From the UHGV virus genome UHGV-0317053: a stretch of DNA of 37,827 nucleotides; one strand, 5' to 3'. How positions within the stretch are numbered: position 1 is the first letter of the stretch; the number at the start of each line of letters is the position of its first letter. Source of the DNA: a virus. The position numbers and the translations under genes are program-made. Positions 1 through 37,827 of this stretch are shown here, one piece after another. Under the pieces are notes generated by a model that was given only the letters and a program-made list of their open reading frames with translations, was not told the origin of the DNA and searched no databases.

Positions 1-140
1 AATTATTTTTCCAGTTTTTTGATTTTTCAACAGCTGAATATCGGAAATAGTCAGTGACGAACATCAGTATTTTTACATAATTACGTCTAGGTCATTGTCG
101 GTTTATCTCCTTTTACTTGTGGTAATTGAGGGATAACAAC

Positions 141-172
141 AAAAAAGGTGAGTTTTGCGACTCACCTTTTTT
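141..172. terminator. bidirectional intrinsic terminator just beyond mlaA 3' end
   Basis: A6 run, GC stem ggtgag/ctcacc with short loop, then T6 run; lies 10 bp past the mlaA stop. Confidence 0.55.
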
Positions 173-181
173 ATTTGTTTC

Positions 182-937
182 TTATTCAGAATCAATATCT
201 TTTAAATCATCCTGAATCGCTTGTGCGTTCGGATTTTCCTGCGGTTTGAGTTCGCCGCCATTAGCGATGAAATCATGACGCTGGAAGTACGCTTCGCGCA
301 CCATAATATAAGGATCGGACGACTGACGCAGCAGACCATCGGAATCCAGCAGCTGAGCGCGGGTTTCGATCCCTTCAAGCGTCCATTTACCCACAGACAT
401 CGGCCAGGTCAGCCAGGAAAGAACCGGGTAAAGACCATCCGCCATATCACCACCGTCATCACGCAGCGTGAAGCTACCGTAGAACGGTAACTGAACGTAA
501 GGCCCATAACCCACGCCATAATGACCAAGCGTACTACCGAAGCGGTGAGGTTCAGTCCGTTGCAGTTTCGGGTTCGCCATCCCTGCAACATCAATAAAGC
601 CGCCCATCCCCAAAATGGTGTTCAGGAAAAAGCGGGTAAAGTGGACCATCCCCTGATAAGGGTCGCCCTGCAAGAAGTAGTTAACCATCACCGCAGGTTC
701 TTCAAGGTTGCCAGTAAAGTTGCTCAAACCATTACGCGCCGGTTGCGGAACATAATCACGCCAGGCGACAGCGACCGGTCGAACAATATACGGGTCTAAT
801 ACGTTGAAGTTGAAGTTGTACATGGTGCGGTTGAACCCTTCTAACGGGTCAGAACGCCCTTGCTGATCTGTACCGGAACTCGCACACCCCACCAGAAGCG
901 TAGTTCCCAGAGCAAGCGCCGACAGGCGAAGCTTCAT
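182..937 (-). CDS. mlaA: MlaA/VacJ outer-membrane lipoprotein
   Basis: 251-aa ORF with lipoprotein signal and lipobox (LLVGC); sequence recognised as MlaA family; known E. coli synteny mlaA-yfdC-argW. Confidence 0.9.
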   Translation of the reverse strand: MKLRLSALALGTTLLVGCASSGTDQQGRSDPLEGFNRTMYNFNFNVLDPYIVRPVAVAWRDYVPQPARNGLSNFTGNLEEPAVMVNYFLQGDPYQGMVHFTRFFLNTILGMGGFIDVAGMANPKLQRTEPHRFGSTLGHYGVGYGPYVQLPFYGSFTLRDDGGDMADGLYPVLSWLTWPMSVGKWTLEGIETRAQLLDSDGLLRQSSDPYIMVREAYFQRHDFIANGGELKPQENPNAQAIQDDLKDIDSE

Positions 938-1230
938 AAATGTCTCCCTGTTTTTTTATGGCTTATGCAGTTTGCCATCCATGACGGAACGATACCGTAT
1001 CCGCCTGTTTAGGTGTGGGCGATTGTAACAGCACGTCAACTGATGTCCAGACGCCCTGATTTGCTGATTTGATCATAGCCTGGTAATCGCCGCCCTGTAG
1101 GCTACTTGATTCTATAGAAACAGAAAAAGGCAAACGCAGCCTTTTCTACATTTTCAGAGTAACTCCCGTCAGTTGCGAGCAAAAAAGCCGCTACGCTTTA
1201 GCTATACGTGCTAATTCAAGAGAAGAGACC

Positions 1231-2163
1231 ATGGACAACGACAAAATTGATCAACACAGCGACGAAATTGAAGTTGAGAGCGAAGAAAAAGAGCGCGGCA
1301 AAAAAATAGAAATAGATGAAGACCGACTCCCCTCCCGGGCGATGGCAATTCATGAGCATATCCGCCAGGATGGTGAAAAAGAGCTGGAACGCGACGCAAT
1401 GGCGCTACTGTGGTCAGCCATTGCGGCGGGTCTGTCGATGGGCGCTTCGTTACTGGCAAAAGGGATATTTCAAGTCGAACTGGAAGGTGTGCCGGGCAGC
1501 TTCTTGCTGGAGAATCTCGGTTATACCTTTGGTTTTATTATCGTCATTATGGCCCGCCAGCAATTATTTACCGAAAATACCGTGACTGCGGTACTACCCG
1601 TCATGCAAAAACCGACAATGAGCAACGTCGGCTTACTTATACGGTTATGGGGCGTCGTGCTGCTGGGTAATATTCTCGGGACAGGTATTGCGGCGTGGGC
1701 ATTTGAATATATGCCTATCTTCAATGAAGAAACTCGCGATGCATTTGTCAAAATCGGCATGGATGTGATGAAGAACACCCCCAGCGAGATGTTTGCCAAC
1801 GCGATCATTTCCGGCTGGCTGATCGCCACTATGGTTTGGATGTTTCCTGCAGCGGGTGCGGCAAAGATTGTGGTGATTATATTGATGACCTGGCTTATTG
1901 CCCTGGGTGACACCACCCATATCGTGGTCGGTTCTGTTGAAATCCTCTATCTGGTGTTTAACGGTACGCTGCACTGGAGCGATTTCATCTGGCCCTTCGC
2001 ACTACCTACTTTAGCGGGGAACATCTGCGGCGGCACCTTTATCTTCGCGTTAATGAGTCATGCACAGATTCGTAACGACATGAGCAATAAGCGTAAAGCA
2101 GAAGCACGCCAAAAAGCAGAACGTGCGGAAAACATTAAGAAAAATTATAAAAACCCGGCATAA
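1231..2163 (+). CDS. yfdC: FNT-family (formate/nitrite transporter-like) inner membrane protein YfdC
   Basis: 310-aa polytopic hydrophobic ORF; position between mlaA and argW as in E. coli K-12. Confidence 0.8.
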   Translation: MDNDKIDQHSDEIEVESEEKERGKKIEIDEDRLPSRAMAIHEHIRQDGEKELERDAMALLWSAIAAGLSMGASLLAKGIFQVELEGVPGSFLLENLGYTFGFIIVIMARQQLFTENTVTAVLPVMQKPTMSNVGLLIRLWGVVLLGNILGTGIAAWAFEYMPIFNEETRDAFVKIGMDVMKNTPSEMFANAIISGWLIATMVWMFPAAGAAKIVVIILMTWLIALGDTTHIVVGSVEILYLVFNGTLHWSDFIWPFALPTLAGNICGGTFIFALMSHAQIRNDMSNKRKAEARQKAERAENIKKNYKNPA

Positions 2164-2238
2164 ATGGCGAGGGTTTAAGCAATCGAGCGGCAGCGTACTT
2201 ACCCCGCACTCCATTAGCGGGTATACTCATGCCGCATT

Positions 2239-2313
2239 GTCCTCTTAGTTAAATGGATATAACGAGCCCCTCCTAAGGGCTAATTGCAGGTTCGATTCCT
2301 GCAGGGGACGCCA
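2239..2313 (+). tRNA. argW: tRNA-Arg (anticodon CCU)
   Basis: 75-nt cloverleaf: acceptor stem GUCCUCU/AGGGGAC, anticodon loop CUCCUAA, T-arm GCAGG-TTCGATT-CCTGC, CCA end; 3' end is G-CCA (discriminator G) rather than A-CCA. Confidence 0.95.
2299..2313 (+). other. attL core (ctgcaggggacgcca) within tRNA 3' end
   Basis: Matches attR copy at 37603..37617 with one mismatch (g vs a). Confidence 0.8.
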
Positions 2314-2474
2314 TTTATCAGTTCGCTCCCATCCGTACCAGTCCGCAAAATTCCCTGAATATCAAGCCTTCCGTAGATTCACAGTTCGTAATGGTTCGCG
2401 TCAGATCGTTGACAGCCGCACACCATGACGGGTAAAAAGTGGATAAAATAATTTTACCCACCGGATTTTTACCC

Positions 2475-3632
2475 ATGCTCACCGTTAAGCAGATTGAAGC
2501 AGCAAAGCCGAAAGAAAAACCATACCGCCTACTCGATGGTAATGGCCTGTACCTTTATGTCCCTGTATCAGGGAAAAAGGTATGGCAGCTTCGCTACAAG
2601 ATTGACGGTAAGGAGAAAATCCTGACTGTCGGAAAATATCCGCTTATGACTTTGCAGGAGGCAAGGGATAAAGCATGGACTGCGAGGAAAGACATCTCGG
2701 TTGGCATCGATCCGGTAAAGGCGAAAAAGGCTTCGTCTAACAACAATTCCTTTAGTGCAATTTACAAGGAATGGTACGAACACAAGAAGCAAGTCTGGTC
2801 AGTAGGGTATGCGACTGAACTTGCAAAAATGTTTGATGACGACATTATACCCATCATCGGCGGCCTTGAAATTCAGGATATTGAGCCGATGCAACTGCTG
2901 GAAGTAATCCGCAGATTTGAAGATCGCGGTGCAATGGAGCGAGCCAACAAAGCACGAAGAAGATGCGGCGAGGTTTTTCGTTACGCTATTGTCACTGGTA
3001 GGGCTAAATATAACCCGGCACCTGACCTTGCTGACGCCATGAAGGGATACCGCAAGAAGAACTTCCCGTTTCTTCCTGCAGACCAGATCCCGGCATTCAA
3101 CAAAGCACTGGCAACATTTTCAGGAAGTATCGTATCGCTCATTGCGACCAAAGTTTTACGCTACACTGCCCTAAGAACGAAAGAGCTTCGTTCCATGCTA
3201 TGGAAGAACGTCGATTTTGAAAACAGGATTATCACCATCGACGCCAGTGTGATGAAAGGACGCAAAATTCATGTGGTCCCGATGTCAGACCAGGTGGTTG
3301 AACTTCTCACTACGCTAAGCTCAATCACCAAACCAGTATCAGAGTTTGTTTTTGCCGGGCGCAACGATAAGAAGAAGCCAATCTGCGAGAACGCGGTATT
3401 GCTTGTGATCAAACAAATCGGCTATGAGGGTCTGGAAAGCGGTCACGGATTCAGGCATGAATTCAGCACAATTATGAACGAGCACGAATGGCCTGCCGAC
3501 GCCATTGAAGTGCAACTGGCACATGCCAACGGCGGTTCTGTGCGTGGAATTTACAACCATGCTCAGTATCTCGATAAGCGCAGAGAAATGATGCAGTGGT
3601 GGGCAGACTGGCTTGATGAAAAGGCATCATAG
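2475..3632 (+). CDS. intS: P4-family tyrosine integrase
   Basis: N-terminus MLTVKQIEAAKPKEKPYRLLDGNGLYLYV typical of P4-type integrases; C-terminal HGFRH box and catalytic Tyr region; directly 3' of the tRNA. ATG at 2475 chosen (385 aa); ORF-track start 2439 is an upstream in-frame extension. Confidence 0.9.
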   Translation: MLTVKQIEAAKPKEKPYRLLDGNGLYLYVPVSGKKVWQLRYKIDGKEKILTVGKYPLMTLQEARDKAWTARKDISVGIDPVKAKKASSNNNSFSAIYKEWYEHKKQVWSVGYATELAKMFDDDIIPIIGGLEIQDIEPMQLLEVIRRFEDRGAMERANKARRRCGEVFRYAIVTGRAKYNPAPDLADAMKGYRKKNFPFLPADQIPAFNKALATFSGSIVSLIATKVLRYTALRTKELRSMLWKNVDFENRIITIDASVMKGRKIHVVPMSDQVVELLTTLSSITKPVSEFVFAGRNDKKKPICENAVLLVIKQIGYEGLESGHGFRHEFSTIMNEHEWPADAIEVQLAHANGGSVRGIYNHAQYLDKRREMMQWWADWLDEKAS

Positions 3633-3990
3633 AAGAGCACAAAGCCTTGCGTCCAGTGCAAAGCTTTGTGTGTCTCAGTTTTGTCCTGTGCGCCAGATAT
3701 TGAATGGCCTCGGCACCGTAACGTATCCGATCGCGCTTCCTGCAGGTGCTGTGCCGGTCATAATTGTTTCAGACCTGATTTCCAGTGACCCTGGAGATAC
3801 TCACGTAATTCACCAGTCGGTTGTAATTAACGCCTCTCGAACAGTTAGTGGATTTTCCGTACGGCAGAGATCAACCGGCACAACAACACCGGCAAACGGC
3901 TACGCATGGGAGATAATATATGCGCCTGTTTAATCCAGTAACAATGACAGAAGTTACCCCCGGTTTTCACGATGACGGAAATTCCAGAAG

Positions 3991-4023
3991 GAAAAATGCT
4001 CGCCGTGAATGACAACGGCGAGC
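3991..4023 (-). terminator. intrinsic terminator ending the late/tail operon
   Basis: 9-bp perfect stem gctcgccgt/acggcgagc, 8-nt loop, followed on the minus strand by ATTTTTCC; 16 bp downstream of the tfa stop. Confidence 0.5.
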
Positions 4024-4038
4024 CTGTATTGATTGATG

Positions 4039-4458
4039 CTACACAGAAGGCGGTACCGGCCAGTCAGGATTAGCGGTATCGACAGCATTCAGTTTGTCGA
4101 TGTAGGCCAGCCAACTGATTAGGCTGGCCTTTTCAGCATCGTTGATGATGCCGAGCAGTAGCTTACTCTGCCAGTTGCTAATTGTGGATTGTGCTTTCTC
4201 CTGTAACGTAGACTTTCTTAATTCTGCCGCAGCGACCAGCTGTTCCTGAGTTAGCGCTGGAGCGTCAATCCATATGGGCAGGCCATCACTTCCCGCCGCG
4301 CGTATCTTCCCCTCTGGTGGCTCTCTTGTAAATTCATTAAAAATAGCTTCATCAACATCAATGCCATCATCAGGCCAGCTCCCTGCCGAAAGATAATTTT
4401 CTTTTAGCAAATACGGATAAAACGCGTTTTTTGATGGGCTGAAAATATAATTAGTCAT
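4039..4458 (-). CDS. tail fiber assembly protein (Tfa)
   Basis: N-terminus MTNYIFSPSKNAFYPY and C-terminal ...SWLAYIDKLNAVDTANPDWPVPP typical of Tfa chaperones; ATG 4458 has AGGAT SD; ORF-track start 4533 is an extension. Confidence 0.8.
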   Translation of the reverse strand: MTNYIFSPSKNAFYPYLLKENYLSAGSWPDDGIDVDEAIFNEFTREPPEGKIRAAGSDGLPIWIDAPALTQEQLVAAAELRKSTLQEKAQSTISNWQSKLLLGIINDAEKASLISWLAYIDKLNAVDTANPDWPVPPSV

Positions 4459-4477
4459 ACTAATATCCTGTACGTAT

Positions 4478-5083
4478 CTAGTTTCCGATTGCCATATAGT
4501 TGAATGCTGGTGATGAATTTGAGCCTCTCGCAAAAAATTGCGAATTGCTCAGCACTGACGTTGCGATATATTCCAGCGACGAAGTACCACCGTCTGTCCC
4601 CAAAACAATGAACGCTGAGTTAGGAAACGCGACGGGAAACGTGTGGGTTGTGCCACTCATTGACGTTGTTGCACTACCCCACTGGATAACCAGACTACTA
4701 CGAGCGCCGCCAATTATCAGCGGCATGTAGGCGTAGCCATTATTCTCCAGTGTACCAGACGAAACACCCGCCAGGGCGATGTCTCCCAAACCAAGGTTTT
4801 CGAGAGCCGTTTTCACCGTGCCATCCGATTTGATATCACCAAACGGATTCTTGCGGCTTAACAGCAGCGCACGAAGCGCGGTAAGCAACTGGTCGTGCCG
4901 CCCCTTCTCCAGGCTGGCACCGGATGCCTCCACCACGCTGCAAAGCTCCTCCTGCAACATGTCAAAGTAGTCATCATCCAGATCGGTGGCAGGCGTGCCT
5001 GTCTGGGGGTTACCACGGGTAAAACCGTTCTTACCCGCGCCGAACTTATCCTTCTGCGCGGTTTTCGTGTCTATACGATGCAT
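4478..5083 (-). CDS. tail fiber protein (short, 201 aa)
   Basis: Conserved fiber N-terminus [40 protein letters not shown]; lies between DUF2313 baseplate gene and tfa. Confidence 0.7.
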
Positions 5084-5086
5084 GGA

Positions 5087-5671
5087 TTACTCCGGATATT
5101 TAAAAATTACGTAGGTATGCGACGGGCAGAGTTTGTTAAGCACACACTCGACAACGGTGTCGCCCCAGATACGCAGCGCGGAATCACAGGGATCGCCACA
5201 TGTCATCCAGGTGGTGTTGGTGGCGGCTGGCATGTTGACCTGCCAGTAATACCGCCATTCCGGCGCATTCACCGCGTCAGTACAGGCAGATGAGCAGGTG
5301 AACGTGCTTTTGTCGTATCGCGTGATGGTAGCGTCTGGTCTGCCCAGGGCAGCAAGCTGTGCAAGATAAAAATTCTCGTTGATGCCGCCCGCCAGGTTAA
5401 CCTTCGCATCCAGCCGTTGCTGACGCTGGCGAAGGGTCTGCGTCCCTGCCGGAATACATTCATCCGGCAGACCGCACAGACGCTCCCAGCGGTTTATCAG
5501 TTCAGTGGTGGTGCGCGGATCCAGCTCCCGCATCAGGGCATCCGCACGCTGATGAACGCGGGTTAATGACGGTGCCGCACCGGCAATCGCCGGATCGCTG
5601 GCTGACCACGCCGGACCGGGGGGCAACAGTGCCGACAACAGACGGATGTAATCATCGTTTGTCACGTCCAT
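5087..5671 (-). CDS. baseplate/tail protein, DUF2313 (Mu gp48 / YmfQ-like)
   Basis: Family recognised from sequence and position after J-like baseplate gene. Confidence 0.65.
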
Positions 5672-6720
5672 GAAATCGTCCCCAGAACCGCCAGTTCATT
5701 TTTTGCAATGGAGATATTGTCTGCCGGTGCAAGCAACTGATGGCTGTATTCCCCGTTCGCACCGGAAATCGCTTCACTGATACGTGACACCTTCAGTTCT
5801 CCCTGCGGATAACCATCACGCAGCAGGAACGAACGCAACTCGGCGGTGATGGCAGCCCGTATTTCTGGTGTGTCCGGCGTCACGCGGATATGAAAATCCA
5901 CCGTATGTGCCACCGGCCTGAACACATACAAATCAGAGCCTGCCACCGGGGCCAGTGGCTCGATATGTTGTCTTGCCGCCGTTTCCGTTGATTCTTCCGG
6001 AATGGGATTAATCAGGTCACTGCTGGCAATCATCACACCGACAGTTCCCGTTCCCATCCAGTGACGGTATGTCCATGCGCGGGTAATGCCGGGCACTTCT
6101 TTAGCCCAGACGACATAGTCCCCGTCAGCCCCGCCCTGCGGCGTCCAGTAATACCGCTCAATGACGCGGGCGCGCCACGTTTCCAGCTCTTCAGTATCAA
6201 ATCCGCCTGTCAGGGTGTCAGCCACACCGGAAGACGGCAGACCATTCACCGGCGTGACCAGGATTAATGCCGTACCGTCGTCAGCGTTACCGACCGCGCC
6301 TGTAGTTGAGCAAGTGATCGGCACACGCAGGACACCACCAGTGCTGGTTGCATCGGCAGTTGCCGTGTACTGAACCAGGTCATCGCGCTGAATAACACTC
6401 CCGGCGGTCACCTTCAGGCCATCGCTGACACCTTCCCAGCGCATATACCCGCTGGCAGCCGTGGCCCCCTTGCGCGGACACCGTTTCATCGCAGCATGTC
6501 GCGCCAGCCAGGACTCATCGCACAGATCAGGCAGCATGTTCATTGCCAGATAATCGATGTAACCGTAAACCGTATGCAGCGCCGCCGCATACACCTTTGC
6601 CCGCACGTCTTCATCCATGCGCCGGAGCGTGTCGCTGACGTCCAGCCTGGCGAATAAATCGTTACGGAGCATACTGATATTTTCTGCCAGCGTCGGGCGC
6701 TGAAATTCACTGTCCGCCAT
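5662..6720 (-). CDS. baseplate J-like protein (Mu gp47-like)
   Basis: 352 aa; position and sequence character of baseplate J family; overlaps neighbours by a few codons. Confidence 0.7.
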
Positions 6721-7135
6721 GCGTTATCGCACTCCACAGATCATCAAAAGAAATCATTACCGGTCCGTCACGACGCCAGAGGGTGATACTGTTACCCAGC
6801 TCATTAATCCCGGTGCGGCGGATATCCAGATCAATACGGGACACCACGCCGTCATCAATCATCCATTGCAGGCATTCGCGGATATACCCCCTTACTGTCT
6901 GCACCAGCTGATTGGTCAGTTTGCTGCGCTGAAGCAGCCACAGTCGGGAGCCGTAACGGTCATTCTGTACCGCAGGCCAGGTATCCCCCCACCATCCCAT
7001 CGGGACGTCGGCGTTGTCATCAGGCTCCGCCCGCCGCCAGGTAAACAGGGAAATCACCACGGCACGGGTCAGCGGATCCAGCGGTGCGCTGGCGCAGGTG
7101 CGTTTACCGTTCACCGTCAGCCACAGTTCCATCAT
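6707..7135 (-). CDS. baseplate protein (Mu gp46-like)
   Basis: 142 aa; conserved position between V-like spike and J-like genes. Confidence 0.6.
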   Translation of the reverse strand: MMELWLTVNGKRTCASAPLDPLTRAVVISLFTWRRAEPDDNADVPMGWWGDTWPAVQNDRYGSRLWLLQRSKLTNQLVQTVRGYIRECLQWMIDDGVVSRIDLDIRRTGINELGNSITLWRRDGPVMISFDDLWSAITHGGQ

Positions 7136-7680
7136 GCCTCCATCGCTTTATCCGGTTTGTCGGTGTTACTGCCCTGACCGTTCTCTCTGTGACGATGCCC
7201 GTTATAGGCAAGCCGCATCGCTGACATGGTAGTGCCGCTGGAGTCGCACAGGTCTTTCACCTGTCCTGTCACTTCCAGGTCCATTTCAAAACGTGCTTTA
7301 GGTGAATTGCGAAACGTGATCGTTTTACCTGCACCGTCCACCACGATCCCCTCCCGGGTCAGCGTCACGGACTGCCCCTGATCGTCATAGACAGCCACCT
7401 CACCCGTCTGCAGCCCTTTCAGGCGGTAGCGCCGGTCCGACACCGTAACAACCACCGCATGAGAACGGTCGCCATCCGGAAACAACACCACCGCTTCCGC
7501 ACCGCTGTTTGCCCTTGCGGTAAAACCGTAGGGTTCAAGATGTTCAATCCCGGCTTTGGGTTCACCGGCAATCAGGGACACATCCACGGTCTGACATTTC
7601 GTGGCGGCACTGATGCTTTTCACCACGGCCCGCCCAATCAGGCCGAGGAGTTGTCGCTGCATGGCTTCAATCGTCCTCAT
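7132..7680 (-). CDS. baseplate assembly/spike protein V-like (Mu gp45-like)
   Basis: 182 aa; position in Mu-type baseplate block. Confidence 0.65.
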   Translation of the reverse strand: MRTIEAMQRQLLGLIGRAVVKSISAATKCQTVDVSLIAGEPKAGIEHLEPYGFTARANSGAEAVVLFPDGDRSHAVVVTVSDRRYRLKGLQTGEVAVYDDQGQSVTLTREGIVVDGAGKTITFRNSPKARFEMDLEVTGQVKDLCDSSGTTMSAMRLAYNGHRHRENGQGSNTDKPDKAMEA

Positions 7681-8759
7681 CAGAACGGGTCCTCCTGTAC
7701 TCTGGCTTTTTTCTTTTTCCGCGCGCCGGGGGCTTCGGGTTCAGGCAGATAAGCATCAGGCGGGCCGACACGGATTTCCGTCAGGGTGCCGTTCTGGTCC
7801 TGAGTAAACGTGACTTCCGAAACAAGCAGTTCGGTATTGTCGAAACCACAGACCGGATCAAAGACAATCACCCGCTGGTTGGGCTGCCACAGCGTACCGT
7901 TACCCTGTCGCCAGCCCTGCACCACATAGGTGGTTTCATCCGTCCGCGCCGCCCGTTGTCGGGCTTCAAAGTCAGCACGGGCAATACAACCTGCCCCCGT
8001 AGCCTGCCCTGTCTGCCTGATATACATCGGACGGTAACGGGCAATAAATGCGTCCTCTGTGCGGGCCCGCAGCGCGGTGGTGGTGGCCTCACCGAAATCA
8101 TCGTCGTTTCCGGCACGCTGCCCCGCCACCTGGTAAACAGAAAATCGCTCCCGGATACTCTTCTCCGTATCGCAGGAAAGGATGTTTTCCCCGAGTACCA
8201 GCGCGGTATGTGCCCGCGTTGAGCCAATACCGCCAATCACCAGCCTGCCGTGCGGGTCGTCATAAGCCAGCGCCTGCTGCTGACCGAGTATTTTGTTAAT
8301 CACCTCGATCACCGTTTCACCGTGATCAGGCTGGACATCAGGAATAACACCCGACGGCGCACCGCTGTTCACCACCTCAATGCCGAAGGGCGCAGCAAGC
8401 GCCTGCGCAATCTGTACCAGTGATCGTCCGTTAAACTGTGTCGGTTCAGCTGCACAATCAATCAGGTCAGCGGTCAGACTGCGTCCGGCAATACCGGTGC
8501 TGACCGAACGGGCATCGTAACGAACGGGCGTCGCCTCCACCCAGCCGGTGATCACCAGCTCATCACCAATCAGCACCTCCACTTTTGAACCGTTTTTAAT
8601 GCGCGGCTGAAGCGTGGTGATACCCTCATCACCCGGCCACTGGCGGGTGATCTCCACACTGAAATCCCGCGCCAGTCGTTCAACACCGGCACCGATGCGC
8701 ACCGATGTCCAGCCATTCCACTCCCGTCCATTTACCCGTAGCGTGACATTGTCGTTCAT
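7680..8759 (-). CDS. baseplate hub / tail protein (Mu gp44, P2 gpD-like)
   Basis: 359 aa; follows DNA-circulation gene as in Mu/SfV tail modules. Confidence 0.65.
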   Translation of the reverse strand: MNDNVTLRVNGREWNGWTSVRIGAGVERLARDFSVEITRQWPGDEGITTLQPRIKNGSKVEVLIGDELVITGWVEATPVRYDARSVSTGIAGRSLTADLIDCAAEPTQFNGRSLVQIAQALAAPFGIEVVNSGAPSGVIPDVQPDHGETVIEVINKILGQQQALAYDDPHGRLVIGGIGSTRAHTALVLGENILSCDTEKSIRERFSVYQVAGQRAGNDDDFGEATTTALRARTEDAFIARYRPMYIRQTGQATGAGCIARADFEARQRAARTDETTYVVQGWRQGNGTLWQPNQRVIVFDPVCGFDNTELLVSEVTFTQDQNGTLTEIRVGPPDAYLPEPEAPGARKKKKARVQEDPF

Positions 8760-10084
8760 TGCACTGGCACCTTCAGAGGGATCACCGGCACAAAGCCGGG
8801 ATGCGTAATGGCATTACGCCGGATAATGTCCGCATCACGCGCCGCGTTATCAAACCAGGTCGCCGCCAGCACCAGCGCGGGTAAAACCTCATCCGGTGTG
8901 CGCTGAATGATCCGTGCAGACTGTTCAAGGCGCGTGTTGATATCCGCATTCAGATCTGCTTTCACCCGGCGCAGTGCCAGAAACAGCGCATCACTGGTTG
9001 TACGGGACAACTCCTTATCAATTGCCGTATTCAGTGTGTCGCGAATGTCAGTCAGTTCTTCCCACGTCGGCAGGTCAACCGTGTTTTTCACCGCCGGTGC
9101 ATTGTTCAGTGCCGGATGCGTGACGGAAGGCCAGCCAGTGCTCTGCGCAGGTGTTGTTGCCTGCCCCACTGCGGAATTCTGCATCACCGCGGAAGTTGTT
9201 GGCGCAGGCAATCGGGTGACGGCATACGCCGCTTCGCTGATTGCGGTCGTACGAAGGGTGCTGGCAACCACGTTACGCTGCTGCGTCGCCGTGGCGGTAG
9301 TTTTACTGTCCGTTTTCCAGACGCCGCGCGGTTGCAGATCGCTGCCTAGGCTGACACCGGAAAGCGTTTTGATCATGGTGACCAGGTCGCTGGCGTTACC
9401 ATAAAGGCGTTTCCCGGTACGCCACATTTTCTGCACCTGCTCAACGAAATTTTTGCCTGACGATGGTGGCGGCAGAAGTACCGAGATATCCCCCTGCAAC
9501 AGCCTGGCAGCATCCGATACGGCAGAATCCACCACTTTCATCGCATCAGAAACATACCCAAGCATTGTGCTGGCATTACCAACGACGTCGTTCTGCACAA
9601 AATCCGCCACGCCATCGATACTGAAACTGCTGAAGCTGTCACTGATGCAGTCATCCAGTGCAGAACAGGATGACATCAGCGTCTGCGCCGTCGCCGCACC
9701 TGATGTGGGGTAAGAAAGTTCTCCTGCTTCGACAAACTTCAGGTCAAAGCGGACAATACGCCCTTCACTCTTCGATGTGCTGACCCTAACTTCCCCGTCA
9801 ACACAGACTTTCAGCTCACCGTAAGTCGGATGGACAAGCGTGCCGGGACCGGGTTTATTCAGCGCGTCAATCAGGCGATCGCGCTGGTCAAAGCAGTCAT
9901 CTCCCACCACATAAGCTGTGATGGACGGGCGGAAAGTGATTTTCCCCAGGTCTTCGGTATAGGGTTTGTCGCGGTTCGGGTATTCGTGCGTTTCCACACG
10001 ACGACCGGTTCCCGCACTTTCTTCTTCAACCTTAAACGGCACACCGCGAAATGACGCGTCCTGAAGTCTGTCTTTCCACGTCAT
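8756..10084 (-). CDS. DNA circulation protein (Mu gp43-like)
   Basis: N-terminus MTWKDRLQDASFRGVPF typical of family; ATG 10084 has GGAG SD; ORF-track start 10126 would run through a terminator-like hairpin. Confidence 0.65.
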   Translation of the reverse strand: MTWKDRLQDASFRGVPFKVEEESAGTGRRVETHEYPNRDKPYTEDLGKITFRPSITAYVVGDDCFDQRDRLIDALNKPGPGTLVHPTYGELKVCVDGEVRVSTSKSEGRIVRFDLKFVEAGELSYPTSGAATAQTLMSSCSALDDCISDSFSSFSIDGVADFVQNDVVGNASTMLGYVSDAMKVVDSAVSDAARLLQGDISVLLPPPSSGKNFVEQVQKMWRTGKRLYGNASDLVTMIKTLSGVSLGSDLQPRGVWKTDSKTTATATQQRNVVASTLRTTAISEAAYAVTRLPAPTTSAVMQNSAVGQATTPAQSTGWPSVTHPALNNAPAVKNTVDLPTWEELTDIRDTLNTAIDKELSRTTSDALFLALRRVKADLNADINTRLEQSARIIQRTPDEVLPALVLAATWFDNAARDADIIRRNAITHPGFVPVIPLKVPVQ

Positions 10085-10099
10085 ATAAACTCCGTACAT

Positions 10100-10121
10100 A
10101 AAAAATCCCACCGGAGTGGGA
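10100..10121 (-). terminator. terminator-like hairpin between tape measure and DNA-circulation genes
   Basis: stem cccac/gtggg with 4-nt loop, followed on minus strand by T6. Confidence 0.35.
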
Positions 10122-10144
10122 CTCATTAACAGATTAATTTTTCA

Positions 10145-11980
10145 TTACCTGCCAAAGCGCGTATAGCCAACATCATGGCTGACATCAAAACCGCTGGATC
10201 GCGTTTCCATAACCCGCATACCCGGAGGCGAATTCACAAAAGAGACCTTGATCTCACCATCAACTTTTGGCGCAGAAGCTTTGTTAATCATGAAGGGATT
10301 CGGGCCTGTGGCACCGGAGGCGTTGTTTGACTGAGCCGGATCTACCGCCTGATAAGGTGTGTATCCCCGTGCCGGTATTCCCGTCCCATAAGCATCATAA
10401 GCACCCGCGCCCCACTGCGCAGAGTTAATGGCATCGACCGTGTCACCGGAACTGTCGGTAAACCACTCAATAATTGGCTTCAGTTTGTCCCACATATCCT
10501 GAAACCACTTAACAACCGGTCCCCAGTTATTGATTACCATCCCCAGCGGCGACCAGGCAAAAACCTTCTTCAGAAGCTCCCGGCCAGCCTCAAAATAAGG
10601 ACCAATGGTTTCCCAGAGCTTCTTGAAATAAGGTCCGACAACATCCCAGTTAGTGATAATTAATCCCGCAGCCAGGGCTATCGCCGTCGCAATCATGCCA
10701 ATCGGCGTCATCGACATGATCCTGCTGACAATACTGATGGCACCGCCAACGCCCATCAATCCCAGTTTCAGAATCGCAAGACCGGCAGCAAGCCCGACGA
10801 CGCCGCGAATAACCCGGGGATTTTCATCCGCAAACTTCGTGAATTTTTCCCCCAACTCCCCCAGCCATTGCGTGATATTTTTGGCGTCACCAGAAAATGC
10901 GCCGCCAATAGCCGCAAGGCCGTTAGTTGCGGTCCCCGTCATTGCCTCCCACAGGTTGGACAGCGTACCAAGCTGGGCCTGAACACGTTTATTCAGGCTG
11001 GCCTGTTTATTCATCTTCTGCTGGATCTGATCGTAGCCATCCTTTCCTTTATCGATCAGTGCATTGACCACCTGAAGGGTTTCGGCATCATCACCAAATA
11101 TTGCCTTAAGTACACCTGTTCGCTTAACGTCGGTCAGTTTTCGCAGCTTTGCCAGTTGCCTGAACATGTTATCAAGACCGCCAAAACTTCCTTTGCCGTC
11201 AGTAAAATCGAGCTGTACCCCGAGTTTCTGGCGGGCCATGACTTTATTGACGTCCCTGATTTTCTTAACGCTTAATCCGGACTGGATAACTTTTCGCAGG
11301 GCATTACCTGCCGACTCCCCGTTCATCCCCATCTGATCCATCATGACACTGATGGGGGCAAGACTCTGTGCAGCCTGAAGACCGTCCTTGTTCACCATCT
11401 TCAGAACAGAGCTGGTTTTAGTGAAGAATGACAGCATGTTGGTGTCGTCAACGCCCAGATAAAACGCCTTCTGAATTGTGTCGAACAGCCCCATCATGTC
11501 TTCTGAGACCGTTCCGGTAGCATCCTGCATCTTTGCGGCAAACTCGGCAGCCGCTTCCGGTGTTTTTTTCAGTTGTACCGCAAGATAAGCTGTCGCTTTA
11601 CCCACACCGCCAAGAATGTTTTCTGCCGGGATCCCCTGACGCACCAGCATCTGCATCATGTTCTGAAAATCAGCTGTTGTACCGGGTAGCTGGTTACCCA
11701 GGCCAATAGCCAGTTTATTGATGTCCTGAAAGCGCTTTCCAACCTCGCCGTTCGCATCCATCATGGCGACTTTCAGCCCGGTGGCGGCGTTTTCCTGATC
11801 GGCATAAGATTTCAGGGAAAGCGTCAGACCCGCTGCCAGTCCGCCACCAAGCGCCAGCCCACCCTGTGACGCTTCTTCCGCCTGGCGTTTAAATCCCCGG
11901 ATTTTCTTTTGCATTTTCGACAGCGCGGGAGAAAGCCTGTCGACACCGGTGATCAACGCCTTAAGCTCAAATTCAGCCAT
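10145..11980 (-). CDS. tail tape measure protein
   Basis: 611 aa, Ala/Gly-rich with coiled-coil N-terminus and hydrophobic segment; follows chaperone frameshift pair. Confidence 0.85.
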   Translation of the reverse strand: MAEFELKALITGVDRLSPALSKMQKKIRGFKRQAEEASQGGLALGGGLAAGLTLSLKSYADQENAATGLKVAMMDANGEVGKRFQDINKLAIGLGNQLPGTTADFQNMMQMLVRQGIPAENILGGVGKATAYLAVQLKKTPEAAAEFAAKMQDATGTVSEDMMGLFDTIQKAFYLGVDDTNMLSFFTKTSSVLKMVNKDGLQAAQSLAPISVMMDQMGMNGESAGNALRKVIQSGLSVKKIRDVNKVMARQKLGVQLDFTDGKGSFGGLDNMFRQLAKLRKLTDVKRTGVLKAIFGDDAETLQVVNALIDKGKDGYDQIQQKMNKQASLNKRVQAQLGTLSNLWEAMTGTATNGLAAIGGAFSGDAKNITQWLGELGEKFTKFADENPRVIRGVVGLAAGLAILKLGLMGVGGAISIVSRIMSMTPIGMIATAIALAAGLIITNWDVVGPYFKKLWETIGPYFEAGRELLKKVFAWSPLGMVINNWGPVVKWFQDMWDKLKPIIEWFTDSSGDTVDAINSAQWGAGAYDAYGTGIPARGYTPYQAVDPAQSNNASGATGPNPFMINKASAPKVDGEIKVSFVNSPPGMRVMETRSSGFDVSHDVGYTRFGR

Positions 11981-12155
11981 GTGTGCGTTTCTCCTGCTCT
12001 ATCCTGTTTGCCTGACTGACCAGCAAGGGAATTTCACTGATCGGCATATTCAGCAATTCGAAGGGATTAATGCGCCAGTAGCTGGCGCAGTCAAAGAAGC
12101 GATCAGTGAGGTATTCAGCCGTCAGGCCTGGAGGAAAAAACCAGCCACAAGCCAC
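11973..12155 (-). CDS. -1 frameshift extension of the tail assembly chaperone (GT-like product)
   Basis: ORF in the -1 frame overlaps the chaperone 3' end and the tape-measure start; slippery T TTT TTC present. Confidence 0.55.
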   Translation of the reverse strand: MACGWFFPPGLTAEYLTDRFFDCASYWRINPFELLNMPISEIPLLVSQANRIEQEKRTHG

Positions 12156-12391
12156 GCCGCTGCATTCAGGTCTGCCGGAGACATCTGGTCGACAGAGTTT
12201 TGCGGCACTTTCGCCAGCCGCACAATGTATTTCGATACCACATGCGCCAGAAGTCTGACGGACTCATCCTGATTCATCTGGTAGGGATACCCCAGCTCGC
12301 GGACATCTTTCCCGGTGGGCTCATCAAACTCCAGTACGGAGAGTGTCTCGCCATGAGCGGTAATCGGTTTCTTTAACTCAAGCTCTTTCAT
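12122..12391 (-). CDS. tail assembly chaperone (lambda G-like)
   Basis: 89-aa ORF directly upstream of tape measure; ends over slippery heptamer. Confidence 0.7.
   Translation of the reverse strand: MKELELKKPITAHGETLSVLEFDEPTGKDVRELGYPYQMNQDESVRLLAHVVSKYIVRLAKVPQNSVDQMSPADLNAAAWLVAGFFLQA
12134..12140 (-). other. slippery heptamer T-TTT-TTC for programmed -1 frameshift
   Basis: minus-strand reads GGT TTT TTC CTC in zero frame; -1 frame stays open to 11973. Confidence 0.55.
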
Positions 12392-12747
12392 TACTGGTAA
12401 TCCCCTTCTTCACCGTGGAACTCAAGATCAACCGTCCCTTCTTCGGCATTATGGTTCGCTTCGCCGTGCAGCCAGGCAGACGACAGTACATAGACCTGAC
12501 CGTTCGCCAGCTCGGCAGTGATGGTCATCTCATCAGACGAGGTGATTTTGCCCACCGGAAAATTCTTCGGCACCTTGAAGGTCCCTTTAACATAAGACGC
12601 ACGGTGAGTTTCCTTGCGGTCCACTGAACCGTCCAGGCCGATGATGTCATCATTGACCGTCCTGTTCATGGGCACCTCAATGCCGCCGGTCAGCGATAGC
12701 TGCTGACCGTCAATTTTGAAATAACAGGTTCCCCCGATACGGGCCAT
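12391..12747 (-). CDS. tail tube protein
   Basis: 118 aa, immediately downstream of sheath gene. Confidence 0.7.
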   Translation of the reverse strand: MARIGGTCYFKIDGQQLSLTGGIEVPMNRTVNDDIIGLDGSVDRKETHRASYVKGTFKVPKNFPVGKITSSDEMTITAELANGQVYVLSSAWLHGEANHNAEEGTVDLEFHGEEGDYQ

Positions 12748-14240
12748 TATGCAGACTCCTCTGAATACTGAAGACGGAACTGGTTAACCACAGCAAAAAC
12801 ACGCAACTGGTTAACATAGTCAGGCGGGAACAGCGTGTTCAGGCGGTTCGGATCGCTGGCATCACGCTCCACAACCAGGTACTGCTTAAACAGTTCGTAG
12901 TTTTCCACGATCCCCGCACGCTCAAGCTGACGGTAGGTTGCCAGCAGTTCCCCTTTGATTACCGCCGGGGTGACAATCGCCTGACCGGGACCAAAGCGGG
13001 TACCGTCGCTGGCAAGCTTGTGACGCCCGTACTTACTGGTAATGACGGATTTCAGTTTGCGCAGCACATACGCGCTGGTATGCAGCGTCTCGCTGTCGAG
13101 GTAGCTGTTATCCGCAACACCGTAAGCGTTTTTCCTGTACGTGGTGACATCACGCTGAATGCGCAGCACCCCGCTTTCGACATACGCCGTTGCCACGCCA
13201 TGAGACAGCAGGGTCTGTTGTTCGGTCATCGTGAACCGTTTCCCCTTCGGCGCAGGCAGCATACCCACCAGCTCACCGGTCTGCGTGGGACGTGCCGGAT
13301 CGTTGCGAATAAACACCGCTGCGCGGGCGGTACGGCTTGCCGCCAGCTCGTCGGCAGGCGTCTGGGTCTCTTTTTCGTATCCCGCCAGGGTAATGTGCTG
13401 CTGGTTAAACTGGTCACCTGCGGTCACCAGTTCTGACAGCGTGCCGATCTTTGCCGTATACACATGACCATACAGCTGACGCGCATAGCTCCAGCGACCG
13501 CTGGTATCGTTCATCTCGGTCACCAGCGTGTTAACGGAGGCCGTGTCGTTGAACGGCAGGCCGATATAATCAAACGGCTCATCCGCCATTGCAGCCACCG
13601 CGCCGGTGAGAACAGGAGCGCCCGTTCCGGCGGTACCCGTCGCCACGGCAATCTGTACGCCCGCTGGCAGCACTTCGCCCCCACCAAAGCCGTAGTAATT
13701 GAGGCTGACAGGAATTTCATTCCCGCAAAGCCCCTTATGACGCGCGGTCAGTGTGACCACGCCTGCCGAAGATGAGGCAGTAAACGGCAGGGTCGGAACG
13801 GCATTGATGGCATCTTTGATACTGCTGGCAATCGTCGCGACGTTATCGCCGTTGGTCACCGGTGCCTGCACGCGGGTACGTCCCACATAAACATTCACCG
13901 TGCCGGTTTCGGTTGCCGCGCCGGTCACCGTCAGCGTAACTGTTGCCGCCGCGCCCGTGGATTCAGGAACGGCAATCACATACAGTTCACCAAACGGGTC
14001 GGTCTGGCGATAAGCCTCGACCATACGCGCCAGCTGACTTCCCGCACCACAAATCTGGCGTGCATAGTCTGCCGATGGCATCAGCACCAGACTGTTGGCA
14101 ACAATCTCTGCACCGTTATTGGCATGACCAATCAGCAGCGATGCTCCGCTGTCCTGTGCAGTATTCGCCGCCGAGTTATCCATTTCCGCATAAAAAATCG
14201 GAACCAGCGTATTCGACGGAATGGTGTTAAAGCTCGTCAT
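12747..14240 (-). CDS. contractile tail sheath protein
   Basis: 497 aa; N-terminus MTSFNTIPSNTLVPIFYAE typical of sheath proteins. Confidence 0.85.
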   Translation of the reverse strand: MTSFNTIPSNTLVPIFYAEMDNSAANTAQDSGASLLIGHANNGAEIVANSLVLMPSADYARQICGAGSQLARMVEAYRQTDPFGELYVIAVPESTGAAATVTLTVTGAATETGTVNVYVGRTRVQAPVTNGDNVATIASSIKDAINAVPTLPFTASSSAGVVTLTARHKGLCGNEIPVSLNYYGFGGGEVLPAGVQIAVATGTAGTGAPVLTGAVAAMADEPFDYIGLPFNDTASVNTLVTEMNDTSGRWSYARQLYGHVYTAKIGTLSELVTAGDQFNQQHITLAGYEKETQTPADELAASRTARAAVFIRNDPARPTQTGELVGMLPAPKGKRFTMTEQQTLLSHGVATAYVESGVLRIQRDVTTYRKNAYGVADNSYLDSETLHTSAYVLRKLKSVITSKYGRHKLASDGTRFGPGQAIVTPAVIKGELLATYRQLERAGIVENYELFKQYLVVERDASDPNRLNTLFPPDYVNQLRVFAVVNQFRLQYSEESA

Positions 14241-14394
14241 CGGTATTCACCTTTTCATTCACGCGCCGGATATCACCCGCTGCTTCACGGCGCAGCCAGT
14301 AGTTGTTCTCATCAACATTTCGCCCCTCGGCGGGCAAAAGGTCGCCGCGGGCAGGGTCAGGAACTGACCGCCCTTTAACAGGTTTCACAAACAT
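14227..14394 (-). CDS. small hypothetical protein (55 aa) upstream of sheath
   Basis: ATG 9 nt after preceding stop, stop overlaps sheath start; no clear SD; below ORF-track size cutoff. Confidence 0.3.
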   Translation of the reverse strand: MFVKPVKGRSVPDPARGDLLPAEGRNVDENNYWLRREAAGDIRRVNEKVNTDDEL

Positions 14395-14402
14395 GAAGAT
14401 TC

Positions 14403-14963
14403 TCAGGAAGGAAGGGTTATTTCGGTGTGATGTTCGATATCGCCGTCAGGCCCGTTACCGGGATCGAGATAATCAACATCAATCGCCAGCGTTCGCAGTT
14501 CATCCAGACTGTTCAGGTCATCCTGCTGGCGGGTATCGTCTTCGGTCAGCTCGCTGATGACCGAAAAATCGAACTGATAAATCAGCTCATGACGATTCAG
14601 ATCCAGCAGCGTGCCGCCGTCATAGGTAATCGGGTTACCGCACGCTTCCGGGTTCCAGCCCAGCAGAGCCTTAAAGAGCATCTGCCGGACATCGTCCACC
14701 ACATCATACGAGGCAAACTGACCGCGCTCATCACGCCCGTTACTCAGTATGACAACCACGGAGAAGCCCTCTTTCAGCTCCTGCCAGTAGTCGGTCTGGC
14801 TTTTGTTTTCTCCCGGAGAGTCATCACCCGGTACCACATACGCCGCCGGGAGTCTCAGCTTTCCGACCTCCGGCAGATTTTTGAACTGTGCCGCGCCTGC
14901 TACCCGGTTTTCAAAATACGGGCAGCGGGCACGCAGCGCAGCAATAACAGGCGTCAGTTTCAT
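14403..14963 (-). CDS. putative tail completion/neck protein
   Basis: 186 aa between head-tail joining genes and sheath; family not recognised. Confidence 0.45.
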   Translation of the reverse strand: MKLTPVIAALRARCPYFENRVAGAAQFKNLPEVGKLRLPAAYVVPGDDSPGENKSQTDYWQELKEGFSVVVILSNGRDERGQFASYDVVDDVRQMLFKALLGWNPEACGNPITYDGGTLLDLNRHELIYQFDFSVISELTEDDTRQQDDLNSLDELRTLAIDVDYLDPGNGPDGDIEHHTEITLPS

Positions 14964-15466
14964 CTGTGTCGTCGCTCCGGCTTCAGTGATTTACGCAATT
15001 CCCGCGCCAGAAAATAGCGTGTCCAGCTGCGGTTCTTTTCAAGAGTTTCCACCATGAAGTTATTACGTGGAGCCAGTCGCCAGCCGCTGCCACCGGATGC
15101 ACCACGATGATGACTACGACGACGTTTTGCTCCTCCCCGGACACCAAAAAACAGAAACGCCGGATAGAAGTCACCAGAGATCATCCGGTTCCCCTTCCCG
15201 TTGCGCTGGTTAGGGGCAATGCGTGTCATAAAACCGGCTCGCTTTTTACTGGCTCTCGGCACCATATAACCAATCGAACGAGCCAGGCGTCCGGTCTGAT
15301 AACCGGGGTTTTCACCCGGTGCCGACCGCGCACGGCGCATCACCAGCCGACGGGCATCACGCATATGACGCTGCCCAATCGTGACAAACGCCCGCCGGAC
15401 ACGGGCGCGGTTAAAGCGCATCTCGGCGGGCTGCTGAACATCAACGTGAAAAAAGGGAGTCGCCAT
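14960..15466 (-). CDS. basic virion morphogenesis protein (HK97 gp10-like?)
   Basis: 168 aa, Arg-rich; position in head-tail joining block. Confidence 0.45.
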   Translation of the reverse strand: MATPFFHVDVQQPAEMRFNRARVRRAFVTIGQRHMRDARRLVMRRARSAPGENPGYQTGRLARSIGYMVPRASKKRAGFMTRIAPNQRNGKGNRMISGDFYPAFLFFGVRGGAKRRRSHHRGASGGSGWRLAPRNNFMVETLEKNRSWTRYFLARELRKSLKPERRHR

Positions 15467-15851
15467 TGCTGCCTCCGTGACTCTGCCTACATTCGCCCAG
15501 CTCCGTACACTCCAGCAGCAGAAAGCGCCGCGCCCCGTTCAGATCACGCTGACGTTTCACCCGGTACACACTGTCATCACAGACCACCTCATAATCAGCA
15601 GTGATCCCCCGGCGGTAACGAATGGTGATGTAATGGGTGATGGCGTCCCCGGTCTGCGCGGTTTCCTGCCAGGTGGTGGCACTGGTCTGGATAACCTTCG
15701 CCCATGTCCGGAACGTAACCGGGTATTGAGGCTCCACGCCAAAGTTATCCGCGGGCATATCCACCCGCTGGCGGATCAGGACGCGTTTATTTAGTTCACC
15801 GGGGTCCGGCAGAATGTAGGTTGCGCTGGTCTGCGCCTGACGAATTTTCAT
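15441..15851 (-). CDS. head-tail adaptor / head closure protein
   Basis: 136 aa downstream of gp6-like connector gene. Confidence 0.5.
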   Translation of the reverse strand: MKIRQAQTSATYILPDPGELNKRVLIRQRVDMPADNFGVEPQYPVTFRTWAKVIQTSATTWQETAQTGDAITHYITIRYRRGITADYEVVCDDSVYRVKRQRDLNGARRFLLLECTELGECRQSHGGSNGDSLFSR

Positions 15852-16171
15852 TGCGGAAAGTACCTGTACGGGCCGACAAGCCAGCCAAAACTCTGCGGCA
15901 TGTCGAGTTTCTCCACTTCCGTAACCGACGAGCGGTTTTCGTAAAAATGGCTGATAAGCATCAGCATCCCCAGACGAATATCATCCGGCAGGTGCAGCCC
16001 GTCCGGATCGCTGTCCGGAATGGTTTCATCCGGTGCATAGAGCTTCCGGTTCAGATACGTTTCCGTCCGCTTTTGTGCCGCACTGGCCAGCAGTTGCAGA
16101 TGGCGGTCATCAGCATCGAAATCCTCATCCAGCCGGAGTTGGGCTTTAATCTCTTCCATTGTCAGAAGCAT
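15848..16171 (-). CDS. head-tail connector protein (gp6-like)
   Basis: 107 aa; N-terminal MLLTMEEIKAQLRLD pattern typical of gp6-like family. Confidence 0.65.
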   Translation of the reverse strand: MLLTMEEIKAQLRLDEDFDADDRHLQLLASAAQKRTETYLNRKLYAPDETIPDSDPDGLHLPDDIRLGMLMLISHFYENRSSVTEVEKLDMPQSFGWLVGPYRYFPQ

Positions 16172-16173
16172 AC

Positions 16174-16374
16174 TCAGCCCTCTTTACTGGTCGTGGCTTT
16201 TTTCTCTTTTGTCGCTTTACTGCTTTTTGCACTGGTTCCGCGCTCTGCTAACCCGGCCTGAAGTGCAATCTCCTGCACCCGGGCAGGAAGCGCCCCGTCG
16301 TCATACTCACCGGCCCGAATGACCTCAACACGCATACCGTCCGGTGACCATTTCAGATCTTGTTTCAGGATCAT
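16174..16374 (-). CDS. small Lys/Ser/Thr-rich phage protein
   Basis: 66 aa between capsid and connector genes. Confidence 0.4.
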   Translation of the reverse strand: MILKQDLKWSPDGMRVEVIRAGEYDDGALPARVQEIALQAGLAERGTSAKSSKATKEKKATTSKEG

Positions 16375-16422
16375 GATTCTTCACCCGTCAGAACAGGGGC
16401 GCGGTTCCGCGCCCCTGAGTGA

Positions 16423-17628
16423 TTACGCCACTGCAATCTTCAGCAGTTTGATGGCCTGCGAATCGACCAGCATGCCGCCGGTGCGTTTGGTGGTATAAAA
16501 ACCGACAAACGGTTTATTGGTGTACGGGTCACGCAGAATGCGGGTGCCGATACGGTCAACGATGGTGTAACCCCGTTTGAAGTTACCAAATGCAATGGCT
16601 TTCGCATCAGCGGCGATATCCGGCATCTGTTCGTTTTCAGCGATACCGTAACCCGCCAGAGAGGACGGCTGCCCCAGCTCCAGCCCCGGACGCCACAGAT
16701 AGTTACCCTCGCTGTCTTTCAGCAGACGGATGGCAAACAGGCTATTGTTGTTCATCATGAACTTCGCGCCTGTGCGGTGTGCCTTACGCAGCGTGTAAAT
16801 CAGTTTGATAATGGCGTCTGCGGTCACCGCCGTCGCGTCGCCGGATACAATATGCTGAAGTTTGCCGAACGCCCGGACCTTATCGGTTTCATCCGTGGAT
16901 TCATACGCCAGGAACCCTTTCGGCTTCTTGGTACCATCGCCGGTGGTAAAGGCAATTTCTTCCTGTTCGGCAAATTCGGTTGCCAGCTCGCTGTTGATCC
17001 ATGCTTCCACGTTGAAAAAGGCATCATCCAGCATTTTCTGGGTGGCCTGCGGGTTACCGTAGATTTCCCCCATGAAAGGTTCAATCAGGCCCAGTTTTGA
17101 GGTGGCAGTCTGGGAGCGCGCGTCAGTCTCACCAACCCATCCGGAAGCCGTGCCGCCCAGATTCACCAGTTTTTTGTAGTCGGAACCACCAACGGTGATC
17201 ACCGTGGCTTCCTGGCGCATCACCACTTCATCTTTCAGCAGGGTGAGAATGTTGCGATCCAGTGCTTCCGGCACGGCATAGCCGCCGTCTTCATCGGTGC
17301 CCACCTGTAATGCCTTGCGCTCCAGATCGCGCAGACCATCTTCACGGCCTTTACGCAGGAAGCCCACAAACGCTTCTTTATGCTCGGTGGCCAGTTTATT
17401 TTGCGCACCACCTGCCGGACGTTTCAGCTCAAGCAGCTCTTTTTCAAGATCGCTTTTGAGGTTTTCCAGCTCGCTGAGTTTCCCGTTCAGGGTTTCCACC
17501 TGCCCGGCAAGCTTGCCTTTTTCCTGCTCAATCGCATCCACGCGCTTGTCGTTCTTTGCTTTGAAGTCGTCAAACTTCTGCTGCAGCTCCTGCGCGACCT
17601 GTTCGACATCTTTAATATCAACCGCCAT
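16423..17628 (-). CDS. major capsid protein, HK97 family
   Basis: 401 aa with N-terminal coiled-coil delta domain and HK97-fold hallmarks. Confidence 0.9.
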   Translation of the reverse strand: MAVDIKDVEQVAQELQQKFDDFKAKNDKRVDAIEQEKGKLAGQVETLNGKLSELENLKSDLEKELLELKRPAGGAQNKLATEHKEAFVGFLRKGREDGLRDLERKALQVGTDEDGGYAVPEALDRNILTLLKDEVVMRQEATVITVGGSDYKKLVNLGGTASGWVGETDARSQTATSKLGLIEPFMGEIYGNPQATQKMLDDAFFNVEAWINSELATEFAEQEEIAFTTGDGTKKPKGFLAYESTDETDKVRAFGKLQHIVSGDATAVTADAIIKLIYTLRKAHRTGAKFMMNNNSLFAIRLLKDSEGNYLWRPGLELGQPSSLAGYGIAENEQMPDIAADAKAIAFGNFKRGYTIVDRIGTRILRDPYTNKPFVGFYTTKRTGGMLVDSQAIKLLKIAVA

Positions 17629-17642
17629 CGTATTTCTCCTGA

Positions 17643-18293
17643 TTAGAAGTTCAGATTTTTCAGTGCATTCAGTGCAGAGCCCACATCCTCAGCGTCGCGC
17701 AGGGACAGTGCGCCATAGCCCCCGGCCATGAATGCTTTGGCCTGGGTACGGGAGAGTCCGACATCACGCAGGACTCTTTCGATTTTTTTCTGTTCGGGGA
17801 TTTCCCCGCGGGCCAGTGCGTTCTTGACGTCGCTGATCCGCGCCTCGTCGTTAGACGGGAACGTCACCAGGCTGACTTCCCAGAGGTCGATTTCTTTCAG
17901 CAGAAAGGCTTCTTTGCTCCGGTCGTATTCCCAGTCTTTCAGGACGTACCCAATAGAAAGGCCGGTTAACGAACCGGCCTTCATGTGTGCATGTGCGCGT
18001 TTTGCGAGGGGATCATCATCAATAAGCAACCGTCCCCTGACGTAAAGCCCGACATCGTCTTCCTTCATTTCAGTGTAAACACCGATGGGTTCATCCATGC
18101 GGTGCTGCCAGAGCAGCGCAGGTAACGCTTTTCTGTCACTCCACGCCCGCAGGGAAGCAGCAAATGCCCCGGACATCACCACATCATCGTGGCTGTCCTT
18201 TACACCAAAGACGGAGCCATACCCTTCAAACTCACCGGAGTCACTGACAGATTTCAGACTCAGCGGTACATCAAGACGTTGTTTCGTCTGCAT
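17643..18293 (-). CDS. prohead protease (HK97 family)
   Basis: between portal and capsid; ATG 18293 (MQTKQRLD...) preferred, ORF-track start 18329 overlaps portal more. Confidence 0.8.
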   Translation of the reverse strand: MQTKQRLDVPLSLKSVSDSGEFEGYGSVFGVKDSHDDVVMSGAFAASLRAWSDRKALPALLWQHRMDEPIGVYTEMKEDDVGLYVRGRLLIDDDPLAKRAHAHMKAGSLTGLSIGYVLKDWEYDRSKEAFLLKEIDLWEVSLVTFPSNDEARISDVKNALARGEIPEQKKIERVLRDVGLSRTQAKAFMAGGYGALSLRDAEDVGSALNALKNLNF

Positions 18294-19512
18294 TGGAGTT
18301 ATCCTTCTGCTTACCGGCTTTACTGCCATCGGAGGGTTTCGTGGTCATGTTCATCGGTGTGAGATAGACATCACCACCGGGACGCGGATTCATATCTTCC
18401 AGGTCGCGGCAGTCATTGGGAGAGTAAATTCCCCAGTTGATCCCGGTGGCGTAGGCTTCAAAACGGGACTTCATATCCCCGCGCAGTAACGCCCCGGCGT
18501 TAAATTTGGCGTAATAAACGCCCTGCTTACTTTTTCGTACCAGTCCGGTGTTGATCCGCTGTTCGATGCGGGTCAGATACGGCACCAGTGAATAGTTGAT
18601 AAATCCCAGCCCCAGCTCTTCGATATTGTTGAAGGTGGCGCGATCGGTGTTCTGCACCATGTGCAACGGCACCCGGAACAGACGACAGATTTCTTCAAGC
18701 TGAAACTTGCGGGTTTCCAGGAACTGGCTGTCCTCGGCGTTCAGCGCCATCGACTTCCAGTCCAGCCCCATCTCAAGGATCATCGGGCGGTGAGCATTAC
18801 CAAGCCCGGTGTGACGCTCCTCAAAATCTTTCTTCAGGCGCTCGTAAGCCTGATCTGACAGCGTCTGCTCTGTACGCAACACACCCGACGTCACCGCGCC
18901 ATTGCTGAACAGTCTGGCCCCGTGCTCTTCGGTCGCTGCCGCCAGCGATATTGCCTCGCGGGCATAGGCGATGGGATTCAGTCCCACCAGACCGTCCAGC
19001 GTCAGCGTGCGCACATGCCAGATATCTTCCTGGCTCAGTACATCCGTGGAGCCGTCCGGGAATGTGACCTGGTAAACCGGTTCCCAGCTACTGTTAAGCT
19101 TCGGTACCACACAACCTGGGTCGACGGGCAGCAGTTCAGCCACTTCGCCAAATGCTTTCACTTTGTAGGCGTAAAAGTTTCCCCGCAGGCACAGACAGGT
19201 GACCACCAGCTCCCAGAACTCCTGCGGCGTCATATAGCCATTGGGATGCGTGGAGATCAGCTTATGCAGACGTTCGCCGGTGGCTCTCTGTTTCAGGCTG
19301 CCGTTCAGGTGATACAGGTTGCAGGGCAACATCCCGACCGACTCCGCCAGCACCCTGACGCAGGAAAAAACCGCCGTCAGTCGCATGGCCCGCTGGCTGC
19401 TGATCTGCTTTCCGGTATAGGTGTCATATGACAGCCCGATAGCATCCGCCAGCTCTGCTGGCGTGGTCACCGGTGCGTCACTTTTTCGTTGAAATAATCC
19501 CGAAAAGAACAC
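18271..19512 (-). CDS. portal protein (HK97 family)
   Basis: 413 aa; position after terminase. Confidence 0.9.
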   Translation of the reverse strand: MFFSGLFQRKSDAPVTTPAELADAIGLSYDTYTGKQISSQRAMRLTAVFSCVRVLAESVGMLPCNLYHLNGSLKQRATGERLHKLISTHPNGYMTPQEFWELVVTCLCLRGNFYAYKVKAFGEVAELLPVDPGCVVPKLNSSWEPVYQVTFPDGSTDVLSQEDIWHVRTLTLDGLVGLNPIAYAREAISLAAATEEHGARLFSNGAVTSGVLRTEQTLSDQAYERLKKDFEERHTGLGNAHRPMILEMGLDWKSMALNAEDSQFLETRKFQLEEICRLFRVPLHMVQNTDRATFNNIEELGLGFINYSLVPYLTRIEQRINTGLVRKSKQGVYYAKFNAGALLRGDMKSRFEAYATGINWGIYSPNDCRDLEDMNPRPGGDVYLTPMNMTTKPSDGSKAGKQKDNSNADETTS

Positions 19513-19694
19513 TATTTACCTCCGCCGACAGACGGCTGTGTACGGTCGAGATATCGCGCCACCAGCCACGACCAGAACAGGCACAGCGCCCCGGCAACAA
19601 CAAACCCCGCCGGGGGATAAATCAGCCAGGCACCATACGCCAGCAAAAGCGCACCCAGCACGCCCACCAGAGGCGCGAGAATCAGCATGATCAT
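19512..19694 (-). CDS. small two-helix membrane protein
   Basis: 60 aa, two hydrophobic segments; exactly fills gap between terL stop and portal start. Confidence 0.45.
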
Positions 19695-19705
19695 AATTAC
19701 CTCAG

Positions 19706-21439
19706 TTAAAGCGAGCGGATCCCGTAGGACTCAATGTGATCAGACAGCGTGTCTTCTTTCTCGTACAGCATGGCTCTGCCAACCGCCATAATCAGCGCAA
19801 CTGCACCATCGATTTTGTTTTCCGCCTGCTCTTTGACGGGCTTCACCACATCATCGTTACCCGGAATGGTTTTGCCGACCACGTTGCCGATACACCAGGT
19901 CATGATGGGATTGCCATCATGATGAAAGCGCCCCGATTCAATTGCCGCTTCCAGCTCTTTCATCGGATCGGACATGTTGGTGTAGTTCTGAATGATAGTG
20001 ATGGGGTTCAGGTCTTCATCAGCAAGGTCATGTGACAGCCCGGTCGCCCCGAAGGGGTCGATGGGTGACTCACTGACCGGGCTGATTTTGTTCGCCGCTT
20101 TGGCCTCCTCGAGGATGTAGCGATAATCCACTTCCGCACCATCGGTAACGGTCAGAACGCCCATTTCCACCCATTTCTGAAAGCGTTCGGCTGTCCGTCG
20201 ATCTTCATTTTTCTCGACGCTGTACACCGTGTCATACGGTACCCAGAAACGCGGGGCCACACTGTAGTAATGCGTTTTACCGTCAATCTCGCGGGTATAA
20301 AGTCGCGCCATGCTGTTCATATCCAGTTTACGCGCCAGGTCAAAGGCCAGAATGCACGGCTGCCCCTCGAACTGCTCAAGGGTCAGTGATTTATCCTCGC
20401 AGCTCTGCCAGCTCACCAGGTTGAAATACGCCGAACGCGCCGACACCCAGATATTGAGGTGTTTTGTTTTAAAGACGTTTGCCAGACGGGCGTTATTTTT
20501 CGCACGCTGCTGCTGACTTAACAAAAATTCGCGATAAACCGACACGCCAATATTTGGATTGGCTTTTTCCAGCACCTGCGGGTCGGTCCAGTCGTCACCT
20601 TCATCAACGGTATAGATGATCCCGAACAGTTCATCGTTAGGCACCGAGCCGTTGAGCATCTCGATGACTTCCCGCCGCTTGTCGTAGCACGGCCCCTCAA
20701 TGTTGTACCCGGCGGTGGTGATGGCCCACATCAGTGGCTGACGTCGCGCCCCCATCCCGGTAAGCATTGTGGTATAAAGCGCATCGGTGGCGTGCTCGTG
20801 ATATTCATCCACCACCGCACAGTGGGGTGATGAACCATCACCAGGGTTACCGATCAGCGGTTCAAACCGCGCACCATCCTCCGGACGGTTCATGTTTGAG
20901 GCGTTAACCTCAATCCCGAACGCTTCCGTCAGCATGGGTGTGCGTTTACACATCAGTCGTGCCGGACGAAAGACTTCCCATGCCTGTTTCTCCGTCGTGG
21001 CACCGGAATACACTTCCGCGCCGAACTCGTTATCACAGGCAAAACAATACAGGGCAACACCGGCAGAGATTGCCGATTTGCCGTTCTTACGGGGGATTTC
21101 GGTATACACCTCCCGGAAGCGGCGCAGCCGGGAGCCTTTATTGACCCAGCCAAACGCGCAGCAGATCACAAAGAGCTGCCACGGCTCCAGCGTGATGGGC
21201 ATCCTCTTAAATGCCCACTCACCCTTGGTGTGCGGCAACAGCTGAATAAATTTCGCGGCCCGTTCAGCCAGGTCCTTGTCGAAGCGGTAACGAAACGACT
21301 TACTTTTTTCCGCCATCAGGTCATCAAGATGGCGCTGGCAGGCCTGAATCACAAACTGGCAGGCCACAATCTTTCCGCGCACGACATCACGGGCATACTG
21401 ATTGGCTGCATTTACGTTGGGGTAAGATTTCCGGCTCAT
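19706..21439 (-). CDS. terminase large subunit
   Basis: 577 aa with ATPase and nuclease regions (Terminase_1-like). Confidence 0.92.
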
Positions 21440-21930
21440 GATTCGATAATTTTCAGAAACGGGTTAGTGGCTTTCTTCTGCCCCGCCAGGCCAATCAGAC
21501 GCTGGCGGCTGCTGGGGTCGAGTCCGAGCATTGCCCCCGTGCTGCTCATCTCGGACTCCTGTTCTTTCTTGGCGGTCAGCTCCGGATTTTTGACCATACC
21601 GCCCATTGCACCGGTGATGGTGTTGCCCTGGCTGGCAATATTTTTCACGGCACGTCGCCAGAACTCATAGGCTACGCACCACCGCTCAAGCACCGCGAGG
21701 TCAGTCACGCACAGCAGGCCCTGACCGCAGAGTTCTTTGGTTGTCAGTTGCCACATGATCGTGGCGAGAGGGAGATTTTCTTCTGCGAACCACTCCGGTG
21801 GCTCAACGCCTTTGATGGGCGTAAAAACAGGTTCATCTTTGTTCAGGGCTCGCTTGCCGGGGTTTCCGGCTAGCGCCTTGCGCGCCGTTGGCTTGGGGCG
21901 ACGCCCGGAACGCCCCGCCGTTCCAGCCAT
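21436..21930 (-). CDS. terminase small subunit (P27 family-like)
   Basis: N-terminus [14 protein letters not shown]; ATG 21930 with AGGAG SD; overlaps terL start. Confidence 0.8.
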
Positions 21931-22055
21931 ATGCGGCACTCCTGGTTAAATTTCATTTTTCGCGGGTATAAAAAAACGATGGGGCGGGCAGTCCGGAAGA
22001 CGTCAGGTCACAGAGATTTGACCCGCCCCTCCCCTCAGACAGTTGAGAATTATTA

Positions 22056-22406
22056 TCACTTTAACCGTTCACGGGCCGTCTTCGCCTTATGACACGGCCA
22101 GCACAGGCTCTGCAGATTACTGTCGGCATCAGTGCCACCATGCGCTTTAGGGATGATATGGTCAACGGTTTTCGCCTCACGCACCACACCAGCACGCAGA
22201 CATAACTGACACAGGCCTTTGTCACGCTTCAGGACACGCGCGCGGATACTGTCCCACTTCGAACCGTAGCCGCGCTGATGACGGGACTGGCCTGGCTTGT
22301 ATTGCTTCCAGCCTTCGCTTTTGTGGCTTTCGCAATAGCCTGACGGGTCAGTCGTGGTATGGTGGCAGCCGCGAACACGGCAGGCTCTAGGTATCAGTGC
22401 TGGCAT
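22056..22406 (-). CDS. HNH endonuclease (packaging-associated)
   Basis: 116 aa with Cys clusters and DHIIP...GG...N...CH motif; adjacent to terS as in HK97-like phages. Confidence 0.85.
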   Translation of the reverse strand: MPALIPRACRVRGCHHTTTDPSGYCESHKSEGWKQYKPGQSRHQRGYGSKWDSIRARVLKRDKGLCQLCLRAGVVREAKTVDHIIPKAHGGTDADSNLQSLCWPCHKAKTARERLK

Positions 22407-22533
22407 AAAATACTCTCTTTAATCTGATAGACATATTTGACAAAAGAGATTCATTTTTCTCTTTCACTCTTTCCTTTATGAGAAAAATCTGATAACAAGG
22501 TTCTAATAAAAGTAACTAAACACAGGTTATAAC

Positions 22534-22908
22534 ATGAGTGAAAAGAAAACCGTTGCTTATCGCATTGAGGGATGCGAAAACACCAAAATGATTGGAAACA
22601 AATCATTTGGTGCTGATGTTGGTTATGAAATTATTGATTCAGCTAATACTTTTCTTTCCAACAATATTCATTACTCAGCAGAAACAGTTCGGCTTATAAA
22701 AGAAGCAGAAATCGCCATACAAAATAACTTAAGTGAAATTAACGATAAGCTGGGTGCAGAGAAGCTACAAGAAATATACGACATTTTAAATGATATCAAG
22801 TTTAATCAGTCATCAACACCTCTACAACTGATGGAGCGATTTTACTCAGCTGGTGCAAACACATTAACTTTATGGCCTATTATTCAGAGTCTCCTAAATA
22901 GTCTTTAA
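22534..22908 (+). CDS. hypothetical protein, opposite-strand moron
   Basis: 124-aa ORF in conspicuously AT-rich DNA, opposite to all neighbours; TTGACA hexamer at 22437..22442; no family recognised. Confidence 0.55.
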   Translation: MSEKKTVAYRIEGCENTKMIGNKSFGADVGYEIIDSANTFLSNNIHYSAETVRLIKEAEIAIQNNLSEINDKLGAEKLQEIYDILNDIKFNQSSTPLQLMERFYSAGANTLTLWPIIQSLLNSL

Positions 22909-22986
22909 TATTACAAATCCACTTTGGTTTGAGCATAAATTATAAAGATGTCTAGTAATAGGCATCTTCAATTTAAATTAAAATCT

Positions 22987-23235
22987 TCATCTAGCATTGT
23001 TTATACTGCGGATAGCCTTTTTATCTCTATTGCACTGCCCTAATGCAGACAACAGACTCACATTCAGCTCCAGACTGGCACCATATGTCAGTGGACTAGG
23101 TATAATTGGAATCGGTGTTTCAGAAGTTAGGGTGGTTGACAGTGGTGCTACTGGGGTGCTCACGTAAACTGTCCGCGTACTTCCGCAACCGGTCAGTAGC
23201 GGCAGCAGGCACAGGACGTGAAGCGCAATCATCAT
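22987..23235 (-). CDS. o-spanin (Rz1-like outer-membrane lipoprotein)
   Basis: Alternate frame overlapping Rz 3' end; signal peptide MMIALHVLCLLPLLTGC with lipobox, Pro-rich mature region. Confidence 0.6.
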   Translation of the reverse strand: MMIALHVLCLLPLLTGCGSTRTVYVSTPVAPLSTTLTSETPIPIIPSPLTYGASLELNVSLLSALGQCNRDKKAIRSINNAR

Positions 23236-23512
23236 TCGCAACAGCCACTTTGATATCTTCCTGGGTTCTCTGTGACTCCAGTGCGATCTGCTGTTTTGCA
23301 TGCTGGTTAGCCTCCAGTACTGTATTGACGATTTGCAGTGATTGCAGGACGTTATTGGTAATGGCAGTTGCCGATTTGGCATTTTGTACAGCCTCATCAG
23401 CACGTTTCTTTTCGTGCTGATATTTGCTGTAGTAGTGATTCGCTGACCAGATGAAAGAGCCAATAACAGTAAAGAAGAAAGCAGAGATAGTCAGCTTATA
23501 ACTCAACTTCAT
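23120..23512 (-). CDS. i-spanin (Rz-like)
   Basis: 130 aa, N-terminal TM helix then coiled-coil periplasmic region; follows endolysin. Confidence 0.7.
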   Translation of the reverse strand: MKLSYKLTISAFFFTVIGSFIWSANHYYSKYQHEKKRADEAVQNAKSATAITNNVLQSLQIVNTVLEANQHAKQQIALESQRTQEDIKVAVANDDCASRPVPAAATDRLRKYADSLREHPSSTTVNHPNF

Positions 23513-23972
23513 TTACCACCCCACCAGCCTCTTTAAATCGGGCAATCAGGTCACCGATTTTATGTTCATACTGACCGTAACCTGCACCGGGTAATGAAGC
23601 CCATATATTGCTGCAACGGTCGATTGCCTGACGAATATCGCCGCTATCAATCATAGGTAAAGCGCCACGCTCTTTAATCTGCTGCAATGCCACTGCGTCC
23701 TGGCTTTTGGGGGAGAAGTCTTTCAAACCAAGCTGTTTACGGTAAGCATCCCACCAACGGGAAAGAAGCTGGTAACGTCCGGCGGCTGTTGATTTGAGTT
23801 TGGAGTTTAGCTTGACAAGTTTGCGAGGGTGATCGGAGTAATCAGTGAACAGTTCGCCACCAACAATAACATCATAACCGTGGTTACGTGTCGGTTGTCG
23901 CCCGTTATCCGTTCCTTCTGACCATGCCACCATATCAAGGAAAGCTTTACGCTGGGGATTTAGTGCCTGCAT
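23496..23972 (-). CDS. R: endolysin, lambda R-type lytic transglycosylase
   Basis: 158 aa; near-identical over long stretches to remembered lambda R sequence (NQRKAFLDM.AWSEGTDNGRQ.TRNHGYDVIVGGELFTDYSDHPRKLV...). Confidence 0.88.
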   Translation of the reverse strand: MQALNPQRKAFLDMVAWSEGTDNGRQPTRNHGYDVIVGGELFTDYSDHPRKLVKLNSKLKSTAAGRYQLLSRWWDAYRKQLGLKDFSPKSQDAVALQQIKERGALPMIDSGDIRQAIDRCSNIWASLPGAGYGQYEHKIGDLIARFKEAGGVVNEVEL

Positions 23973-23975
23973 AAA

Positions 23976-24311
23976 TTACTCCTTAGAACTACCAAATTTG
24001 TTACCGATTACTCGCATTGCAGCCCCACGAATAGCATCGACACCGATCAGCCCAACGCCGCCACCAATGGCAACAGAAAGCGATTTAGGCCATCCGACAT
24101 ACTCAAGAGCGGATGCAAAGGTCAGCGTCAGAGCACCACAGAGCAAGATCTCGAGCGTTTTTCGCTTCCAGCCACCACCACTGCCAAAATAGGCAATGCG
24201 CAAGCCAGCCATAACGATCGACATAATCACTGCGCCCAGTGGCGTATCTCCACGCCACCAGCTCTGAAACAACTCCAGCCAGTCTGGCCAGGTATTTGGG
24301 TTATGAGGCAT
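23976..24311 (-). CDS. holin
   Basis: small membrane protein with hydrophobic helices directly upstream of endolysin; ATG 24311 chosen because ORF-track GTG start 24383 lies inside a terminator hairpin. Confidence 0.65.
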   Translation of the reverse strand: MPHNPNTWPDWLELFQSWWRGDTPLGAVIMSIVMAGLRIAYFGSGGGWKRKTLEILLCGALTLTFASALEYVGWPKSLSVAIGGGVGLIGVDAIRGAAMRVIGNKFGSSKE

Positions 24312-24355
24312 TTCGTCATCTCTCACCTCGCGATTATTTGCGGGTGCTGTGTTGG

Positions 24356-24381
24356 AAATAAAAAGGCCACGCAACGTGGCC
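24356..24381 (-). terminator. intrinsic terminator between methyltransferase and holin genes
   Basis: 7-bp perfect GC stem ggccacg/cgtggcc, 3-nt loop, followed on minus strand by TTTTTATTT. Confidence 0.5.
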
Positions 24382-24388
24382 ACCAGAA

Positions 24389-25441
24389 TTATTTCCCCAC
24401 CAGTTCACTTACCTCTTTCACCGTCTGATTAAACCGCTCTGACTCAAGTTCAACACCTAACGCCCGACGTCCCAGCGCCATTGCTGCTTTTATTGTGGAA
24501 CCGGATCCCATAAAAAAATCAGCAACCAGATCACCTGGTCGACTACTGGCATTGATTATTTGCCGGAGCATATCCGCAGGCTTCTCACACGGATGTTTAC
24601 CCGGGTAGAACTGAACGGGTTTATGCGTCCAGACGTCGGTATAAGGCACGGAAACTGATACGGAGAAATAGCGCCGGAGAGTTTTAAACTCATCCAGCAA
24701 TTCAGAATATTTGCGATTCAGTGAATCATAAGATGCCACCAGCTGGTGGTGTGGTTGTTCCAGTTGTTGTTCCTGAAACTTCTCTGCCGCTATACGGGAA
24801 AACAGTGCCTGTAACTTCCGATAGTCAGCCTCATTCGGCAACTGCCACTGACTGGCACCAAACCAGTGGGAAACCATATTTTTCTTACCTGTGGCTTCGG
24901 CAATTTGTTTTGCCGTTATACCCAGTTCGGCACGAGCATCCCTGAAATACGATATCAGCGGTGCCATTATGTGCTGTTTGAGTTCCCTTTCTTTTGCCGC
25001 ATAGCCGTCACTTTTGCCGCGATATGGCCCCTGGTAATGTTCAGCAAACAGAACGCGCTCTGTGGCAGGAAAATATGCGCGCAGACTTTCTTTATTACAC
25101 CCATTCCAACGTCCGGACGGCTTCGCCCAGATGATATGGTTAAGCACGTTGAAACGTTCACGCATCATGATCTCAATATCAGATGCCAGGCGATGCCCAC
25201 AGAACAGGTAAAGGCTTCCGGCAGGTTTCAACACCCGCCAGAACTGGGCCAGACAGTGGTCCAGCCACTTAAGGTAATCTTCGTCCCCTTTCCACTGATT
25301 GTCCCAACCGTTGGGTTTCACCTTGAAGTAAGGCGGATCGGTAACAATCAGGTCAATGGAATCATCAGGCAGGGACTGAATAAAATGCAGGCAATCAGCG
25401 TTGATTAAATCAACACTGTTTATTTTTACAGTATTTTTCAT
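24389..25441 (-). CDS. DNA methyltransferase, beta-class amino-MTase (N6-adenine or N4-cytosine; YhdJ-like)
   Basis: 350 aa; motif IV DPPY near N-terminus (LIVTDPPY) and motif I FxGxG near C-terminus (DFFMGSGST). Confidence 0.85.
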   Translation of the reverse strand: MKNTVKINSVDLINADCLHFIQSLPDDSIDLIVTDPPYFKVKPNGWDNQWKGDEDYLKWLDHCLAQFWRVLKPAGSLYLFCGHRLASDIEIMMRERFNVLNHIIWAKPSGRWNGCNKESLRAYFPATERVLFAEHYQGPYRGKSDGYAAKERELKQHIMAPLISYFRDARAELGITAKQIAEATGKKNMVSHWFGASQWQLPNEADYRKLQALFSRIAAEKFQEQQLEQPHHQLVASYDSLNRKYSELLDEFKTLRRYFSVSVSVPYTDVWTHKPVQFYPGKHPCEKPADMLRQIINASSRPGDLVADFFMGSGSTIKAAMALGRRALGVELESERFNQTVKEVSELVGK

Positions 25442-25591
25442 GGATCAGTAAGCGTAACTCTGGTAGGCTCACTCTGCTTTTGCGCTAAAGCAGTGGGCCG
25501 TGGTTCGCTTGTGACCAGTAGGCATGAGCGAATGGCTGGCAGGTGCTACCAACACCCACCAGCCGCCCATTTTCACAGCAGGAAACCGCCA

Positions 25592-25819
25592 TTACTGGCA
25601 GCGTCTGAATTTATTCCCGTACCCGCCGTTATCCTTCGCCAGACCCGCCAGAACTAACTGAGTCAGTATTAACTGGCACCGGGCTTCGCTTACTCCGGTA
25701 GTTCTCGTCATCATGCGTGGCGTTACCCACTTGTCAGCAGGTAAGAAATGAAGGACTGCGGCGGCGGTTTCTGTCATATCTTGCTGTTTTAGCATGTCTT
25801 TTTCCCTTCTGGTTAACAT
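25592..25819 (-). CDS. small hypothetical protein, possible winged-helix regulator
   Basis: 75 aa, first ORF downstream of tR'; function unknown. Confidence 0.4.
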   Translation of the reverse strand: MLTRREKDMLKQQDMTETAAAVLHFLPADKWVTPRMMTRTTGVSEARCQLILTQLVLAGLAKDNGGYGNKFRRCQ

Positions 25820-25915
25820 GACATACCAATAACTCTTGTCTAAAAATCCAGCAAGATAAAAAGTCAGTATTCACGACCACCAGCGTGTTTACTGTACTGC
25901 ACCAAGTTTACAGGT

Positions 25916-25941
25916 ACAAAAAACCCGCTCAGTGGCGGGTT
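25916..25941 (-). terminator. tR'-like intrinsic terminator downstream of the Q gene
   Basis: stem cccgc/gcggg with 6-nt loop, followed on minus strand by T6; about 50-60 nt downstream of a promoter-like element. Confidence 0.6.
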
Positions 25942-25987
25942 CCTAAATCTTATCAACGGTAGACATACAAAGCCCATCGTTGGGAAA

Positions 25988-26016
25988 ATCTTATCCATAT
26001 TTTTTGAAAAATGCAA
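25988..26016 (-). promoter_or_regulatory. candidate late promoter pR' (possible qut region)
   Basis: minus-strand -35 TTGCAT, 17-bp spacer, -10 TAAGAT, located 30 bp after Q stop and upstream of tR'. Confidence 0.35.
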
Positions 26017-26047
26017 GCATCATGTCGCCATTTTCGGCGAAGATCAC

Positions 26048-26800
26048 TTATCTTGTCACCTTTCTCAATTGTGCTTCAGCGTAAGATTCCTCCTGCCAGC
26101 ACTTTGTAACCAGTTTATCAATGACATCTGCATATCCTTTGTACCACTGATAATCCGTCAGGTCTGGTACCAGTTTCTGGACATGATGCCGCGCCAGTGT
26201 GGTTGGTAAACGACTAAACCGTTTTCCATTGCAACGCCCACAAATCTTATAAACAGGCGTACCATGAAGCCGGGTTCTTTTTTCATCCAGGACAATACCT
26301 TTACCCTTACACCCTCTGCACGCTGTGCTGACTTCTCCCTTACCATGACAATGCTGACATAGTTCCTTCACCCACTCTTCCTTGATAACAGACTCCCCGC
26401 TTCTGGAGTGTTTCACCACTTCGCGCAATACATTATGAAATCCAGTACCAGCACAATGCTCACAGCGAGCCTTACTTTCCGCAGACCTGGAATAATCAGC
26501 AAAGGCAAAATTCACAAGGTAAGGGATGATCTGTAACCGAGTTTCTTCACTCAATTTGTTCAATGTCGGGTTATCCAGTGCCATCGCGTAATTGAGCAGA
26601 CCTTCAATCGCAAATTGAGGATCCTGAACACCAACTTTTGCCAGGAATAAGGCAAACCCAAGCGGTGCTTTCGACTGCACCATCCCCTGCGCAGCCATCA
26701 CATCCGTAATCGTTAAACCACCTGAGCCTGTCGCCGGTGCGTCATCGCTCAATTTTGGAGATTTCGGGGAGTAATATTTTGGTAAGGCTTCAAGGTTCAT
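26048..26800 (-). CDS. putative late antiterminator (Q-like) with four CxxCxGxG zinc-finger motifs
   Basis: position immediately upstream of pR'/tR' and lysis genes; motifs CEHCAGTG, CQHCHGKG, CRGCKGKG, CGRCNGKR; ATG 26800 with GGAGA SD. Confidence 0.5.
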   Translation of the reverse strand: MNLEALPKYYSPKSPKLSDDAPATGSGGLTITDVMAAQGMVQSKAPLGFALFLAKVGVQDPQFAIEGLLNYAMALDNPTLNKLSEETRLQIIPYLVNFAFADYSRSAESKARCEHCAGTGFHNVLREVVKHSRSGESVIKEEWVKELCQHCHGKGEVSTACRGCKGKGIVLDEKRTRLHGTPVYKICGRCNGKRFSRLPTTLARHHVQKLVPDLTDYQWYKGYADVIDKLVTKCWQEESYAEAQLRKVTR

Positions 26801-26813
26801 GCTCGTTCTCCAC

Positions 26814-27809
26814 TTACGCCAATACGCCAATTGCCAGCGCACGATCGATAAAACGAAATATCAGCTCCAGCTGAGAGCCATACTTCTCTTCAAATGCCAC
26901 GGTATCCGCATGCAGCTCGTCGTGATGCTTTCTGCACAAAGGCAACACAAAGAGGTCATGCGCTTTTGTACCCATTCCACCCTGACCGTGGCCTATCAGG
27001 TGGTGGGGATCATCAGCAGGCTTTCCACAACATGCACACGGCTGTGTCTTAACCCAGCGCGTGTACTTTTCATTAACCCAGCGGCGGCGTTTTGGGCGTA
27101 ACATAAAAGACTCCGGCGACTCCGGATCCACTTTCAGCGCCAGCACCTTTTTCGCCTTATCCTGGATGATGCTGGTGGCAGGAACCGAAGGCACAAGGTC
27201 ACTTTCCCGGGTGACAGACGGCACAACAGGCTTCGGTAATCTCAGTGCCTTACGGGCTGCGCTTTCCGGTAAGGCATCCGCCAGGTCATTACGAATCAGC
27301 CACCAGCACAGTTCCGGCATTGTCACAACGTGACTGTCATCAAAACCGAGATCCCGACGCACAACAGACAACACCCAGCGGGCACAGTTATCCGTTGCCA
27401 TTGATTCCAGCCGTTCCGTGAACTGATCGCGCAGCTGGTTATCGCAGTGCCAGCACAGACGGATTGCACCCGGAGCGTGTCGCATTGTGGTCATGTTCTC
27501 GCTGTGCCAGTCGGAATGAGGCCACTGGCAACCTTTTTCACGAAGTAACCAGCGTTCAAGACATTCCACTCCACCAGCACGACGAATCACTGCCTCATTG
27601 CGGAACACGGCCCGAACGGCAGGATCATCCGCCAGCGGTTGTGATGCCGCCGGAACGGCACCACTGGCGAAAGATGAATAACGTTCCGGCTCAGGCTCCA
27701 GCAGGACACGCCCCTGCATAAACAGGGGCATCAGTTCTGAACCTGGCCTGAACAATACGATCCCCATACGCGGGGCAATTTCAGGGGTCAGTAGTGCTCT
27801 CACGGTCAC
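26814..27809 (-). CDS. prophage protein, DUF968-like with C-terminal Cys/His (HNH-like) motif
   Basis: 331 aa; C-terminus CACCGKP...HHLIGHGQGG...CRKHHDELH; nin-region position. Confidence 0.5.
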   Translation of the reverse strand: MTVRALLTPEIAPRMGIVLFRPGSELMPLFMQGRVLLEPEPERYSSFASGAVPAASQPLADDPAVRAVFRNEAVIRRAGGVECLERWLLREKGCQWPHSDWHSENMTTMRHAPGAIRLCWHCDNQLRDQFTERLESMATDNCARWVLSVVRRDLGFDDSHVVTMPELCWWLIRNDLADALPESAARKALRLPKPVVPSVTRESDLVPSVPATSIIQDKAKKVLALKVDPESPESFMLRPKRRRWVNEKYTRWVKTQPCACCGKPADDPHHLIGHGQGGMGTKAHDLFVLPLCRKHHDELHADTVAFEEKYGSQLELIFRFIDRALAIGVLA

Positions 27810-27810
27810 C

Positions 27811-28620
27811 TCAATGAACGGTATCGAGCAGCTTTAACAGCTCAGGGAATCGGGATTCGAAGAAATGCGGCTGCGTCTCGCGCGGATTTGCGGGACTGGT
27901 GATGTTCTTGCCGAACATGCAGCCTTTCGCCGTCAGCGACCAGAATTTTTTGATGTTGTTAATCGCGGTACGGCTGTATCGTTCGCGTTGTTCAACGATC
28001 CCCAGCTTCGCCATCTGGTGATATGCCTGATTAGCTGTCAGGCGGATACCATACTGCTTCAGCAGTGCACTCAATGATAGCGTGGGGCGGCTTGAGCCAT
28101 CAGGCGCGTCAGCAGGAGCATCAATGGCATAGCGCGGTGCCAGATTCGGTAAGCCAACAGCCCCCTGGAGTTTCTGACAGGCACCAAGCACTGAAGAGTT
28201 AGACAGGTTTAACTCCCGGCGCATAAAGTCCAGCAGGATCACGCCAGCCTGCATCTTGTCAGCAGCCTGTCCGGATAATTTTTCCGGTGCGCTGGTTACC
28301 ATATCGAAAGTACGGATCACCTTCAGATGGAATGACGGGCTGATCCACATTGCATAGGCATACACCAGTTCCTTGCAGACATACGTTCCCCGTTCATTTC
28401 CCCCATGAATCACACTCACCGGGTCAACACCCAAATTCTGGGTGTTGGTCAATTCATGAACAAGCTCAACAGTTTGTTGGCTGGAAAGAAACTTTCCCGG
28501 CTCCTTGGTTCTGGCATTTGCACCAGATGCTACTGCTGCGCGATGCAGATCGTTCAGGCTGTAACGCCCATAAGCATCACGACGAACTTCAATACCATCA
28601 ATGACCATCAGATTATTCAT
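27811..28620 (-). CDS. KilA-N domain protein (antirepressor-like)
   Basis: N-terminal pattern ...YSLNDLHRAA...GTYVCKELVYAYAMWISP.F typical of KilA-N. Confidence 0.7.
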   Translation of the reverse strand: MNNLMVIDGIEVRRDAYGRYSLNDLHRAAVASGANARTKEPGKFLSSQQTVELVHELTNTQNLGVDPVSVIHGGNERGTYVCKELVYAYAMWISPSFHLKVIRTFDMVTSAPEKLSGQAADKMQAGVILLDFMRRELNLSNSSVLGACQKLQGAVGLPNLAPRYAIDAPADAPDGSSRPTLSLSALLKQYGIRLTANQAYHQMAKLGIVEQRERYSRTAINNIKKFWSLTAKGCMFGKNITSPANPRETQPHFFESRFPELLKLLDTVH

Positions 28621-28639
28621 ACTTCGTTTCTCCTCTTAA

Positions 28640-29029
28640 TCAGGCGGCTGCACCCGCCGTTTTCTCGTACTTACTGATAGTGATCTCGACCTTCCCTTCC
28701 GGGATAACGGGTCCCCACTCCACCAGCATTCTTTTCACCTGACTGTCGTCTTCCCACACACCCGCGTGGGTCAGGGCGTCAAACAGCGCCTTGTTATAGT
28801 TGTCCAGATCGCGGATCCGGTTATCCGGAGGAAACAACACGATCTCCACTGAAGCAGGTGCCGACGTTGGTTTCGGCAGACGACGTAACTGCTCAACTAT
28901 TGCTGCGCACGCCGCGCTCTGGAATTTTCGCCCCGCCTCGCTTATCAGGCTCTTACCAGCAAACGCTCCTTTGTTGGGGTGTCGCCAGTACGTGTTCACG
29001 CTGGGCGGAAAAGGCAGGATCAGCTTCAT
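28640..29029 (-). CDS. rusA: Holliday junction resolvase RusA
   Basis: 129 aa; matches RusA pattern (PPSVNTYWRH..., DLDNYNKALFDALTHAGVWEDDSQV). Confidence 0.85.
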   Translation of the reverse strand: MKLILPFPPSVNTYWRHPNKGAFAGKSLISEAGRKFQSAACAAIVEQLRRLPKPTSAPASVEIVLFPPDNRIRDLDNYNKALFDALTHAGVWEDDSQVKRMLVEWGPVIPEGKVEITISKYEKTAGAAA

Positions 29030-29352
29030 ACTTTCAGGTCCCTCTCATGTAACCAGTGGGTTGCACGCAGCCTTGCGTTTTCCTCACCGGCAAGCAGTGC
29101 GCGGATAATCCCGACCGCCTCGCTGTCGTCGTCCTTCACCGCGGTATGAAGCGTTATCCCCCGGGCCATGCCACGCTTTATCGTGATGACGCCTTTTTTC
29201 TCCAGTGCGCGAAGATGCTCCACCGCTGCATTCACCGAACGGTATCCCAGCATGGTTGCCACCTCCTGATTGGTTGGCGGGAAGCCACGTTCTTTCTGAT
29301 AAGAAATCAGCATATCCAGCACCTGCTGCTGGCATTGAGTTAACGTCGTCAT
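29026..29352 (-). CDS. LexA N-terminal DNA-binding domain-only protein
   Basis: 108 aa; QQQVLDMLISYQKERGFPPTNQEVATMLGYRSVNAAVEHLRALEKKGVI closely resembles LexA winged-helix domain; no S24 peptidase domain. Confidence 0.65.
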   Translation of the reverse strand: MTTLTQCQQQVLDMLISYQKERGFPPTNQEVATMLGYRSVNAAVEHLRALEKKGVITIKRGMARGITLHTAVKDDDSEAVGIIRALLAGEENARLRATHWLHERDLKV

Positions 29353-30002
29353 GCCGCCATCTCCCTGACCAGTTTTTCCGCCTGCTGGCGAACCTGCGCC
29401 AGAAACGCCTCACCACATGCCTCAAGTTCATCGCGCCCGATGTAGCTGATTGCCGGTCCCTTCCATGTCTTGTCAAAAACAGCAATAGCACCAGCGAAAA
29501 AAGCTCCTGTCGGTACCTGCTTCTCGTCTTTCGGGATAAACCAGACAGGCAGTTCAAAACCAATACGCCCGCGAATAAAAGCAATATGATCTGCATCTTC
29601 CGGCCACCACACTTCGCTGGTGGCAGCTTTGATCAGGAAAACATAGCGCCCGCCCTTATCACGCATGGCACTGGCATGTTTCATGATGTAACGCATGCCG
29701 GTGATGTATTGCCCCTCATGCTGACTGGCGCGGCTGTATGGGGGATTACCAAAGGCAGCACCTTTAAGCTCCGCAAGACGTTCTGACCAGTCATGCGCCA
29801 GCGCGTTGTCTTCCGCCGTGTAATACGCGGCACATTTGGCGTTATCACCGTCAGTGAACAGATCCAGAACAAACGGGCCAAACAGGGTGTTAATTCCCCA
29901 GAAAATGTTGTCCGGCGTGCGCCACTGATCGCCCACTTCCTTCAGTTCATGGGCTGGTTTGTTCCGCAGTTCCACCAGCGTCTGGCAATATTTATTACTC
30001 AT
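29349..30002 (-). CDS. phage Dam-family N6-adenine DNA methyltransferase
   Basis: NPPY catalytic motif (GNPPYSRAS); ATG 30002 overlaps upstream stop; ORF-track start 30035 is extension. Confidence 0.8.
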   Translation of the reverse strand: MSNKYCQTLVELRNKPAHELKEVGDQWRTPDNIFWGINTLFGPFVLDLFTDGDNAKCAAYYTAEDNALAHDWSERLAELKGAAFGNPPYSRASQHEGQYITGMRYIMKHASAMRDKGGRYVFLIKAATSEVWWPEDADHIAFIRGRIGFELPVWFIPKDEKQVPTGAFFAGAIAVFDKTWKGPAISYIGRDELEACGEAFLAQVRQQAEKLVREMAA

Positions 30003-30496
30003 TAAGCCCCCACGTAATTCCCTGACAGATACCACTCTTCACCCGATGCAGCGCGCTTGCTGCTTTTCCGTAAGCACCGCTCACGACGCGCCAGAAAATT
30101 GTTTCGTTCTGGCTGGGAGTGGCTTTCACGGAATGCCGCCATCCACACGGTTGCAGCACGACGGTATAAGCCCCTGGACTCCAGTTCTTCCGCCTGGCGG
30201 GTCAGGCACAAAATCACACGGGGATCGTTAGTGCCGACATAGAAATTGCGCACAGGTCTGGTTTCACGAACTGGTTGTGGTTCCGGTTCCTGCGCTCTCT
30301 CAGTCAGGCGCGGGAAATGTCTGCGTGTATCTCCTTCACAACGGTGAGCCACACGCCCACTCTGACGTAACTTGCTTGCTGACTGCAGAACGCGCTGCCG
30401 TGAGTAACCGGCAAAAGCATCCGCAATATCTCCGGAAGTACAGCCCGGATGGGCTTCAATGAATTTCTGAACGTCATTCAAAAGACTCATGCTCAC
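30002..30496 (-). CDS. yfdN: YfdN-like protein with PerC/ANR-like C-terminal motif
   Basis: 164 aa (same length as K-12 YfdN as recalled); motif GLYRRAATVWMAAF resembles PerC/Pch regulators. Confidence 0.45.
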   Translation of the reverse strand: MSMSLLNDVQKFIEAHPGCTSGDIADAFAGYSRQRVLQSASKLRQSGRVAHRCEGDTRRHFPRLTERAQEPEPQPVRETRPVRNFYVGTNDPRVILCLTRQAEELESRGLYRRAATVWMAAFRESHSQPERNNFLARRERCLRKSSKRAASGEEWYLSGNYVGA

Positions 30497-31434
30497 CCCC
30501 TGAATCCTGCCGGGATCTGGCTGTAGTCCACGTTGTCGTAACTGGCTTTGAAGTACGGGTCTTCGCGTTTTTCGGTGTACGTGCTGACGGACGGCGATAA
30601 GCGCAGGGAAAGCTCATCCCATTTTTCCCGCAGCTTCGACGGGCTGAGCACGTTACGGCACCAGAACGGATCGCGACTGACGCGGCTGTACATCTCGCAG
30701 ATTTGTTTATGAGTACGACCATCCTGCACACACATCAGGCGAATTTCGTTTGCCCAGGCTGTCCAGTTCGGTTCTTTGGGACGAACCACCTCGCCGTCAC
30801 ATTCGGCGGCCTGCTCGTACAGGGCGATGATTTTTTTCCAGAGCCACTGTGCGCAGGTCAAATCATCCTGCGTTCCCCACTGGCGCTTTTTAGGGCTGAA
30901 TACAACCGCATCAGGATGGCGAGTTAAAAACTCCTGTTCAGCCGTCTGCGTGTCCGGTTGCGAAGCGTCCGGACGAGAAGTTTTTTTATCTGACGGATCA
31001 TGTTTTGATTTTACTGACGGATCCCCGCCAGATTCTGACGGGTGAAAAACCGCTTTTTTGCCAGATTTCGACGCATCAAATTTTGACGGGTCAGATTTTG
31101 ATGCGTCAGATTTTGACGGGTCAGAATCTGACAGTTGAGAAAATGCCGCTGCCTGAAGCTTCGCAACGTTAAGCTGATAAACATTCGACGCATTGCGGTT
31201 ACCCTGGCGACGCGCCTTACGTGTTAACCAGCCTTCTGCTTCCAGCCGTGCGATAGCCGTTCTGACGGTACTCATCCCCGCGCCAATCTGGCGGGCAATG
31301 GTTTCAATTGATGGCCAGCACACACCTTCGTCATTACTGAAATCAGCCAGGCGGGCCATAATTGCCACGCTGGATAATTTCATGCCTGACGCAGCGCAAC
31401 CATCCCATACATAGCCGGTTAATTTAGTGCTCAT
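30493..31434 (-). CDS. replication initiator (lambda O-like, HTH) containing origin iterons
   Basis: N-terminal winged-helix region; internal low-complexity DPSKSDASKS repeats encoded by DNA iterons. Confidence 0.7.
   Translation of the reverse strand: MSTKLTGYVWDGCAASGMKLSSVAIMARLADFSNDEGVCWPSIETIARQIGAGMSTVRTAIARLEAEGWLTRKARRQGNRNASNVYQLNVAKLQAAAFSQLSDSDPSKSDASKSDPSKFDASKSGKKAVFHPSESGGDPSVKSKHDPSDKKTSRPDASQPDTQTAEQEFLTRHPDAVVFSPKKRQWGTQDDLTCAQWLWKKIIALYEQAAECDGEVVRPKEPNWTAWANEIRLMCVQDGRTHKQICEMYSRVSRDPFWCRNVLSPSKLREKWDELSLRLSPSVSTYTEKREDPYFKASYDNVDYSQIPAGFRG
30987..31135. repeat. iteron array (putative replication origin) inside the replication gene
   Basis: at least 6 direct copies of ~(a/t)ttt(t/c)tgacgg(g/a)tca plus adjacent A/T-rich stretch gaaaaaccgcttttttg. 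Confidence 0.65.
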
Positions 31435-31443
31435 GACCGACCT

Positions 31444-31782
31444 CTATTTCCCTGAATTTACGACGAAACTGTTCGAGCGGGCTGAAGCACTCATGCTCAT
31501 AGCCTTCACGGAGGTAGATAACCCGTTGTGTTTCCGGCTCCCAACGAATGACTCTGACGGGCACTCCGTAGTGATCTTTGAACCAGCGGTTAACTTGTCG
31601 CAAAGGACTGTCTCCTTCTGCCGGTTGAAATCACCCACAGCCCACTCGGCAAAGCTGTGGGTTACAATTTCCCTGTCACCTGGTACATTTACTGCATAGC
31701 AATACTCCACCTTCGCTTTTCCACCCAGTACAGGAAGCGCAATCAGTTGCGAGCGACGGTAGTGTGTTGTTAAACTGTTCAT
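31444..31782 (-). CDS. hypothetical protein (112 aa)
   Basis: ATG overlaps CII-like stop (ATGA); encloses a 9-bp perfect inverted repeat; coding status uncertain. Confidence 0.35.
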
Positions 31783-32375
31783 GCGTTAGTTTCTCCACAG
31801 TCACGACACGCCACGGCGCCCGGAGCTGCACACTCGCGGGCGTCATTACTTTCTGAAATGCAAAAAATTTTGTAGACCAGTGCTGCATGCTCCTGCAGCT
31901 TCGAAATTGAGAGATACAGCTCGTCGTTAATTGCTGTCTTCTCATGCGGTTCCACCACACCGTCTTCGATTGCCGAACGAATCTGTCTGGAATAACTGCC
32001 AATCTGTTCAATGACTTCCAGCAGGCGCTGGTTAATATCGGCGTTGTCCACATCCTCGACGTCAGGAAGAGACACAAAGACGCCATTTGCAGACTGCGCC
32101 ACAGCGTCAGCAATGAAGTGAGTTCCACCAGCACGTTGCAAAATCATTGCCCATCCCAGCGGGAAAATCTGATCGCCATCGGCACGAAGGCGGTTAAATA
32201 ATGCGTTTTCTGTTACATCCAGCCAGTCAGCTGCTTCAGCGTAACCACCCGGCAACGCTGCGATAGTTTTTCTGACAGCTTTCACGTACCACTCAGGCTG
32301 TTTTTCTACTTTCCAGTGATGCTTACCCACGGTTAGCCTCATCGTTCTGTGGTTTCTGTTAATCGATTTATCCAT
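31779..32375 (-). CDS. CII-like regulatory protein (phage 186 CII / YdaT-type)
   Basis: ATG overlaps cro stop (ATGGATAA); sequence pattern resembles remembered 186 CII family. Confidence 0.5.
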
Positions 32376-32568
32376 TAGATTTTTCATAAAGCTCAGGTTT
32401 AAATGGCAACCGTCCGCAAGTTCTATATGCAGCTTCTGCTGCACGTCCTTTTGGAATTAACTGGCCCGGACGGTTTCGCCACTGATAAACGGCTTCAGTT
32501 GTTATGCCGAAAAAAGCAGCAACTTTCTCAATACTGCCGAAGTAGCTTTCGATATCGTCAGTTGTCAT
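32368..32568 (-). CDS. cro: Cro-like repressor
   Basis: 66 aa HTH protein divergent from cI; GGAGGG SD. Confidence 0.75.
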   Translation of the reverse strand: MTTDDIESYFGSIEKVAAFFGITTEAVYQWRNRPGQLIPKGRAAEAAYRTCGRLPFKPELYEKSNG

Positions 32569-32577
32569 ACGCCCTCC

Positions 32578-32634
32578 AAACTAAGTTTTATTAGATGCTA
32601 ATTACAAATCTATCTTTGGTCAATAAAAACTAAG
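32578..32634. promoter_or_regulatory. cI-cro operator region with repeated AAACTAAG motifs
   Basis: AAACTAAG at 32578..32585 and 32627..32634 flanking the pR hexamers; short palindromes ATTAG-N3-CTAAT and CTAAG-N4-CTTAG. Confidence 0.4.
32595..32623 (-). promoter_or_regulatory. candidate pR promoter
   Basis: minus-strand -35 TTGACC, 17-bp spacer, -10 TAGCAT, upstream of cro. Confidence 0.4.
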
Positions 32635-32665
32635 ATTACTTAGCAATTCAAGAAATGGTGCTCCT

Positions 32666-33292
32666 ATGGAAACGGTTGGTCAGCGTATAAAAGCTCTGAG
32701 AAGAGTTACCGGAACGTCCCAGAAAGAATTGGGTAAATTTTGTGGAGTAAGCGACGTTGCTGTGGGGTACTGGGAGAAAGACATCAATACCCCTGGTGGG
32801 GAGGCACTTTCGAAATTAGCGAAGTTCTTCAATACGTCAATAGACTACATTCTTTATGGTGCTGAGTTTGAAGGCAAACTCGTCACAAACATGCGCAGAG
32901 TTCCTGTAATATCGTGGGTTCAGGCTGGGCAGTTTACTGAGTGCAGGGCAGCAGAAGTGTTTAGTGAAGTGGACAAGTGGGTAGATACATCATTAAAGAT
33001 TGGTGATAACTCATTTGCATTAGAGGTTAAAGGTGACTCCATGACTAACCCTAATGGCCTCCCAACAATACCAGAAGGCGCAACAGTGATTGTAGATCCA
33101 GATGCAGAACCTCGTCATGGAAAAATAGTCATCGCTCGACTTGATGGAACAAACGAAGCTACAGTAAAAAAATTAGTCATCGATGGCCCTCAAAAGTTTT
33201 TAGTGCCATTAAATCCTCGGTATCCCAACATCCCTATCAATGGTAATTGCCTTATCATTGGTGTAGTCAAAGGAGTTCAATACGAACTCTAA
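32666..33292 (+). CDS. cI: CI-like repressor (HTH-XRE N-domain plus S24 LexA-like peptidase C-domain)
   Basis: 208 aa; HTH (SQKELGKFCGVSDVAVGYWE), Ala-Gly cleavage site (QAGQ), Ser/Lys dyad region (GDSM ... KK). Confidence 0.85.
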   Translation: METVGQRIKALRRVTGTSQKELGKFCGVSDVAVGYWEKDINTPGGEALSKLAKFFNTSIDYILYGAEFEGKLVTNMRRVPVISWVQAGQFTECRAAEVFSEVDKWVDTSLKIGDNSFALEVKGDSMTNPNGLPTIPEGATVIVDPDAEPRHGKIVIARLDGTNEATVKKLVIDGPQKFLVPLNPRYPNIPINGNCLIIGVVKGVQYEL

Positions 33293-33305
33293 GACCTCTC
33301 TTCTC

Positions 33306-33373
33306 TAACTAAGGCACCGAACTAAGAAAAGTTTGGTGTTTTCTCTTGCCATAATAACTAAGTTAAGTTAGAT
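33306..33373 (+). promoter_or_regulatory. candidate early-left promoter/operator (pL/OL analog)
   Basis: three AACTAAG copies (33306, 33319, 33355) and -35 TTGCCA / 17 bp / -10 TAGATT (33345..33373) immediately after cI. Confidence 0.35.
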
Positions 33374-33454
33374 TTTATATCAAAGATAACGAACAGGCAG
33401 GACGCCCACGAAGTAGCCGCCTGGGGCATATGAAGTCCAGGATGATTCGTTAGC

Positions 33455-33480
33455 AACAAAAAAGCGCCCTACAGGACGCT
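33455..33480 (-). terminator. intrinsic terminator for minus-strand transcript of orf144
   Basis: 7-bp stem including one G-U pair on the minus-strand RNA, 4-nt loop, T-run; on the plus strand the stem has a C-A mismatch and no T-run. Confidence 0.5.
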
Positions 33481-33539
33481 TAGCTCTTTAACAATCTGGT
33501 CCCCATCAACAAGTAACTGATAACTTGAGGAGATGTGAA

Positions 33540-33746
33540 ATGCACAAAACAGAACCCAAAATCGTCGCGCCTGGCTACACAGATGAGGAAATTTATGAGT
33601 GGATGACAAAGAAGCTGGCAGCTATAAACCAGCTTCGTGAAGTGCTGTCTTATCGACAGGAAACAATAGACTCCTTAAAAAAACTGGATCAGGAAATCAC
33701 GGTTTTATCACAGGATGTTACTTTAGATATTGTGCAGACAAATTAG
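33540..33746 (+). CDS. hypothetical 68-aa protein at the first-gene position of the early-left operon
   Basis: GAGGAG SD 7 nt upstream of ATG 33540; acidic, coiled-coil-like; 3' end overlaps orf144 convergently by 29 bp. Confidence 0.5.
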   Translation: MHKTEPKIVAPGYTDEEIYEWMTKKLAAINQLREVLSYRQETIDSLKKLDQEITVLSQDVTLDIVQTN

Positions 33747-34152
33747 GATCCCATTCATTTTCGTCAAAATCATCAAAGTGATGAATTTGTGATCTCCAGT
33801 CTCGATAATCTAAAAATTTCTGGGCGGTTACGCTTATTTTATCAAGTGTGAGTTCATCCTGAATTGAAAGAAGAAGTTCATCAAATTTCATCTCATTAAT
33901 CTGTTTTGGCATCCAGTGATGCTTCATCAGAATAAGGTGAACCAGAGCCTTTTTCCCATTCAACTGATTATAGGGAGTGCCGAATTTCTTCCGGTGCTCA
34001 TGTAAGACAAGGTCCAAAAGAGTAAGTAATGTTGCCCTTGATTCAACTTTGCTTATTTCGACTGATGACACTACCCCACTGATTTCAATGCCCCGATACT
34101 TTCCAACATTTTCACAGTGGGATTTGTACAGCGTATAGATATTACCGGACAT
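33718..34152 (-). CDS. hypothetical 144-aa protein in AT-rich island (candidate exclusion/defense factor)
   Basis: lone minus-strand gene with AAGGA SD, own terminator; low GC relative to flanks; C-terminal RDWRSQIH (Rx6H-like) motif. Confidence 0.6.
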   Translation of the reverse strand: MSGNIYTLYKSHCENVGKYRGIEISGVVSSVEISKVESRATLLTLLDLVLHEHRKKFGTPYNQLNGKKALVHLILMKHHWMPKQINEMKFDELLLSIQDELTLDKISVTAQKFLDYRDWRSQIHHFDDFDENEWDPNLSAQYLK

Positions 34153-34436
34153 TTCTTTTCCTTTTGCGTTGTTGGGGATAACCAGATTAACCGAATCCTT
34201 GTTGTTGGGGAATAACTAGGTCCACCTCGCCTGATGTGGCTAAAAGCAGGCACATAACAGCTAAGTATTTTCAACCAGAGAGAATCCTTAGCGTTGTGGT
34301 GAATGCGGCTCAGCGCACGCGGGTTAAGGTTGAGGCTGACAGTCGACCTTCTGTGGATACCCACCCGCCTGGTGTGCAACCTTCGCCAGGCACCGGGAGG
34401 CACCCGGCACCACAACTTTATGCTGTGTGTAGTCTT

Positions 34437-34483
34437 GGCGGTACCAGCTTGTACCCTTGCTTCCGGCTGGTACCGTCCTTTTT
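34437..34483 (+). terminator. intrinsic terminator-like hairpin in early-left leader
   Basis: 12-bp GC-rich stem (ggcggtaccagc / gctggtaccgtc) with 17-nt loop, then T5. Confidence 0.5.
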
Positions 34484-34485
34484 AC

Positions 34486-34570
34486 AAAACAGAGAAGAGC
34501 ATCACCGGACGACGGGCTCATAACCCAATCCATCCGGGCGGCAGTCACCGCAGGTGTTCTTCTCTGTTTT
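34486..34570 (+). terminator. second long-range stem with A-tract/T-tract flanks
   Basis: acagagaaga pairs with ttcttctctgt across ~57 nt GC-rich loop, followed by TTTT. Confidence 0.35.
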
Positions 34571-34620
34571 GTGGAGAAACTAACCGACCTTGCAGGGTCG
34601 ATATGATGAGGAGCAGCAAA

Positions 34621-34983
34621 ATGGCTAGCGAACGCAGTACTGATGTGCAGGCATTTATCGGGGAGCTGGACGGCGGCGTATTTGAAACCAAAATCGGCGC
34701 AGTTCTCAGTGAAGTCGCTTCCGGTGTGATGAACACGAAAACCAAAGGTAAGGTCTCGCTCAACCTGGAAATCGAACCGTTTGATGAGAACCGAGTGAAA
34801 ATCAAACACAAACTCTCATATGTTCGCCCGACTAACCGCGGGAAAATTTCCGAAGAAGACACCACCGAAACGCCAATGTATGTCAATCGCGGTGGTCGCC
34901 TGACTATTCTGCAGGAAGACCAGGGACAGTTACTGACTCTTGCCGGTGAACCTGACGGAAAACTCCGCGCAGCAGGTCGTTAA
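34621..34983 (+). CDS. yfdP: YfdP-like protein
   Basis: 120 aa; GAGGAG SD 7 nt upstream of ATG 34621; ORF-track start 34303 is an unlikely GC-rich extension; precedes yfdQ as in K-12. Confidence 0.6.
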   Translation: MASERSTDVQAFIGELDGGVFETKIGAVLSEVASGVMNTKTKGKVSLNLEIEPFDENRVKIKHKLSYVRPTNRGKISEEDTTETPMYVNRGGRLTILQEDQGQLLTLAGEPDGKLRAAGR

Positions 34984-35048
34984 TATCGTTTTTAATTAAC
35001 TGATTATTTATCTCATCACTGAATATCTTTATATAGTGAGGACTTATT

Positions 35049-35873
35049 ATGTCTCAGAACTTAGACGCAACCGCAATTAATCAAATCCATGCCCTTATTT
35101 CTGCTCAGGGTGTTAATGAAATTATCAGTAAGATTGGTGCCGATGCTGTGGCATTGCCTGAGAATTTCCGCATTCATGATCTGGAAAAATTTAATTTAAA
35201 TCGCTTCCGTTTCCGTGGTGCGCTTTCCACTGCCAGCATCGATGACTTTACCCGTTATTCTAAAGATCTTGCAGATGAAGGCACCCGCTGCTTTATCGAT
35301 GCTGATAATATGCGTGCCGTCAGTGTGCTTAACCTGGGTACTATTGATGAACCAGGTCACGCAGATAACACCGCCACACTCAAACTGAAAAAGACAGCAC
35401 CGTTCTCTGCTCTGTTGTCTGTTAACGGCGAGCGTAACTCCCAGAAGTCACTGGCAGAATGGATTGAAGACTGGGCCGACTATCTTGTGGGCTTTGATGC
35501 TAATGGTGACGCTATTCAGGCAACAAAAGCGGCTGCGGCTGTCCGTAAAATCACGATTGAAGCAAACCAGACCGCTGATTTTGAAGATAATGACTTCAGC
35601 GGCAAACGCTCCCTGATGGAGTCTGTCGAAGCGAAGACCAAAGACATTATGCCAGTGACATTTGAATTTAAATGCGTTCCGTTTGAAGGTCTGAAAGAAC
35701 GTCCGTTTAAATTACGCCTCAGTATTATCACTGGCGATCGTCCTGTACTGGTTCTGCGCATTATTCAGCTGGAGGCGGTGCAGGAAGAAATGGCTAACGA
35801 ATTTCGTGATCTGCTTGTTGAGAAATTCAAGGACAGCAAAGTAGAAACCTTTATTGGTACTTTCACCGCCTGA
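35049..35873 (+). CDS. yfdQ: YfdQ family protein (DUF2303)
   Basis: 274 aa, same length and order as K-12 CPS-53 yfdQ. Confidence 0.7.
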
Positions 35874-36000
35874 TTTCATTACTGCAAATGCCCCTGCGGG
35901 GGCATTTATGGAAACGTAATTTACTCAATAATCGCCGGATGGTGAGGGATTCTTTTTACCAGAATTCAGCGCGGTGCAGCGCATATACGTGGAGAACAAA

Positions 36001-36537
36001 ATGTCATTTATTAAAACTTTTTCCGGGAAGCATTTTTATTATGACAGGATAAATAAAGACGACATCGATATTAACGATATCGCGGTTTCCCTTTCAAATA
36101 TCTGTCGCTTTGCCGGTCATCTTTCGCACTTCTACAGCGTCGCCCAACATGCGGTTCTTTGCAGCCAGCTGGTGCCGCAGGAATTTGCTTTTGAAGCGTT
36201 AATGCATGATGCAACAGAAGCGTATTGCCAGGACATTCCCGCACCACTGAAACGCCTTCTTCCTGACTATAAACAAATGGAAGAAAAAATAGACGCCGTA
36301 ATCCGTGAGAAATACGGGTTACCCCCAGTTATGGGTACGCCCGTGAAATATGCCGATCTCATCATGCTGGCAACCGAACGCCGCGATCTCGGGCTTGATG
36401 ATGGCTCTTTCTGGCCTGTACTGGAAGGTATCCCGGCAACAGAGATGTTCAACGTGATTCCACTGGCACCGGGCCATGCCTACGGGATGTTTATGGAACG
36501 CTTTAACGAGTTATCGGAGTTACGCAAATGCGCATGA
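36001..36537 (+). CDS. yfdR: HD-domain phosphohydrolase YfdR-like
   Basis: HD-type His/Asp motifs (FAGHLSHFYSVAQHAV, MHDATEAY); 178 aa from ATG 36001. Confidence 0.7.
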   Translation: MSFIKTFSGKHFYYDRINKDDIDINDIAVSLSNICRFAGHLSHFYSVAQHAVLCSQLVPQEFAFEALMHDATEAYCQDIPAPLKRLLPDYKQMEEKIDAVIREKYGLPPVMGTPVKYADLIMLATERRDLGLDDGSFWPVLEGIPATEMFNVIPLAPGHAYGMFMERFNELSELRKCA

Positions 36538-36890
36538 ATGTTTTCGAAATGGAAGGGTTTCTTCGTGGGAGATGTGTACCGCGAGATCTGAAAGTAAATG
36601 AAACAGATGCTGAATACCTAGTGCGTAAATTCGATGCGCTTGAAGCTAAATGTGCAGCACAGGAAAACAAAGTAATACCAGTGTCAACTGAACTGCCACC
36701 AGCAAATGAAAGTGTTTTGTTATTCGATGCTAACGGAGAAGGCTGGCTAATTGGCTGGCGTTCTCTCTGGTACACCTGGGGACAAAAAGAAACCGGAGAA
36801 TGGCAGTGGACATTTCAGGTCGGGGACCTTGAAAACGTCAATATCACTCACTGGGCAGTAATGCCAAAAGCACCGGAGGCTGGAGCATAA
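36528..36890 (+). CDS. yfdS: YfdS-like protein (DUF551)
   Basis: 120 aa; order as in K-12. Confidence 0.65.
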   Translation: MRMNVFEMEGFLRGRCVPRDLKVNETDAEYLVRKFDALEAKCAAQENKVIPVSTELPPANESVLLFDANGEGWLIGWRSLWYTWGQKETGEWQWTFQVGDLENVNITHWAVMPKAPEAGA

Positions 36891-37195
36891 TGACCACTTT
36901 TACCGACAAAGAACTGATTAAAGAAATTAAAGAGCGTATCAGCAGCCTTGACGTGCGAAACGATATTGAGCGCCGTGCTTATGAAATCGCACTCCTATCT
37001 CTGGAAGTAGAACCAGATGAACGCGAAGCTTATGAATTATTCATGGAAAAGCGTTTCGGTGACTTAGTAGATCGTCGGAGAGCAAAAAACGGCGATAACG
37101 AATACATGGCATGGGATATGACTCTCGGTTGGATCGTCTGGCAGCAACGAGCTGGTATCCATTTTTCAACAATGTCACAGCAAGAGGTGAAATAA
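36890..37195 (+). CDS. yfdT: YfdT-like protein
   Basis: 101 aa; order as in K-12. Confidence 0.65.
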   Translation: MTTFTDKELIKEIKERISSLDVRNDIERRAYEIALLSLEVEPDEREAYELFMEKRFGDLVDRRRAKNGDNEYMAWDMTLGWIVWQQRAGIHFSTMSQQEVK

Positions 37196-37323
37196 TGGAG
37201 CCATACAGCCTCACACTCGATGAGGCATTTTCATTTATCAAGATATCCAGACCTACCATCGCCGCATCAATGCGGTTTTTTTTATTACCTGATTTGCAGG
37301 TTCGATTCCCTATTCGGAGATAG
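37195..37323 (+). CDS. ypdJ: small ORF (YpdJ-like, possible excisionase remnant)
   Basis: 42 codons, ATG overlaps yfdT stop; contains a terminator hairpin and a tRNA T-arm-like fragment, so coding status doubtful. Confidence 0.3.
   Translation: MEPYSLTLDEAFSFIKISRPTIAASMRFFLLPDLQVRFPIRR
37262..37283 (+). terminator. intrinsic terminator upstream of torI
   Basis: stem ccgca/tgcgg, 4-nt loop, followed by T8. Confidence 0.55.
37294..37309 (+). other. 16-bp exact copy of the argW T-arm (ttgcaggttcgattcc)
   Basis: identical to tRNA positions 2284..2299; lies ~300 bp inside the prophage from attR. Confidence 0.8.
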
Positions 37324-37328
37324 CACTC

Positions 37329-37529
37329 ATGCAACACGAACTACAACCTGATTCACTGGTTGATTTGAAATTCATCATGGCTGATACTGGCTTTGGTAAA
37401 ACCTTCATCTATGACCGGATTAAGTCCGGCGACCTGCCAAAAGCCAAAGTTATCCACGGGCGAGCAAGATGGTTATATCGTGACCATTGTGAATTCAAAA
37501 ATAAGCTCTTAAGCCGCGCCAATGGGTAA
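37329..37529 (+). CDS. torI: excisionase / recombination directionality factor (TorI, AlpA-family HTH)
   Basis: 66 aa; matches remembered TorI of KplE1; adjacent to attR. Confidence 0.8.
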   Translation: MQHELQPDSLVDLKFIMADTGFGKTFIYDRIKSGDLPKAKVIHGRARWLYRDHCEFKNKLLSRANG

Positions 37530-37602
37530 AATAGCGGGTAAAATATTTCTCACATCTAAAAAACACCATTCCAATCAATCCCCTGCTACTCCAGGTAGAT
37601 GT

Positions 37603-37617
37603 CTGCAGGGGACACCA
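37603..37617 (+). other. attR core (ctgcaggggacacca)
   Basis: displaced tRNA 3' end with A discriminator and CCA. Confidence 0.8.
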
Positions 37618-37712
37618 TCCTTGTGTTTATCCCTAAAACCACATAAAAACCGTAAATTAAATTCGAACTAGCAGGCCGAATAAGGCACACCAGGAACTCG
37701 TGGTTTTATTCA

Positions 37713-37827
37713 TTATGAAGTGGTTTTTACCTGTTCTCTTAGCCAGGTAATAAACGCTTCAATTTTTGGCCACTGCCTGCCCGGTAATGTGGTGATGTAA
37801 TAATGCTGATGGCATTTCACCGTCATA
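37713..37827 (-). CDS. dsdC: 3' end of LysR-family regulator (DsdC-like), 5' end outside window
   Basis: open frame from window edge to TAA at 37713 (...TTLPGRQWPKIEAFITWLREQVKTTS); K-12 synteny torI-dsdC recalled. Confidence 0.5.
   Translation of the reverse strand, partial: MTVKCHQHYYITTLPGRQWPKIEAFITWLREQVKTTS

Follow-up and report, generated by a model that had tools for sequence, protein, structure and literature searches.

Escherichia coli K-12 holds the prophage CPS-53 (KplE1) at argW. The original prediction for the DNA analysed here, 37,827 nucleotides of virus genome UHGV-0317053 (the window), was that K-12 has kept only a remnant of about 10 kb where this DNA carries an apparently intact prophage. 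CPS-53 is indeed annotated at 10,215 bp, and the locus raises the question of whether the window contains a whole phage, of which parentage, and what it reveals about K-12. In the present study we conclude that a complete temperate-phage genome very probably lies in the 3' end of argW, combining a body of the SfV/SfIV type with a recombination module of the KplE1/HK620/Sf6 type, and that CPS-53 is its decayed relative.

Integration site and recombination module

A 35.3-kb prophage (35,304 bp, or 35,320 bp including both cores) is flanked by argW and dsdC, and the chromosomal DNA on either side is that expected next to argW. The predicted location at argW was borne out by ARAGORN and Rfam. The site and its recombination genes are as follows.

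2239..2313, +, argW, tRNA-Arg(CCU), integration target (ARAGORN; Rfam tRNA, 62 bits; K-12 alignment)
2299..2314, +, attL core CTGCAGGGGACGCCAT, 15/16 identical to the published KplE1 core
2315..2474, +, attL arm with the intS promoter region, about 96% identical to K-12 attL (alignment)
2475..3632, +, intS, tyrosine integrase, 385 aa (Pfam Arm-DNA-bind_3, Phage_int_M, Phage_integrase)
37102..37284, +, lambda/SfV-type xis remnant and intact intrinsic terminator (37261-37284)
37329..37529, +, torI, recombination directionality factor, 66/66 to K-12 TorI and HK620 HkaC
37603..37618, +, attR core CTGCAGGGGACACCAT, 16/16 match to the KplE1 core

The att repeats stand at the positions first assigned to them, but not with the length of 15 bp: they correspond to the 16-nt KplE1 core, CTGCAGGGGACACCAT (PMC2951348), and the two copies are identical at 15 of 16 positions, against a chance expectation of 0.01 matches. 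The attL core takes in the last 15 nt of argW, whose discriminator base is G in the window and A in K-12 according to the alignment; the displaced 3' end of the original argW lies within the attR core and is pawZ in the K-12 annotation. In the 160-nt attL arm the final 51 nt upstream of the intS ATG are identical to K-12, whose attL has been mapped experimentally (Panis 2010).

IntS shares 382 of its 385 residues with K-12 IntS and 377 of 385 with HK620 Int. Its gene adjoins attL and is transcribed away from it, and the attL arm appears to overlap the integrase promoter region. torI lies beside attR, at the prophage end opposite intS and uncoupled from int. The sequence features of the KplE1/HK620-type module are present (argW 3' end, duplicated 16-nt core, IntS at attL, TorI at attR), and alignments place the attL and attR regions at 96-99% identity to the experimentally dissected K-12 module.

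Gene content and intactness

Between the att sites the original prediction had listed intS, tail fibre and tfa, tail, head, packaging, lysis, Q and nin-like genes, replication with iterons, a CII-like gene, cro/cI, yfdPQRST and torI, and it had called the whole intact. Every one of these modules is present and open. All 54 delimited ORFs are open, and re-annotation, in which frameshifts and internal stops in essential genes were looked for, turned up neither a frameshift nor an internal stop nor an IS element.

3633..4038, no strand, stretch with no called gene, in which weak traces remain of an older tail-fibre/tfa cassette on the opposite strand
4039..4458, -, tail fibre assembly protein (tfa), 139 aa (Pfam Caudo_TAP, 1.7e-27)
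4478..5083, -, short tail fibre, 201 aa
5087..10099, -, Mu-type baseplate: gp48, gp47/J, gp46, gp45/V, P hub, N 'DNA circularisation' protein
10145..14394, -, tape measure, tail chaperone, tube, sheath, DUF2635 protein
14403..19694, -, tail terminator, neck, head closure, connector, HK97-type head genes and ymfR (SfIV nucleotide match)
16423-17628, -, HK97-type major capsid protein (Pfam Phage_capsid)
17643-18329, -, prohead protease (Pfam Peptidase_S78)
18271-19512, -, portal (Pfam Phage_portal)
19706..22406, -, TerL, TerS, HNH endonuclease
22534..22908, +, low-GC cargo ORF, 124 aa, on the opposite strand
22987..24311, -, lysis cassette: Rz1, Rz, endolysin R, lambda-family holin S
24389..26800, -, N6/N4 DNA methyltransferase, small ORF (phrog_331), antiterminator Q
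26048-26800, -, antiterminator Q
26814..30496, -, nin-like region: DUF968/HNHc, KilA-N, RusA, LexA-DNA-binding-domain protein, Dam, PerC-like
30493-31434, -, O-like replication initiator, 313 aa
30493..31603, -, block of the initiator and the adjacent DUF4222 ORF
31779-32330, -, CII-like gene
32368-32568, -, cro
32666-33292, +, cI (HTH_3 and Peptidase_S24 domains)
33346..33374, +, candidate PL promoter, TTGCCA-17-TAGATT, overlapping a palindrome at 33358-33371
34621..37195, +, early-left genes yfdP, yfdQ, yfdR, yfdS, yfdT, 95-99% identical to the K-12 proteins

The Mu-type baseplate, sheath, tube and tape measure together span 5087-14240, and each baseplate gene matches its counterpart among SfV orf15-20 over the full length at 98-100% identity, with Pfam support. 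Small features are also preserved: the tail chaperone has a -1 slippery site, TTTTTTC, at about 12140 with the -1 frame open; Rz1 has its lipobox, LLTGC; and 15-bp iterons lie at 31026-31141, inside the initiator gene. The genome ends (cos) of SfV map onto 21997/21998. One nin-region protein consists solely of a LexA DNA-binding domain, and the cargo ORF at 22534..22908 matches no family.

Over its N-terminal approximately 100 aa the fibre matches SfIV and L001 at 94-98%, and its tip belongs to the gp53-like/StfP family, of which it is a rare allele. Neither the 5,426 E. coli genomes nor the phage collection contains a nucleotide match to the fibre tip with tfa (3711-4781), and the exact protein of this allele occurs in only 4 contigs; L005 and L006 likewise have tfa as a called gene of 139 aa. 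Lacking a close nucleotide relative, the cassette may confer a new receptor specificity. An invertible tail-fibre segment of the Mu G or e14 P type was considered and rejected, as 3600-5100 contains no invertase ORF of the Gin/Pin-family serine type and the inverted repeats near the fibre are short and weak. For a + strand ORF at 3613-3933 there is no family match and, among 5.8 billion proteins, a single homologue.

Proposed control of induction and excision

The LexA-type cI carries the motifs VQAGQ (Ala-Gly), GDSM (Ser) and VKKL (Lys), and its cleavage is predicted. Palindromes of the form CTAAG-N4-YTTAG, putative operators, are confined to OR, which has two (32581 and 32630), and to the promoter-like site just past cI, where the third (33358-33371) overlaps the sequence that we tentatively assign as PL. 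For the cI/cro block the matches are mEp460_4F5 and Kati. The early region as a module is very common and recurs in prophages integrated elsewhere; 18,358 index blocks list the exact cI protein.

From experimentally studied homologues we infer the following mode of action. The cI repressor would keep OR and OL shut until the SOS response provokes its self-cleavage, by which PR and PL would be freed. PR would then drive cro, the CII-like gene, the O-like initiator, the nin genes and Q; the initiator would act on the iterons within its own gene, and Q would subsequently turn on the late genes. PL would drive yfdPQRST and, by read-through, torI, while IntS would be expressed from its own attL-overlapping promoter, and TorI together with IntS would excise the genome at the 16-nt cores; in a module of this type excision would depend on IntS, TorI and IHF. 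The read-through from PL into torI is a guess, because an intact intrinsic terminator stands between yfdT and torI and no N-like antiterminator was identified in the element.

The prophage may be, as we tentatively propose, the living, inducible counterpart of the ancestor of K-12 KplE1. If so, the IntS/TorI excision switch could be studied in its natural context, including control of torI by cI and PL through the intact terminator. A rather unlikely alternative is a recently inactivated, cryptic prophage with complete genes that yields no infectious particles, owing to missense mutations, to a regulatory defect such as failure of torI expression, or to a fibre and tfa incompatible with this baseplate. 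The terminator upstream of torI would fit such a state, as would the rarity of the fibre tip and tfa, and the relic fibre/tfa fragments at 3633-4038 record a past rearrangement at the intS end. However, decay would be expected to touch early the fine features that are intact here (slippery site, lipobox, iterons, operators and cI cleavage motifs), the 54 ORFs are free of frameshifts and internal stops, and most genes are 94-99% identical to those of phages that form plaques or have been induced (SfV, SfIV). Open reading frames are as such compatible with disabling missense or regulatory mutations.

A mosaic of SfV-type body and HK620-type ends

The element was also predicted to be SfV-like. 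This holds for the body: SfV, SfIV and HK620 jointly cover 92% of the element at ≥85% nucleotide identity, and an HK97-like head, a Mu-like contractile tail and lambdoid early genes follow in SfV gene order. All SfV proteins, including the structural, lysis, Q and nin proteins, give full-length single alignments, mostly at 92-100% identity, with two kinds of exception: no significant match was obtained for gtrABV, int, xis, cro and orf33/37/38, and the protease is replaced by another allele. With SfV, SfIV, SfII and SfI the window shares the cos/HNH/terminase segment, lysis genes, Q, nin and yfdPQRST homologues. The Mu-like tail has 97-100% protein identity to SfV, whereas the HK97-like head is the SfIV/SfII allele and the replication gene that of SfIV.

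The likeness does not extend to membership in the strict serotype-converting group. Phages of that group integrate at thrW. The Sf phages carry gtrA, gtrB and a type-specific gtr, but tblastn with SfV GtrA, GtrB and GtrV gave no match in the window, nor did SfV Int match there. The SfV-type int/xis has no counterpart except a 52-residue xis remnant, its place being taken by argW, IntS and TorI; furthermore, the window differs in the cI/cro immunity type, in the fibre tip and tfa, and in the extra low-GC ORF between Rz1 and HNH.

The torI-attP-intS module (from 37278 to 3624 of the window, with the annotated attP core inside it) is instead 96-98% identical to that of HK620, Sf6 and CUS-3. Outside the module these short-tailed, P22-like phages are different, while the window, from its genes, is of the contractile-tailed SfV-like type. 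The stretch 37102..37284 is the junction with the HK620-type module: the remnant corresponds to residues 1-52 of what is annotated as 'xis' in SfV, and is K-12 ypdJ. Lying just upstream of torI, this truncated xis of the lambda type indicates the point at which an SfV-type xis-int-attP module has been replaced. The junctions of the mosaic were drawn as follows.

4782; 22410-23002; 32355-33387; 37257-37278, module junctions

What K-12 lacks

The alignment of CPS-53 with the window falls into four collinear blocks of 96-98% identity, and therefore the window shows what K-12 is missing, a use for which it had been put forward. Two stretches of the window, 5022-29735 (24.7 kb) and 31202-34601 (3.4 kb), are absent from K-12, with microhomologies of 3 nt and 2 nt at the two deletion junctions, and one cassette is different: at the position matching 3633..4038, between intS and the tail-fibre gene, K-12 has the gtr genes yfdGHI together with tfaS and yfdK, which the window lacks. 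Missing from K-12 are the genes for tail, head, packaging and lysis, together with Q, nin, the CII-like gene, cro, cI and the greater part of the replication gene. The intact terminator that precedes torI in the window is degenerate in K-12.

Both elements share the site, the 16-nt core, near-identical attL and attR arms, IntS and TorI, and also the xis remnant ypdJ and collinear fragments yfdL, yfdM, yfdN and yfdO. Read against the window, several K-12 y-genes are fragments of phage genes: yfdL is the tail-fibre N-terminus, yfdM a 91-aa fragment of Dam, yfdO the C-terminus of the initiator (its 122 aa are 122/122 identical) and ypdJ the remnant of xis; yfdN is the PerC-like gene of the nin region. 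Judged by these alignments, CPS-53/KplE1 is a decayed relative of the prophage type in the window. We consider it improbable that the two are unrelated by descent, the window holding another phage that shares the argW module and resembles CPS-53 through module sharing. Such exchange does occur, since the intS/torI module is common to the otherwise unrelated P22-like podoviruses HK620, Sf6 and CUS-3 at 96-98%, and yfdPQRST is also found in prophages at thrW and icd; but K-12 keeps fragments of body genes in the order and orientation of the window, and simple deletions explain both of its junctions. As a decayed relative, CPS-53 can be compared with the window gene by gene to map its losses, and the well-studied IntS/TorI module gains a natural full-length context.

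Contiguity and distribution

Positions 1-11083 of the window are 100% identical, over those 11,083 bases, to the end of a metagenome-assembled contig of 38,188 bp, and therefore the long-range contiguity of the mosaic rests partly on the assembler. That the window is partly a chimera, in which the metagenome assembler joined related lambdoid/SfV-like prophages through long near-identical modules, is very improbable. In its favour, the length of that contig is close to that of the window, the early region is common at other sites, and 20000-37254 is 99.5% identical to strain KW21 while the left half is about 97% identical to other strains, but a contig from an isolate run (ERR1218691, 46.6 kb) matches the left 11 kb at 99.97% and then extends further, complete genomes such as 1217KP have the same argW-to-dsdC gene order, and the argW neighbours are correct on both flanks.

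Among 5,426 complete E. coli genomes, at least 32 have a prophage of this kind at argW. Strain 1217KP (NZ_CM173879.1) is annotated argW-intS...tail-head-lysis-Q-rep-cI-yfdPQRST-torI-dsdC, as in the window. Prophages of this type and the predicted vB_EcoM-689R6 (ON470584) share the site and gene order, at about 97% identity over 82-93% of each window half, and differ in the intS-tfa cargo, the fibre tip, the Q allele, the Rz1-HNH ORF, and cargo close to Q such as a porin. Near-identical copies of the prophage itself are present in public assemblies. The prophage is neither rare nor new. It is an ordinary temperate phage of mosaic make-up, and its type is already plentiful among public E. coli genomes; because similar prophages are found in dozens of these, it is an ordinary find, though a useful reference.

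Boundaries of the element at argW

The span studied corresponds to the argW-dsdC interval of E. coli K-12, with the dsdC 3' end as its right edge and the following features at its left:

182-937, - strand, mlaA, at the window start
1231-2163, + strand, yfdC
2239-2313, argW, tRNA-Arg(CCU)

This tRNA was the only known RNA family matched in the window. The 16-nt core of KplE1, the argW prophage remnant of K-12 also named CPS-53, is CTGCAGGGGACACCAT (Panis et al., PMC2951348). It is found exactly at 37603-37618 and with one mismatch (G at 2310) at 2299-2314, and no further copy exists in the window with up to two mismatches allowed (chance expectation 0.01). The presence of this core at both ends shows that the limits 2299-37617 of the original prediction were right; the imperfect repeat reported there is also real (15/16 identical), although its actual unit is the known 16-nt core and not 15 bp. 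Including both cores the element measures 35,320 bp, and its GC content is 51-59% across most late and early-right genes versus ~48% in the flanks. The predicted order of the attP junction is torI...CTGCAGGGGACACCAT...TTATCAGTTCGC...intS, and that of the repaired attB is argW...CTGCAGGGGACACCATCCTTGTG...dsdC.

The sole attL/attR mismatch changes the discriminator base of argW from A73 to G73. An attP polymorphism marking the crossover point was considered and ruled out, since A occupies this position in a prophage sequenced in an isolate run (99.97% identical), in the HK620 attP, in K-12 and in E. coli strain 1217KP; the G at 2310 is thus a private SNP or an assembly error. Elsewhere G was seen only in a metagenome contig identical to the window.

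Just upstream of torI, at 37294-37309, a further 16-nt stretch matches argW exactly, namely the T-arm sequence TTGCAGGTTCGATTCC (chance expectation 0.01). Together with the att core at 37603-37618, from which it is separated by 293 bp containing torI, it spans the final 31 nt of argW (2284-2314) with a 1-nt overlap, and the same layout is present in K-12, HK620 and strain 1217KP. This split suggests an ancestral attP with longer homology to the tRNA, into which torI was inserted. In HK620 the spot is annotated as a CII-dependent 'phage integration' promoter.

An SfV-type body joined to an HK620-type integration module

The element is a new mosaic of already known phage kinds. Judged by homology its body is of the SfV group, with 92% of it covered at a nucleotide identity of at least 85% by SfV, SfIV and the leading 2.2 kb of HK620; three pieces are left over:

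3625-4781, fibre tip, tfa and relic DNA
22410-23001, insert of low GC with a 124-aa ORF on the opposite strand
32355-33387, cI/cro block

The integration module, by the same comparison, is not that of SfV. The Int, GtrA, GtrB and GtrV proteins of SfV have no counterpart in the window by tblastn, and neither gtr nor other O-antigen-modifying genes adjoin intS. The torI-attP-int module of HK620, Sf6, CUS-3 and Kapi1 is instead 96-98% identical to window 37278-37618 plus 2299-3624; IntS agrees with K-12 IntS at 382/385 residues, and TorI with both K-12 TorI and HK620 HkaC at 66/66. This module is shared by 'numerous (pro)phages' at argW (PMC3509656). At the join, SfV homology ends at 37256 and HK620 homology begins at 37278. 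A lambda/SfV-type xis survives here as a remnant (37102-37257), named ypdJ in K-12, of 52 residues, the N-terminal ones of the SfV 'xis' annotation.

Between the xis remnant and torI, directly upstream of the latter, stands a perfect intrinsic terminator (GCCGCATCAATGCGGT and a T run); remnant and terminator together occupy 37102-37284. In K-12 the terminator stem is degenerate, whereas in the window it is perfect, and it may matter for torI silencing in the lysogen.

Completeness of the gene set

All 53 annotated SfV proteins were searched against the window by tblastn. A single full-length alignment was obtained for TerS, the neck and tail proteins, sheath, tube, chaperone and tape measure; for each of the six Mu-like baseplate proteins; for holin, endolysin, Rz and Rz1; for the methyltransferase, Q, DUF968/HNHc, KilA-N, RusA, LexA-domain, Dam and PerC proteins; and for the HNH endonuclease and the homologues of yfdP-yfdT, SfV having been described as encoding YfdQRST homologues (PMC4776307). 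Identity is 92-100% for most of these matches and 79-85% for Rz, Rz1 and the KilA-N protein, and TerL was aligned over 566/577 residues, up to the mosaic junction. Portal and capsid represent another HK97-type allele with 25-28% identity to SfV, and the protease of SfV gave no match in the window by tblastn; the region nevertheless encodes Phage_portal (4e-108), Peptidase_S78 (1e-31) and Phage_capsid (1e-79) domains by Pfam, with ~96% nucleotide identity to SfIV. The endolysin gave no Pfam match, and its assignment was kept on the basis of 94% full-length identity to SfV R, the name of its RefSeq homologue (glycoside hydrolase family 24) and a WSEGT motif.

We delimited 54 ORFs, each running from a start to a single stop at its end; they are tightly spaced, as in operons, and neither an IS nor a transposase occurs within the window. 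Small features that decay early are all intact: the slippery heptamer TTTTTTC, located five codons ahead of the stop of the chaperone gene, with the -1 frame open up to the tape-measure gene; the Rz1 lipobox LLTGC; the iterons within the gene of the O-like initiator (five to six, of 15 bp, at 31026-31141); and the SfV genome-end junction, conserved at 21997/21998 between HNH and TerS. Re-annotation by ORF delimitation and SfV tblastn disclosed neither frameshift nor internal stop, and confirmed the boundaries, modules and open reading frames noticed in the original prediction. Its interpretation as an apparently intact KplE1/CPS-53-family prophage is supported with qualifications. Viability is plausible, and we lean slightly towards it. 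Phage vB_EcoM-689R6 was dropped as evidence of inducibility; the only paper naming it is a survey of phages located in clinical-isolate genomes, and its abstract gives no sign of induction.

Immunity region and a proposed switch

The features of this region are as follows:

32368-32568, - strand, cro, P22_Cro match
32581 and 32630, palindromes, both in the 97-bp cro-cI spacer
32666-33292, + strand, cI, HTH_3 and Peptidase_S24 domains
33358-33371, palindrome inside the promoter-like TTGCCA-17-TAGATT (candidate PL, 33346-33374), just downstream of cI
33525-33746, + strand, small ORF, phrog_1744
33718-34152, - strand, small ORF, phrog_5286

The domains of cI, together with its Ala-Gly site VQAGQ, GDSM serine and VKKL lysine, identify it by sequence as a LexA-type self-cleaving repressor. 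The gene after cro matches the CII family Phage_CP76. The palindrome CTAAG-N4-YTTAG occurs in three places only in 37.8 kb, and we infer that the sites at 32581 and 32630 represent OR and that at 33358-33371 OL/PL. In the model that we propose, PL would transcribe a 68-73-aa ORF, then yfdPQRST and finally torI, passing through the intrinsic terminator at 37261-37284, while IntS would be expressed from its own promoter overlapping attL and TorI would direct excision; the IntS/TorI part follows from results on the near-identical K-12 and HK620 modules. The cI/cro block (32355-33387) is 95.5% identical to mEp460_4F5 and 99.6% to phage Kati, and the identical cI protein is extremely common among E. 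coli prophages at other sites.

Between cI and yfdP (33300-34600) the DNA is low in GC (~40%) and carries convergent small ORFs, its content differing among relatives. A 108-aa protein (29026-29352, - strand) consists of a LexA DNA-binding domain alone (PF01726, 2e-19), with no peptidase domain, and is kept in SfV (orf42) and in every relative seen.

Relation to K-12 CPS-53

K-12 aligns with the window in four collinear blocks at 96-98% identity:

1-3685, flank, argW and intS
4782-5021, N-terminal part of the tail fibre, the yfdL pseudogene
29736-31201, yfdM, yfdN and yfdO
34602-37827, yfdP to torI, attR and dsdC

In the third block, YfdM represents a fragment (91 aa) of Dam (217 aa), YfdN the PerC-like protein (162/164 identical) and YfdO the last 122 residues of the initiator, which has 313 aa (122/122 identical). 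Missing from K-12 are one stretch of 24.7 kb, which takes in most of nin besides Q and the tail, head, packaging and lysis genes, and one of 3.4 kb, which holds PL, cI, cro and the CII-like gene as well as the N-terminus of the initiator. The corresponding K-12 junctions show a 3-nt GTA microhomology (window 5021/29736; K-12 sequence L002, 8122-8124) and a 2-nt TA one (window 31201/34602; L002 9586-9587), typical of illegitimate deletion. The four blocks and two deletions support the use of the window as a reference for what K-12 lost. The intS-to-fibre interval differs, with gtr, tfaS and yfdK in K-12 and 1.1 kb of other DNA in the window.

The tail-fibre end

By megablast, segment 3711-4781, with the fibre tip and tfa, is matched in none of the complete E. 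coli genomes, and by blastn its sole match in the phage collection is a weak one (~100 nt, 74.5%) to the tfa of Erwinia phage EtG. The 201-aa fibre is unexceptional within the gp53-like/StfP family, which is very large (6,582 matches); it shows ~65% full-length identity to e14 StfP and 93% to a partial E. coli protein; the tfa product matches Caudo_TAP. At 3633-4038 the + strand retains faint traces of a further tfa and fibre tip, and 3625-3710 matches 'tail fiber assembly protein' genes of other E. coli strains at their 3' end. The ORF at 3613-3933 (+ strand, 106 aa), which overlaps the intS end, has one homologue among 5.8 billion proteins and no family match, and the near-identical contigs are annotated without it. 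That it forms an alternative fibre tip in an active invertible segment was rejected on these grounds and because neither an invertase nor convincing inverted repeats are present. Region 3613-4073 looks like relics of an opposite-strand fibre/tfa set without an invertase; facing sets also occur in K-12 (tfaS versus yfdK) and SfIV (gp21 versus gp22).

Distribution and cargo

In 32 of 5,426 complete E. coli genomes one place covers at least 80% of window 1-25000, which includes chromosomal flank, so that these 32 prophages lie at argW; the right half is covered to at least 80% in 45 genomes. Strain 1217KP shows the same argW-to-dsdC gene order (PGAP annotation), and over window 1-11083 one end of a metagenome contig of 38,188 bp is 100% identical and a 46.6-kb contig of the isolate run (ERR1218691) 99.97%.

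The insert at 22410-23001 (~590 bp, ~35-40% GC), between Rz1 and the HNH gene, occurs in only 15/5,426 complete E. coli genomes and in neither SfV nor SfIV; it is probably cargo (a moron). Its 124-aa ORF (22534-22908, + strand, opposite to its neighbours) matched nothing in Pfam, PHROG or PADLOC; among the unassigned ORFs PADLOC gave only a weak match, in the KilA-N region.

The Q-holin interval looks like a cargo hotspot. Among related prophage loci that encode the exact cI protein, it holds KwaA/KwaB (Kiwa-like) in L015, a KAP NTPase in L016 and an SDH-family protease in L012; it holds a porin in 1217KP, and an N6/N4 methyltransferase in the window and SfV.

Follow-up and report, generated by a model that had tools for sequence, protein, structure and literature searches.

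A probably phage-borne G at the discriminator position of argW at the attL site of an IntS-type prophage

The window, the whole stretch of 37,827 nucleotides analysed here, contains within its 37.8 kb a single tRNA gene according to ARAGORN, a tRNA-Arg with anticodon CCT at 2239-2313 (+), and shows the chromosomal context of argW, yfdC-argW-(island)-dsdC. The left flank (mlaA-yfdC-argW) and the right flank (dsdC) are 99-99.7% identical to E. coli chromosomes. The features to which we refer below are as follows.

2239..2313, + strand: argW, tRNA-Arg(CCU), 75 nt with CCA encoded (ARAGORN)
2299..2314, + strand: attL core CTGCAGGGGACGCCAT, the 16-nt core with one mismatch
2300..2309, + strand: putative strand-exchange (overlap) block TGCAGGGGAC, bounded 3' by a G/A difference (window) and 5' by a C/A difference (lysogen L73)
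2310..2310, + strand: discriminator N73, a G, probably the phage-derived allele; the usual E. coli argW base is A
2314..37602, no strand: prophage body of ~35.3 kb, with SfV/SfII-like myovirus structural genes and a lambdoid early region
2315..2474, + strand: attL P' arm, which probably overlaps the promoter region of intS (sequence comparison with phage attP)
2475..3632, + strand: intS, tyrosine integrase of the KplE1/HK620/Sf6 type, 385 aa (Pfam, similarity and annotation in matching genomes)
37329..37529, + strand: torI, recombination directionality factor, 66 aa (translation identical to K-12 TorI)
37603..37618, + strand: attR core CTGCAGGGGACACCAT, the displaced host argW 3' end, with the host A kept at 37614

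The sole difference between the window argW and that of K-12 is a G for A at 2310, the discriminator of a 3' end that reads ...TTCGATTCCTGCAGGGGAC-G-CCA; over the 402 positions from argW through attL to the start of intS, the window differs from K-12 at 10. Position 73 is unpaired in the cloverleaf, and the predicted structure and its energy (-26.0 kcal/mol, ViennaRNA) are the same as for K-12 argW. An altered fold caused by G73 was rejected, since minimum-free-energy structure and energy are unchanged. Arginine identity in E. coli is specified by A20, C35, U/G36 and a purine (A/G) at position 73, of which A20 and C35 are the main determinants (reviewed in PMC9976931), and the window argW carries this set: D-loop AATGGATA with an A after GG, anticodon C-C-T, and G73.

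A search of the window for the 15-mer CTGCAGGGGACRCCA, allowing one mismatch, returned only two matches, 2299-2313 (with G) and 37603-37617 (with A), where 0.02 matches are expected by chance and none of 100 shuffles had two. The flanks, argW and IntS on the left and TorI and dsdC on the right, show the repeats to be att sites. The sequence-only reading of this DNA had reported that attL ends ...GGGGAC-G-CCA and the copy at attR (37603-37617) ...GGGGAC-A-CCA, and this is what we find: the left copy reads CTGCAGGGGAC-G-CCA and the right copy CTGCAGGGGAC-A-CCA, with A at 37614. The published 16-nt KplE1 core is CTGCAGGGGACACCAT (PMC2951348). The two window copies agree at 15 of 16 bases, the mismatch being G in attL and A in attR; they differ because the G at the 12th base of the core is present in attL only. 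The attR core is the counterpart of the K-12 pseudogene pawZ. On the phage side of attL, the P' arm is identical or near-identical to the attP P' arms of HK620, Sf6, HF4s and HZ41. The KplE1 attL overlaps the intS promoter (PMC2951348), and the window P' arm has one promoter-like consensus match (2425-2452), which is no more than expected by chance. The window's own P arm, ctgctactccaggtag, is rare, its best matches being 96% identical.

The integrase gene starts 162 nt downstream of argW and is transcribed away from the tRNA, and its product has the Pfam domains Arm-DNA-bind_3, Phage_int_M and Phage_integrase. The attL-intS stretch (2280-3700) is 95-97.5% identical at the nucleotide level to its counterparts in HK620, Sf6, CUS-3 and HZ41, and over the aligned attP-int stretch the identity to HK620 and Sf6 amounts to 96-97%. 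At the other end of the prophage, torI stops 74 nt before the attR core and is also annotated in matching genomes; its ORF had no Pfam match at 1e-3, and its identity follows from the exact match to K-12 TorI. These features make the prophage a clear member of the KplE1/HK620/Sf6 IntS-TorI module as judged by sequence comparison. The right end of the prophage (33700-37530; ORFs of 274, 187, 120 and 101 aa, then torI) aligns with K-12 yfdQ, yfdR, yfdS, yfdT and torI, and the cryptic CPS-53 remnant thus has a full-length relative in the window, one with the body of an SfV-like myovirus. In the set of complete E. coli genomes, the prophage body is matched at best with 98.5% identity over 96% of its length, and at other loci. 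Five head-to-tail 15-nt units (CAGATTTTGACGGGT-like) at 31062-31136, inside an ORF on the minus strand (30493-31434), look like lambdoid origin iterons in what may be a replication O-type gene.

Of 5426 complete E. coli genomes, 116 contain the 75-nt window argW with 100% identity, and the remaining 5310 carry a copy that differs by one base. A sequencing or assembly error at 2310, a reading that a single-base difference in a repeat might invite, was rejected and has next to no probability, the same base recurring in these 116 genomes, in three IMG/VR contigs and in one phage genome. To establish which base the host carries, the sequence-only reading had proposed a comparison with prophage-free strains. 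The empty argW site of BL21(DE3), read directly, has A73, as does K-12. For the wider comparison, unoccupied sites were sought with two artificial G73 junction queries, one joining argW to the dsdC flank and the other to the GATACCC flank, and a junction was counted when at least 80% of the query was covered (1032 dsdC-flank and 1744 GATACCC-flank genomes). No perfect G73 match was found among these 2776 unoccupied junctions, the best being one mismatch short, as judged from ranked BLAST tables rather than per-genome extraction; a G copy with an additional SNP in the short flank would not top such a list. G73 thus occurs in 0 of 2776 genomes with an unoccupied junction versus 116 of the other 2650 (Fisher p = 2e-37, which is only indicative because the genomes are not independent). 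These comparisons support A73 as the usual host allele of argW.

In the reverse assignment, G73 would be the host allele, the phage would have brought A, the crossover would lie 3' of position 73 and the attR copy would be the variant. This would agree with the A carried by most attP copies and with G73 appearing native for tRNA-Arg(CCU) in other Enterobacterales, e.g., Photorhabdus and Arsenophonus. It is nevertheless highly improbable, given the lack of a perfect G73 match at unoccupied E. coli sites, A73 in 98% of genomes, host flanks in the window that are 99.7% identical to ordinary E. coli, and a strand exchange that in lysogen L73 (below) is bracketed 5' of position 73.

Four lysogens with G73 were read at both ends, and in 4 of 4 the attL has G and the attR has A, with an IntS-family prophage alongside; together they span three different prophage bodies and two host right flanks. 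One of the four is the window itself, with its SfV-like myovirus. In strain WCHEC025943 the prophage is P22-like and full and the host right flank is a different one; the attL has G and the attR reads ...GACACCAGatacc. Strain S1 has a decayed P22-like remnant with G in attL and with A kept in an attR that reads CTGCAGGG--CACCAT; the remnant is riddled with IS1, and the 2-nt deletion in this attR core (34740-34960 of the extracted locus) reflects either attR decay or an assembly error. Strain L73 harbors a siphovirus prophage whose integrase is 81% identical to the window IntS and whose P' arm has diverged, again with G in attL and A in attR. At its attR end, the L73 prophage has a gene for a TnpB/InsQ RNA-guided endonuclease beside an xis-like gene (5351-6511 of the extracted locus).

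The G allele is also found in a free phage. The attP of HZ41 reads gatgcCTGCAGGGGACGCCATttatcag, a P arm, core and P' arm with G; this record (OM022251), which is flagged UNVERIFIED, is the sole free-phage record found with G in attP. The attP core has A in nine other free phages (HK620, Sf6, HF4s, N7, HK633, Louie, IME10, CurroJimenez and Dewey). In IMG/VR, A is carried by 24 attP copies and G by three attL contigs, and the scan of this collection returned no attP in which G is combined with the same P' arm. Its lone G match was rejected as attP evidence because of a different right arm (tctgatcagc...) and neither supports nor refutes a phage origin; this site (UViG_3300011707_000003, 8200-8221), in which P-arm-like sequence is followed by the core with G and an unrelated right flank beginning tctgatcagc..., is probably an attR in a host with a native argW G73. 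The G allele is therefore a minority, carried by 1 of 10 phage records, or 1 of 34 when IMG/VR is included (about 3-10%), which is comparable to its share among lysogens (2% of all genomes, or ~4% if those with an unoccupied junction of either type are set aside). The virion modules with which it occurs are unrelated to one another and have the IntS recombination module in common, in keeping with the mosaic spread of that module (PMC3509656).

Could the G instead have arisen by an A-to-G mutation in the attL of a lysogen lineage, with phage and host both carrying A, and have been inherited vertically? Exactly the same P' arm is found next to A73 in K-12 and in many other genomes, with one mismatch over 89 nt, so a single transition separates the two states, and the predominance of A among attP copies would also be explained. 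Such a mutation should have been equally likely to arise at unoccupied sites, yet G73 was not found at 2776 of them, whereas it is seen with three or more prophage bodies that are unrelated, with two host right flanks and with an integrase only 81% identical to that of the window, and it is present in the attP of the free phage HZ41. We consider this origin quite unlikely, and had the mutation occurred far back in the phage lineage, the G of the window would be phage-borne all the same.

The att sites also bear on the position of strand exchange, which the sequence-only reading had placed 5' of position 73. An attP with G and an attB with A that give rise to an attL with G and an attR with A place the exchange 5' of this position, and the distribution of the two bases in all four lysogens agrees with this placement. 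Lysogen L73 supplies a boundary on the other side, which brackets the exchange between core position 1 and position 73: its attR begins gatgtATGCAGGGGACACCAT (ATGCAGG..., not CTGCAGG...) as opposed to gattcCTGCAGGGGACGCCAT in its attL, a C/A marker that distinguishes ATGCAGGGGACACCAT at attR from CTGCAGGGGACGCCAT at attL (20061-20076; 24874-24889, reverse complement, of the extracted loci). Since in L73 the phage-specific A at core position 1 is on the attR side and the phage G is on the attL side, exchange must have occurred inside TGCAGGGGAC. This 10-bp block of identity comprises the last 3 nt of the 3' strand of the T-stem and the 3' strand of the acceptor stem, and the heterologies that flank it segregate by side in L73 and in the window. 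The local sequence GTC-TGCAGGG-GAC may represent two inverted half-sites around a 7-bp spacer, in which case position 73 would belong to the core-type site on the right and be four bases away from the overlap. We infer from these comparisons that the host/phage junction in argW lies somewhere within 2300-2309; the 5' part of the gene can be taken as host DNA and the sequence from 2310 onward, at least, as phage DNA. As a corollary, the IntS crossover would be localized to a 10-bp interval by natural heterologies at att sites, with no experiment required. The literature on this module yielded no experimental report of IntS cleavage-site mapping, nor any such confinement of the exchange to TGCAGGGGAC by natural heterologies.

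The same distribution of bases in attL and attR would be expected in one of two daughter cells if position 73 lay inside the overlap and a G/A heteroduplex were resolved by replication or mismatch repair. However, this model also predicts the reciprocal class (attL with A, attR with G) at similar frequency, and among 1529 dsdC-side junctions none perfectly matched an attR in which G is joined to the conserved P-arm end CAAGTAGATGT. This again rests on ranked BLAST tables, in which a G copy with an unusual P arm or a SNP in the short flank would not come first, and it leaves out three records with at least 99% identity and lower coverage. Heterology within the overlap strongly inhibits recombination by lambda-type tyrosine recombinases, and the GTC-TGCAGGG-GAC layout would end the 7-bp spacer 4 nt before position 73. 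Resolution of a heteroduplex is thus very improbable.

Taken together, the data make it highly likely that the G in the window attL is phage-borne and that the crossover lies 5' of position 73. An IntS-type temperate phage with the attP core CTGCAGGGGAC-G-CCAT would have entered the E. coli attB, the argW 3' end CTGCAGGGGAC-A-CCAT, its tyrosine integrase exchanging strands inside the common block TGCAGGGGAC, 5' of position 73. Everything in attL 3' of the exchange would then be phage DNA (G73, CCA, and a trailer that contains the P' arm and the putative promoter of intS), and the A73-CCA of the host would have been displaced 35 kb away into attR. Since the G/A difference would lie outside the overlap, in the right-hand core-type half-site, it would not have blocked recombination and each base would be inherited by side. 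Excision at the same place would presumably leave the host with A73 again and the phage with G, and such restoration of A would explain why G73 is missing at unoccupied sites.

As read from the window, the only argW gene of the lysogen encodes a tRNA-Arg(CCU) with G73, and we infer that this tRNA is expressed, given the sole gene copy and the intact host promoter side. The predicted outcome of integration is a reversible, phage-carried change at an identity position of a host tRNA. Either purine is acceptable to E. coli ArgRS at position 73, and argU and argX of the same cell have G73 natively; the G73 tRNA is therefore expected to be charged normally, and the change is probably neutral. It is very unlikely that G73 affects how the argW tRNA, the only one to read AGG directly, is processed or charged, or how stable it is; if it did, a subset of argW-integrating phages would retune a rare-codon host tRNA on integration and restore it on excision. 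In selected prophage ORFs (2314-37602), 5.1 of every 1000 codons are AGG, which makes up 7.6% of Arg codons, and 5.7 are AGA. The E. coli average for AGG is roughly 1-2 per 1000, and AGG and AGA use in the prophage is several-fold above average; the tRNA that reads AGG is that of argW, the phage's own integration target. The biological importance of G73 is likely small, the base being most likely silent in function, and its value is modest: it marks lysogeny, and as a natural heterology it narrows the interval in which IntS crossover can lie. Roughly 2% of sequenced E. coli would carry an argW allele that marks lysogeny by one sub-lineage of IntS-module phages; G73 in argW can be used to flag such prophages in draft assemblies and is not to be annotated as a host SNP.

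With respect to the wider occurrence of this base, 70 species representatives, among them Photorhabdus, Xenorhabdus, Arsenophonus, Pantoea and a few Firmicutes MAGs, have a tRNA-Arg(CCU) that combines G73 with the same 25-nt 3' end, and the anticodon was CCT in 20 of the 20 checked with ARAGORN. By tblastn, an IntS-family integrase lies downstream of the tRNA in 25 of the 70, several of these matches being partial. No IntS-family integrase was detected by tblastn in the available DNA downstream of the G73 tRNA in three Photorhabdus species with one common flank or in Arsenophonus, and because none was detected, G73 is probably native in such Photorhabdus. A clean split of the 70 species into native and phage-supplied G73 failed, as the remainder may have other integrases or none. 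It is plausible that the attP G derives from a phage lineage that cycled through hosts with a native G73. A different downstream motif, TATAnnnCTCTCCTGACG...ATTCAnTAAA, recurs 3' of the G73 tRNA at seven loci in several genera, which have no tblastn match to the IntS-family queries or, at one locus, only a 46-aa fragment; this motif may be the arm of another argW-targeting integrase family that also supplies G73.

The closest known system is KplE1 (CPS-53) of K-12, whose module is common to HK620, Sf6, CUS-3 and Kapi1 and uses the same site, the argW 3' end. We compared the window with published descriptions of this module (PMC2951348, PMC3509656, 10.1101/2021.11.03.467220), and the likeness extends to the 16-nt core, the P' arm, the position and orientation of intS, and the torI-attR layout, with TorI 100% identical. 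Unlike KplE1, the window has G for A at the 12th base of the core (tRNA position 73), in attL only, and its body is a full SfV-like myovirus rather than the 10-kb K-12 remnant or a P22-like podovirus; mosaic spread of the IntS recombination module has been described by Panis et al. (PMC3509656). The core is printed in the A form for KplE1, Kapi1 and SPC-P1, and a full-text literature search returned nothing on the G form; the G73 argW is a minor allele, apparently without earlier description, of a well-known system. The Lederbergvirus HZ41 resembles the window in its attP core CTGCAGGGGACGCCAT, in its P' arm and in an attP-int stretch that is 95.8% identical. It differs in being a P22-like podovirus and in having a C for T directly 5' of the attP core (gatgC), which the window attR lacks; this C extends the identity of the HZ41 site with argW by one base (~401-421 of the extracted locus).

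Among the arginine tRNAs of K-12, argU and argX carry G73, and argQ, argZ, argY, argV and argW carry A73. Thus argU (UCU; attL of prophage DLP12) and argX (CCG) share with the window argW a G73, which they have natively, although as isoacceptors and in their associated integrases they differ from argW. The annotated K-12 DLP12 prophage starts inside argU (124-200 of the extracted locus), and the G73-CCA end of this tRNA gene is formally prophage DNA.

That an integrating element rebuilds the 3' end of its target tRNA gene is textbook knowledge, and Williams (2002) and Campbell reportedly described elements that restore this end from their own attP copy. Reiter et al. (1989) is also cited for this rule. 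The window conforms to it in that the element supplies a near-identical 3' segment, the tRNA gene stays intact, and sequence differences beyond the crossover segment go with their own side; it departs from it in that the base by which the phage copy differs is the discriminator, a position of aminoacylation identity, although the exchange of one purine for another is one that the synthetase accepts.

What the first reader, a model, noticed from the sequence alone, without database searches (positions are those of the whole stretch)
22407..22986. AT-rich opposite-strand moron between lysis and packaging modules
A 124-aa ORF (22534..22908) sits alone on the plus strand inside a long minus-strand late operon, in DNA much more AT-rich than its flanks, with a TTGACA hexamer upstream. 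I recognise no family. Morons at this position often encode lysogenic-conversion, exclusion or anti-defense functions.
Basis: inference. Interest (0 to 1): 0.5.

Follow-up and report, generated by a model that had tools for sequence, protein, structure and literature searches.

The report
Opposite-strand prophage accessory gene, new family
A small, foreign-looking gene inserted backwards between the lysis and DNA-packaging genes of an E. coli prophage is a real, conserved gene of an undescribed protein family that always sits in this same spot, the place where phages lambda and phi80 keep genes that work for the lysogen, but what it does is still unknown.

Summary
Window 22407-22986 is the most AT-rich stretch of the window (GC 0.31, against a mean of 0.52). 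It carries one plus-strand ORF, 22534..22908 (124 aa), inside a minus-strand late operon: Q, methyltransferase, holin, lysozyme, Rz/Rz1, then this insert, then HNH, TerS, TerL.

The ORF is a real gene. Non-synonymous differences are about a quarter as frequent as synonymous ones, homologues reach down to 20% identity, and no shuffle of the region gives an ORF this long.

The 580-bp insert is optional cargo. A related prophage has only 26 bp at this site, and others carry different genes there.

The protein matches no Pfam, PHROG, PADLOC or NCBIfam family and no solved structure. A confident AlphaFold model (pLDDT 88) shows two right-handed beta-helix rungs capped by a helical bundle with a conserved hydrophobic C-terminus.

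In all 27 loci with enough flanking DNA (nine different combinations of lysis and packaging modules), the gene lies just past the lysis cassette and converges on it. Lambda bor and phi80 taiEcA have the same geometry, but the protein is related to neither.

The "moron" reading is supported. The TTGACA hexamer is not a convincing promoter. Expression in lysogens and an anti-phage role are inferred by analogy, not shown. It is best filed as a new member of a known kind, of moderate interest.

The parts
22407..22986 (.). 580-bp AT-rich cargo cassette that fills the Rz1-HNH intergenic slot
   Evidence: GC 0.314, the lowest in the window. Homology to related prophages that carry other cargo breaks at about 22386-22391 and resumes at about 23000-23012. 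E. coli CX12 has only 26 bp here. The cassette is present in 15 of 5426 complete E. coli genomes at 98.8-100% identity, whereas its flanks are found in 1230 genomes.
22534..22908 (+). Protein-coding gene, 124 aa, pI 4.8. It has two 22-residue beta-helix (PbH1-like) repeats (residues about 7-28 and 29-50), a helical bundle (49-105) and a conserved C-terminal motif, S-x-G-A-N-T-L-T-x-W-P plus a hydrophobic helix.
22469..22533 (+). Conserved upstream block, the probable regulatory and translation-initiation region. It contains CTTTATGAGAAAAATCTGATAACAA (22474-22498) and a weak AGG Shine-Dalgarno 7 nt before the ATG.
   Evidence: The block is conserved with cassettes that are 70% identical and sit in unrelated left-flank contexts: L003/L005 next to a lambda-type terminase, L004 next to HNH. 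No consensus sigma-70 promoter was detected, so the role is inferred.
22438..22443 (+).
   Evidence: Present, without a -10 partner and outside the conserved block. It is probably incidental.
22936..22975 (+). Stem-loop between the convergent stop codons of the ORF and Rz1. The core is a 10-bp stem at 22945-22968 with a GUAA loop.
   Evidence: RNA fold of -16.6 kcal/mol, z = -3.4 against shuffles. Equivalent hairpins follow the stop codon in 7 of the 9 gene-downstream regions folded (window, L004, L021, L022, L024, L025 with z -3.4 to -5.4; L011 weaker at z -1.8; none stable in L008). Several carry U-tracts. In the window the U-tract is poor, so this is at best a weak terminator.
22987..23512 (-). 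Spanin pair: Rz (DUF2570) 23120..23512 with the embedded Rz1/LysC 22987..23235. This is the last gene pair of the lysis cassette and converges on the ORF.
   Evidence: Pfam DUF2570 and the RefSeq annotation of the identical KW21 locus.
22056..22406 (-). HNH endonuclease, the first gene of the packaging module, divergent from the ORF. Its ribosome-binding site lies inside the cassette.
   Evidence: PF01844, E = 4e-16. Sequence.

Best explanation
The region is a horizontally acquired single-gene accessory cassette (a moron). It sits in a recombination-tolerant hotspot at the boundary between the lysis and packaging modules of an E. coli lambdoid prophage with an HK97-type head and a Mu-type contractile tail.

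It encodes a real, selectively maintained cytoplasmic protein of a previously undescribed family. The protein is a mini right-handed beta-helix of two rungs, capped by a helical bundle, with a conserved hydrophobic C-terminal helix.

The gene is antisense to the Q-antiterminated late operon and converges on the spanin genes. The likely logic is that of a non-contiguous operon. The gene would be transcribed from its own promoter in the lysogen and damped by head-on late transcription once the prophage is induced, as shown experimentally for phi80 taiEcA and as known for lambda bor.

The most likely role is a lysogen-expressed function directed against other phages: superinfection exclusion, abortive infection or assembly interference. 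The beta-helix face would act as a protein-binding surface. In distant members the C-terminal helix would act as a membrane anchor.

Shown here: the cassette nature, the coding status, the new family and fold, and the invariant position and orientation. Inferred: the promoter, expression in lysogens, silencing by late transcription, and the anti-phage function. The confidence given is for the whole statement, including the inferred anti-phage role; the shown parts alone would rate about 0.9.
For: - **Foreign composition and real ORF:**
- **Optional cargo in a variable slot:** the slot is empty in CX12 and holds a 169-aa hypothetical protein, an S1 peptidase or a GrlR-family gene in other strains.
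- **Purifying selection:**
- **Family size and novelty:** 25 representatives in an exhaustive profile search, with no hit in Pfam, PHROGs, PADLOC, NCBIfam, PDB sequences, or PDB and BFVD folds.
- **Fold:** confident model, beta-helix signal, and a 22-residue internal repeat visible in the sequence.
- **Invariant position:** in 27 of 27 loci with enough flank, an endolysin gene lies 504-1271 nt downstream on the opposite strand and TerL lies upstream on the opposite strand. These loci span nine combinations of endolysin (GH24, GH19, GH108, Phage_lysozyme), spanin and terminase (P27/HNH, GpA, Terminase_3), and homologues down to 20% identity.
- **Shared family traits:** all homologues are AT-rich relative to their flanks. 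Those of L008, L011, L021 and L022 have good Shine-Dalgarno sequences. 7 of 9 have a hairpin after the stop codon.
- **Precedents for the geometry:** lambda bor lies 31 nt after Rz on the opposite strand. phi80 taiEcA is an opposite-strand gene upstream of the packaging module, expressed in the lysogen and reduced when Q is expressed (PMC11364771; locus).
Against: - No consensus promoter was found upstream, and the terminator in the window is weak.
- There is no homology to any known defence, exclusion or Tai protein.
- The window protein's C-terminal segment is not hydrophobic enough for a transmembrane helix (Kyte-Doolittle 19-residue maximum 0.86). Membrane association is plausible only for distant members (up to 1.94).
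- The position may reflect only where insertions are tolerated, and so say nothing about function.
- The family is rare: 15 of 5426 complete E. coli genomes, no match in isolated-phage or plasmid collections at E<=1e-3, and 3 metagenome loci. Rarity fits an accessory defence gene but also a nearly neutral passenger.
Confidence: 0.4

Rival explanations
1. Lysis-cassette accessory. The protein modulates the prophage's own lysis, for example as a cytoplasmic antiholin-like factor or a safeguard against leaky holin or spanin expression in the lysogen. Alternatively its transcript, reading past a weak terminator, acts as antisense RNA against Rz/Rz1, R and S.
For: The gene always sits directly next to the 3' end of the lysis cassette rather than next to the terminase, even when several other genes separate it from the packaging module (L003, L005, L011). 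In L024 its coding region ends about 40 nt from the Rz stop. The window hairpin lacks a U-tract, so read-through into Rz1 and Rz is conceivable.
Against: The neighbouring holins, endolysins and spanins belong to unrelated families across the loci. This argues against a specific protein partner in the cassette. Related prophages with an empty slot or other cargo keep the same lysis genes. Lambda bor has the same adjacency and no lysis role (plus established knowledge of Bor as a lipoprotein expressed in lysogens). Several homologues have strong terminators after the gene.
Confidence: 0.15
2. Other lysogenic-conversion or regulatory cargo. The protein acts on host physiology (stress tolerance, a regulatory interaction, a metabolic or virulence-linked trait) rather than on phages.
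For: Other cargo in the same slot includes a GrlR-family regulator and an S1 peptidase, so the slot is not reserved for defence genes. Strains carrying the cassette come from diverse hosts: poultry, pig, human, frog, goat and water.
Against: The protein has no DNA-binding, enzymatic or secretion signature and no signal peptide (sequence). It shows no enrichment in a pathotype or host that would suggest a niche trait.
Confidence: 0.15
3. Counter-defence (anti-restriction or anti-CRISPR-like) gene used by the phage during infection, as the first reader also suggested.
For: The protein is small, acidic (pI 4.8), of unknown family and AT-rich. Beta-helical proteins can mimic DNA; this point is general knowledge about pentapeptide-repeat proteins and was not tested here.
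Against: The gene is antisense to the late operon and far from the early region, so it would be poorly expressed at the time a counter-defence is needed. Net charge is only about -5. The repeats are PbH1-type, not pentapeptide.
Confidence: 0.05
4. Decaying or nearly neutral passenger: a real gene with no current function for the phage or the host, kept only because insertions at this module boundary do no harm.
For: Rarity. No recognisable promoter.
Against: Strong purifying selection with saturated synonymous sites. The gene is full-length in most of the cluster members listed (a few are shorter or annotated as partial), and two members alone are seen on 361 and 428 contigs. The cassette is more conserved (98.8-100%) than its flanks (95-97%) across the 15 genomes. 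Position and orientation are conserved at 20% identity.
Confidence: 0.08

Closest known systems
phi80 TaiEcA (orf63), tail-assembly-inhibition defence, with its non-contiguous-operon arrangement (He et al. 2024, PMC11364771)
   Same: It is a single accessory gene in a lambdoid prophage, lying downstream of the lysis cassette and upstream of the packaging module. It is transcribed opposite to the Q-dependent late operon that must read through it. TaiEcA is shown to be made in the lysogen and reduced when Q is expressed. Tai genes also lack hits in PADLOC and DefenseFinder.
   Different: There is no sequence relationship: hhalign probability 0.13% against the family profile. TaiEcA is 204 aa, this protein is 124 aa. 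TaiEcA is separated from Rz by rha and is paired with a late-strand antidote (atiEcA). This cassette has no room for a second gene. No phenotype is known for this family.
Lambda Bor (PF06291), the classical opposite-strand moron after Rz
   Same: Same slot and orientation: bor starts its reverse-strand ORF 31 nt after the Rz stop. It is a small gene (97 aa). It is expressed in lysogens (established knowledge: Barondess and Beckwith).
   Different: Bor is a lipoprotein with a signal peptide and lipobox (sequence; PF06291 at E = 2e-30). The 124-aa protein has neither and does not match PF06291.
Right-handed parallel beta-helix (PbH1 / Pfam Beta_helix, NosD; pectin-lyase-like fold)
   Different: There are only two rungs, against 7-12 or more in enzymes and tailspikes. 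There is no catalytic domain. The rungs are fused to a helical bundle, a combination not found in the PDB or BFVD.
Morons as defined for HK97 and lambdoid phages (Juhala, Hendrix and colleagues)
   Same: It is an extra gene absent from close relatives, with deviant base composition, inserted between two genes of a conserved operon and followed by a stem-loop.
   Different: The defining autonomous promoter could not be identified, and expression in the prophage state is untested.

Membership tests
Moron (autonomous accessory cassette in a phage operon) | Present in some genomes and absent from closely related ones at the same site | tested here: met
   The flanks are found in 1230 E. coli genomes and the cassette in 15. 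CX12 has 26 bp at the site, and other strains carry other cargo.
Moron (autonomous accessory cassette in a phage operon) | Base composition different from the surrounding phage genes | tested here: met
   GC 0.314 against 0.52 (z = -3.9); GC3 0.28 against 0.43-0.67. The same holds for every homologue examined.
Moron (autonomous accessory cassette in a phage operon) | Own promoter upstream and terminator downstream | tested here: inconclusive
   There is a stem-loop at 22936-22975 (z = -3.4) but no U-tract. Homologues have clearer terminators. No sigma-70-like site lies upstream; there is only a conserved 25-nt block.
Moron (autonomous accessory cassette in a phage operon) | Expressed from the repressed prophage | not testable with these tools
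   This needs RNA-seq, a reporter fusion or a western blot on lysogens.
Tai (tail assembly inhibition) defence proteins | Sequence homology to TaiEcA or the PICI Tai proteins | tested here: not met
   hhalign of the 23-sequence profile against phi80 Orf63 gives probability 0.13% and E = 0.46. tblastn against 50,697 phage records, phi80 included, gives no match.
Tai (tail assembly inhibition) defence proteins | Opposite-strand placement inside the Q late operon, upstream of the packaging module | tested here: met
   phi80 layout; description in PMC11364771.
Tai (tail assembly inhibition) defence proteins | Blocks tail assembly of infecting lambdoid phages | not testable with these tools
   This needs plaque assays and electron microscopy of lysates.
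Lambda Bor family (PF06291) | Match to PF06291, plus a signal peptide with a lipobox cysteine | tested here: not met
   No Pfam hit at E<=1. The N-terminus MSEKKTVAYRIEGC has no hydrophobic leader. The control, lambda Bor, scores 105 bits.
Known anti-phage defence systems (PADLOC-DB 2.0) | Match to any of the 5027 defence-protein models | tested here: not met
   0 families at E<=1. The library dates from 2023, so later systems are not covered.
Right-handed beta-helix repeat proteins (PbH1; Pfam Beta_helix PF13229 / NosD PF05048) | Tandem repeats of about 22 residues forming three-stranded rungs; match to the Pfam models | tested here: inconclusive
Membrane-anchored superinfection-exclusion proteins (the kind exemplified by HK97 gp15, P22 SieA/SieB, T4 Imm) | Predicted transmembrane segment or signal sequence | tested here: not met
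   The maximum 19-residue Kyte-Doolittle hydropathy is 0.86 in the window protein. Distant family members reach 1.6-1.9 at the same C-terminal position. No Pfam hit to any such family.

The most novel reading that the evidence does not exclude
The family is a new single-protein anti-phage system that lambdoid prophages keep in the bor/tai slot. Its two beta-helix rungs would dock onto, or mimic, beta-helical or beta-strand-rich virion parts of an invading phage, such as tail fibres or tailspikes. Alternatively they would sense such a part and trigger a membrane-directed abortive response through the conserved hydrophobic C-terminus. The antisense placement in the late operon would be the built-in switch that spares the prophage's own progeny, with no need for a separate antidote gene.
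Probability: 0.25. Interest if true: 0.65.

Novelty: new member of a known kind. Interest (0 to 1): 0.42.

Why it matters
Prophage hotspots have been a productive place to look for new immune systems. The slot between the lysis and packaging modules has already yielded Bor and Tai.

This work defines a compact, undescribed protein family: about 25 clusters at 50% identity, absent from Pfam, PHROGs and PADLOC. It has a confident and unusual two-domain model, and its position and orientation are kept through complete turnover of the neighbouring modules.

That gives a cheap and well-posed experiment. Clone 375 bp, challenge the strain with a phage panel, and compare lysogens with and without the cassette.

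If the gene is active, it would add a second, unrelated example of defence controlled by a non-contiguous operon. If it is inactive, the finding remains an ordinary moron of unknown function.

Tried and rejected
- **Chance ORF in AT-rich DNA:** rejected by shuffles (0 of 2000 reach 124 aa), by pN/pS of 0.24 and by distant homologues.
- **TTGACA as the promoter:** rejected. It has no -10 partner, the scan was negative, and it lies outside the conserved block. Hand-inspected alternatives (TGAGAA-N17-TCTAAT; an extended -10 TGATAACAA) are not conserved in the 70%-identical cassettes.
- **RNA element:** only two sub-threshold chance hits in Rfam.
- **Repeats or insertion scars at the cassette ends:** only short chance-level repeats.
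- **Homology searches that found nothing:** Pfam, PHROGs, PADLOC, NCBIfam; PDB by profile; tblastn against the phage and plasmid collections.
- **First AlphaFold run:** with 7 close sequences it gave an unusable model (pLDDT 58). It became usable only after the exhaustive search supplied distant members.
- **Giant repetitive proteins in the profile search** (P0010, P0020, P0022, P0025): judged spurious repeat matches after a Pfam scan.
- **Relationship to TaiEcA:** rejected.
- **Further context searches:**
  - The GTDB genome scan found no relative.
  - The alignment was too divergent for one scan.
  - Scans with P0013, P0016 and P0017 found no relative, and P0023 gave only a 24-residue match.
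  - The metagenome scan gave three near-identical loci.
  - The short contigs L032-L034 were uninformative; L032 lies beside IS21 fragments.
- **Other subfamilies in complete E. coli genomes:** searches with the P0024, P0031 and P0003 loci returned mainly flank matches. None covered 80% of the query, so these subfamilies appear to be absent or nearly so from complete E. coli genomes.

Full report
**1. Observation**

The window is an E. coli prophage. The 1.5 kb around the finding is 100% identical to the chromosome of strain KW21. There the prophage is integrated at a tRNA-Thr gene next to proA and carries an HK97-type head, a P27-family small terminase and a Mu-type contractile tail.

On the minus strand the late region reads in this order:
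- Q-type antiterminator
- DNA methyltransferase, 24389..25441
- holin, 23976..24383
- lysozyme, 23496..23972
- Rz 23120..23512, with the embedded Rz1/LysC 22987..23235
- HNH endonuclease, 22056..22406
- TerS, 21436..21939
- TerL, 19706..21439

Between the Rz1 stop and the HNH start lie 580 bp (22407-22986). They hold one plus-strand ORF, 22534..22908, of 124 codons.

The GC content of these 580 bp is 0.314. This is the lowest in the window: the mean is 0.518, z = -3.9, and the next lowest region is 0.381. GC3 of the ORF is 0.28, against 0.43-0.67 in its neighbours. An ORF this long never arose in 2000 shuffles of the region (maximum 111 aa).

The TTGACA hexamer is at 22438-22443. It has no suitably spaced -10 element, and the promoter scan found no plus-strand site upstream of the ORF.

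**2. It is a real gene and an optional cassette**

The word-indexed search of 5.8 billion proteins found only seven clusters (56-98% identity), from E. coli, Salmonella and Citrobacter. All are labelled hypothetical.

Against a 70%-identical homologue, synonymous sites are saturated (pS 0.77) while pN is 0.18. Two closer homologues give dN/dS 0.245. The gene is therefore under purifying selection.

The flanks of the cassette occur in 1230 of 5426 complete E. coli genomes, but the cassette itself occurs in only 15. In those 15 it is 98.8-100% identical, while the flanks are 95-97% identical.

The same slot varies between strains:
- In strain CX12 it is empty, with 26 bp between the HNH start and the Rz1 stop.
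- In other strains it holds a 169-aa hypothetical protein, an S1-family peptidase or a GrlR-family regulator.
- All of those alternative cargo genes are on the late strand.

Homology to these relatives breaks at about 22386-22391 and resumes at about 23000-23012.

**3. The protein**

No Pfam, PHROG, PADLOC or NCBIfam family matches. An exhaustive HMMER profile search of 1.84 billion cluster representatives found 25 proteins at E<1e-3, most of them 120-130 aa. A few giant repetitive proteins in that list are spurious.

The alignment shows three features:
- An N-terminal tandem repeat of 22 residues: VAYRIEGCENTKMIGNKSFGAD followed by VGYEIIDSANTFLSNNIHYSAE.
- A helical middle section.
- The most conserved element, a C-terminal S-x-G-A-N-T-L-T-x-W-P motif followed by a hydrophobic helix.

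AlphaFold2 with only the seven close sequences failed (pLDDT 58). With 23 diverse members it gave pLDDT 88.1 and pTM 0.75. The model has two rungs of three short strands each, followed by five helices.

The protein has no signal peptide. Its C-terminal segment has a 19-residue hydropathy of 0.86, which is too low for a transmembrane helix. The same segment reaches 1.6-1.9 in distant members, and one short relative (P0029) ends in an obvious transmembrane helix.

**4. Context is the strongest evidence**

I retrieved loci for close and distant members from assemblies, IMG/VR and metagenomes. I located lysis and packaging genes in them by Pfam and by tblastn with a panel of proteins.

In all 27 loci with enough flanking DNA:
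- An endolysin gene lies 504-1271 nt beyond the family gene's stop codon, on the opposite strand.
- The holins lie beyond the endolysin.
- TerL lies upstream, also on the opposite strand.

These loci represent nine different module combinations. The endolysins are GH24, GH19, GH108 or Phage_lysozyme. The spanins are DUF2570, PF03245 or others. The terminases are P27/HNH, lambda GpA or Terminase_3. The family members range down to 20% identity to the window protein.

Every homologue is AT-rich (0.32-0.41) relative to its flanks (0.45-0.56), and the homologues in L008, L011, L021 and L022 have good ribosome-binding sites. In 7 of the 9 downstream regions folded, a hairpin follows the stop codon, several with U-tracts. 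In the window the hairpin (22936-22975; -16.6 kcal/mol, z = -3.4) lacks a U-tract.

Upstream, a 25-nt block (CTTTATGAGAA[A/G]AATCTGATA[A/T]CAA) is conserved between cassettes that have unrelated left flanks. I could not turn it into a convincing sigma-70 promoter.

**5. How it most likely works**

The geometry has well-studied precedents: an autonomous gene, antisense to a Q-antiterminated late operon, converging on the spanin genes.

- **Lambda bor.** I verified that bor (97 aa, PF06291) lies 31 nt after Rz on the opposite strand.
- **phi80 taiEcA.** phi80 orf63 (taiEcA) lies after the lysis cassette and before cos, on the opposite strand. He et al. 2024 (PMC11364771) showed three things:
  - TaiEcA is made in the lysogen and blocks tail assembly of incoming lambdoid phages.
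  - TaiEcA expression drops when Q drives late transcription.

By analogy, I propose that the 124-aa protein is made in the lysogen and damped by head-on late transcription after induction. Its most likely role is against other phages. This step is inference: the family is unrelated to TaiEcA (hhalign probability 0.13%) and to Bor, and no phenotype is known.

The beta-helix rungs offer a flat protein-binding face, and the conserved hydrophobic C-terminus suggests membrane or partner binding. Neither point is tested.

**6. Rivals**

- **A role in the prophage's own lysis.** This is suggested by the strict adjacency to the lysis cassette. It is weakened because the neighbouring holins, endolysins and spanins are unrelated across the loci, and because relatives with empty or different slots keep the same lysis genes.
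- **A host-directed conversion or regulatory function.** This is possible, since the slot also carries a GrlR-family gene and a peptidase in other strains. No domain supports it.
- **A counter-defence role.** This fits the antisense late-operon position poorly.
- **A neutral passenger.** This is contradicted by purifying selection and by the conserved position and orientation.

**7. Novelty and verdict**

The kind of element is known: a moron in the lysis-packaging hotspot, arranged as a non-contiguous operon. The protein family, its mini beta-helix plus helical-bundle fold, and its invariant placement are undescribed in the libraries searched.

It is rare. It occurs in 0.3% of complete E. coli genomes, it is absent from 50,697 isolated-phage records and 72,556 plasmids, and it appears at three metagenome loci.

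I file it as a new member of a known kind. It is of moderate interest because it is a cheap and well-defined candidate for a new prophage-encoded anti-phage gene.

Noticed in passing
window 22387-23011; loci L002 3388-4118, L028 707-734, L029 783-1643, L030 803-1123: The Rz1-HNH junction is a cargo hotspot in this prophage lineage. It is empty in CX12, and it holds a 169-aa hypothetical protein in strain 3-72, an S1-family peptidase in TW10828 and a GrlR-family regulator in MIN14. All of these alternatives are on the late strand. The recombination breakpoints fall inside the first codons of HNH and the last codons of Rz1.
   Followed up: partly
window 22407-22986 compared with 22000-22406 and 22987-23500: Across the 15 E. 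coli genomes that carry it, the cassette is 98.8-100% identical while its flanks are only 95-97% identical. This suggests either recent spread of the cassette or faster recombination in the flanks.
   Followed up: partly
window 24389-25441 (-): A 350-aa N6/N4 DNA methyltransferase (PF01555, E = 1.5e-42) sits between the Q antiterminator and the holin. This is the late-operon position where Stx phages carry stx. It is probably another cargo gene, possibly an orphan methylase for restriction evasion.
   Followed up: partly
window 33586-34165; ORF 33718..34152 (-): This is the second most AT-rich patch in the window (GC 0.38), next to the immunity region. It overlaps a 144-aa minus-strand ORF whose KW21 equivalent is annotated as an 'ECs1072 family phage-associated protein'. 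It may be another moron.
   Followed up: no
window about 2300-4400 (KW21 locus L001 348-2320): A pinE-type site-specific invertase lies next to oppositely oriented tail-fibre and tail-fibre-assembly genes, including a truncated tail protein. This looks like an invertible host-range segment. A frameshifted GIY-YIG gene lies just outside it.
   Followed up: no
window about 32300-34900: The window is not identical to KW21 throughout. ORF coordinates in the immunity region are shifted by about 173 nt relative to the KW21 annotation, so the window comes from a related strain, not the same one, or carries an indel there.
   Followed up: no
L032 944-2377: A distant family member (P0032, 25% identity) lies beside IS21-type transposase fragments (rve, IstB) on a 2.5-kb contig. 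It is the only context seen that is not obviously next to a lysis cassette. The contig is too short to judge.
   Followed up: partly
L011/L012 2822-5667: In the prophages that carry P0031, three extra late-strand genes lie between the family gene and the HNH/terminase genes. One has a tail-tip-like motif and one has a weak glycosyltransferase signal. The lysis-packaging junction can therefore hold several cargo genes at once.
   Followed up: no

Follow-up and report, generated by a model that had tools for sequence, protein, structure and literature searches.

The locus described here raises the question of what a phage gains from a protein that has the DNA-binding domain of LexA and lacks its autocleavage domain. 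The gene lies in UHGV virus genome UHGV-0317053, and the whole stretch of 37,827 nucleotides that was analysed is referred to as the window. From the sequence of the gene, the initial annotation had proposed that its product could occupy SOS boxes as a non-cleavable repressor or decoy, and so modulate the host SOS response or prophage induction.

The gene is already annotated and very common. It was found in 2233 of 5426 complete E. coli genomes (41%), with up to four copies per genome, and relatives are encoded at at least 589 IMG/VR loci. Carriers include Stx2a, Stx2c and Stx2k converting phages, the Shigella serotype-converting phages SfII, SfIV and SfV, and phage cdtI. PGAP annotates the product as 'LexA family transcriptional regulator', PHROGs (phrog_362) and RefSeq label it 'transcriptional repressor', and several phage records say 'SOS-response repressor and protease LexA' or 'RecA-mediated autopeptidases'. 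As the 108-aa protein has no protease domain, the protease and autopeptidase labels are wrong. In the literature searched, no functional study of the lambdoid LexA-like protein was found.

The gene and the parts of its product are located as follows.

29026..29352, minus strand: LexA-like gene, 108 aa (open reading frame, PF01726, phrog_362, pN/pS).
29149..29352, minus strand: LexA-type winged helix-turn-helix, residues 1-68 (AlphaFold2 model, 3jso overlay, gap-free LexA alignment).
29197..29238, minus strand: recognition helix, residues 39-52, SVNAAVEHLRALEK (E. coli LexA: SPNAAEEHLKALAR) (alignments).
29029..29130, minus strand: two-helix tail, residues 75-108, in place of the S24 domain (model, conservation, pN/pS).

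The reading frame extends from an ATG at 29350-29352 to a stop codon at 29026-29028, and thus encodes a 108-aa product at exactly the coordinates given initially. In a Pfam search, residues 1-65 matched the full length of PF01726 (LexA_DNA_bind; model positions 1-65 of 65) with E=2.1e-19 and 69.5 bits at a cut-off of 23.7, and the phrog_362 profile was aligned over positions 1-106 of 106 with residues 1-108 (E=1.5e-58). A phmmer search against the PDB matched 1lea, the E. coli LexA DNA-binding domain, gap-free over residues 2-70 (E=8e-16), and residues 1-68 are about 50% identical to E. coli LexA. The AlphaFold2 model (pLDDT 85) comprises a winged helix-turn-helix (helices 6-22, 28-35 and 40-52; strands 56-58 and 66-68), a low-confidence linker (residues 69-74) and two extra helices. 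Its best Foldseek match was the DNA-bound LexA structure 3jso, with an rmsd of 0.7 Å over 68 residues at 50% identity. The close likeness to the LexA N-terminal winged helix noted in the initial annotation is confirmed by the PF01726 match and the 3jso superposition. The absence of the S24 peptidase domain was likewise described correctly: the Pfam search gave no Peptidase_S24 match for this protein of only 108 aa, and the same search detected PF00717 (Peptidase_S24) in the CI repressor of the prophage (32666-33292). The protein is a member of the LexA winged-helix family with a distinctive tail.

The base-contacting residues of LexA are S39, N41, A42, E44 and E45 (PMC3091678). Their retention, on which binding to SOS boxes as initially suggested would depend, holds in the alignment for S39, N41, A42 and E45 and fails at position 44, where Glu is replaced by Val. 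Across about 190 family loci, position 44 is never Glu, with V, A, F or T in its place, and position 45 is Glu in most lineages; sizeable sublineages have A, L, T or I there, and some of these still have an SOS box upstream of the LexA-like gene. Residue R28 in alpha-2 is not conserved across the family and is N in the window protein. The residues that are invariant in relatives down to 38% identity include S39, N41, L50, K53 and the wing residues R64-G65-I66, and both the helix 3 pattern SxNAAxEHLxAL and the RGI of the wing are common to the LexA-like protein and LexA. Because E44 is replaced throughout, E45 is variable and R28 is lost, the DNA specificity may differ from that of LexA.

The conserved 34-residue C-terminal tail had been overlooked in the initial annotation. 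It is modelled as two helices (residues 75-88 and 93-103; pLDDT about 90 in this stretch), and the full-length relatives found by an exhaustive HMMER search (38-53% identity) have the tail as well as the winged helix. We infer that the tail mediates dimerisation in place of the S24 domain. Several longer proteins (P0129, P0132, P0149, P0157, P0160 and P0161; 140-350 aa) match the LexA-like query in two separate stretches and, from these matches, may be tandem LexA DNA-binding domains, that is, single-chain dimers.

The HMMER alignment extends to LexA residue 86, placing A88-G89 opposite the A84-G85 cleavage bond and the segment LLAGE (residues 86-90) opposite the LexA cleavage region VAAGE. 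LLAGE was considered as a remnant of the cleavage site and rejected, since relatives do not conserve the Ala-Gly pair (LLANE, LLVGE or LLAGK; TR, DD or ER in distant members) and AlphaFold2 predicts a helix here, not an extended strand.

The gene is under strong purifying selection. Across 45 distinct alleles (82 loci), pN/pS is 0.09 overall, and by region it is 0.02 for the winged helix and 0.25 for the tail.

The surroundings of the gene, from the host flank to the prophage repressor, comprise the following features.

182-937: host mlaA.
1231-2163: yfdC-like transporter gene (host).
2239-2313: tRNA-Arg(CCT) (host).
2439-3632: phage integrase.
24389..25441, minus strand: N6/N4 DNA methylase of the late region, with an SOS box at its 5' end (PF01555).
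26048..26842, minus strand: Q antiterminator, at the end of the early-right operon (PF03589).
26814..27809, minus strand: DUF968/HNH-like protein, a conserved module partner (PF06147, E=3.5e-81; synteny).
27811..28620, minus strand: KilA-N domain protein, a possible antirepressor (PF04383).
28640..29029, minus strand: RusA Holliday-junction resolvase, downstream of the LexA-like gene (PF05866).
29349..30035, minus strand: Dam-type N6-adenine methyltransferase, upstream of the LexA-like gene (PF05869, E=1e-45).
30002-30496, minus strand: PerC-like protein of 164 aa with a PerC transcriptional-activator domain, two genes upstream of the LexA-like gene.
30493-31434, minus strand: replication protein.
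31779-32444, minus strand: CII-like protein.
32595..32623, minus strand: pR-like promoter TTGACC-17-TAGCAT (consensus scan only).
32666..33292, plus strand: CI-type prophage repressor with an S24 domain, of the RecA-cleavable type (HTH_3 and Peptidase_S24).

The order of mlaA, the yfdC-like gene, tRNA-Arg(CCT) and the integrase identifies the window as an argW prophage, and the phages nearest to it are vB_EcoS-569R4, mEp460, SfII/SfIV/SfV, cdtI and Stx2c phages. PerC/Pch-type prophage regulators affect virulence gene expression in pathogenic E. coli. The ATG of the LexA-like gene overlaps the TGA of the Dam gene (ATGA), and its own TGA overlaps the ATG of RusA in the same manner (ATGA); these overlaps of start and stop codons with the Dam and RusA genes suggest translational coupling. 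A consensus scan of the minus strand between 28,640 and 32,594 found neither a promoter nor a terminator, and transcription of the LexA-like gene probably starts at the pR-like promoter. With no promoter or terminator between this site and the RusA/KilA-N junction, the gene is most likely a delayed-early gene, made only after inactivation of the prophage repressor or after infection. In six different phage backgrounds, RusA, DUF968 and Q come after the LexA-like gene, in some cases interrupted by a small ORF or an antirepressor, and the upstream neighbours differ among the six (Dam, a C5 methylase, or replication genes).

SOS boxes were scored with a matrix derived from 21 E. coli LexA operators, on which genuine sites reach 12.8-27.2 bits; the strongest matches are literal TACTGT-N8-ACAGTA, the published consensus. 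The window has one strong box, in the late region, which is a candidate target on the phage itself.

25414..25433, no strand assigned: strong SOS (LexA) box CACTGTTTATTTTTACAGTA, inside the gene of the late-region DNA methylase, over codons 3-10 (matrix score 22.7 bits).

CTGT-N8-ACAG with at most one mismatch is not enriched in the window (16 found, 13.4 expected), and the perfect motif occurs once per 38 kb, near the chance expectation of about 0.6. What makes the 25414-25433 box credible nevertheless is that it scores 22.7 bits and persists where the methylase has diverged: it is kept in the diverged allele AACTGGATATTTTTACAGTA (locus L013, 13497-13516) and in a distant phage (L090, 10739-10758). 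It is a candidate target of the LexA-like protein. In the window operon upstream of the LexA-like gene, no box of at least 10 bits was found.

In the carrier loci (1.49 Mb), 68 boxes of at least 16 bits were found against 0-2 in shuffled sequences, many of the 68 being copies in near-identical loci; phage lambda has no SOS box of at least 16 bits. The boxes recur at the methylase start, in the linker-coding part of the mEp460-type cI gene (31 loci) and at the ATG of a KilA-N gene downstream of RusA. The box within the mEp460-type CI coding sequence is a near-consensus TACTGT-N8-ACAGTA between the HTH and S24 parts and was seen in 31 IMG/VR loci, with the box at 1546-1565 in L006 (phage mEp460) and at 836-855 in L001; its arms are kept and spacer variants occur. 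In L020 (6014-6033; also in L051 and L060), an SOS box lies over the ATG of a 303-aa KilA-N protein encoded directly after RusA, which suggests, from the position of the box, that the KilA-N protein of these three loci is a LexA-controlled antirepressor. The KilA-N gene of the window (27811-28620) has no corresponding SOS box. Neither in the 82 window-like loci nor in about 75 scored P0131-like loci was an SOS box found within 1.5 kb upstream of the LexA-like gene, and most P0131-like loci have none even within 4 kb upstream.

One group of relatives has a different arrangement. This clade A comprises the P0139/P0231-like relatives (36 loci, mutual identity 45-97%), and strong SOS boxes are present in 32 of the 36 loci; in about 29, a box occupies a conserved site ahead of the gene, and the spacer sequences differ. 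In the three loci inspected (L088, L090 and L117), a terminator hairpin is followed by -35/-10 elements that are overlapped by the box. In L117, DinI (Pfam E=1e-23) precedes a small ORF with a GTG start, which in turn is followed by the LexA-like gene. The small ORF belongs to phrog_1813 ('unknown function') and is located at 7713-7961 in L088 and at 7724-7951 in L090; a homologue is found directly after dinI in Salmonella phage SPN3UB (41386-41625). Downstream of the LexA-like gene are phrog_1212 and RusA in L088 and RusA directly in L090, in both cases followed by DUF968 and Q; in L117, RusA is missing and phrog_1212 and DUF968 follow the gene.

Gifsy phages possess a LexA-controlled dinI-gftA-irsA operon, in which the antirepressor gene gftA also starts with GUG (PMC3121763). 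The small phrog_1813 ORF stands where gftA does in that operon, right behind dinI, and by this analogy is probably an unannotated antirepressor family. Judged from sequence, the clade-A LexA-like gene belongs to a LexA-repressed antirepressor operon, beside the SOS modulator DinI, and by analogy this layout echoes both the autoregulated host lexA gene and the Gifsy operon. A tblastn search of the window with the small clade-A ORF found nothing, and Dam is directly upstream of the LexA-like gene there.

Further genes were observed in the same three loci. L117 has a second SOS box (2836-2855) before a 109-aa ORF (2877-3206, starting MGFPSPAKDY), upstream of the DinI/antirepressor/LexA-like operon; the ORF has no Pfam match. 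In L088, a bacterial RNase A-like toxin and a CdiI-like immunity protein are encoded on the minus strand at 5863-7232, just upstream of the SOS-box promoter, and in L090 a Cas1-domain gene and an AcrVA2-like gene are on the opposite strand in the late region (11794-13390).

Isolated LexA N-terminal domains bind operators weakly and repress when a partner lets them dimerise, the principle behind LexA-based two-hybrid systems, and the cleaved N-terminal fragment of LexA is degraded by ClpXP because of its residual repressor activity. On this background we tentatively favour, among the readings weighed here, that the LexA-like protein is an uncleavable repressor that binds SOS boxes. The reading is drawn from the near-complete LexA reading head, which is kept under very strong purifying selection; from the conserved tail, which could supply the dimerisation that LexA needs; from the one clade with the gene inside SOS-controlled operons; from the abundance of strong SOS boxes in the carrier phages; and from the general knowledge that a dimerised LexA N-terminal domain represses and that ClpXP removes the cleaved fragment. 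The role put forward initially, a non-cleavable occupant of SOS boxes that modulates the SOS response or induction, is plausible and gained indirect support from the retained base-contacting residues, the clade-A operons and the SOS boxes of the carrier phages. Nothing specific was found in favour of the decoy version of that role.

In the proposed mechanism, the protein would act as a phage paralogue of LexA, made up of the winged helix, a short flexible linker and a two-helix tail for dimerisation. It would be expressed from pR only after the prophage repressor has been inactivated or after infection. Upon SOS induction, RecA* destroys the host LexA; the LexA-like protein, with no cleavage site, active site or RecA-docking domain, would accumulate and re-occupy CTGT-N8-ACAG operators. 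Its targets on the phage would be the 25414-25433 box here and, in relatives, the promoter from which the antirepressor operon, the LexA-like gene included, is transcribed; host SOS promoters are possible further targets. The expression of LexA-controlled genes would thereby be shut off or made into a pulse.

Our confidence in an uncleavable SOS-box repressor remains guarded because dimerisation and operator specificity are inferred, as is the physiological effect, and because positions 44 and 45 vary. The SOS boxes of lambdoid phages are explicable by host LexA alone, and Gifsy phages, which have no LexA-like gene, possess them as well (PMC3121763). It also counts against this reading that most carriers, including the window, have no SOS box near the gene.

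The main rival, possible but with appreciably less in its favour, is that the protein is a phage-specific repressor or activator with an operator that has drifted away from the SOS box. An experimentally shown precedent is gp6 of the Bacillus tectivirus GIL01, a truncated LexA homologue that binds its own non-SOS palindrome GaCACAnnTGTGaC and activates the late promoter P3; it is the only characterised phage LexA truncation, and an activator (PMC6182141). A diverged operator would fit the absence of Glu from position 44, the variable position 45 and the loss of R28, as well as the scarcity of SOS boxes near the gene and the PHROGs and RefSeq labels, which say only 'transcriptional repressor'. 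However, a palindrome survey of the carrier loci brought up no alternative conserved operator: the only repeats were due to coding-sequence homology, with no candidate for a gp6-like site, a palindrome that overlaps the -35 element of a late promoter. Lambdoid late promoters use Q antitermination and need no activator, and helix 3 resembles gammaproteobacterial LexA (SxNAAxEHLxAL) far more than would be expected if the specificity had changed. A relationship to gp6 was not detected by tblastn at E<=1e-3 either, with no Bacillus or tectivirus phage among the 45 individually listed of 63 matching records.

It is improbable that the protein is a DNA-binding accessory of a RusA-DUF968(HNH) recombination/nuclease module, comparable to lambda NinH beside NinG/Rap. 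The order LexA-like, RusA, DUF968, Q in the six phage backgrounds (38-50% identity), where the upstream genes vary, and the overlap of the LexA-like stop codon with the RusA start would agree with such a role. Yet L117 has no RusA, with phrog_1212 and DUF968 after the gene, RusA is widespread without the LexA-like gene, and the invariant sequence-reading residues S39 and N41 point to sequence-specific binding; synteny in lambdoid nin regions, moreover, often reflects inheritance of a module and not function.

A decoy or dominant-negative role against host LexA or RecA*, by way of mixed dimers or as a competing cleavage substrate, is very improbable. The position of A88-G89 opposite the LexA cleavage bond A84-G85 in the HMMER alignment would suit a competing substrate, but the pair is unconserved in relatives, LLAGE is predicted to be helical and not extended, and the protein lacks the C-terminal domain through which LexA dimerises and RecA* docks. 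That the gene is a dead, non-functional leftover of a captured lexA, as a product truncated to the N-terminal part of LexA might suggest, is effectively excluded by the selection data (pN/pS 0.09), and is further opposed by the full-length conservation of relatives down to 38% identity, new tail included, by the presence of the gene in 2233 of 5426 E. coli genomes and by the apparent translational coupling of its start and stop codons.

If the LexA-like protein is an uncleavable LexA, many pathogenic strains have a second SOS repressor that RecA cannot remove, which could bear on when prophages are induced, on toxin release, on SOS mutagenesis during antibiotic exposure and on how co-resident prophages compete. 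A broader proposition, which we consider doubtful at present, is that a common enterobacterial prophage family carries a RecA-insensitive substitute for LexA that is switched on by derepression or, in the Gifsy-like relatives, by LexA cleavage, and that closes SOS operators again. If true, antirepressor operons under LexA control would have a built-in negative-feedback pulse, and an induced prophage could end the host SOS response; competing prophages under LexA control, colicins and SOS toxins would be possible targets, and the induction of Stx phages might be affected.

Compared with cellular LexA (1lea, 3jso), the protein has the same winged helix-turn-helix, with about 50% identity over residues 1-68 in a gap-free alignment. 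Unlike LexA, it lacks the S24 peptidase/dimerisation domain, Ser119/Lys156 and a conserved Ala-Gly bond, has a 34-residue two-helix tail instead, and differs by the replacements of E44 by V and of R28 by N. The cellular lexA gene is an autoregulated chromosomal locus, whereas the LexA-like gene of the window is part of a phage early operon with no upstream SOS box. GIL01 gp6 is likewise a phage-encoded LexA DNA-binding domain without a cleavage domain, and the life cycle of GIL01 is tied to host LexA. It has been described as essentially the winged-helix domain alone, whereas the LexA-like protein has the helical tail, and from the sequence comparison gp6 probably arose separately, by truncation of a Gram-positive LexA.

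The clade-A loci resemble the Gifsy dinI-gftA-irsA and phage 186 Tum operons (PMC3121763) in having a terminator, an SOS-box promoter and a small ORF with a GTG start. Their Gifsy-type layout is located between the replication genes and Q and, in L088 and L090, is accompanied by a prophage repressor without an S24 domain, as in Gifsy phages. They differ in that the antirepressor is followed by the LexA-like gene, a place taken by irsA in Gifsy. The window gene, in contrast, is outside such an operon, has no upstream SOS box and is found in a prophage with a repressor of the cleavable type. Finally, DinI and Listeria AriS (PMC9043618) offer a functional comparison as phage-encoded dampers of the SOS response, the role proposed here, and DinI is co-operonic with the LexA-like gene in relatives. 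No sequence relationship is implied by this comparison: DinI acts on RecA filaments, whereas the LexA-like protein would act at the operators.

What the first reader, a model, noticed from the sequence alone, without database searches (positions are those of the whole stretch)
33455..34220. cI-adjacent AT-rich island with convergent overlapping ORFs of unknown function
In the slot where lambda carries rexAB and P22 carries sieB, there is a 68-aa acidic ORF on the plus strand (strong SD; first-gene, N-like position, but not Arg-rich) and a 144-aa minus-strand ORF with its own SD, a dedicated minus-strand terminator, and markedly lower GC than the flanks. Their 3' ends overlap by 29 bp. The 144-aa protein has a C-terminal RDWRSQIH (Rx6H-like) motif, which might indicate a HEPN-type RNase. 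Two direct repeats GTTGTTGGGGA(A)TAAC (34168..34183 and 34201..34216) lie just upstream of its start. This is a candidate superinfection-exclusion, abortive-infection or toxin-antitoxin-like module.
Basis: inference. Interest (0 to 1): 0.65.

Follow-up and report, generated by a model that had tools for sequence, protein, structure and literature searches.

The report
Conserved convergent two-gene prophage cassette
Next to the repressor gene, this SfIV-like temperate phage carries a small YdfC-like gene and a 144-aa gene with no known structural relative, placed tail-to-tail and overlapping; the same pair recurs in many enterobacterial prophages, probably as a lysogen-expressed function with a lytic-phase off-switch, and it is not the HEPN RNase toxin first proposed.

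Summary
The two ORFs are real: orf68 (33540-33746, +) and orf144 (33718-34152, -), overlapping by 29 bp. They lie in a variable cassette slot just downstream of a repressor-controlled PL-like promoter in an SfIV/SfV-like phage.

- **orf68** belongs to the YdfC family of small proteins of unknown function (Qin dicBF operon). It is not N-like.
- **orf144** belongs to the uncharacterised ECs1072 family (NF033230). Its confident model (pLDDT 94) is all-helical and has no relative in PDB or BFVD.
- **HEPN idea:** fails. The RDWRSQIH motif is not conserved in the family, and no HEPN fold or profile match was found.
- **"Module" idea:** strengthened. In 12 of 15 distinct contexts (Escherichia, Shigella, Salmonella, Klebsiella, Serratia, metagenomes; identity down to about 22%) a family member is paired tail-to-tail and overlapping with a YdfC-like gene.
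- **Constant polarity:** wherever the flanks identify the operon (PL, PR or late), the small gene reads with the lytic operon and the large gene reads against it. A P2-like locus has the same layout, but its partner's homology is unproven.

Best reading (about 0.4, inferred): a lysogen-expressed effector, probably for phage exclusion or defence, silenced during lytic growth by convergent transcription and by the small protein. Function is untested, and no promoter or expression data exist for this phage.

The parts
33346..33374 (+). PL-like promoter (TTGCCA-17-TAGATT), overlapped by the operator-like site CTAAGTTAAGTTAG (33358-33371)
   Evidence: Promoter scan. The operator pattern CTAAGnnnnCTTAG clusters only in the cI/cro intergenic region (32581, 32630) and here (33322, 33358).
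33462..33481 (-). Intrinsic terminator for minus-strand transcripts (AAGCGTCCTGTAGGGCGCTT + TTTTTGTT). It is part of the conserved phage backbone, not of the cassette.
   Evidence: Terminator scan. Backbone identity in SfV, SfII and PhiR29_1. The G.U pair on the minus strand becomes a C.A mismatch on the plus strand, and no T-run follows on the plus strand (read).
33483..33494 (+). boxA-like sequence GCTCTTTAACAA in the PL leader
   Evidence: Only exact copy in the window. Identification as rrn-type boxA rests on my own knowledge of the consensus TGCTCTTTAACAA.
33493..33512 (+). Left arm of the imperfect inverted repeat that flanks the cassette. It holds the third copy of CCCCAnCAAC, in the orf68 leader.
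   Evidence: the repeat finder pair I1; motif positions.
33540..33746 (+). orf68: YdfC-family small acidic protein. It is the first ORF of the PL operon in this phage.
   Evidence: phrog_1744 E 6e-35. 39-41% identity to annotated YdfC proteins. The N-terminal motif EPxIxAPGYTxEEIxEW is shared with partners in other loci.
33611..33636 (-). Second terminator-like hairpin for minus-strand transcripts, inside the orf68 coding region and 82 nt past the orf144 stop
33718..33746 (.). 29-bp overlap of the two 3' ends
33718..34152 (-). orf144: ECs1072-family protein, all-alpha, with no detectable structural relative
34168..34216 (-). Leader of orf144 with two direct repeats (GTTAT(T)CCCCAACAAC on the coding strand). 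It is a portable roughly 50-nt module also found in front of an unrelated moron.
   Evidence: Alignment of leaders from the window, L013, L011, PhiR29_1 and L179. PhiR29_1 homology resumes at 34168.

Best explanation
The island is a mobile two-gene cassette with opposed expression logic.

- **In the lysogen:** orf144 (ECs1072 family, soluble, all-helical, no known structural relative) would be the gene expressed. It reads against the silent lytic operon, would start from its own upstream module carrying the direct repeats, and stops at the backbone terminator before reaching PL and cI.
- **On induction:** orf68 (YdfC family) is the first gene behind the repressor-controlled PL promoter, so it is made only when the repressor is lost.
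- **The switch:** PL transcription then runs antisense through all of orf144. Likewise, the orf144 transcript covers all of orf68. The two genes should therefore exclude each other through transcriptional collision and RNA pairing.
- **Proposed roles:** I propose that the small acidic protein also neutralises the ORF144 protein. I propose that ORF144 interferes with phage lytic development, as a superinfection-exclusion or abortive-infection type of defence, and that orf68 gives the resident phage self-immunity.

Shown: the gene families, the anatomy, the cassette nature, and the conservation and polarity of the pair. Inferred: expression timing, any protein-protein interaction, and the defence function.
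For: - **Pair conservation.** A convergent, 3'-overlapping YdfC-like ORF accompanies the family member in:
  - this phage, SfIV and Kati
  - E. albertii L012 and metagenome L013
  - Serratia L016
  - ST64B and Klebsiella phages
  - L179, L180, L182 and L183
  - Sakai Sp4, the family's namesake
  - L188
- **Co-divergence.** The two proteins diverge together (Spearman 0.65).
- **Constant polarity.** In the loci whose flanks identify the operon, the small gene is co-directional with it: PL (window, L012, L179, L183), PR (L180, Sakai) or the late operon between Q and holin (ST64B, Klebsiella, Serratia). The large gene is always antisense. P2-like L186 has the same layout downstream of cox, but its partner's homology is unproven.
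- **Repressor control of orf68.** Operator-like sites overlap the PL promoter.
- **Orphan asymmetry.** YdfC-like genes without the large gene are common (19 of 25 phage records; L007 checked by profile and tblastn). Only one large gene without a convergent ORF was seen (L011). This is the pattern expected if the small protein is harmless and the large one needs an antidote.
- **Exchangeable slot.** The slot holds other cargo in related phages. In L182 a SieB-domain exclusion gene sits directly downstream on the same strand as the large gene.
- **Family member transcribed in a lysogen.** The Sakai member gave a regulated signal in uninduced culture (log2 -2.13 on entry to stationary phase, PMC2241611).
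- **Precedents.** Prophage defence with cognate self-immunity is known: BstA/aba (PMC8585504) and TerI/anti-TerI (10.1101/2025.02.27.640495).
Against: - No experiment exists on either family. YdfC is described as being of unknown function (PMC5069750).
- There is no PADLOC hit and no recognisable catalytic or binding fold.
- No sigma-70-like promoter was found for orf144, so lysogen expression is unproven for this phage. I did not establish whether the Sakai array probe is strand-specific.
- orf68 here is truncated relative to the 85-aa partners and is closer to Qin YdfC, which works without a large partner. It may therefore have an independent role.
- In L185 and L186 the convergent ORF is not demonstrably YdfC-like.
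- No interaction prediction could be run.
Confidence: 0.4

Rival explanations
1. Reverse polarity. The YdfC-like small protein is a lytic-phase host-takeover effector, like its operon neighbours DicB and YdfD. The ECs1072-family protein, together with its antisense transcript, is a lysogen-expressed safety catch that neutralises leaky expression.
For: The pair conservation and polarity are the same as for the main reading. YdfC sits in an operon whose other characterised products, DicF and DicB, inhibit cell division and are toxic (PMC5069750). YdfC-like genes are the more widespread partner.
Against: YdfC-like genes persist without any partner in cryptic prophages such as Qin, which is unexpected for an unguarded toxin. 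The cassette also sits in late operons, which suggests that the small gene only needs some lytic promoter rather than an early-function slot.
Confidence: 0.17
2. orf144 is a lysogenic-conversion or regulatory factor with no role in defence, for example one that modulates host physiology or prophage induction. The convergent small gene serves only to shut it off at induction.
For: It is a soluble all-helical protein with few invariant residues (L50, R54, L64, G66, A69, H72, W134), which fits a binding protein better than an enzyme. The Sakai family member shows a growth-phase-regulated signal. There is no PADLOC hit.
Against: Nothing distinguishes this reading from defence. The cI-adjacent and Q-holin slots are classic positions for exclusion and toxin morons (general knowledge). 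A SieB-domain gene is adjacent in L182.
Confidence: 0.15
3. The juxtaposition has no functional meaning. A moron repeatedly inserted next to a YdfC-like gene, and the overlap is incidental.
For: The slot is a recombination hotspot with sharp boundaries. YdfC-like genes exist alone. One large gene has no partner (L011).
Against: The pair recurs in at least three unrelated operon positions and several phage types, with the same orientation, overlaps of 29-317 bp and co-divergence. That requires movement as a unit.
Confidence: 0.1
4. orf144 is a HEPN-type RNase toxin acting through its C-terminal Rx6H motif, with orf68 as its antitoxin.
For: RDWRSQIH is present in this sequence. The protein is small and helical.
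Confidence: 0.02

Closest known systems
ECs1072 family phage-associated protein (NCBIfam NF033230; phrog_5286)
   Same: orf144 matches over its full length at 157.8 bits against a cutoff of 70. It is identical or nearly identical to SfIV gp36 and WP_000016389. Its DNA is present in 421 of 5426 complete E. coli genomes.
   Different: The family carries a name only and has no known function. The Sakai namesake (ECs_5703) is a distant member sitting in the PR operon rather than PL.
YdfC of the Qin prophage dicBF operon (ydfA-ydfB-ydfC-dicF-dicB-ydfD)
   Same: orf68 is 39-41% identical to annotated YdfC proteins. It lies in the same early-left operon position and is followed by a structured RNA with a DicF-like terminator.
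   Different: Qin-type loci have no ECs1072-family gene or remnant between ydfC and dicF. Here a 435-bp antisense gene fills that gap.
Prophage defence with cognate self-immunity: BstA/aba (Salmonella BTP1) and TerI/anti-TerI (Listeria phi10403S)
   Same: The logic is the same: a lysogen-expressed protein that blocks phage lytic growth, plus an element that spares the resident phage on induction. TerI uses small self-immunity proteins.
   Different: There is no sequence or fold similarity. aba is a DNA element. The convergent overlapping layout and the defence function are respectively unique and unproven here.
Lambda rexAB and P22/lambda sieB (exclusion genes in the immunity region)
   Same: The chromosomal neighbourhood is the same: genes beside cI that are not needed for lytic growth.
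   Different: No homology was found. I saw no long hydrophobic segment in orf144 (by eye, not tested), whereas SieB and RexB are membrane proteins (own knowledge). rexAB are co-transcribed with cI, while orf144 is antisense to PL.
Convergent antisense control in phages (lambda cII/OOP, P22 ant/sar)
   Same: Overlapping convergent transcripts could down-regulate each other.
   Different: Here both transcripts encode conserved proteins. Those examples use a short non-coding RNA. This comparison rests on my own knowledge.

Membership tests
HEPN RNase superfamily | Conserved Rx4-6H catalytic motif | tested here: not met
   RDWRSQIH aligns with LDWRSQIY, CGWASQVH and KDWESMTL in close homologues. 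Those columns are unconserved across 48 sequences.
HEPN RNase superfamily | HEPN helical-bundle fold | tested here: not met
HEPN RNase superfamily | Match to a HEPN profile (Pfam or PADLOC) | tested here: not met
   There were no Pfam or PADLOC hits for orf144. None of the 48 family members hits a HEPN Pfam model.
ECs1072 family (NF033230) | Score above the curated cutoff over the full length | tested here: met
   157.8 bits against a cutoff of 70, residues 4-144 on profile positions 2-142.
YdfC family | Sequence similarity to annotated YdfC over the whole protein | tested here: met
   tblastn gave 39-41% identity over residues 1-66, E 2e-9. phrog_1744 E 6e-35. A profile built from partner sequences finds Qin-type YdfC at E 3.6e-13. 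No Pfam model exists to test.
Type II toxin-antitoxin operon | Co-directional bicistronic operon of antitoxin and toxin | tested here: not met
   The genes are convergent with overlapping 3' ends in every locus examined.
Type II toxin-antitoxin operon | Toxicity of one product relieved by binding of the other | not testable with these tools
   This needs expression and interaction experiments.
Lambda N-type antiterminator | Arg-rich RNA-binding motif in a basic small protein | tested here: not met
   orf68 has a pI of 4.8 and a charge of -4.4, with two Arg residues and no Arg-rich stretch (sequence). Phages sharing the same PL leader carry other first genes.
Known anti-phage defence systems (PADLOC-DB 2.0) | Profile match of either protein | tested here: not met
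   Zero families at E <= 10 for both proteins.
Prophage defence with self-immunity (BstA/aba, TERi type) | Lysogen-expressed protein blocks heterologous phage, and a cognate element relieves the block for the resident phage | not testable with these tools
   Only the architecture is consistent with this.

The most novel reading that the evidence does not exclude
The YdfC-like and ECs1072-like genes form a previously unrecognised, self-contained prophage defence and self-immunity module. Its effector has a fold with no known relative. Its on/off switch is built into convergent, overlapping transcription, so the cassette works wherever it lands downstream of a lytic promoter (PL, PR or the late promoter). 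This would also give the first function to YdfC of E. coli K-12, as an orphan antidote.
Probability: 0.3. Interest if true: 0.75.

Novelty: new variant of a known kind. Interest (0 to 1): 0.55.

Why it matters
- **Abundance.** Both families are common but unstudied. This orf144 allele alone is in about 8% of complete E. coli genomes. Relatives occur in Shigella serotype-converting phages, Salmonella ST64B, Klebsiella prophages and the O157 Sakai prophage Sp4.
- **Testability.** Recognising the genes as a conserved, polarity-fixed pair turns two hypothetical proteins into a testable unit.
- **If it is a defence system with self-immunity.** It would add a new effector fold and a simple cis-encoded switching principle to prophage-mediated immunity. 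It would also suggest a role for the y-gene ydfC.
- **Annotation.** The large gene is unannotated in ST64B and KPP5665-2, and the small gene is unannotated in SfIV and Sakai.

Tried and rejected
- **HEPN or RNase toxin:** rejected on motif conservation, profiles and fold.
- **N-like antiterminator for orf68:** rejected.
- **SfV transcription-termination immunity (Roberts et al. 2007).** I recalled this paper but it is not held in the library. In the SfV record the 'immunity region' label is on orf37, on the PR side, not here, so I dropped the lead.
- **Decayed ECs1072 gene in the Qin ydfC-dicF gap:** no trace.
- **Defence annotation of alternative cargo in the same slot** (SfV orf33, the PhiR29_1 166-aa Zn-ribbon protein, the mEp460 HTH protein, SfII gp36): nothing informative.
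- **Profile search of PDB sequences:** no hit.
- **Foldseek against afdb50:** library unavailable.
- **The search for related loci:** The genome scan with the 4-sequence alignment gave only 3 loci.
- **Promoter for orf144:** none found by the consensus scan or by my own scan.
- **CsrA or Hfq binding to the CA-rich, GGA-containing leader:** considered, but the GGA motifs are not conserved in L179. I make no claim.
- **Literature searches** for ECs1072, YdfC and lambdoid defence hotspots: no functional study of either family.

Full report
**Where the finding sits**

The window is an SfV/SfIV-like temperate phage. Positions 33300-34620 are 99.6-99.8% identical to Escherichia phages Kati, vB_EcoS-569R4 and vB_EcoM-689R6, and 98% identical to Shigella phage SfIV. 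The local gene order is:

| Feature | Coordinates | Evidence |
|---|---|---|
| cII-like gene | 31779-32444, - | |
| cro | 32368-32568, - | PF14549, |
| cI | 32666-33292, + | HTH_3 + Peptidase_S24, |
| Finding (orf68, orf144) | 33455-34220 | see below |
| STnc100-like structured RNA | 34263-34486, + | |
| yfdP, yfdQ and yfdR homologues | from 34621, + | |

A promoter-like site lies at 33346-33374 (+). It is overlapped by an operator-like sequence, CTAAGTTAAGTTAG. Similar sequences occur only there and in the cI/cro intergenic region. I therefore read it as a repressor-controlled PL whose first ORF is orf68.

**Checking the observation**

Both ORFs exist. orf68 runs from ATG 33540 to 33746 with a GAGGAG Shine-Dalgarno sequence. 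orf144 occupies 33718-34152 on the minus strand with an AAGGA Shine-Dalgarno sequence. Their 3' ends overlap by 29 bp. The repeats GTTGTTGGGGATAAC (34168-34182) and GTTGTTGGGGAATAAC (34201-34216) are present.

Three details need correction:
- GC is low (0.34-0.43) only relative to the right flank (0.55-0.58). The cI side is just as AT-rich.
- The minus-strand terminator at 33481..33462 is real, but it belongs to backbone DNA shared with phages that carry other cargo. It is therefore not dedicated to orf144.
- I found no sigma-70-type promoter for orf144.

**What the two proteins are**

orf144 is a full-length member of NCBIfam NF033230, the 'ECs1072 family phage-associated protein' (157.8 bits against a cutoff of 70), and of phrog_5286. 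It has no Pfam or PADLOC match. Its DNA occurs in 421 of 5426 complete E. coli genomes, next to at least three different repressor alleles.

A profile search of 1.84 billion representative proteins found only 76 clusters. Almost all are stand-alone proteins of 145-155 aa. A 48-sequence alignment shows W134 invariant and L50, R54, L64, G66, A69 and H72 nearly invariant.

With that alignment AlphaFold2 gives a confident all-helical model (pLDDT 94.1, pTM 0.88). No structural or sequence relative turned up:
- Foldseek against BFVD: best E of 0.66.
- Profile search of PDB sequences: nothing.

orf68 matches phrog_1744 (E 6e-35). It is 39-41% identical to proteins annotated YdfC in Qin-like phages. 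YdfC is the third small protein of the dicBF operon and has no known function (PMC5069750).

**The HEPN idea fails**

The R and H of RDWRSQIH are replaced even in the closest homologues (LDWRSQIY, CGWASQVH, KDWESMTL), and those columns are unconserved family-wide. No HEPN profile or structure is matched. orf68 is acidic (pI 4.8) and has no Arg-rich motif, so it is not N-like.

**The island is a cassette in a variable slot**

Against SfV, SfII and mEp460, homology stops at 33449-33451 and resumes at 34222. Against PhiR29_1 it stops at 33499 and resumes at 34168. Between these points the relatives carry different genes:

| Phage | Cargo in the slot |
|---|---|
| SfV | orf33 (98 aa, +) |
| mEp460 | HTH protein (122 aa, +) |
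| SfII | 63-aa ORF (-) |
| PhiR29_1 | coiled-coil/Zn-ribbon protein (-) |

None of these has a defence annotation.

**The pair is conserved far beyond this phage**

This is the main new result. The table lists the distinct contexts I examined. In each one the large gene (an ECs1072-family member) reads against the operon named.

| Locus | Large-gene identity to orf144 | Convergent partner (overlap) | Operon context |
|---|---|---|---|
| Window, SfIV, Kati | 100% | orf68, YdfC-like (29 bp) | PL |
| E. albertii L012 | 72% | YdfC-like (64 bp) | PL |
| Metagenome L013 | 52% | YdfC-like (44 bp) | short contig |
| Serratia L016 | 35% | YdfC-like (74 bp) | late, Q to holin |
| Salmonella ST64B group | ~31% | YdfC-like (71-83 bp) | late, Q to holin |
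| L178 | 27% | YdfC-like (53 bp) | not examined |
| Klebsiella prophages | ~30% | YdfC-like (95 bp) | late, Q to holin |
| L179 | ~29-31% | YdfC-like (56 bp) | dicB-like early-left |
| L180/L181 | ~31-35% | YdfC-like (146 bp) | PR, downstream of cro |
| L182/L183 | ~28-31% | YdfC-like by motif (194 bp) | PL |
| Sakai Sp4 (ECs_5703, formerly ECs1072) | profile E 1.8e-15 | YdfC-like, unannotated (317 bp) | PR, between cII-like gene and O |
| L188 | ~22-23% | YdfC-like, uncalled | short contig |
| L185 | ~25% | ORF present, homology unproven (101 bp) | upstream of replication genes, same strand as partner |
| L186/L187 | ~25% | ORF present, homology unproven (101 bp) | P2-like, downstream of cox |
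| L011 | 56% | none | n/a |

- **Tally.** That is 12 of 15 contexts with a recognisable partner, 2 with a convergent ORF of unclear homology, and 1 with none.
- **Partner motif.** The partners share an N-terminal motif, (E/Q/K)P-x-h-x-x-(P/G/D)-(G/D/N)-h-(S/T)-x-(E/Q)(E/Q)-h-x-x-W-(L/M), followed by a helix. This conserved part lies outside the overlap, so these are real genes rather than shadow ORFs.
- **Co-divergence.** Large and small proteins co-diverge (Spearman 0.65 over 36 non-independent pairs).
- **Close relatives.** Of the 179 fetched loci that hold a large gene, 175 also hold a profile-detectable partner. The other four are L011, L019 (cut at the contig end), and L182 and L183 (partner found by its motif).

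**Polarity**

In every locus with an identified partner and informative flanks, the small gene reads with a lytic operon and the large gene reads against it. The operon is PL in the window, L012, L179 and L183, PR in L180 and Sakai, and the late operon between Q and holin in ST64B, Klebsiella and Serratia. The P2-like L186 locus has the same layout downstream of cox, but its partner is not demonstrably YdfC-like.

The reverse situation is common. YdfC-like genes stand without a large partner in 19 of 25 phage records, and the Qin-type locus I checked (L007) holds no large gene or remnant.

**Mechanism (inferred)**

The anatomy suggests mutually exclusive expression. In the lysogen PL is repressed. 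orf144 could then be transcribed from its own upstream module. Its transcript would run through the antisense of orf68 to the hairpin at 33636..33611 or to the backbone terminator at 33481..33462. That terminator is a clean terminator only on the minus strand: a G.U pair there becomes a C.A mismatch on the plus strand, where no T-run follows.

On induction, PL transcripts encode orf68 and read antisense through all of orf144. I propose that orf144 encodes a function useful in the lysogen but harmful to lytic growth, most likely phage exclusion or defence. I propose that orf68 is its antidote.

The orphan asymmetry, the cassette slot, a SieB-domain gene beside the large gene in L182, and a regulated transcript signal for the Sakai member in uninduced culture (PMC2241611) are all consistent with this reading. 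None of them is proof. BstA/aba (PMC8585504) and TerI/anti-TerI are precedents for the logic, not relatives.

I give this reading about 0.4. The rivals are:

| Rival | Confidence |
|---|---|
| Small protein is the effector and the large one its guard | 0.17 |
| Non-defence lysogenic-conversion or regulatory role | 0.15 |
| Incidental juxtaposition | 0.10 |
| HEPN toxin | 0.02 |

**Cis elements**

The motif CCCCAnCAAC occurs three times in the whole window: twice in the orf144 leader and once in the orf68 leader. Together these copies form an imperfect inverted repeat around the cassette.

The roughly 50-nt double-repeat leader is conserved in front of orf144 homologues (L012, L013, L011). It is also conserved in front of the unrelated coiled-coil/Zn-ribbon gene of PhiR29_1 and L179. 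It therefore looks like a portable expression or regulatory module. Its function is unknown.

**Novelty and limits**

Both families are catalogued but functionally blank. I found no paper on ECs1072 beyond an array table, and none giving YdfC a native function. I also found no report of the pair.

The paired, polarity-fixed architecture and the absence of any structural relative appear to be new observations. The kind of system (moron, or prophage defence with self-immunity) is known, so I rate it a new variant of a known kind.

The limits are:
- There are no expression, toxicity, interaction or phage-challenge data.
- There is no multimer prediction.
- Synteny was sampled in 15 contexts, not in all 76 clusters.

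Noticed in passing
window 34263-34486 (+): A structured RNA matches Rfam STnc100 (RF02076) at 43.4 bits, just under the gathering score of 47, with E 1e-7. It ends in a DicF-like terminator hairpin (34424-34478). The order ydfC-like gene, untranslated region, small RNA mirrors Qin ydfC-dicF. A 2026 preprint relates STnc100 to the PasD small RNAs.
   Followed up: partly
window 33483-33494 (+): An exact rrn-type boxA sequence, GCTCTTTAACAA, lies in the PL leader directly after the 33462-33481 hairpin. It is the only exact copy in the window. This suggests Nus-factor-dependent antitermination, but no N-like protein is evident. The element is conserved in L012 and L013.
   Followed up: partly
window 33462-33481: This hairpin is an efficient intrinsic terminator only for minus-strand transcripts: it has a G.U pair and a T-run there, but a C.A mismatch and no T-run on the plus strand. 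It sits in backbone DNA shared by phages with different cargo. It probably shields PL and cI from antisense transcription coming from whatever moron occupies the slot.
   Followed up: partly
L097 2747-2756; L098 2747-2756; L016 4391-4400: In the ST64B, Klebsiella and Serratia versions, both proteins read the tripeptide W-D-P from the same palindromic decamer TGGGATCCCA on opposite strands. This includes the family's only invariant residue, W134. In the window, orf68 stops at a TAG immediately before GGATCC.
   Followed up: partly
L004 (PhiR29_1) about 2633-3130 (-); L179 3778-4278 (+): An unrelated protein of about 166 aa, with a coiled coil and a C-terminal Zn-ribbon, occupies the same slot in PhiR29_1 and lies next to the pair in L179. 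In both places it is preceded by the same double-repeat leader as orf144. It has no Pfam or PADLOC assignment.
   Followed up: partly
L184 (E. coli O157:H7 Sakai, Sp4) 9168-9677 (+); L097 2345-2779 (+); L098 2345-2791 (+): Annotation gaps exist in public records. The YdfC-like partner of ECs_5703 is not annotated in Sakai, and the ECs1072-family genes of ST64B and Klebsiella phage KPP5665-2 are not annotated. orf68 is also missing from the SfIV record.
   Followed up: yes
L182 3806-4321 (+): A SieB-domain (PF14163) superinfection-exclusion gene lies directly downstream of the ECs1072-family gene on the same strand, between it and cI.
   Followed up: no
window 32581-32643 and 33322-33371: Operator-like half-palindromes CTAAGnnnnCTTAG cluster in the cI/cro intergenic region (2 sites) and at PL (2 sites).
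   Followed up: no

Follow-up and report, generated by a model that had tools for sequence, protein, structure and literature searches.

A modular, noncoding RNA leader precedes yfdP in the early-left operon of an SfV/SfIV-like prophage

Position and noncoding character of the leader

How does a lambdoid phage in which no N-like gene is found express its early-left genes, and what does the structured DNA in front of yfdP contribute? The virus genome UHGV-0317053 poses this question. A preliminary description, made from the letters of the DNA, had noted about 470 bp of apparently noncoding DNA before yfdP with two adjacent hairpins, a terminator, and a second long-range stem, and it had proposed that read-through into yfdPQRST-torI is mediated by RNA in the manner of HK022 put or by an attenuator, or else that the segment encodes a small RNA. 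The stretch analyzed here (37,827 nucleotides, referred to as the window) is an E. coli prophage of the lambdoid, SfV/SfIV-like type. The interval under study (34153-34620) is 98 to 100% identical to phages Kati, vB_EcoM-689R6, SfIV, and SfV, and its 1.8-kb surroundings are found at 99.9% identity in many E. coli chromosomes. It is preceded by a cro-like gene (32368-32568, minus strand), a cI-like S24 repressor gene (32666-33292, plus strand), a 68-amino-acid open reading frame (ORF) (phrog_1744; 33540-33746, plus strand), and an ECs1072-family gene (phrog_5286; 33718-34152, minus strand). It is followed on the plus strand by yfdP (34621-34983), yfdQ (DUF2303; 35049-35873), and, from 35974, yfdR and onward.

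The interval lies downstream of a PL promoter on the plus strand (TTGCCA-17-TAGATT, 33346-33374). Operators of the form CTAAG-N4/5-(C)TTAG from the cI-cro region recur at 33320-33375, where they overlap this promoter. The shared operators and the promoter match together place the start of PL transcripts near 33381, about 900 nt before the structured core of the interval and about 985 nt before the two hairpins.

Protein coding in the interval was ruled out. A Pfam scan of its four overlapping ORFs returned no matches, and none of the frames of either strand in the 300 nt ahead of yfdP is open throughout 19 divergent yfdP loci, so that a conserved coding frame in homologs, the finding named beforehand as evidence against an RNA element, was sought and not found. 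Matches obtained by tblastn with the translations of the interval ORFs are scattered over frames. An antisense ORF of 161 amino acids does match phrog_3651, but since divergent loci do not keep the frame, we take this family to consist of ORFs called in error in close relatives. The GC content is 0.545 to 0.575 across 34200-34600 and 0.34 to 0.43 in the flanks. The whole 473 nt fold with z = -5.38 relative to shuffled sequences, a value reached by 0 of 100 shuffles, versus z = -2.85 for the antisense strand relative to its own shuffles. The corresponding values are -4.81 for 34484-34625 and -2.84 for 34263-34486. The earlier picture of a GC-rich, structured, untranslated segment is thus borne out. 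We conclude that the interval is a modular, noncoding, untranslated RNA leader of the early-left (PL) operon, in which a subthreshold STnc100/PasD-family variant is combined with a DicF-like terminator module and with S2, a conserved junction that is absent from Rfam. The identity, conservation, and structure of these modules are established, as are the position of PL and the absence of a coding frame.

The two hairpins are part of a pseudoknotted STnc100-like core

An Rfam scan, one of the checks named in the preliminary description, was run with an E-value threshold and gave one strong match in the interval. STnc100 (RF02076) aligns over its full length (model positions 1 to 206 of 206) to 34263-34486 on the plus strand with 43.4 bits (E = 1e-7), slightly below the gathering score of 47. 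The conserved boxes and helices of STnc100, namely, the closing helix, P1, P5, and the 3' terminator, are present in the window copy. Helix alignment and covariation define a pseudoknotted core at 34293-34416 (plus strand). It is closed by helix P0, which pairs 34293-34301 with 34408-34416 and is followed by GAAU, and it contains the P1 region (34305-34323) and a pseudoknot between 34326-34332 (AAGGUUG) and 34377-34383 (CAACCUU). The two hairpins described earlier are present, one nucleotide apart, as P4 (34367-34391; GCCUGGUG / CGCCAGGC, 8 bp with a 9-nt loop) and P5 (34393-34407; CCGGG-AGGCA-CCCGG), separated by the single base A34392. Both are therefore two of five helices in one compact pseudoknotted fold.

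An alignment of 36 representatives supports P0, hairpin P1, a long-range GCG/CGC pairing, and hairpin P5. P0, P1, P2, and P5 covary, and one P0 pair switches between AU (17 sequences) and GC (16 sequences). Overall, 96.9% of cells are paired, compared with 36 to 49% in slid controls, and the covariation score was matched by 0 of 500 shuffles. The sequence of the P4 stem varies among the representatives, and in most of them the stem closes directly before ACCGGG; a strict stem of at least 5 bp is found in 31 of the 36. The P4 loop pairs with the 6 to 11 nt that follow P1 to form the pseudoknot, which has at least 6 bp in 81% of sequences versus 26% of mismatched combinations, and P4 together with the pseudoknot is supported in 31 representatives. 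This pseudoknot was previously unreported for the STnc100/PasD family. The AGGCA loop of P5 is conserved while its stem covaries, with CCUGG/CCAGG in the Qin prophage and GGUGG/CCACC in phage LLS and loci L145, L152, and L154, variants that a fixed search pattern does not reach.

The core is followed by a conserved seed and a DicF-like terminator

Directly after the core lies a seed-like single-stranded stretch, GCUGUGUGUAGUC (34422-34434, plus strand), that is conserved across genera. It is followed by an intrinsic terminator, T1 (34437-34483, plus strand), whose GC-rich hairpin (34437-34478; -23 kcal/mol) precedes U5. This is the terminator noted earlier, with a stem of 13 bp. A hairpin with U5-8 occurs at the T1 position in each of the 24 yfdP-type loci listed. 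Phage LLS retains the seed GCUGUGUGUAGUC, and the hairpin that follows it is unrelated in sequence. Retention of the seed with exchange of the terminator would be expected if these elements were the 3' module of a small RNA that acts by base pairing. Targets of the seed and of the S2 loop were sought inside the window, and none was found.

T1 shares UUGGCGGUAxCAGyUU with the small RNA DicF, a weak similarity: the DicF model (RF00039), whose threshold is 48 bits, gives 34424-34478 a score of 19.4 bits (E = 0.28), while K-12 DicF scores 76.7 bits with the same model. The general features of a DicF-type module, that is, a conserved single strand, a GC hairpin, a U tail, and a CI-repressed early operon, are nevertheless all present. 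In the dicBF operon of Qin, transcription likewise proceeds from a PL-type promoter under CI-like repression, and in DicF, too, an unpaired seed precedes a GGCGGUAxCAG hairpin with a U tail. The operon also contains an evident relative of the window core, right after dicF and ahead of dicB. DicF arises by termination combined with RNase III and RNase E processing. The two systems differ in seed sequence, T1 falls far below the DicF threshold, and the order of modules in Qin is reversed (DicF, core, dicB), with no S2.

S2 is a conserved three-way junction between T1 and yfdP

The remainder of the leader forms a three-way junction, S2 (34484-34572, plus strand), in which a long-range stem of ~20 bp (34484-34503 with 34553-34572) encloses two small hairpins, A (34505-34537), with the conserved loop CGGGCUCAUAACCCAAU, and B (34538-34551), which is variable. 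Across 20 aligned sequences, which represent about 12 genera, pairing holds in 92.4% of cells, versus 33 to 50% in slid controls, and 18 of 34 pairs are changed on both sides. None of 500 shuffles reached the observed number of paired cells, the number of both-side changes, or the covariation score, and 7 of 500 reached the count of further pair types. Several S2 positions are G-U pairs specific to the plus strand, and therefore S2 is an RNA structure on the yfdP strand. Rfam contains no match to it even at E <= 10. In the preliminary description, this segment had been read as a second terminator-like stem with a T tract. The structure stands (34484-34572), while the terminator does not: the T tract forms the 3' side of the helix, paired with ACAAAACA, and because it lies inside the helix there is no hairpin-plus-U-tail terminator.

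Helices processed by RNase III occur in the early transcripts of other phages, for example, in the lambda N leader and the T7 early region. Like those helices, S2 is a nearly unbroken duplex of ~20 bp between two functional units of one transcript, and its length suggests that it may be an RNase III site or a 5' stabilizer for yfdP mRNA. S2 differs in having a conserved junction and a conserved loop, neither of which a plain cleavage site needs, and its cleavage is putative. Downstream of S2, the approach to yfdP (34573-34623, plus strand) contains the conserved GGAGAAACUAAC, a small GC hairpin (34585-34600), and the Shine-Dalgarno sequence GAGGAG (34608-34613) ahead of the start codon at 34621.

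A model for the expression of the early-left operon

We propose that T1 divides the output of PL between a small RNA and a processed mRNA for yfdP. Transcripts would start near 33381, run antisense through the opposite-strand gene cassette, and reach three modules in turn: the promoter-poor STnc100/PasD core, the seed with T1, and S2 with the yfdP ribosome-binding site. T1 would stop part of these transcripts, and trimming of the stopped RNA by RNase E or RNase III would yield a DicF-like or STnc100-like small RNA that would be made only upon inactivation of the repressor. Transcripts that pass T1 would constitute the yfdPQRST-torI mRNA, in which the long S2 helix would either be cut or serve as a 5' stabilizer. 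We assign this explanation as a whole a probability of roughly 55%. Release of the small RNA, partial read-through of T1, and a role of S2 in processing or stability are inferred from the arrangement of the modules, and RNase III cleavage of S2 is predicted from the length of its helix. The earlier suggestion of a small RNA is supported by the finding of a core of the STnc100/PasD family joined to DicF-like seed and terminator modules. T1 looks strong, and therefore substantial read-through would need help. No element common to all relatives was found that could serve as a T1 antitermination device, and partial leakiness of T1 is the simplest assumption.

An RNA element and a boxA at the start of PL transcripts

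The transcribed region directly after PL contains two elements of its own. The first is a leader RNA of ~70 nt (33381-33460, plus strand) with the invariant AGGCAGGACGCCCACGAAGUAGCCGCC and two helices, P1 (33387-33393 with 33446-33452) and P2 (33420-33424 with 33437-33441). In more than 120 viral contigs, and in many genomes, its signature, AGGCAGGACGCCNANGAAGTAG, stands immediately behind strong early promoters that belong to many different immunity types. In an alignment of 40 representatives, 11 of the 12 pairs of the two helices are changed on both sides, with a covariation score of 0.645 versus 0.166 for shuffles, and 87.9% of cells are paired versus 20 to 41% when the arms are slid. The corresponding model finds the element once in the window (94.9 bits), with no copy on the PR side, and does not find it in HK022 or HK639. 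The leader has no match in Rfam, and literature searches on the leader sequence and on put-like elements returned nothing relevant. The second element (33462-33495, plus strand) is a hairpin, which is a minus-strand terminator, followed by GCUCUUUAACAAU (33483-33495). This boxA, GCTCTTTAACAAT, is identical to the rrn boxA over its 13 nt and is the sole exact match in the window. The boxA region is conserved in L142, L145, L148, L169, L183, and L204.

The leader RNA, the boxA, or both could set up read-through of T1, either as a new class of cis-acting antiterminator or through a complex of Nus factors. The position of the leader immediately behind so many early promoters, its very strong covariation, and the retention of an exact rrn boxA in relatives argue for this possibility. 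In the CGAA-type leader subfamily, to which the window belongs, a strong terminator-like site on the same strand also occurs within 1.5 kb in 64 to 93% of loci, compared with 6 to 17% in two other leader subfamilies, a comparison confounded by relatedness; the rarity of downstream terminators in those two subfamilies counts against the possibility. Phages LLS and mEp460 lack the leader yet keep T1, S2, and yfdP, and the window has no second leader copy on its PR side. Moreover, antitermination complexes of the rrn boxA type are known to counter Rho rather than intrinsic terminators. We hold this explanation to be unlikely and clearly less probable than the model above, although 33381-33495 is a better candidate for RNA-mediated read-through than the two hairpins. 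Together, the PL leader, boxA, core, T1, and S2 give concrete candidate RNA elements for early-left expression in the absence of N.

A divergent branch of the STnc100/PasD family without a promoter of its own

The 22-nt core CACCGGGAGGCACCCGGCACCA is present in more than 120 viral contigs as 96 distinct variants. Canonical copies sampled by this core motif score 69 to 147 bits, above the Rfam threshold, and carry a strong promoter (TTGACA-17-TAAATT) that ends ~7 nt before P0. Their sites include positions behind Q, behind stx2B, and ahead of holins or nanS-p, among others; some copies form tandem arrays of two or three, and some are beside phage tRNA clusters. Published locations of the canonical family agree with this distribution (PMC12370729; bioRxiv 10.64898/2026.05.13.724894), and PasD is found as a discrete small RNA associated with Hfq (bioRxiv 10.64898/2026.05.13.724894).

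The window copy belongs to a divergent subfamily that is marked by GUGGUGAAUGCGGCUCAGCGCACGCGG and whose members fall below the Rfam threshold. It resembles STnc100/PasD in its full-length alignment, the UGGUGAAU box, the 22-nt core, the closing helix, the P5 hairpin, the 3' terminator, and its location in a prophage. It differs in the P1-P3 region, where its version is common to ST64B, Buttiauxella, and Qin, in lacking its own promoter, in scoring below 47 bits, and in lying in the early-left leader, while canonical copies belong to the late region, behind Q or stx. A core model (R3) scored 73.6 bits on the window, a sequence used to build the model, 70.6 bits on a Buttiauxella prophage (L131), 69 bits on ST64B, and 59.7 bits (E = 1e-13) on the dicF-dicB spacer of K-12 Qin, on which the Rfam STnc100 model scores 34.4 bits. 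Scores were 29 to 33 bits for L145, L152, and L154 and weak (26 bits) for both mEp460 and LLS. The family thus has a subthreshold branch that is missed by current annotation and that includes a copy in the dicBF operon of K-12. The core is absent at L129, L132, L137, and L148, which keep T1, S2, and yfdP, and in Phytobacter a tRNA-Ile(AAU)-like gene occupies its slot. The core itself was not detected as a tRNA by ARAGORN or the Rfam tRNA model, which leaves the shared genomic slot as the sole remaining evidence of tRNA-likeness.

The pseudoknotted domain might, beyond forming the body of a small RNA, be a cis-acting unit of the operon, either as tRNA-like "punctuation" for processing and stability or as a modifier of polymerase. 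We raise this possibility, which we think improbable, because the core shares its slot with tRNA genes, forms tandem arrays by tRNA clusters, and occupies the dicF-dicB site. If it is correct, early-left expression in this N-less group would, with the PL leader and S2, be controlled wholly by RNA.

Alternatively, the core and T1 might be a separate small-RNA gene that is transcribed from a promoter of its own in lysogens, as are canonical STnc100 and PasD. The canonical promoter placed just ahead of P0 is the model for such a gene. Kosakonia locus L148 has CTGATG-17-GATATT before the seed and T1, and the Rfam alignment in the window starts at 34263, near the would-be transcription start of a degenerate promoter remnant, CTGATG-15-CATAAC (34232-34258). 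The spacer of this remnant, however, is 15 nt long and its -10 element lacks the final T, and a promoter scan of the plus strand between 33934 and 35200 found none. Upstream of P0, the window, ST64B, mEp460, and LLS share neither conserved sequence nor a promoter. An independent gene is accordingly unlikely, more so than an effect of the PL leader or boxA, although weak independent transcription of the window core from the remnant may occur. The spacer between the ECs1072-family gene and the core (34153-34262) contains no convincing plus-strand promoter. It has two direct repeats of TTGTTGGGGA(T/A)AAC and is complementary to 33493-33513, and its CCTGATGTGG..AAAAG.CAGGC is kept in phage LLS and at L148.

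The hairpins are not an HK022-type put site

The proposal that the two hairpins are put-like was examined with a model (R1) of seven put sequences: putL and putR of HK022, read from NC_002166, putL of HK639, CobraSix, S9-5, and phiEt88, and putR of phiEt88. Its pairing follows the cryo-EM-based description (PMC9378689). With filters off, the best score in the whole window was 9 bits (E = 1.5) at 15317, and there was no match in 33300-34700. A blastn-short comparison of the interval with the HK022 immunity region returned nothing. The resemblance to HK022 consists of a phage without N, two hairpins one base apart, and a terminator downstream. The hairpins of the window, however, span 41 nt rather than about 70 nt and contribute two helices to a fold of five, and they start at 34367, about 985 nt from PL, while putL directly follows PL and putR lies ~270 nt after PR. 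The PL leader, too, has features reminiscent of put (CGAAC, CAGGAUGA), a similarity that the put model does not support. The put proposal is contradicted by the model, size, position, and fold: the hairpins are not HK022-type put, and any suppression of downstream terminators in cis, which for put is blocked by mutations in the zinc-binding domain of the RNA polymerase beta' subunit, would be putative.

The absence of an N-like gene noted in the preliminary description agrees with our scan of PL-operon ORFs, in which no N-like Pfam match or function-annotated PHROG match was obtained. The scan covered the 68-amino-acid ORF, yfdP, yfdQ, and the ORFs at 36528-36887 and 36890-37192, with yfdR and the last ~600 bases outside it. 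The 68-amino-acid protein, the first of the PL operon, is not Arg rich. Put-like control was suspected independently in 2025 for N-less phages of the SfV, ST64B, and LLS types, in a study that went no further than "perhaps put-like" (PMC12315714). For the question of antitermination in these phages, the present analysis rules out put of the HK022 type and maps PL.

The core could still act in cis on polymerase, put-like in effect without put ancestry, so that T1 and later terminators are passed. In favor of this are the presence of a conserved fold with a pseudoknot that precedes a conserved terminator by about 20 nt, the occurrence of a core variant before T1 in LLS, mEp460, ST64B, and the window, the failure to find N in the phage, and the suspicion of specialists cited above. 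Against it stand the negative put model, the four loci that have T1, S2, and yfdP without a core, the tRNA-Ile-like substitute in Phytobacter, and the position of the Qin core after the DicF terminator. Canonical copies are, moreover, promoter-core-terminator units before lysis genes, and PasD is a discrete small RNA (bioRxiv 10.64898/2026.05.13.724894). We consider this explanation doubtful, slightly more so than an independent gene.

The attenuator of the preliminary description holds in the loose sense that T1 divides transcripts, but a ligand- or factor-sensing form, in which the core would serve as an aptamer controlling T1 formation, is very improbable despite the complex conserved fold directly upstream of a terminator, given that inspection showed no alternative core-T1 pairing, that the spacer varies and the terminator is interchangeable (as in the hairpin swap of LLS), that the order is reversed in Qin, and that some loci have two or three tandem copies. 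Division of PL transcripts at T1, as proposed above, is accessible to experiment, since phage LLS plates on K-12.

An RNA at the start of the early-left transcript

The early-left promoter PL (33346-33374, + strand) drives a transcript that begins near position 33381, and a conserved, strongly covarying RNA of 70 nt (window 33381-33460, + strand) lies at the very start of it. This PL-leader RNA is found in more than 120 viral contigs, where it is positioned after the early promoters of many immunity types. Rfam has no entry for it, and phages LLS and mEp460 are without it. A put element of the HK022 type was considered as its identity and rejected.

Some 100 nt downstream of the start of the PL transcript lie a hairpin and, after it, an exact rrn-type boxA of 13 nt, GCUCUUUAACAAU (33462-33495, + strand). 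The gene on the opposite strand uses this hairpin as a terminator. The hairpin and boxA are kept as a pair in several relatives, and together they may guard the long untranslated leader against Rho. An inverted repeat of 14 to 20 nt (33493-33513 versus 34169-34211) brackets the opposite-strand gene cassette, which consists of a 68-aa ORF and an ECs1072-family gene; in the Kosakonia locus L148, the repeat is retained with altered sequence. Either this repeat marks the two termini of a cassette that was inserted, or it forms a long-range RNA helix placing boxA beside the STnc100-like core of the yfdP leader.

Surroundings and relatives of the STnc100-like core

In two prophages from Phytobacter, a gene resembling tRNA-Ile(AAU) (L141, 2222-2300; L146, 1186-1264) lies directly upstream of the intrinsic terminator T1, in the exact slot that the core occupies in the window. 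Canonical STnc100 copies adjoin clusters of three phage tRNA genes in loci L004 and L011 and occur as two or three tandem copies in L007, L018, and L026. Just 5′ of the core closing helix, many relatives (L131, L133, L139, L141, L080, L060, and L123) carry the conserved sequence GUGCUCU(U/C)U(C)CGUU, which resembles the initial 7 nt of boxA; in the window, this position is occupied by GAAUCCUUAGCGUU.

A clear relative of the core, with a closing helix of ∼20 bp, is present in the dicF-dicB spacer of prophage Qin (L268, E. coli K-12 NC_000913.3 1647400-1650400, locus positions 2041-2192). It scored 59.7 bits (E = 1e−13) with our core model and 34.4 bits with the Rfam model, and RefSeq has no annotation for this region of the spacer.

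Overlapping and neighboring annotations

A 161-aa ORF (34324-34809, − strand) that matches phrog_3651 (E = 2.5e−107) runs antisense to T1, the three-way junction S2, and the beginning of yfdP. Because its frame is broken in divergent relatives, phrog_3651 is probably a collection of miscalled ORFs. SfIV gp34 and gp35 are similar overcalls that span the RNA region.

Rfam identified adjacent C4 antisense RNA and isrK on the PR side of mEp460 (L123, 824-1012, − strand) and ST64B (L124, 909-1097, − strand), upstream of antirepressor genes; neither RNA had an Rfam match in the window itself. The left end of the prophage carries a tRNA gene (2239-2310, + strand) that adjoins the integrase ORF (2439-3632) and is presumably the attachment site.

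Follow-up and report, generated by a model that had tools for sequence, protein, structure and literature searches.

A conserved box resembling the argW T-loop lies between a terminator and the excisionase gene torI in an argW-integrated prophage

We report that a 16-base copy of part of the argW T-arm, found in front of the excisionase gene torI, is the E. coli version of a conserved box, GTTCGATTCC(C), that lies upstream of TorI-family excisionase genes and is here termed the T-loop box. The sequence analysed, hereafter the window, is a stretch of 37,827 nucleotides (UHGV virus genome UHGV-0317053). We are confident in the descriptive parts of the account taken together, namely a mosaic joint, a terminator and a conserved box that appears to be neither an arm-type nor a TorI site. 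The whole of the explanation that we favour, in which joint, terminator and a box read by the integrase IntS would form the left border of a recombination module, we consider an evenly balanced call. The searchable literature yielded no account of the tRNA identity or of the wider conservation of the box, and nothing mechanistic on the motif or on ypdJ. The novelty appears modest: a conserved cis element, not previously described, situated where a well-studied recombination module is controlled.

The window contains two copies of an att core some 35 kb apart, which marks the intervening DNA as a prophage with the integration type of KplE1, HK620 and Sf6. The first copy belongs to argW, the sole tRNA called by ARAGORN in the window, whose 3' end carries the 16-bp core of KplE1 and HK620, here CTGCAGGGGACGCCAT. 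On the attL side the core is adjoined by intS and on the attR side by torI, whose product is 100% identical to HkaC of HK620 and gp18 of Sf6, while the yfdT-type gene further upstream is the last intact gene of an early-left segment like those of SfV, SfII and SfIV. IntS arm-type repeats, GGGTAAAAT, lie at 37524-37532 and 37536-37544, and arm-type sites also occur in attL. The module is the same as that mapped in KplE1, where attL and attR carry IntS arm-type sites in P and P', TorI sites I1-I5 and IHF sites (Panis et al., PMC2951348, PMC3509656). In that system the arm-type sites are repeats with a TAAA motif, the TorI sites of attL have the cores GTTCG, GATCG and GTCCG and mediate repression of intS, intS has its own mapped promoter, and control of excision rests on the expression of the excisionase TorI, the torI promoter and its control being uncharacterised (PMC2951348). 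A 135-bp attR is enough for excisive recombination in vitro, an assay of excision whose scope does not extend to integrative recombination with a full attP (PMC3509656); its start in the window was set by the site of the published primer attR-IHF2. All features are collected in Table 1.

Table 1. Features of the window discussed in the text, with the evidence for each.
Feature	Position	Strand	Basis
argW, tRNA-Arg(CCT)	2239..2313	+	ARAGORN, sequence, pattern searches
attL core, CTGCAGGGGACGCCAT; one mismatch vs attR core	2299-2314		Pattern search
yfdT-type gene, SfV orf28 homologue	36890..37195	+	DNA identity; annotation
42-codon 'YpdJ-like' pseudo-ORF	37195..37323	+	ORF list, Pfam, SfV Xis comparison
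5' remnant (21 codons) of SfV-type excisionase gene, HTH_17 family	37195..37257	+	Protein and DNA alignment
Mosaic joint, SfV-like segment / HK620/Sf6-like torI-attP-intS module	37257..37262	.	DNA alignments
Predicted intrinsic terminator (hairpin 37261-37276, T8 37276-37283)	37261..37283	+	Terminator scan; fold
Small hairpin ACCUG/CAGGU, using CAGG of the T-arm copy	37287..37301	+	Fold; consensus fold; HK620 annotation; polymorphism
16-mer TTGCAGGTTCGATTCC, equal to argW T-arm (5' T-stem strand, T-loop, 2 nt beyond)	37294..37309	+	Pattern search
T-loop box GTTCGATTCCC, the truly conserved part of the 16-mer	37300..37310	+	TorI-family module comparison
Shine-Dalgarno of torI, GGAGA	37316..37320	+	Sequence; lineage comparison
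torI, excisionase / recombination directionality factor, 66 aa	37329..37529	+	ORF list; protein comparison
Functional attR as used in vitro	37506..37618	+	Published primer attR-IHF2 (PMC3509656) mapped onto the sequence
attR core, CTGCAGGGGACACCA(T), also given as CTGCAGGGGACACCAT	37603-37618		Pattern search

An earlier note on this DNA had described an exact 16-bp match to the argW T-arm, about 300 bp inside the prophage from the attR core and right after a T8 terminator, and all of this was borne out. The sequence TTGCAGGTTCGATTCC occurs exactly twice in the window, at 2284-2299 within argW and in a second copy that ends 294 bp before the attR core, and terminator scan and RNA fold agree on the hairpin and T8 that precede this copy. 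The 16-mer is not common elsewhere in the window, since no third match was found with up to two mismatches allowed; the chance expectation is 0.03, and none of 100 shuffles gave two matches. The shorter 10-mer GTTCGATTCC by itself is not significant in this window. In the tRNA, the segment that matches the 16-mer is exactly the stretch abutting the att core. Across lineages only 10-13 of the 16 bases are kept, the complete 16/16 identity to argW is specific to the E. coli lineage, and the family consensus, TTCCAGGTTCGATTCC, is identical to the argW segment at 15 of 16 positions. The 16-mer is thus very probably related to the argW T-arm, and a tRNA origin of the box sequence is plausible. A tRNA gene or pseudogene at this place was considered and rejected: ARAGORN calls argW only, an Rfam search at E<=10 gave no tRNA match in 36900-37827, and upstream of the 16-mer there is no tRNA similarity in any lineage compared.

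The copy lies within a 42-codon open reading frame that the earlier note had called YpdJ-like; its coordinates are as given there, and it is not a gene. The frame starts at an internal Met of a listed ORF (37111-37323), has no Pfam match above threshold, and matches SfV Xis, itself a member of PF12728 (HTH_17), at 18 of its 21 N-terminal residues, after which homology ends. Beyond this remnant of xis the frame crosses the terminator and the box and ends at a TAG within the torI ribosome-binding site. With the region 36890-37640 as query, SfV-type phages match query positions 1-367 and HK620 and Sf6 match 372-729; thus DNA identity to SfV, SfII and SfIV is 97-98% over 36890-37256 (orf28/yfdT and the start of xis), and identity to HK620 and Sf6 is 96% over 37261-37618 (hkaC/gene 18, which is torI, plus attP). 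Relatives of other lineages either have no ORF at this place or read through the box in a different frame; the xis remnant is absent from Sf6 and HK620, and Salmonella Emek-type prophages have a similar remnant that is cut at other points and leaves the box in another frame. The xis remnants, of various lengths, all end before the box. The 'YpdJ-like ORF' is thus no gene but a pseudo-ORF left by module exchange, because its match to SfV Xis is confined to residues 1-21 and other lineages lack the ORF or have it out of frame; YpdJ as a protein-coding gene was rejected for want of frame conservation and of a family match over its full length.

The same arrangement is found in E. coli K-12, where ypdJ of KplE1/CPS-53, annotated as a pseudogene left from an excisionase gene, occupies the same place between yfdT and torI, and the window is 95% identical to K-12-type genomes here. 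What is newly specified is the donor type, an SfV-like xis of which 21 codons are left, and the position of the joint; the RefSeq annotation of the one K-12-type genome examined has no gene or other feature between yfdT and torI. Even if the box were functionless, ypdJ-like ORFs should not be called genes in annotation.

The terminator stands next to the joint. Its hairpin, GCCGCATCAATGCGGT, found by the terminator scan, has a 6-bp stem with four GC pairs and T8 directly after it, and is the strongest helix in the RNA fold of the region. A comparison that took in 80 prophage loci of E. coli and about 60 from more distant relatives revealed at least eight different GC-rich hairpins at the same position, among them CCGCAT/ATGCGG, CCGCC/GGCGG, GCCGC/GCGGC, CCCGGCC/GCCGGG, GCCCTC/GAGGGC and CTCGCC/GCGGGG, each followed by a T-run and (A)TTGCCTG(G); a pair count based on MAFFT catches just part of this hairpin-by-hairpin replacement. 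The terminator appears to be a structure maintained by selection, because unrelated hairpin sequences share its position and the T-run always follows. By sequence criteria it is predicted to be an ordinary, conserved intrinsic terminator. Rho-dependent control of torI read-through has reportedly been described in a PNAS paper. Next to the terminator, a small hairpin that borrows part of the T-arm copy is recovered by the consensus fold in 8/8 terminator-bearing lineages, without covariation.

The conservation of attP-proximal regions among argW-integrating relatives, which the earlier note had suggested as a check, proved to be pronounced for the box. TorI homologues were gathered from annotated phages, species-representative genomes and viral contigs; a locus search with the TorI alignment gave the same 80 identical E. 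coli loci, and the divergent excisionases of phiEt88 and Emek were therefore queried singly. Among the 21 excisionase clusters defined at 85% protein identity, exact GTTCGATTCC is present in 11 and one-base variants in 3 more, and the genera concerned are Escherichia, Salmonella, Erwinia, Pantoea, Serratia, Edwardsiella, Citrobacter and Enterobacter. The box occurs in Salmonella phage Emek, whose TorI is 49% identical, and in Erwinia phage phiEt88 (36%); in Midgardsormr38, another Erwinia phage, it is present twice in tandem. It is thus retained at 36-49% excisionase identity (36-39% in the lowest lineages), where neighbouring bases have diverged. The conserved core comprises 11 nucleotides, one C of which is absent from the tRNA. 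The Shine-Dalgarno sequence begins 6 nt after the box in 37 of 43 distinct sequences, as it does in the window, and the distance from box to ATG is nearly fixed at 19 nt; the 5-nt spacer and the upstream flank are variable, while box and Shine-Dalgarno are invariant. A consensus anchored only on the Shine-Dalgarno, using all 17 clusters that have one, returned the family consensus quoted above.

Several lineages have no box, some of them through a clean 26-nt deletion (CCTGG joined to AGATAA) that links the terminator module to the Shine-Dalgarno. The box would therefore be advantageous rather than essential, because some lineages do without it. The segment comprising terminator, box and torI was found in 1405 of 5426 complete E. 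coli genomes, nearly always as a single copy and always at torI, so that roughly one complete E. coli genome in four has the box, as do prophages of many enterobacterial genera. From these comparisons the box appears to be maintained by selection as a sequence and not as a hairpin.

A comparison with the att sites suggests what the box may represent. In attB the box sequence, which corresponds to the argW T-loop and the first two bases of the 3' T-stem, stands immediately left of TGCAGGG. The sole mismatch between attL and attR is at core position 12, and strand exchange therefore took place to its left; TGCAGGG is the probable 7-bp exchange or overlap region, and we infer that the box corresponds to half-site B of attB, the bacterial one. 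In attP, TGTC and GACA stand on either side of TGCAGGG, with TTCGAT left of the core in most lineages (TTCGATGT(A/C) followed by TGCAGG), and the C half-site is variable (TTCGATGT, TTAGGTGT or TGTGATGT). Two further candidates were set aside. As an att core or secondary attachment site the box has the B half-site for its left half, but overlap and right half fail: the next 7 nt, CTATTCG, share 1/7 positions with TGCAGGG, and the right half, GAGAT against GACAC, coincides with the Shine-Dalgarno. Insertion of torI into a once-contiguous 31-nt tRNA segment was rejected because attP has its own degenerate T-loop beside the core.

Putting these elements together, we read the region as the left edge of a torI-attP-intS module in an HK620/Sf6/KplE1-type prophage. 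An SfV-type xis, cut after codon 21, was joined to this module, and the 42-codon ORF is a by-product. The terminator would shield torI from early-left transcription, and only antiterminated or strong read-through transcription would then yield TorI; such a role fits the published view that excision is controlled via excisionase expression (PMC2951348). IntS, we propose, would bind the box as a core-type half-site and keep torI expression low in the lysogen, one conceivable means being a roadblock at the ribosome-binding region. We name IntS only tentatively as the ligand, by way of its core-binding and catalytic domain, because its recognition of the argW target is the only module-encoded recognition as constant as the box; a host DNA- or RNA-binding factor is a possible ligand as well. 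That the box is an attB half kept on purpose and read by the core-binding domain of the integrase to hold the excisionase down is a rather doubtful proposition. If it were true, the recognition that picks the tRNA target would also set the threshold for excision, an undescribed link between target recognition and exit from lysogeny in tRNA-integrating phages. Several observations count against IntS: isolated core-type sites of tyrosine recombinases are usually weak; the variable C half-site of attP suggests that core recognition may be too loose for an invariant 11-mer; the box is dispensable, as the lineages that lack it attest; and its constant distance of 6 nt from the Shine-Dalgarno and constant strand fit a role at the RNA level equally well.

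Such a role is the main rival to the IntS reading. The box would act in the torI leader by occluding the Shine-Dalgarno, by recruiting an RNA-binding protein of the host or by imitating a T-loop, and would set TorI translation. It is always on the sense strand, at the near-fixed distances from Shine-Dalgarno and ATG given above, and it fits the T-loop consensus GUUCNANNC; moreover, in the consensus fold UCC from the box and GGA from the Shine-Dalgarno base-pair in 8/8 sequences. Yet this predicted pairing is just 3 bp long and lacks covariation, the local RNA fold is not unusual (z = -1.3), and an Rfam search of the box region gave no match. Nor is the T-stem kept: weighted by protein cluster, pair 52-62 forms in 55% and pair 51-63 in 5% of lineages, and we rejected a mimic of the complete T-arm at the RNA level, since only the G53-C61 pair is constant and no stem is kept by compensatory changes. 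Altogether we regard an RNA-level element as rather unlikely.

A further possibility is that the sequence has no function and is a relic, either of an older or longer attP, as the earlier note suggested, or of captured argW DNA. The identity to argW of 15-16 nt is what such a relic would display; box and 16-bp core together would rebuild the 3' half of the tRNA, and the identity extends in different directions by lineage, leftward (TTGCAGG) in E. coli and rightward (CCTG) in Serratia, Pantoea and Edwardsiella. Relics of tRNA 3' ends left by successive integrations likewise place tRNA-derived sequence in or beside an integrated element. However, those relics repeat the core or identity block, whereas the copy described here is the part of the tRNA outside the identity block; and, unlike them, the box is inside the phage, 294 bp from the core, and apparently under purifying selection. 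Box and Shine-Dalgarno are invariant at 36-49% excisionase identity while spacer and flanks can no longer be aligned, deletions of the xis remnant halt at the box, and the degenerate T-loop that attP has by its core would make the box a second copy rather than a piece split off. A decaying relic is on these grounds distinctly unlikely. If the box were nonetheless inert, what remains would be a well-documented mosaic joint and an ordinary terminator.

The earlier note had also offered the region as an arm-type binding site for IntS or TorI, and neither attribution agrees with the comparison between lineages. For TorI, the excisionase would bind GTTCG in the box and autoregulate torI, much as it represses PintS at GTTCG and GATCG sites. 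The box does open with this pentamer (37300-37304), a core that it shares with the TorI sites mediating intS repression in attL of KplE1 (PMC2951348), and the two copies in Midgardsormr38 would also suit an operator. Where the excisionase has the motif GKTFIY, the P' arm carries GTTCG-type repeats at the positions of I1-I5, and where it has TxKYFY the repeats are TTACC/GTAACC, the distant P'-arm repeats being assigned to the excisionase by position and by analogy with KplE1. Yet in phiEt88, L257 and L264, which have TTACC/GTAACC at the equivalents of I1-I5 and a TxKYFY excisionase, the box is unchanged, and indeed it is present with every combination of excisionase motif and arm-type repeat. 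In addition, its next six bases, ATTCCC, are as conserved as GTTCG and are absent from the TorI sites of attL. The box is therefore probably not a TorI operator, and autoregulation of this kind we hold to be very unlikely.

The records of HK620 and Sf6 (AF335538, AF547987), which contain the same DNA and are both 96% identical to the window from terminator to torI, suggest yet another reading, in which the region is a cII-activated integration promoter, pI, with the T-arm copy as -35 or activator element and a start near the torI ATG, giving intS without TorI. The annotations 'pI / cII site' in HK620 and 'bsq2 boundary sequence' in Sf6 overlie the 16-mer, so that in these records the segment figures as a mosaic boundary and a predicted promoter, with no mention of its identity to a tRNA T-arm; they predate the wider conservation of GTTCGATTCC(C). 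In favour of pI, the HK620 record has a 'phage integration' promoter and a cII site here, the Sf6 record has a pI, and TTGC-N5-TTGC and TTGCAG are present in both phages. These annotations are predictions, however, and the upstream TTGC of the HK620 motif, which lies at the small hairpin, is polymorphic in E. coli prophages; the window has TTAC-N5-TTGC, with TTAC at 37285-37288. Beyond the E. coli lineage the box persists but the TTGC repeats do not, and the spacing of these repeats is N5, not the N6 that separates the TTGC repeats of lambda cII sites. Our scan found no sigma-70-like promoter on this strand, and intS has its own mapped promoter (PMC2951348). A pI promoter at the box is thus most improbable.

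Finally, a remote arm-type site for IntS, or some other stretch of attP required for recombination, would lie in the P-arm direction from the core, as the box does, and might have gone unnoticed in the 135-bp attR assay, which does not cover integration with full attP, but the box has no TAAA, resembles neither of the repeats GGGTAAAA and GGGCATAA that replace one another between lineages while it stays constant, lies 200 bp outside the attR fragment active in vitro and is missing from whole lineages, so that we rejected this candidate as extremely improbable. With respect to the KplE1 map, then, the box is outside the mapped attR, is not a described site, and varies with neither the arm-type nor the TorI sites.

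In lambda, expression of xis and int is controlled by the tL terminators, by pI inside xis and by sib retroregulation. The arrangement that we propose for the torI module would follow the same logic, an excisionase gated by terminators and cis elements beside att, but differs from lambda in its gene order, torI-attP-intS, and in that intS has its own autoregulated promoter; to our knowledge, lambda has no counterpart of the T-loop box. The conserved element 6 nt from the torI ribosome-binding site offers a concrete handle on the control of TorI expression, because excision of KplE1 is decided by TorI expression and the torI promoter is uncharacterised. If the integrase does read the box, the phage would be putting the recognition of its target site to regulatory use.

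Every TorI relative recovered belongs to an element that integrates at argW, and the large protein search returned TorI relatives of at least 59% identity only. No excisionase stands upstream of attP in YeP5, VW-6S or ST101-KPC2phi6.3, whose integrases are related at 30-38% identity, and the AlpA-type relatives of Pseudomonas show a convergent int arrangement. Other T-loop variants in front of GGAGAT-ATG, collected by a pattern scan, were mostly true tRNA genes, together with a P2-like ogr leader.

The two att cores of this prophage differ at the tRNA discriminator position, which is G in the attL core and A in the attR core. The 3' end of argW in this lysogen is therefore G73, supplied by the prophage, and the mismatch places strand exchange to its left. 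The G form of the core is also present in other lineages (L097, L236 and L266-276; L-numbers denote the loci compared with the window, mostly TorI-family excisionase modules). Left of the 16-bp core, a degenerate T-loop is retained in attP/attR DNA (the window, L084-L088 and L093-L102), the sequence reading CAGGTAGATGT followed directly by CTGCAGG in the window and TTCGATGT(A/C) followed by TGCAGG in the majority of lineages. TGCAGGG is bracketed by the inverted repeat TGTC...GACA, which is likely to represent the layout of a core-type site.

Features of the att region and excisionase module, with coordinates
Feature	Locus	Position	Sequence
attL core	Window	2299-2314	GGGGACGCCA
attR core	Window	37603-37618	GGGGACACCA
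Degenerate T-loop and core	Window	37590-37618	
Second terminator-like hairpin	Window	37208-37226	GCCTCACACTCGATGAGGC + T-rich tail
xis remnant, 5' piece	L087	2401-2476	
Tandem repeat	L084	about 2463-2494	AGGTTCGATTCCC x2

Across the P' arms of L001, L084-L088, L195, L236, L257, L264 and L267, the repeats at the positions of the KplE1 TorI sites I1-I5 co-vary with the recognition-region motif of the excisionase: GKTFIY is paired with GTTCG/GTTCT/GATCG repeats, and TxKYFY with (A/G)TTACC/GTAACC repeats. L195 appears to be hybrid: its arm has both excisionase-site repeat types as well as mixed arm-type repeats.

The argW T-loop-like box upstream of the excisionase gene is missing from some variants. 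In variants L097, L266, L269, L271 and L274-L276 the terminator module is joined straight to the Shine-Dalgarno sequence (..ATTGCCTGG abutting AGATAA..), consistent with a 26-nt deletion between short repeats that would have removed the box. In Erwinia phage Midgardsormr38 (L084), two tandem copies of AGGTTCGATTCCC lie 16 bp apart, immediately 5' of the excisionase Shine-Dalgarno sequence.

The SfV-type xis that is truncated in the window has also left a 5' remnant ahead of the excisionase gene in Salmonella Emek-type prophages (L087; L197-L268), with several distinct truncation points, every one short of the box. The Emek GenBank CDS (88 codons, GTG start) probably over-extends the excisionase gene. 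Within the xis remnant of the window, a terminator scan also picked up a second hairpin, in formerly coding sequence.

P2-like phages, represented by L281 and some 50 viral contigs like it (~38 kb), carry GTTCAACTCC 4 nt 5' of the GGGAGAT-ATG of an Ogr-like zinc-finger gene; the search pattern may have produced this match by coincidence. L094 and L108, contigs of metagenome-assembled genomes attributed to Actinomycetes and Parachlamydiaceae, also bear typical enterobacterial torI modules; these attributions probably reflect contamination or mis-binning.
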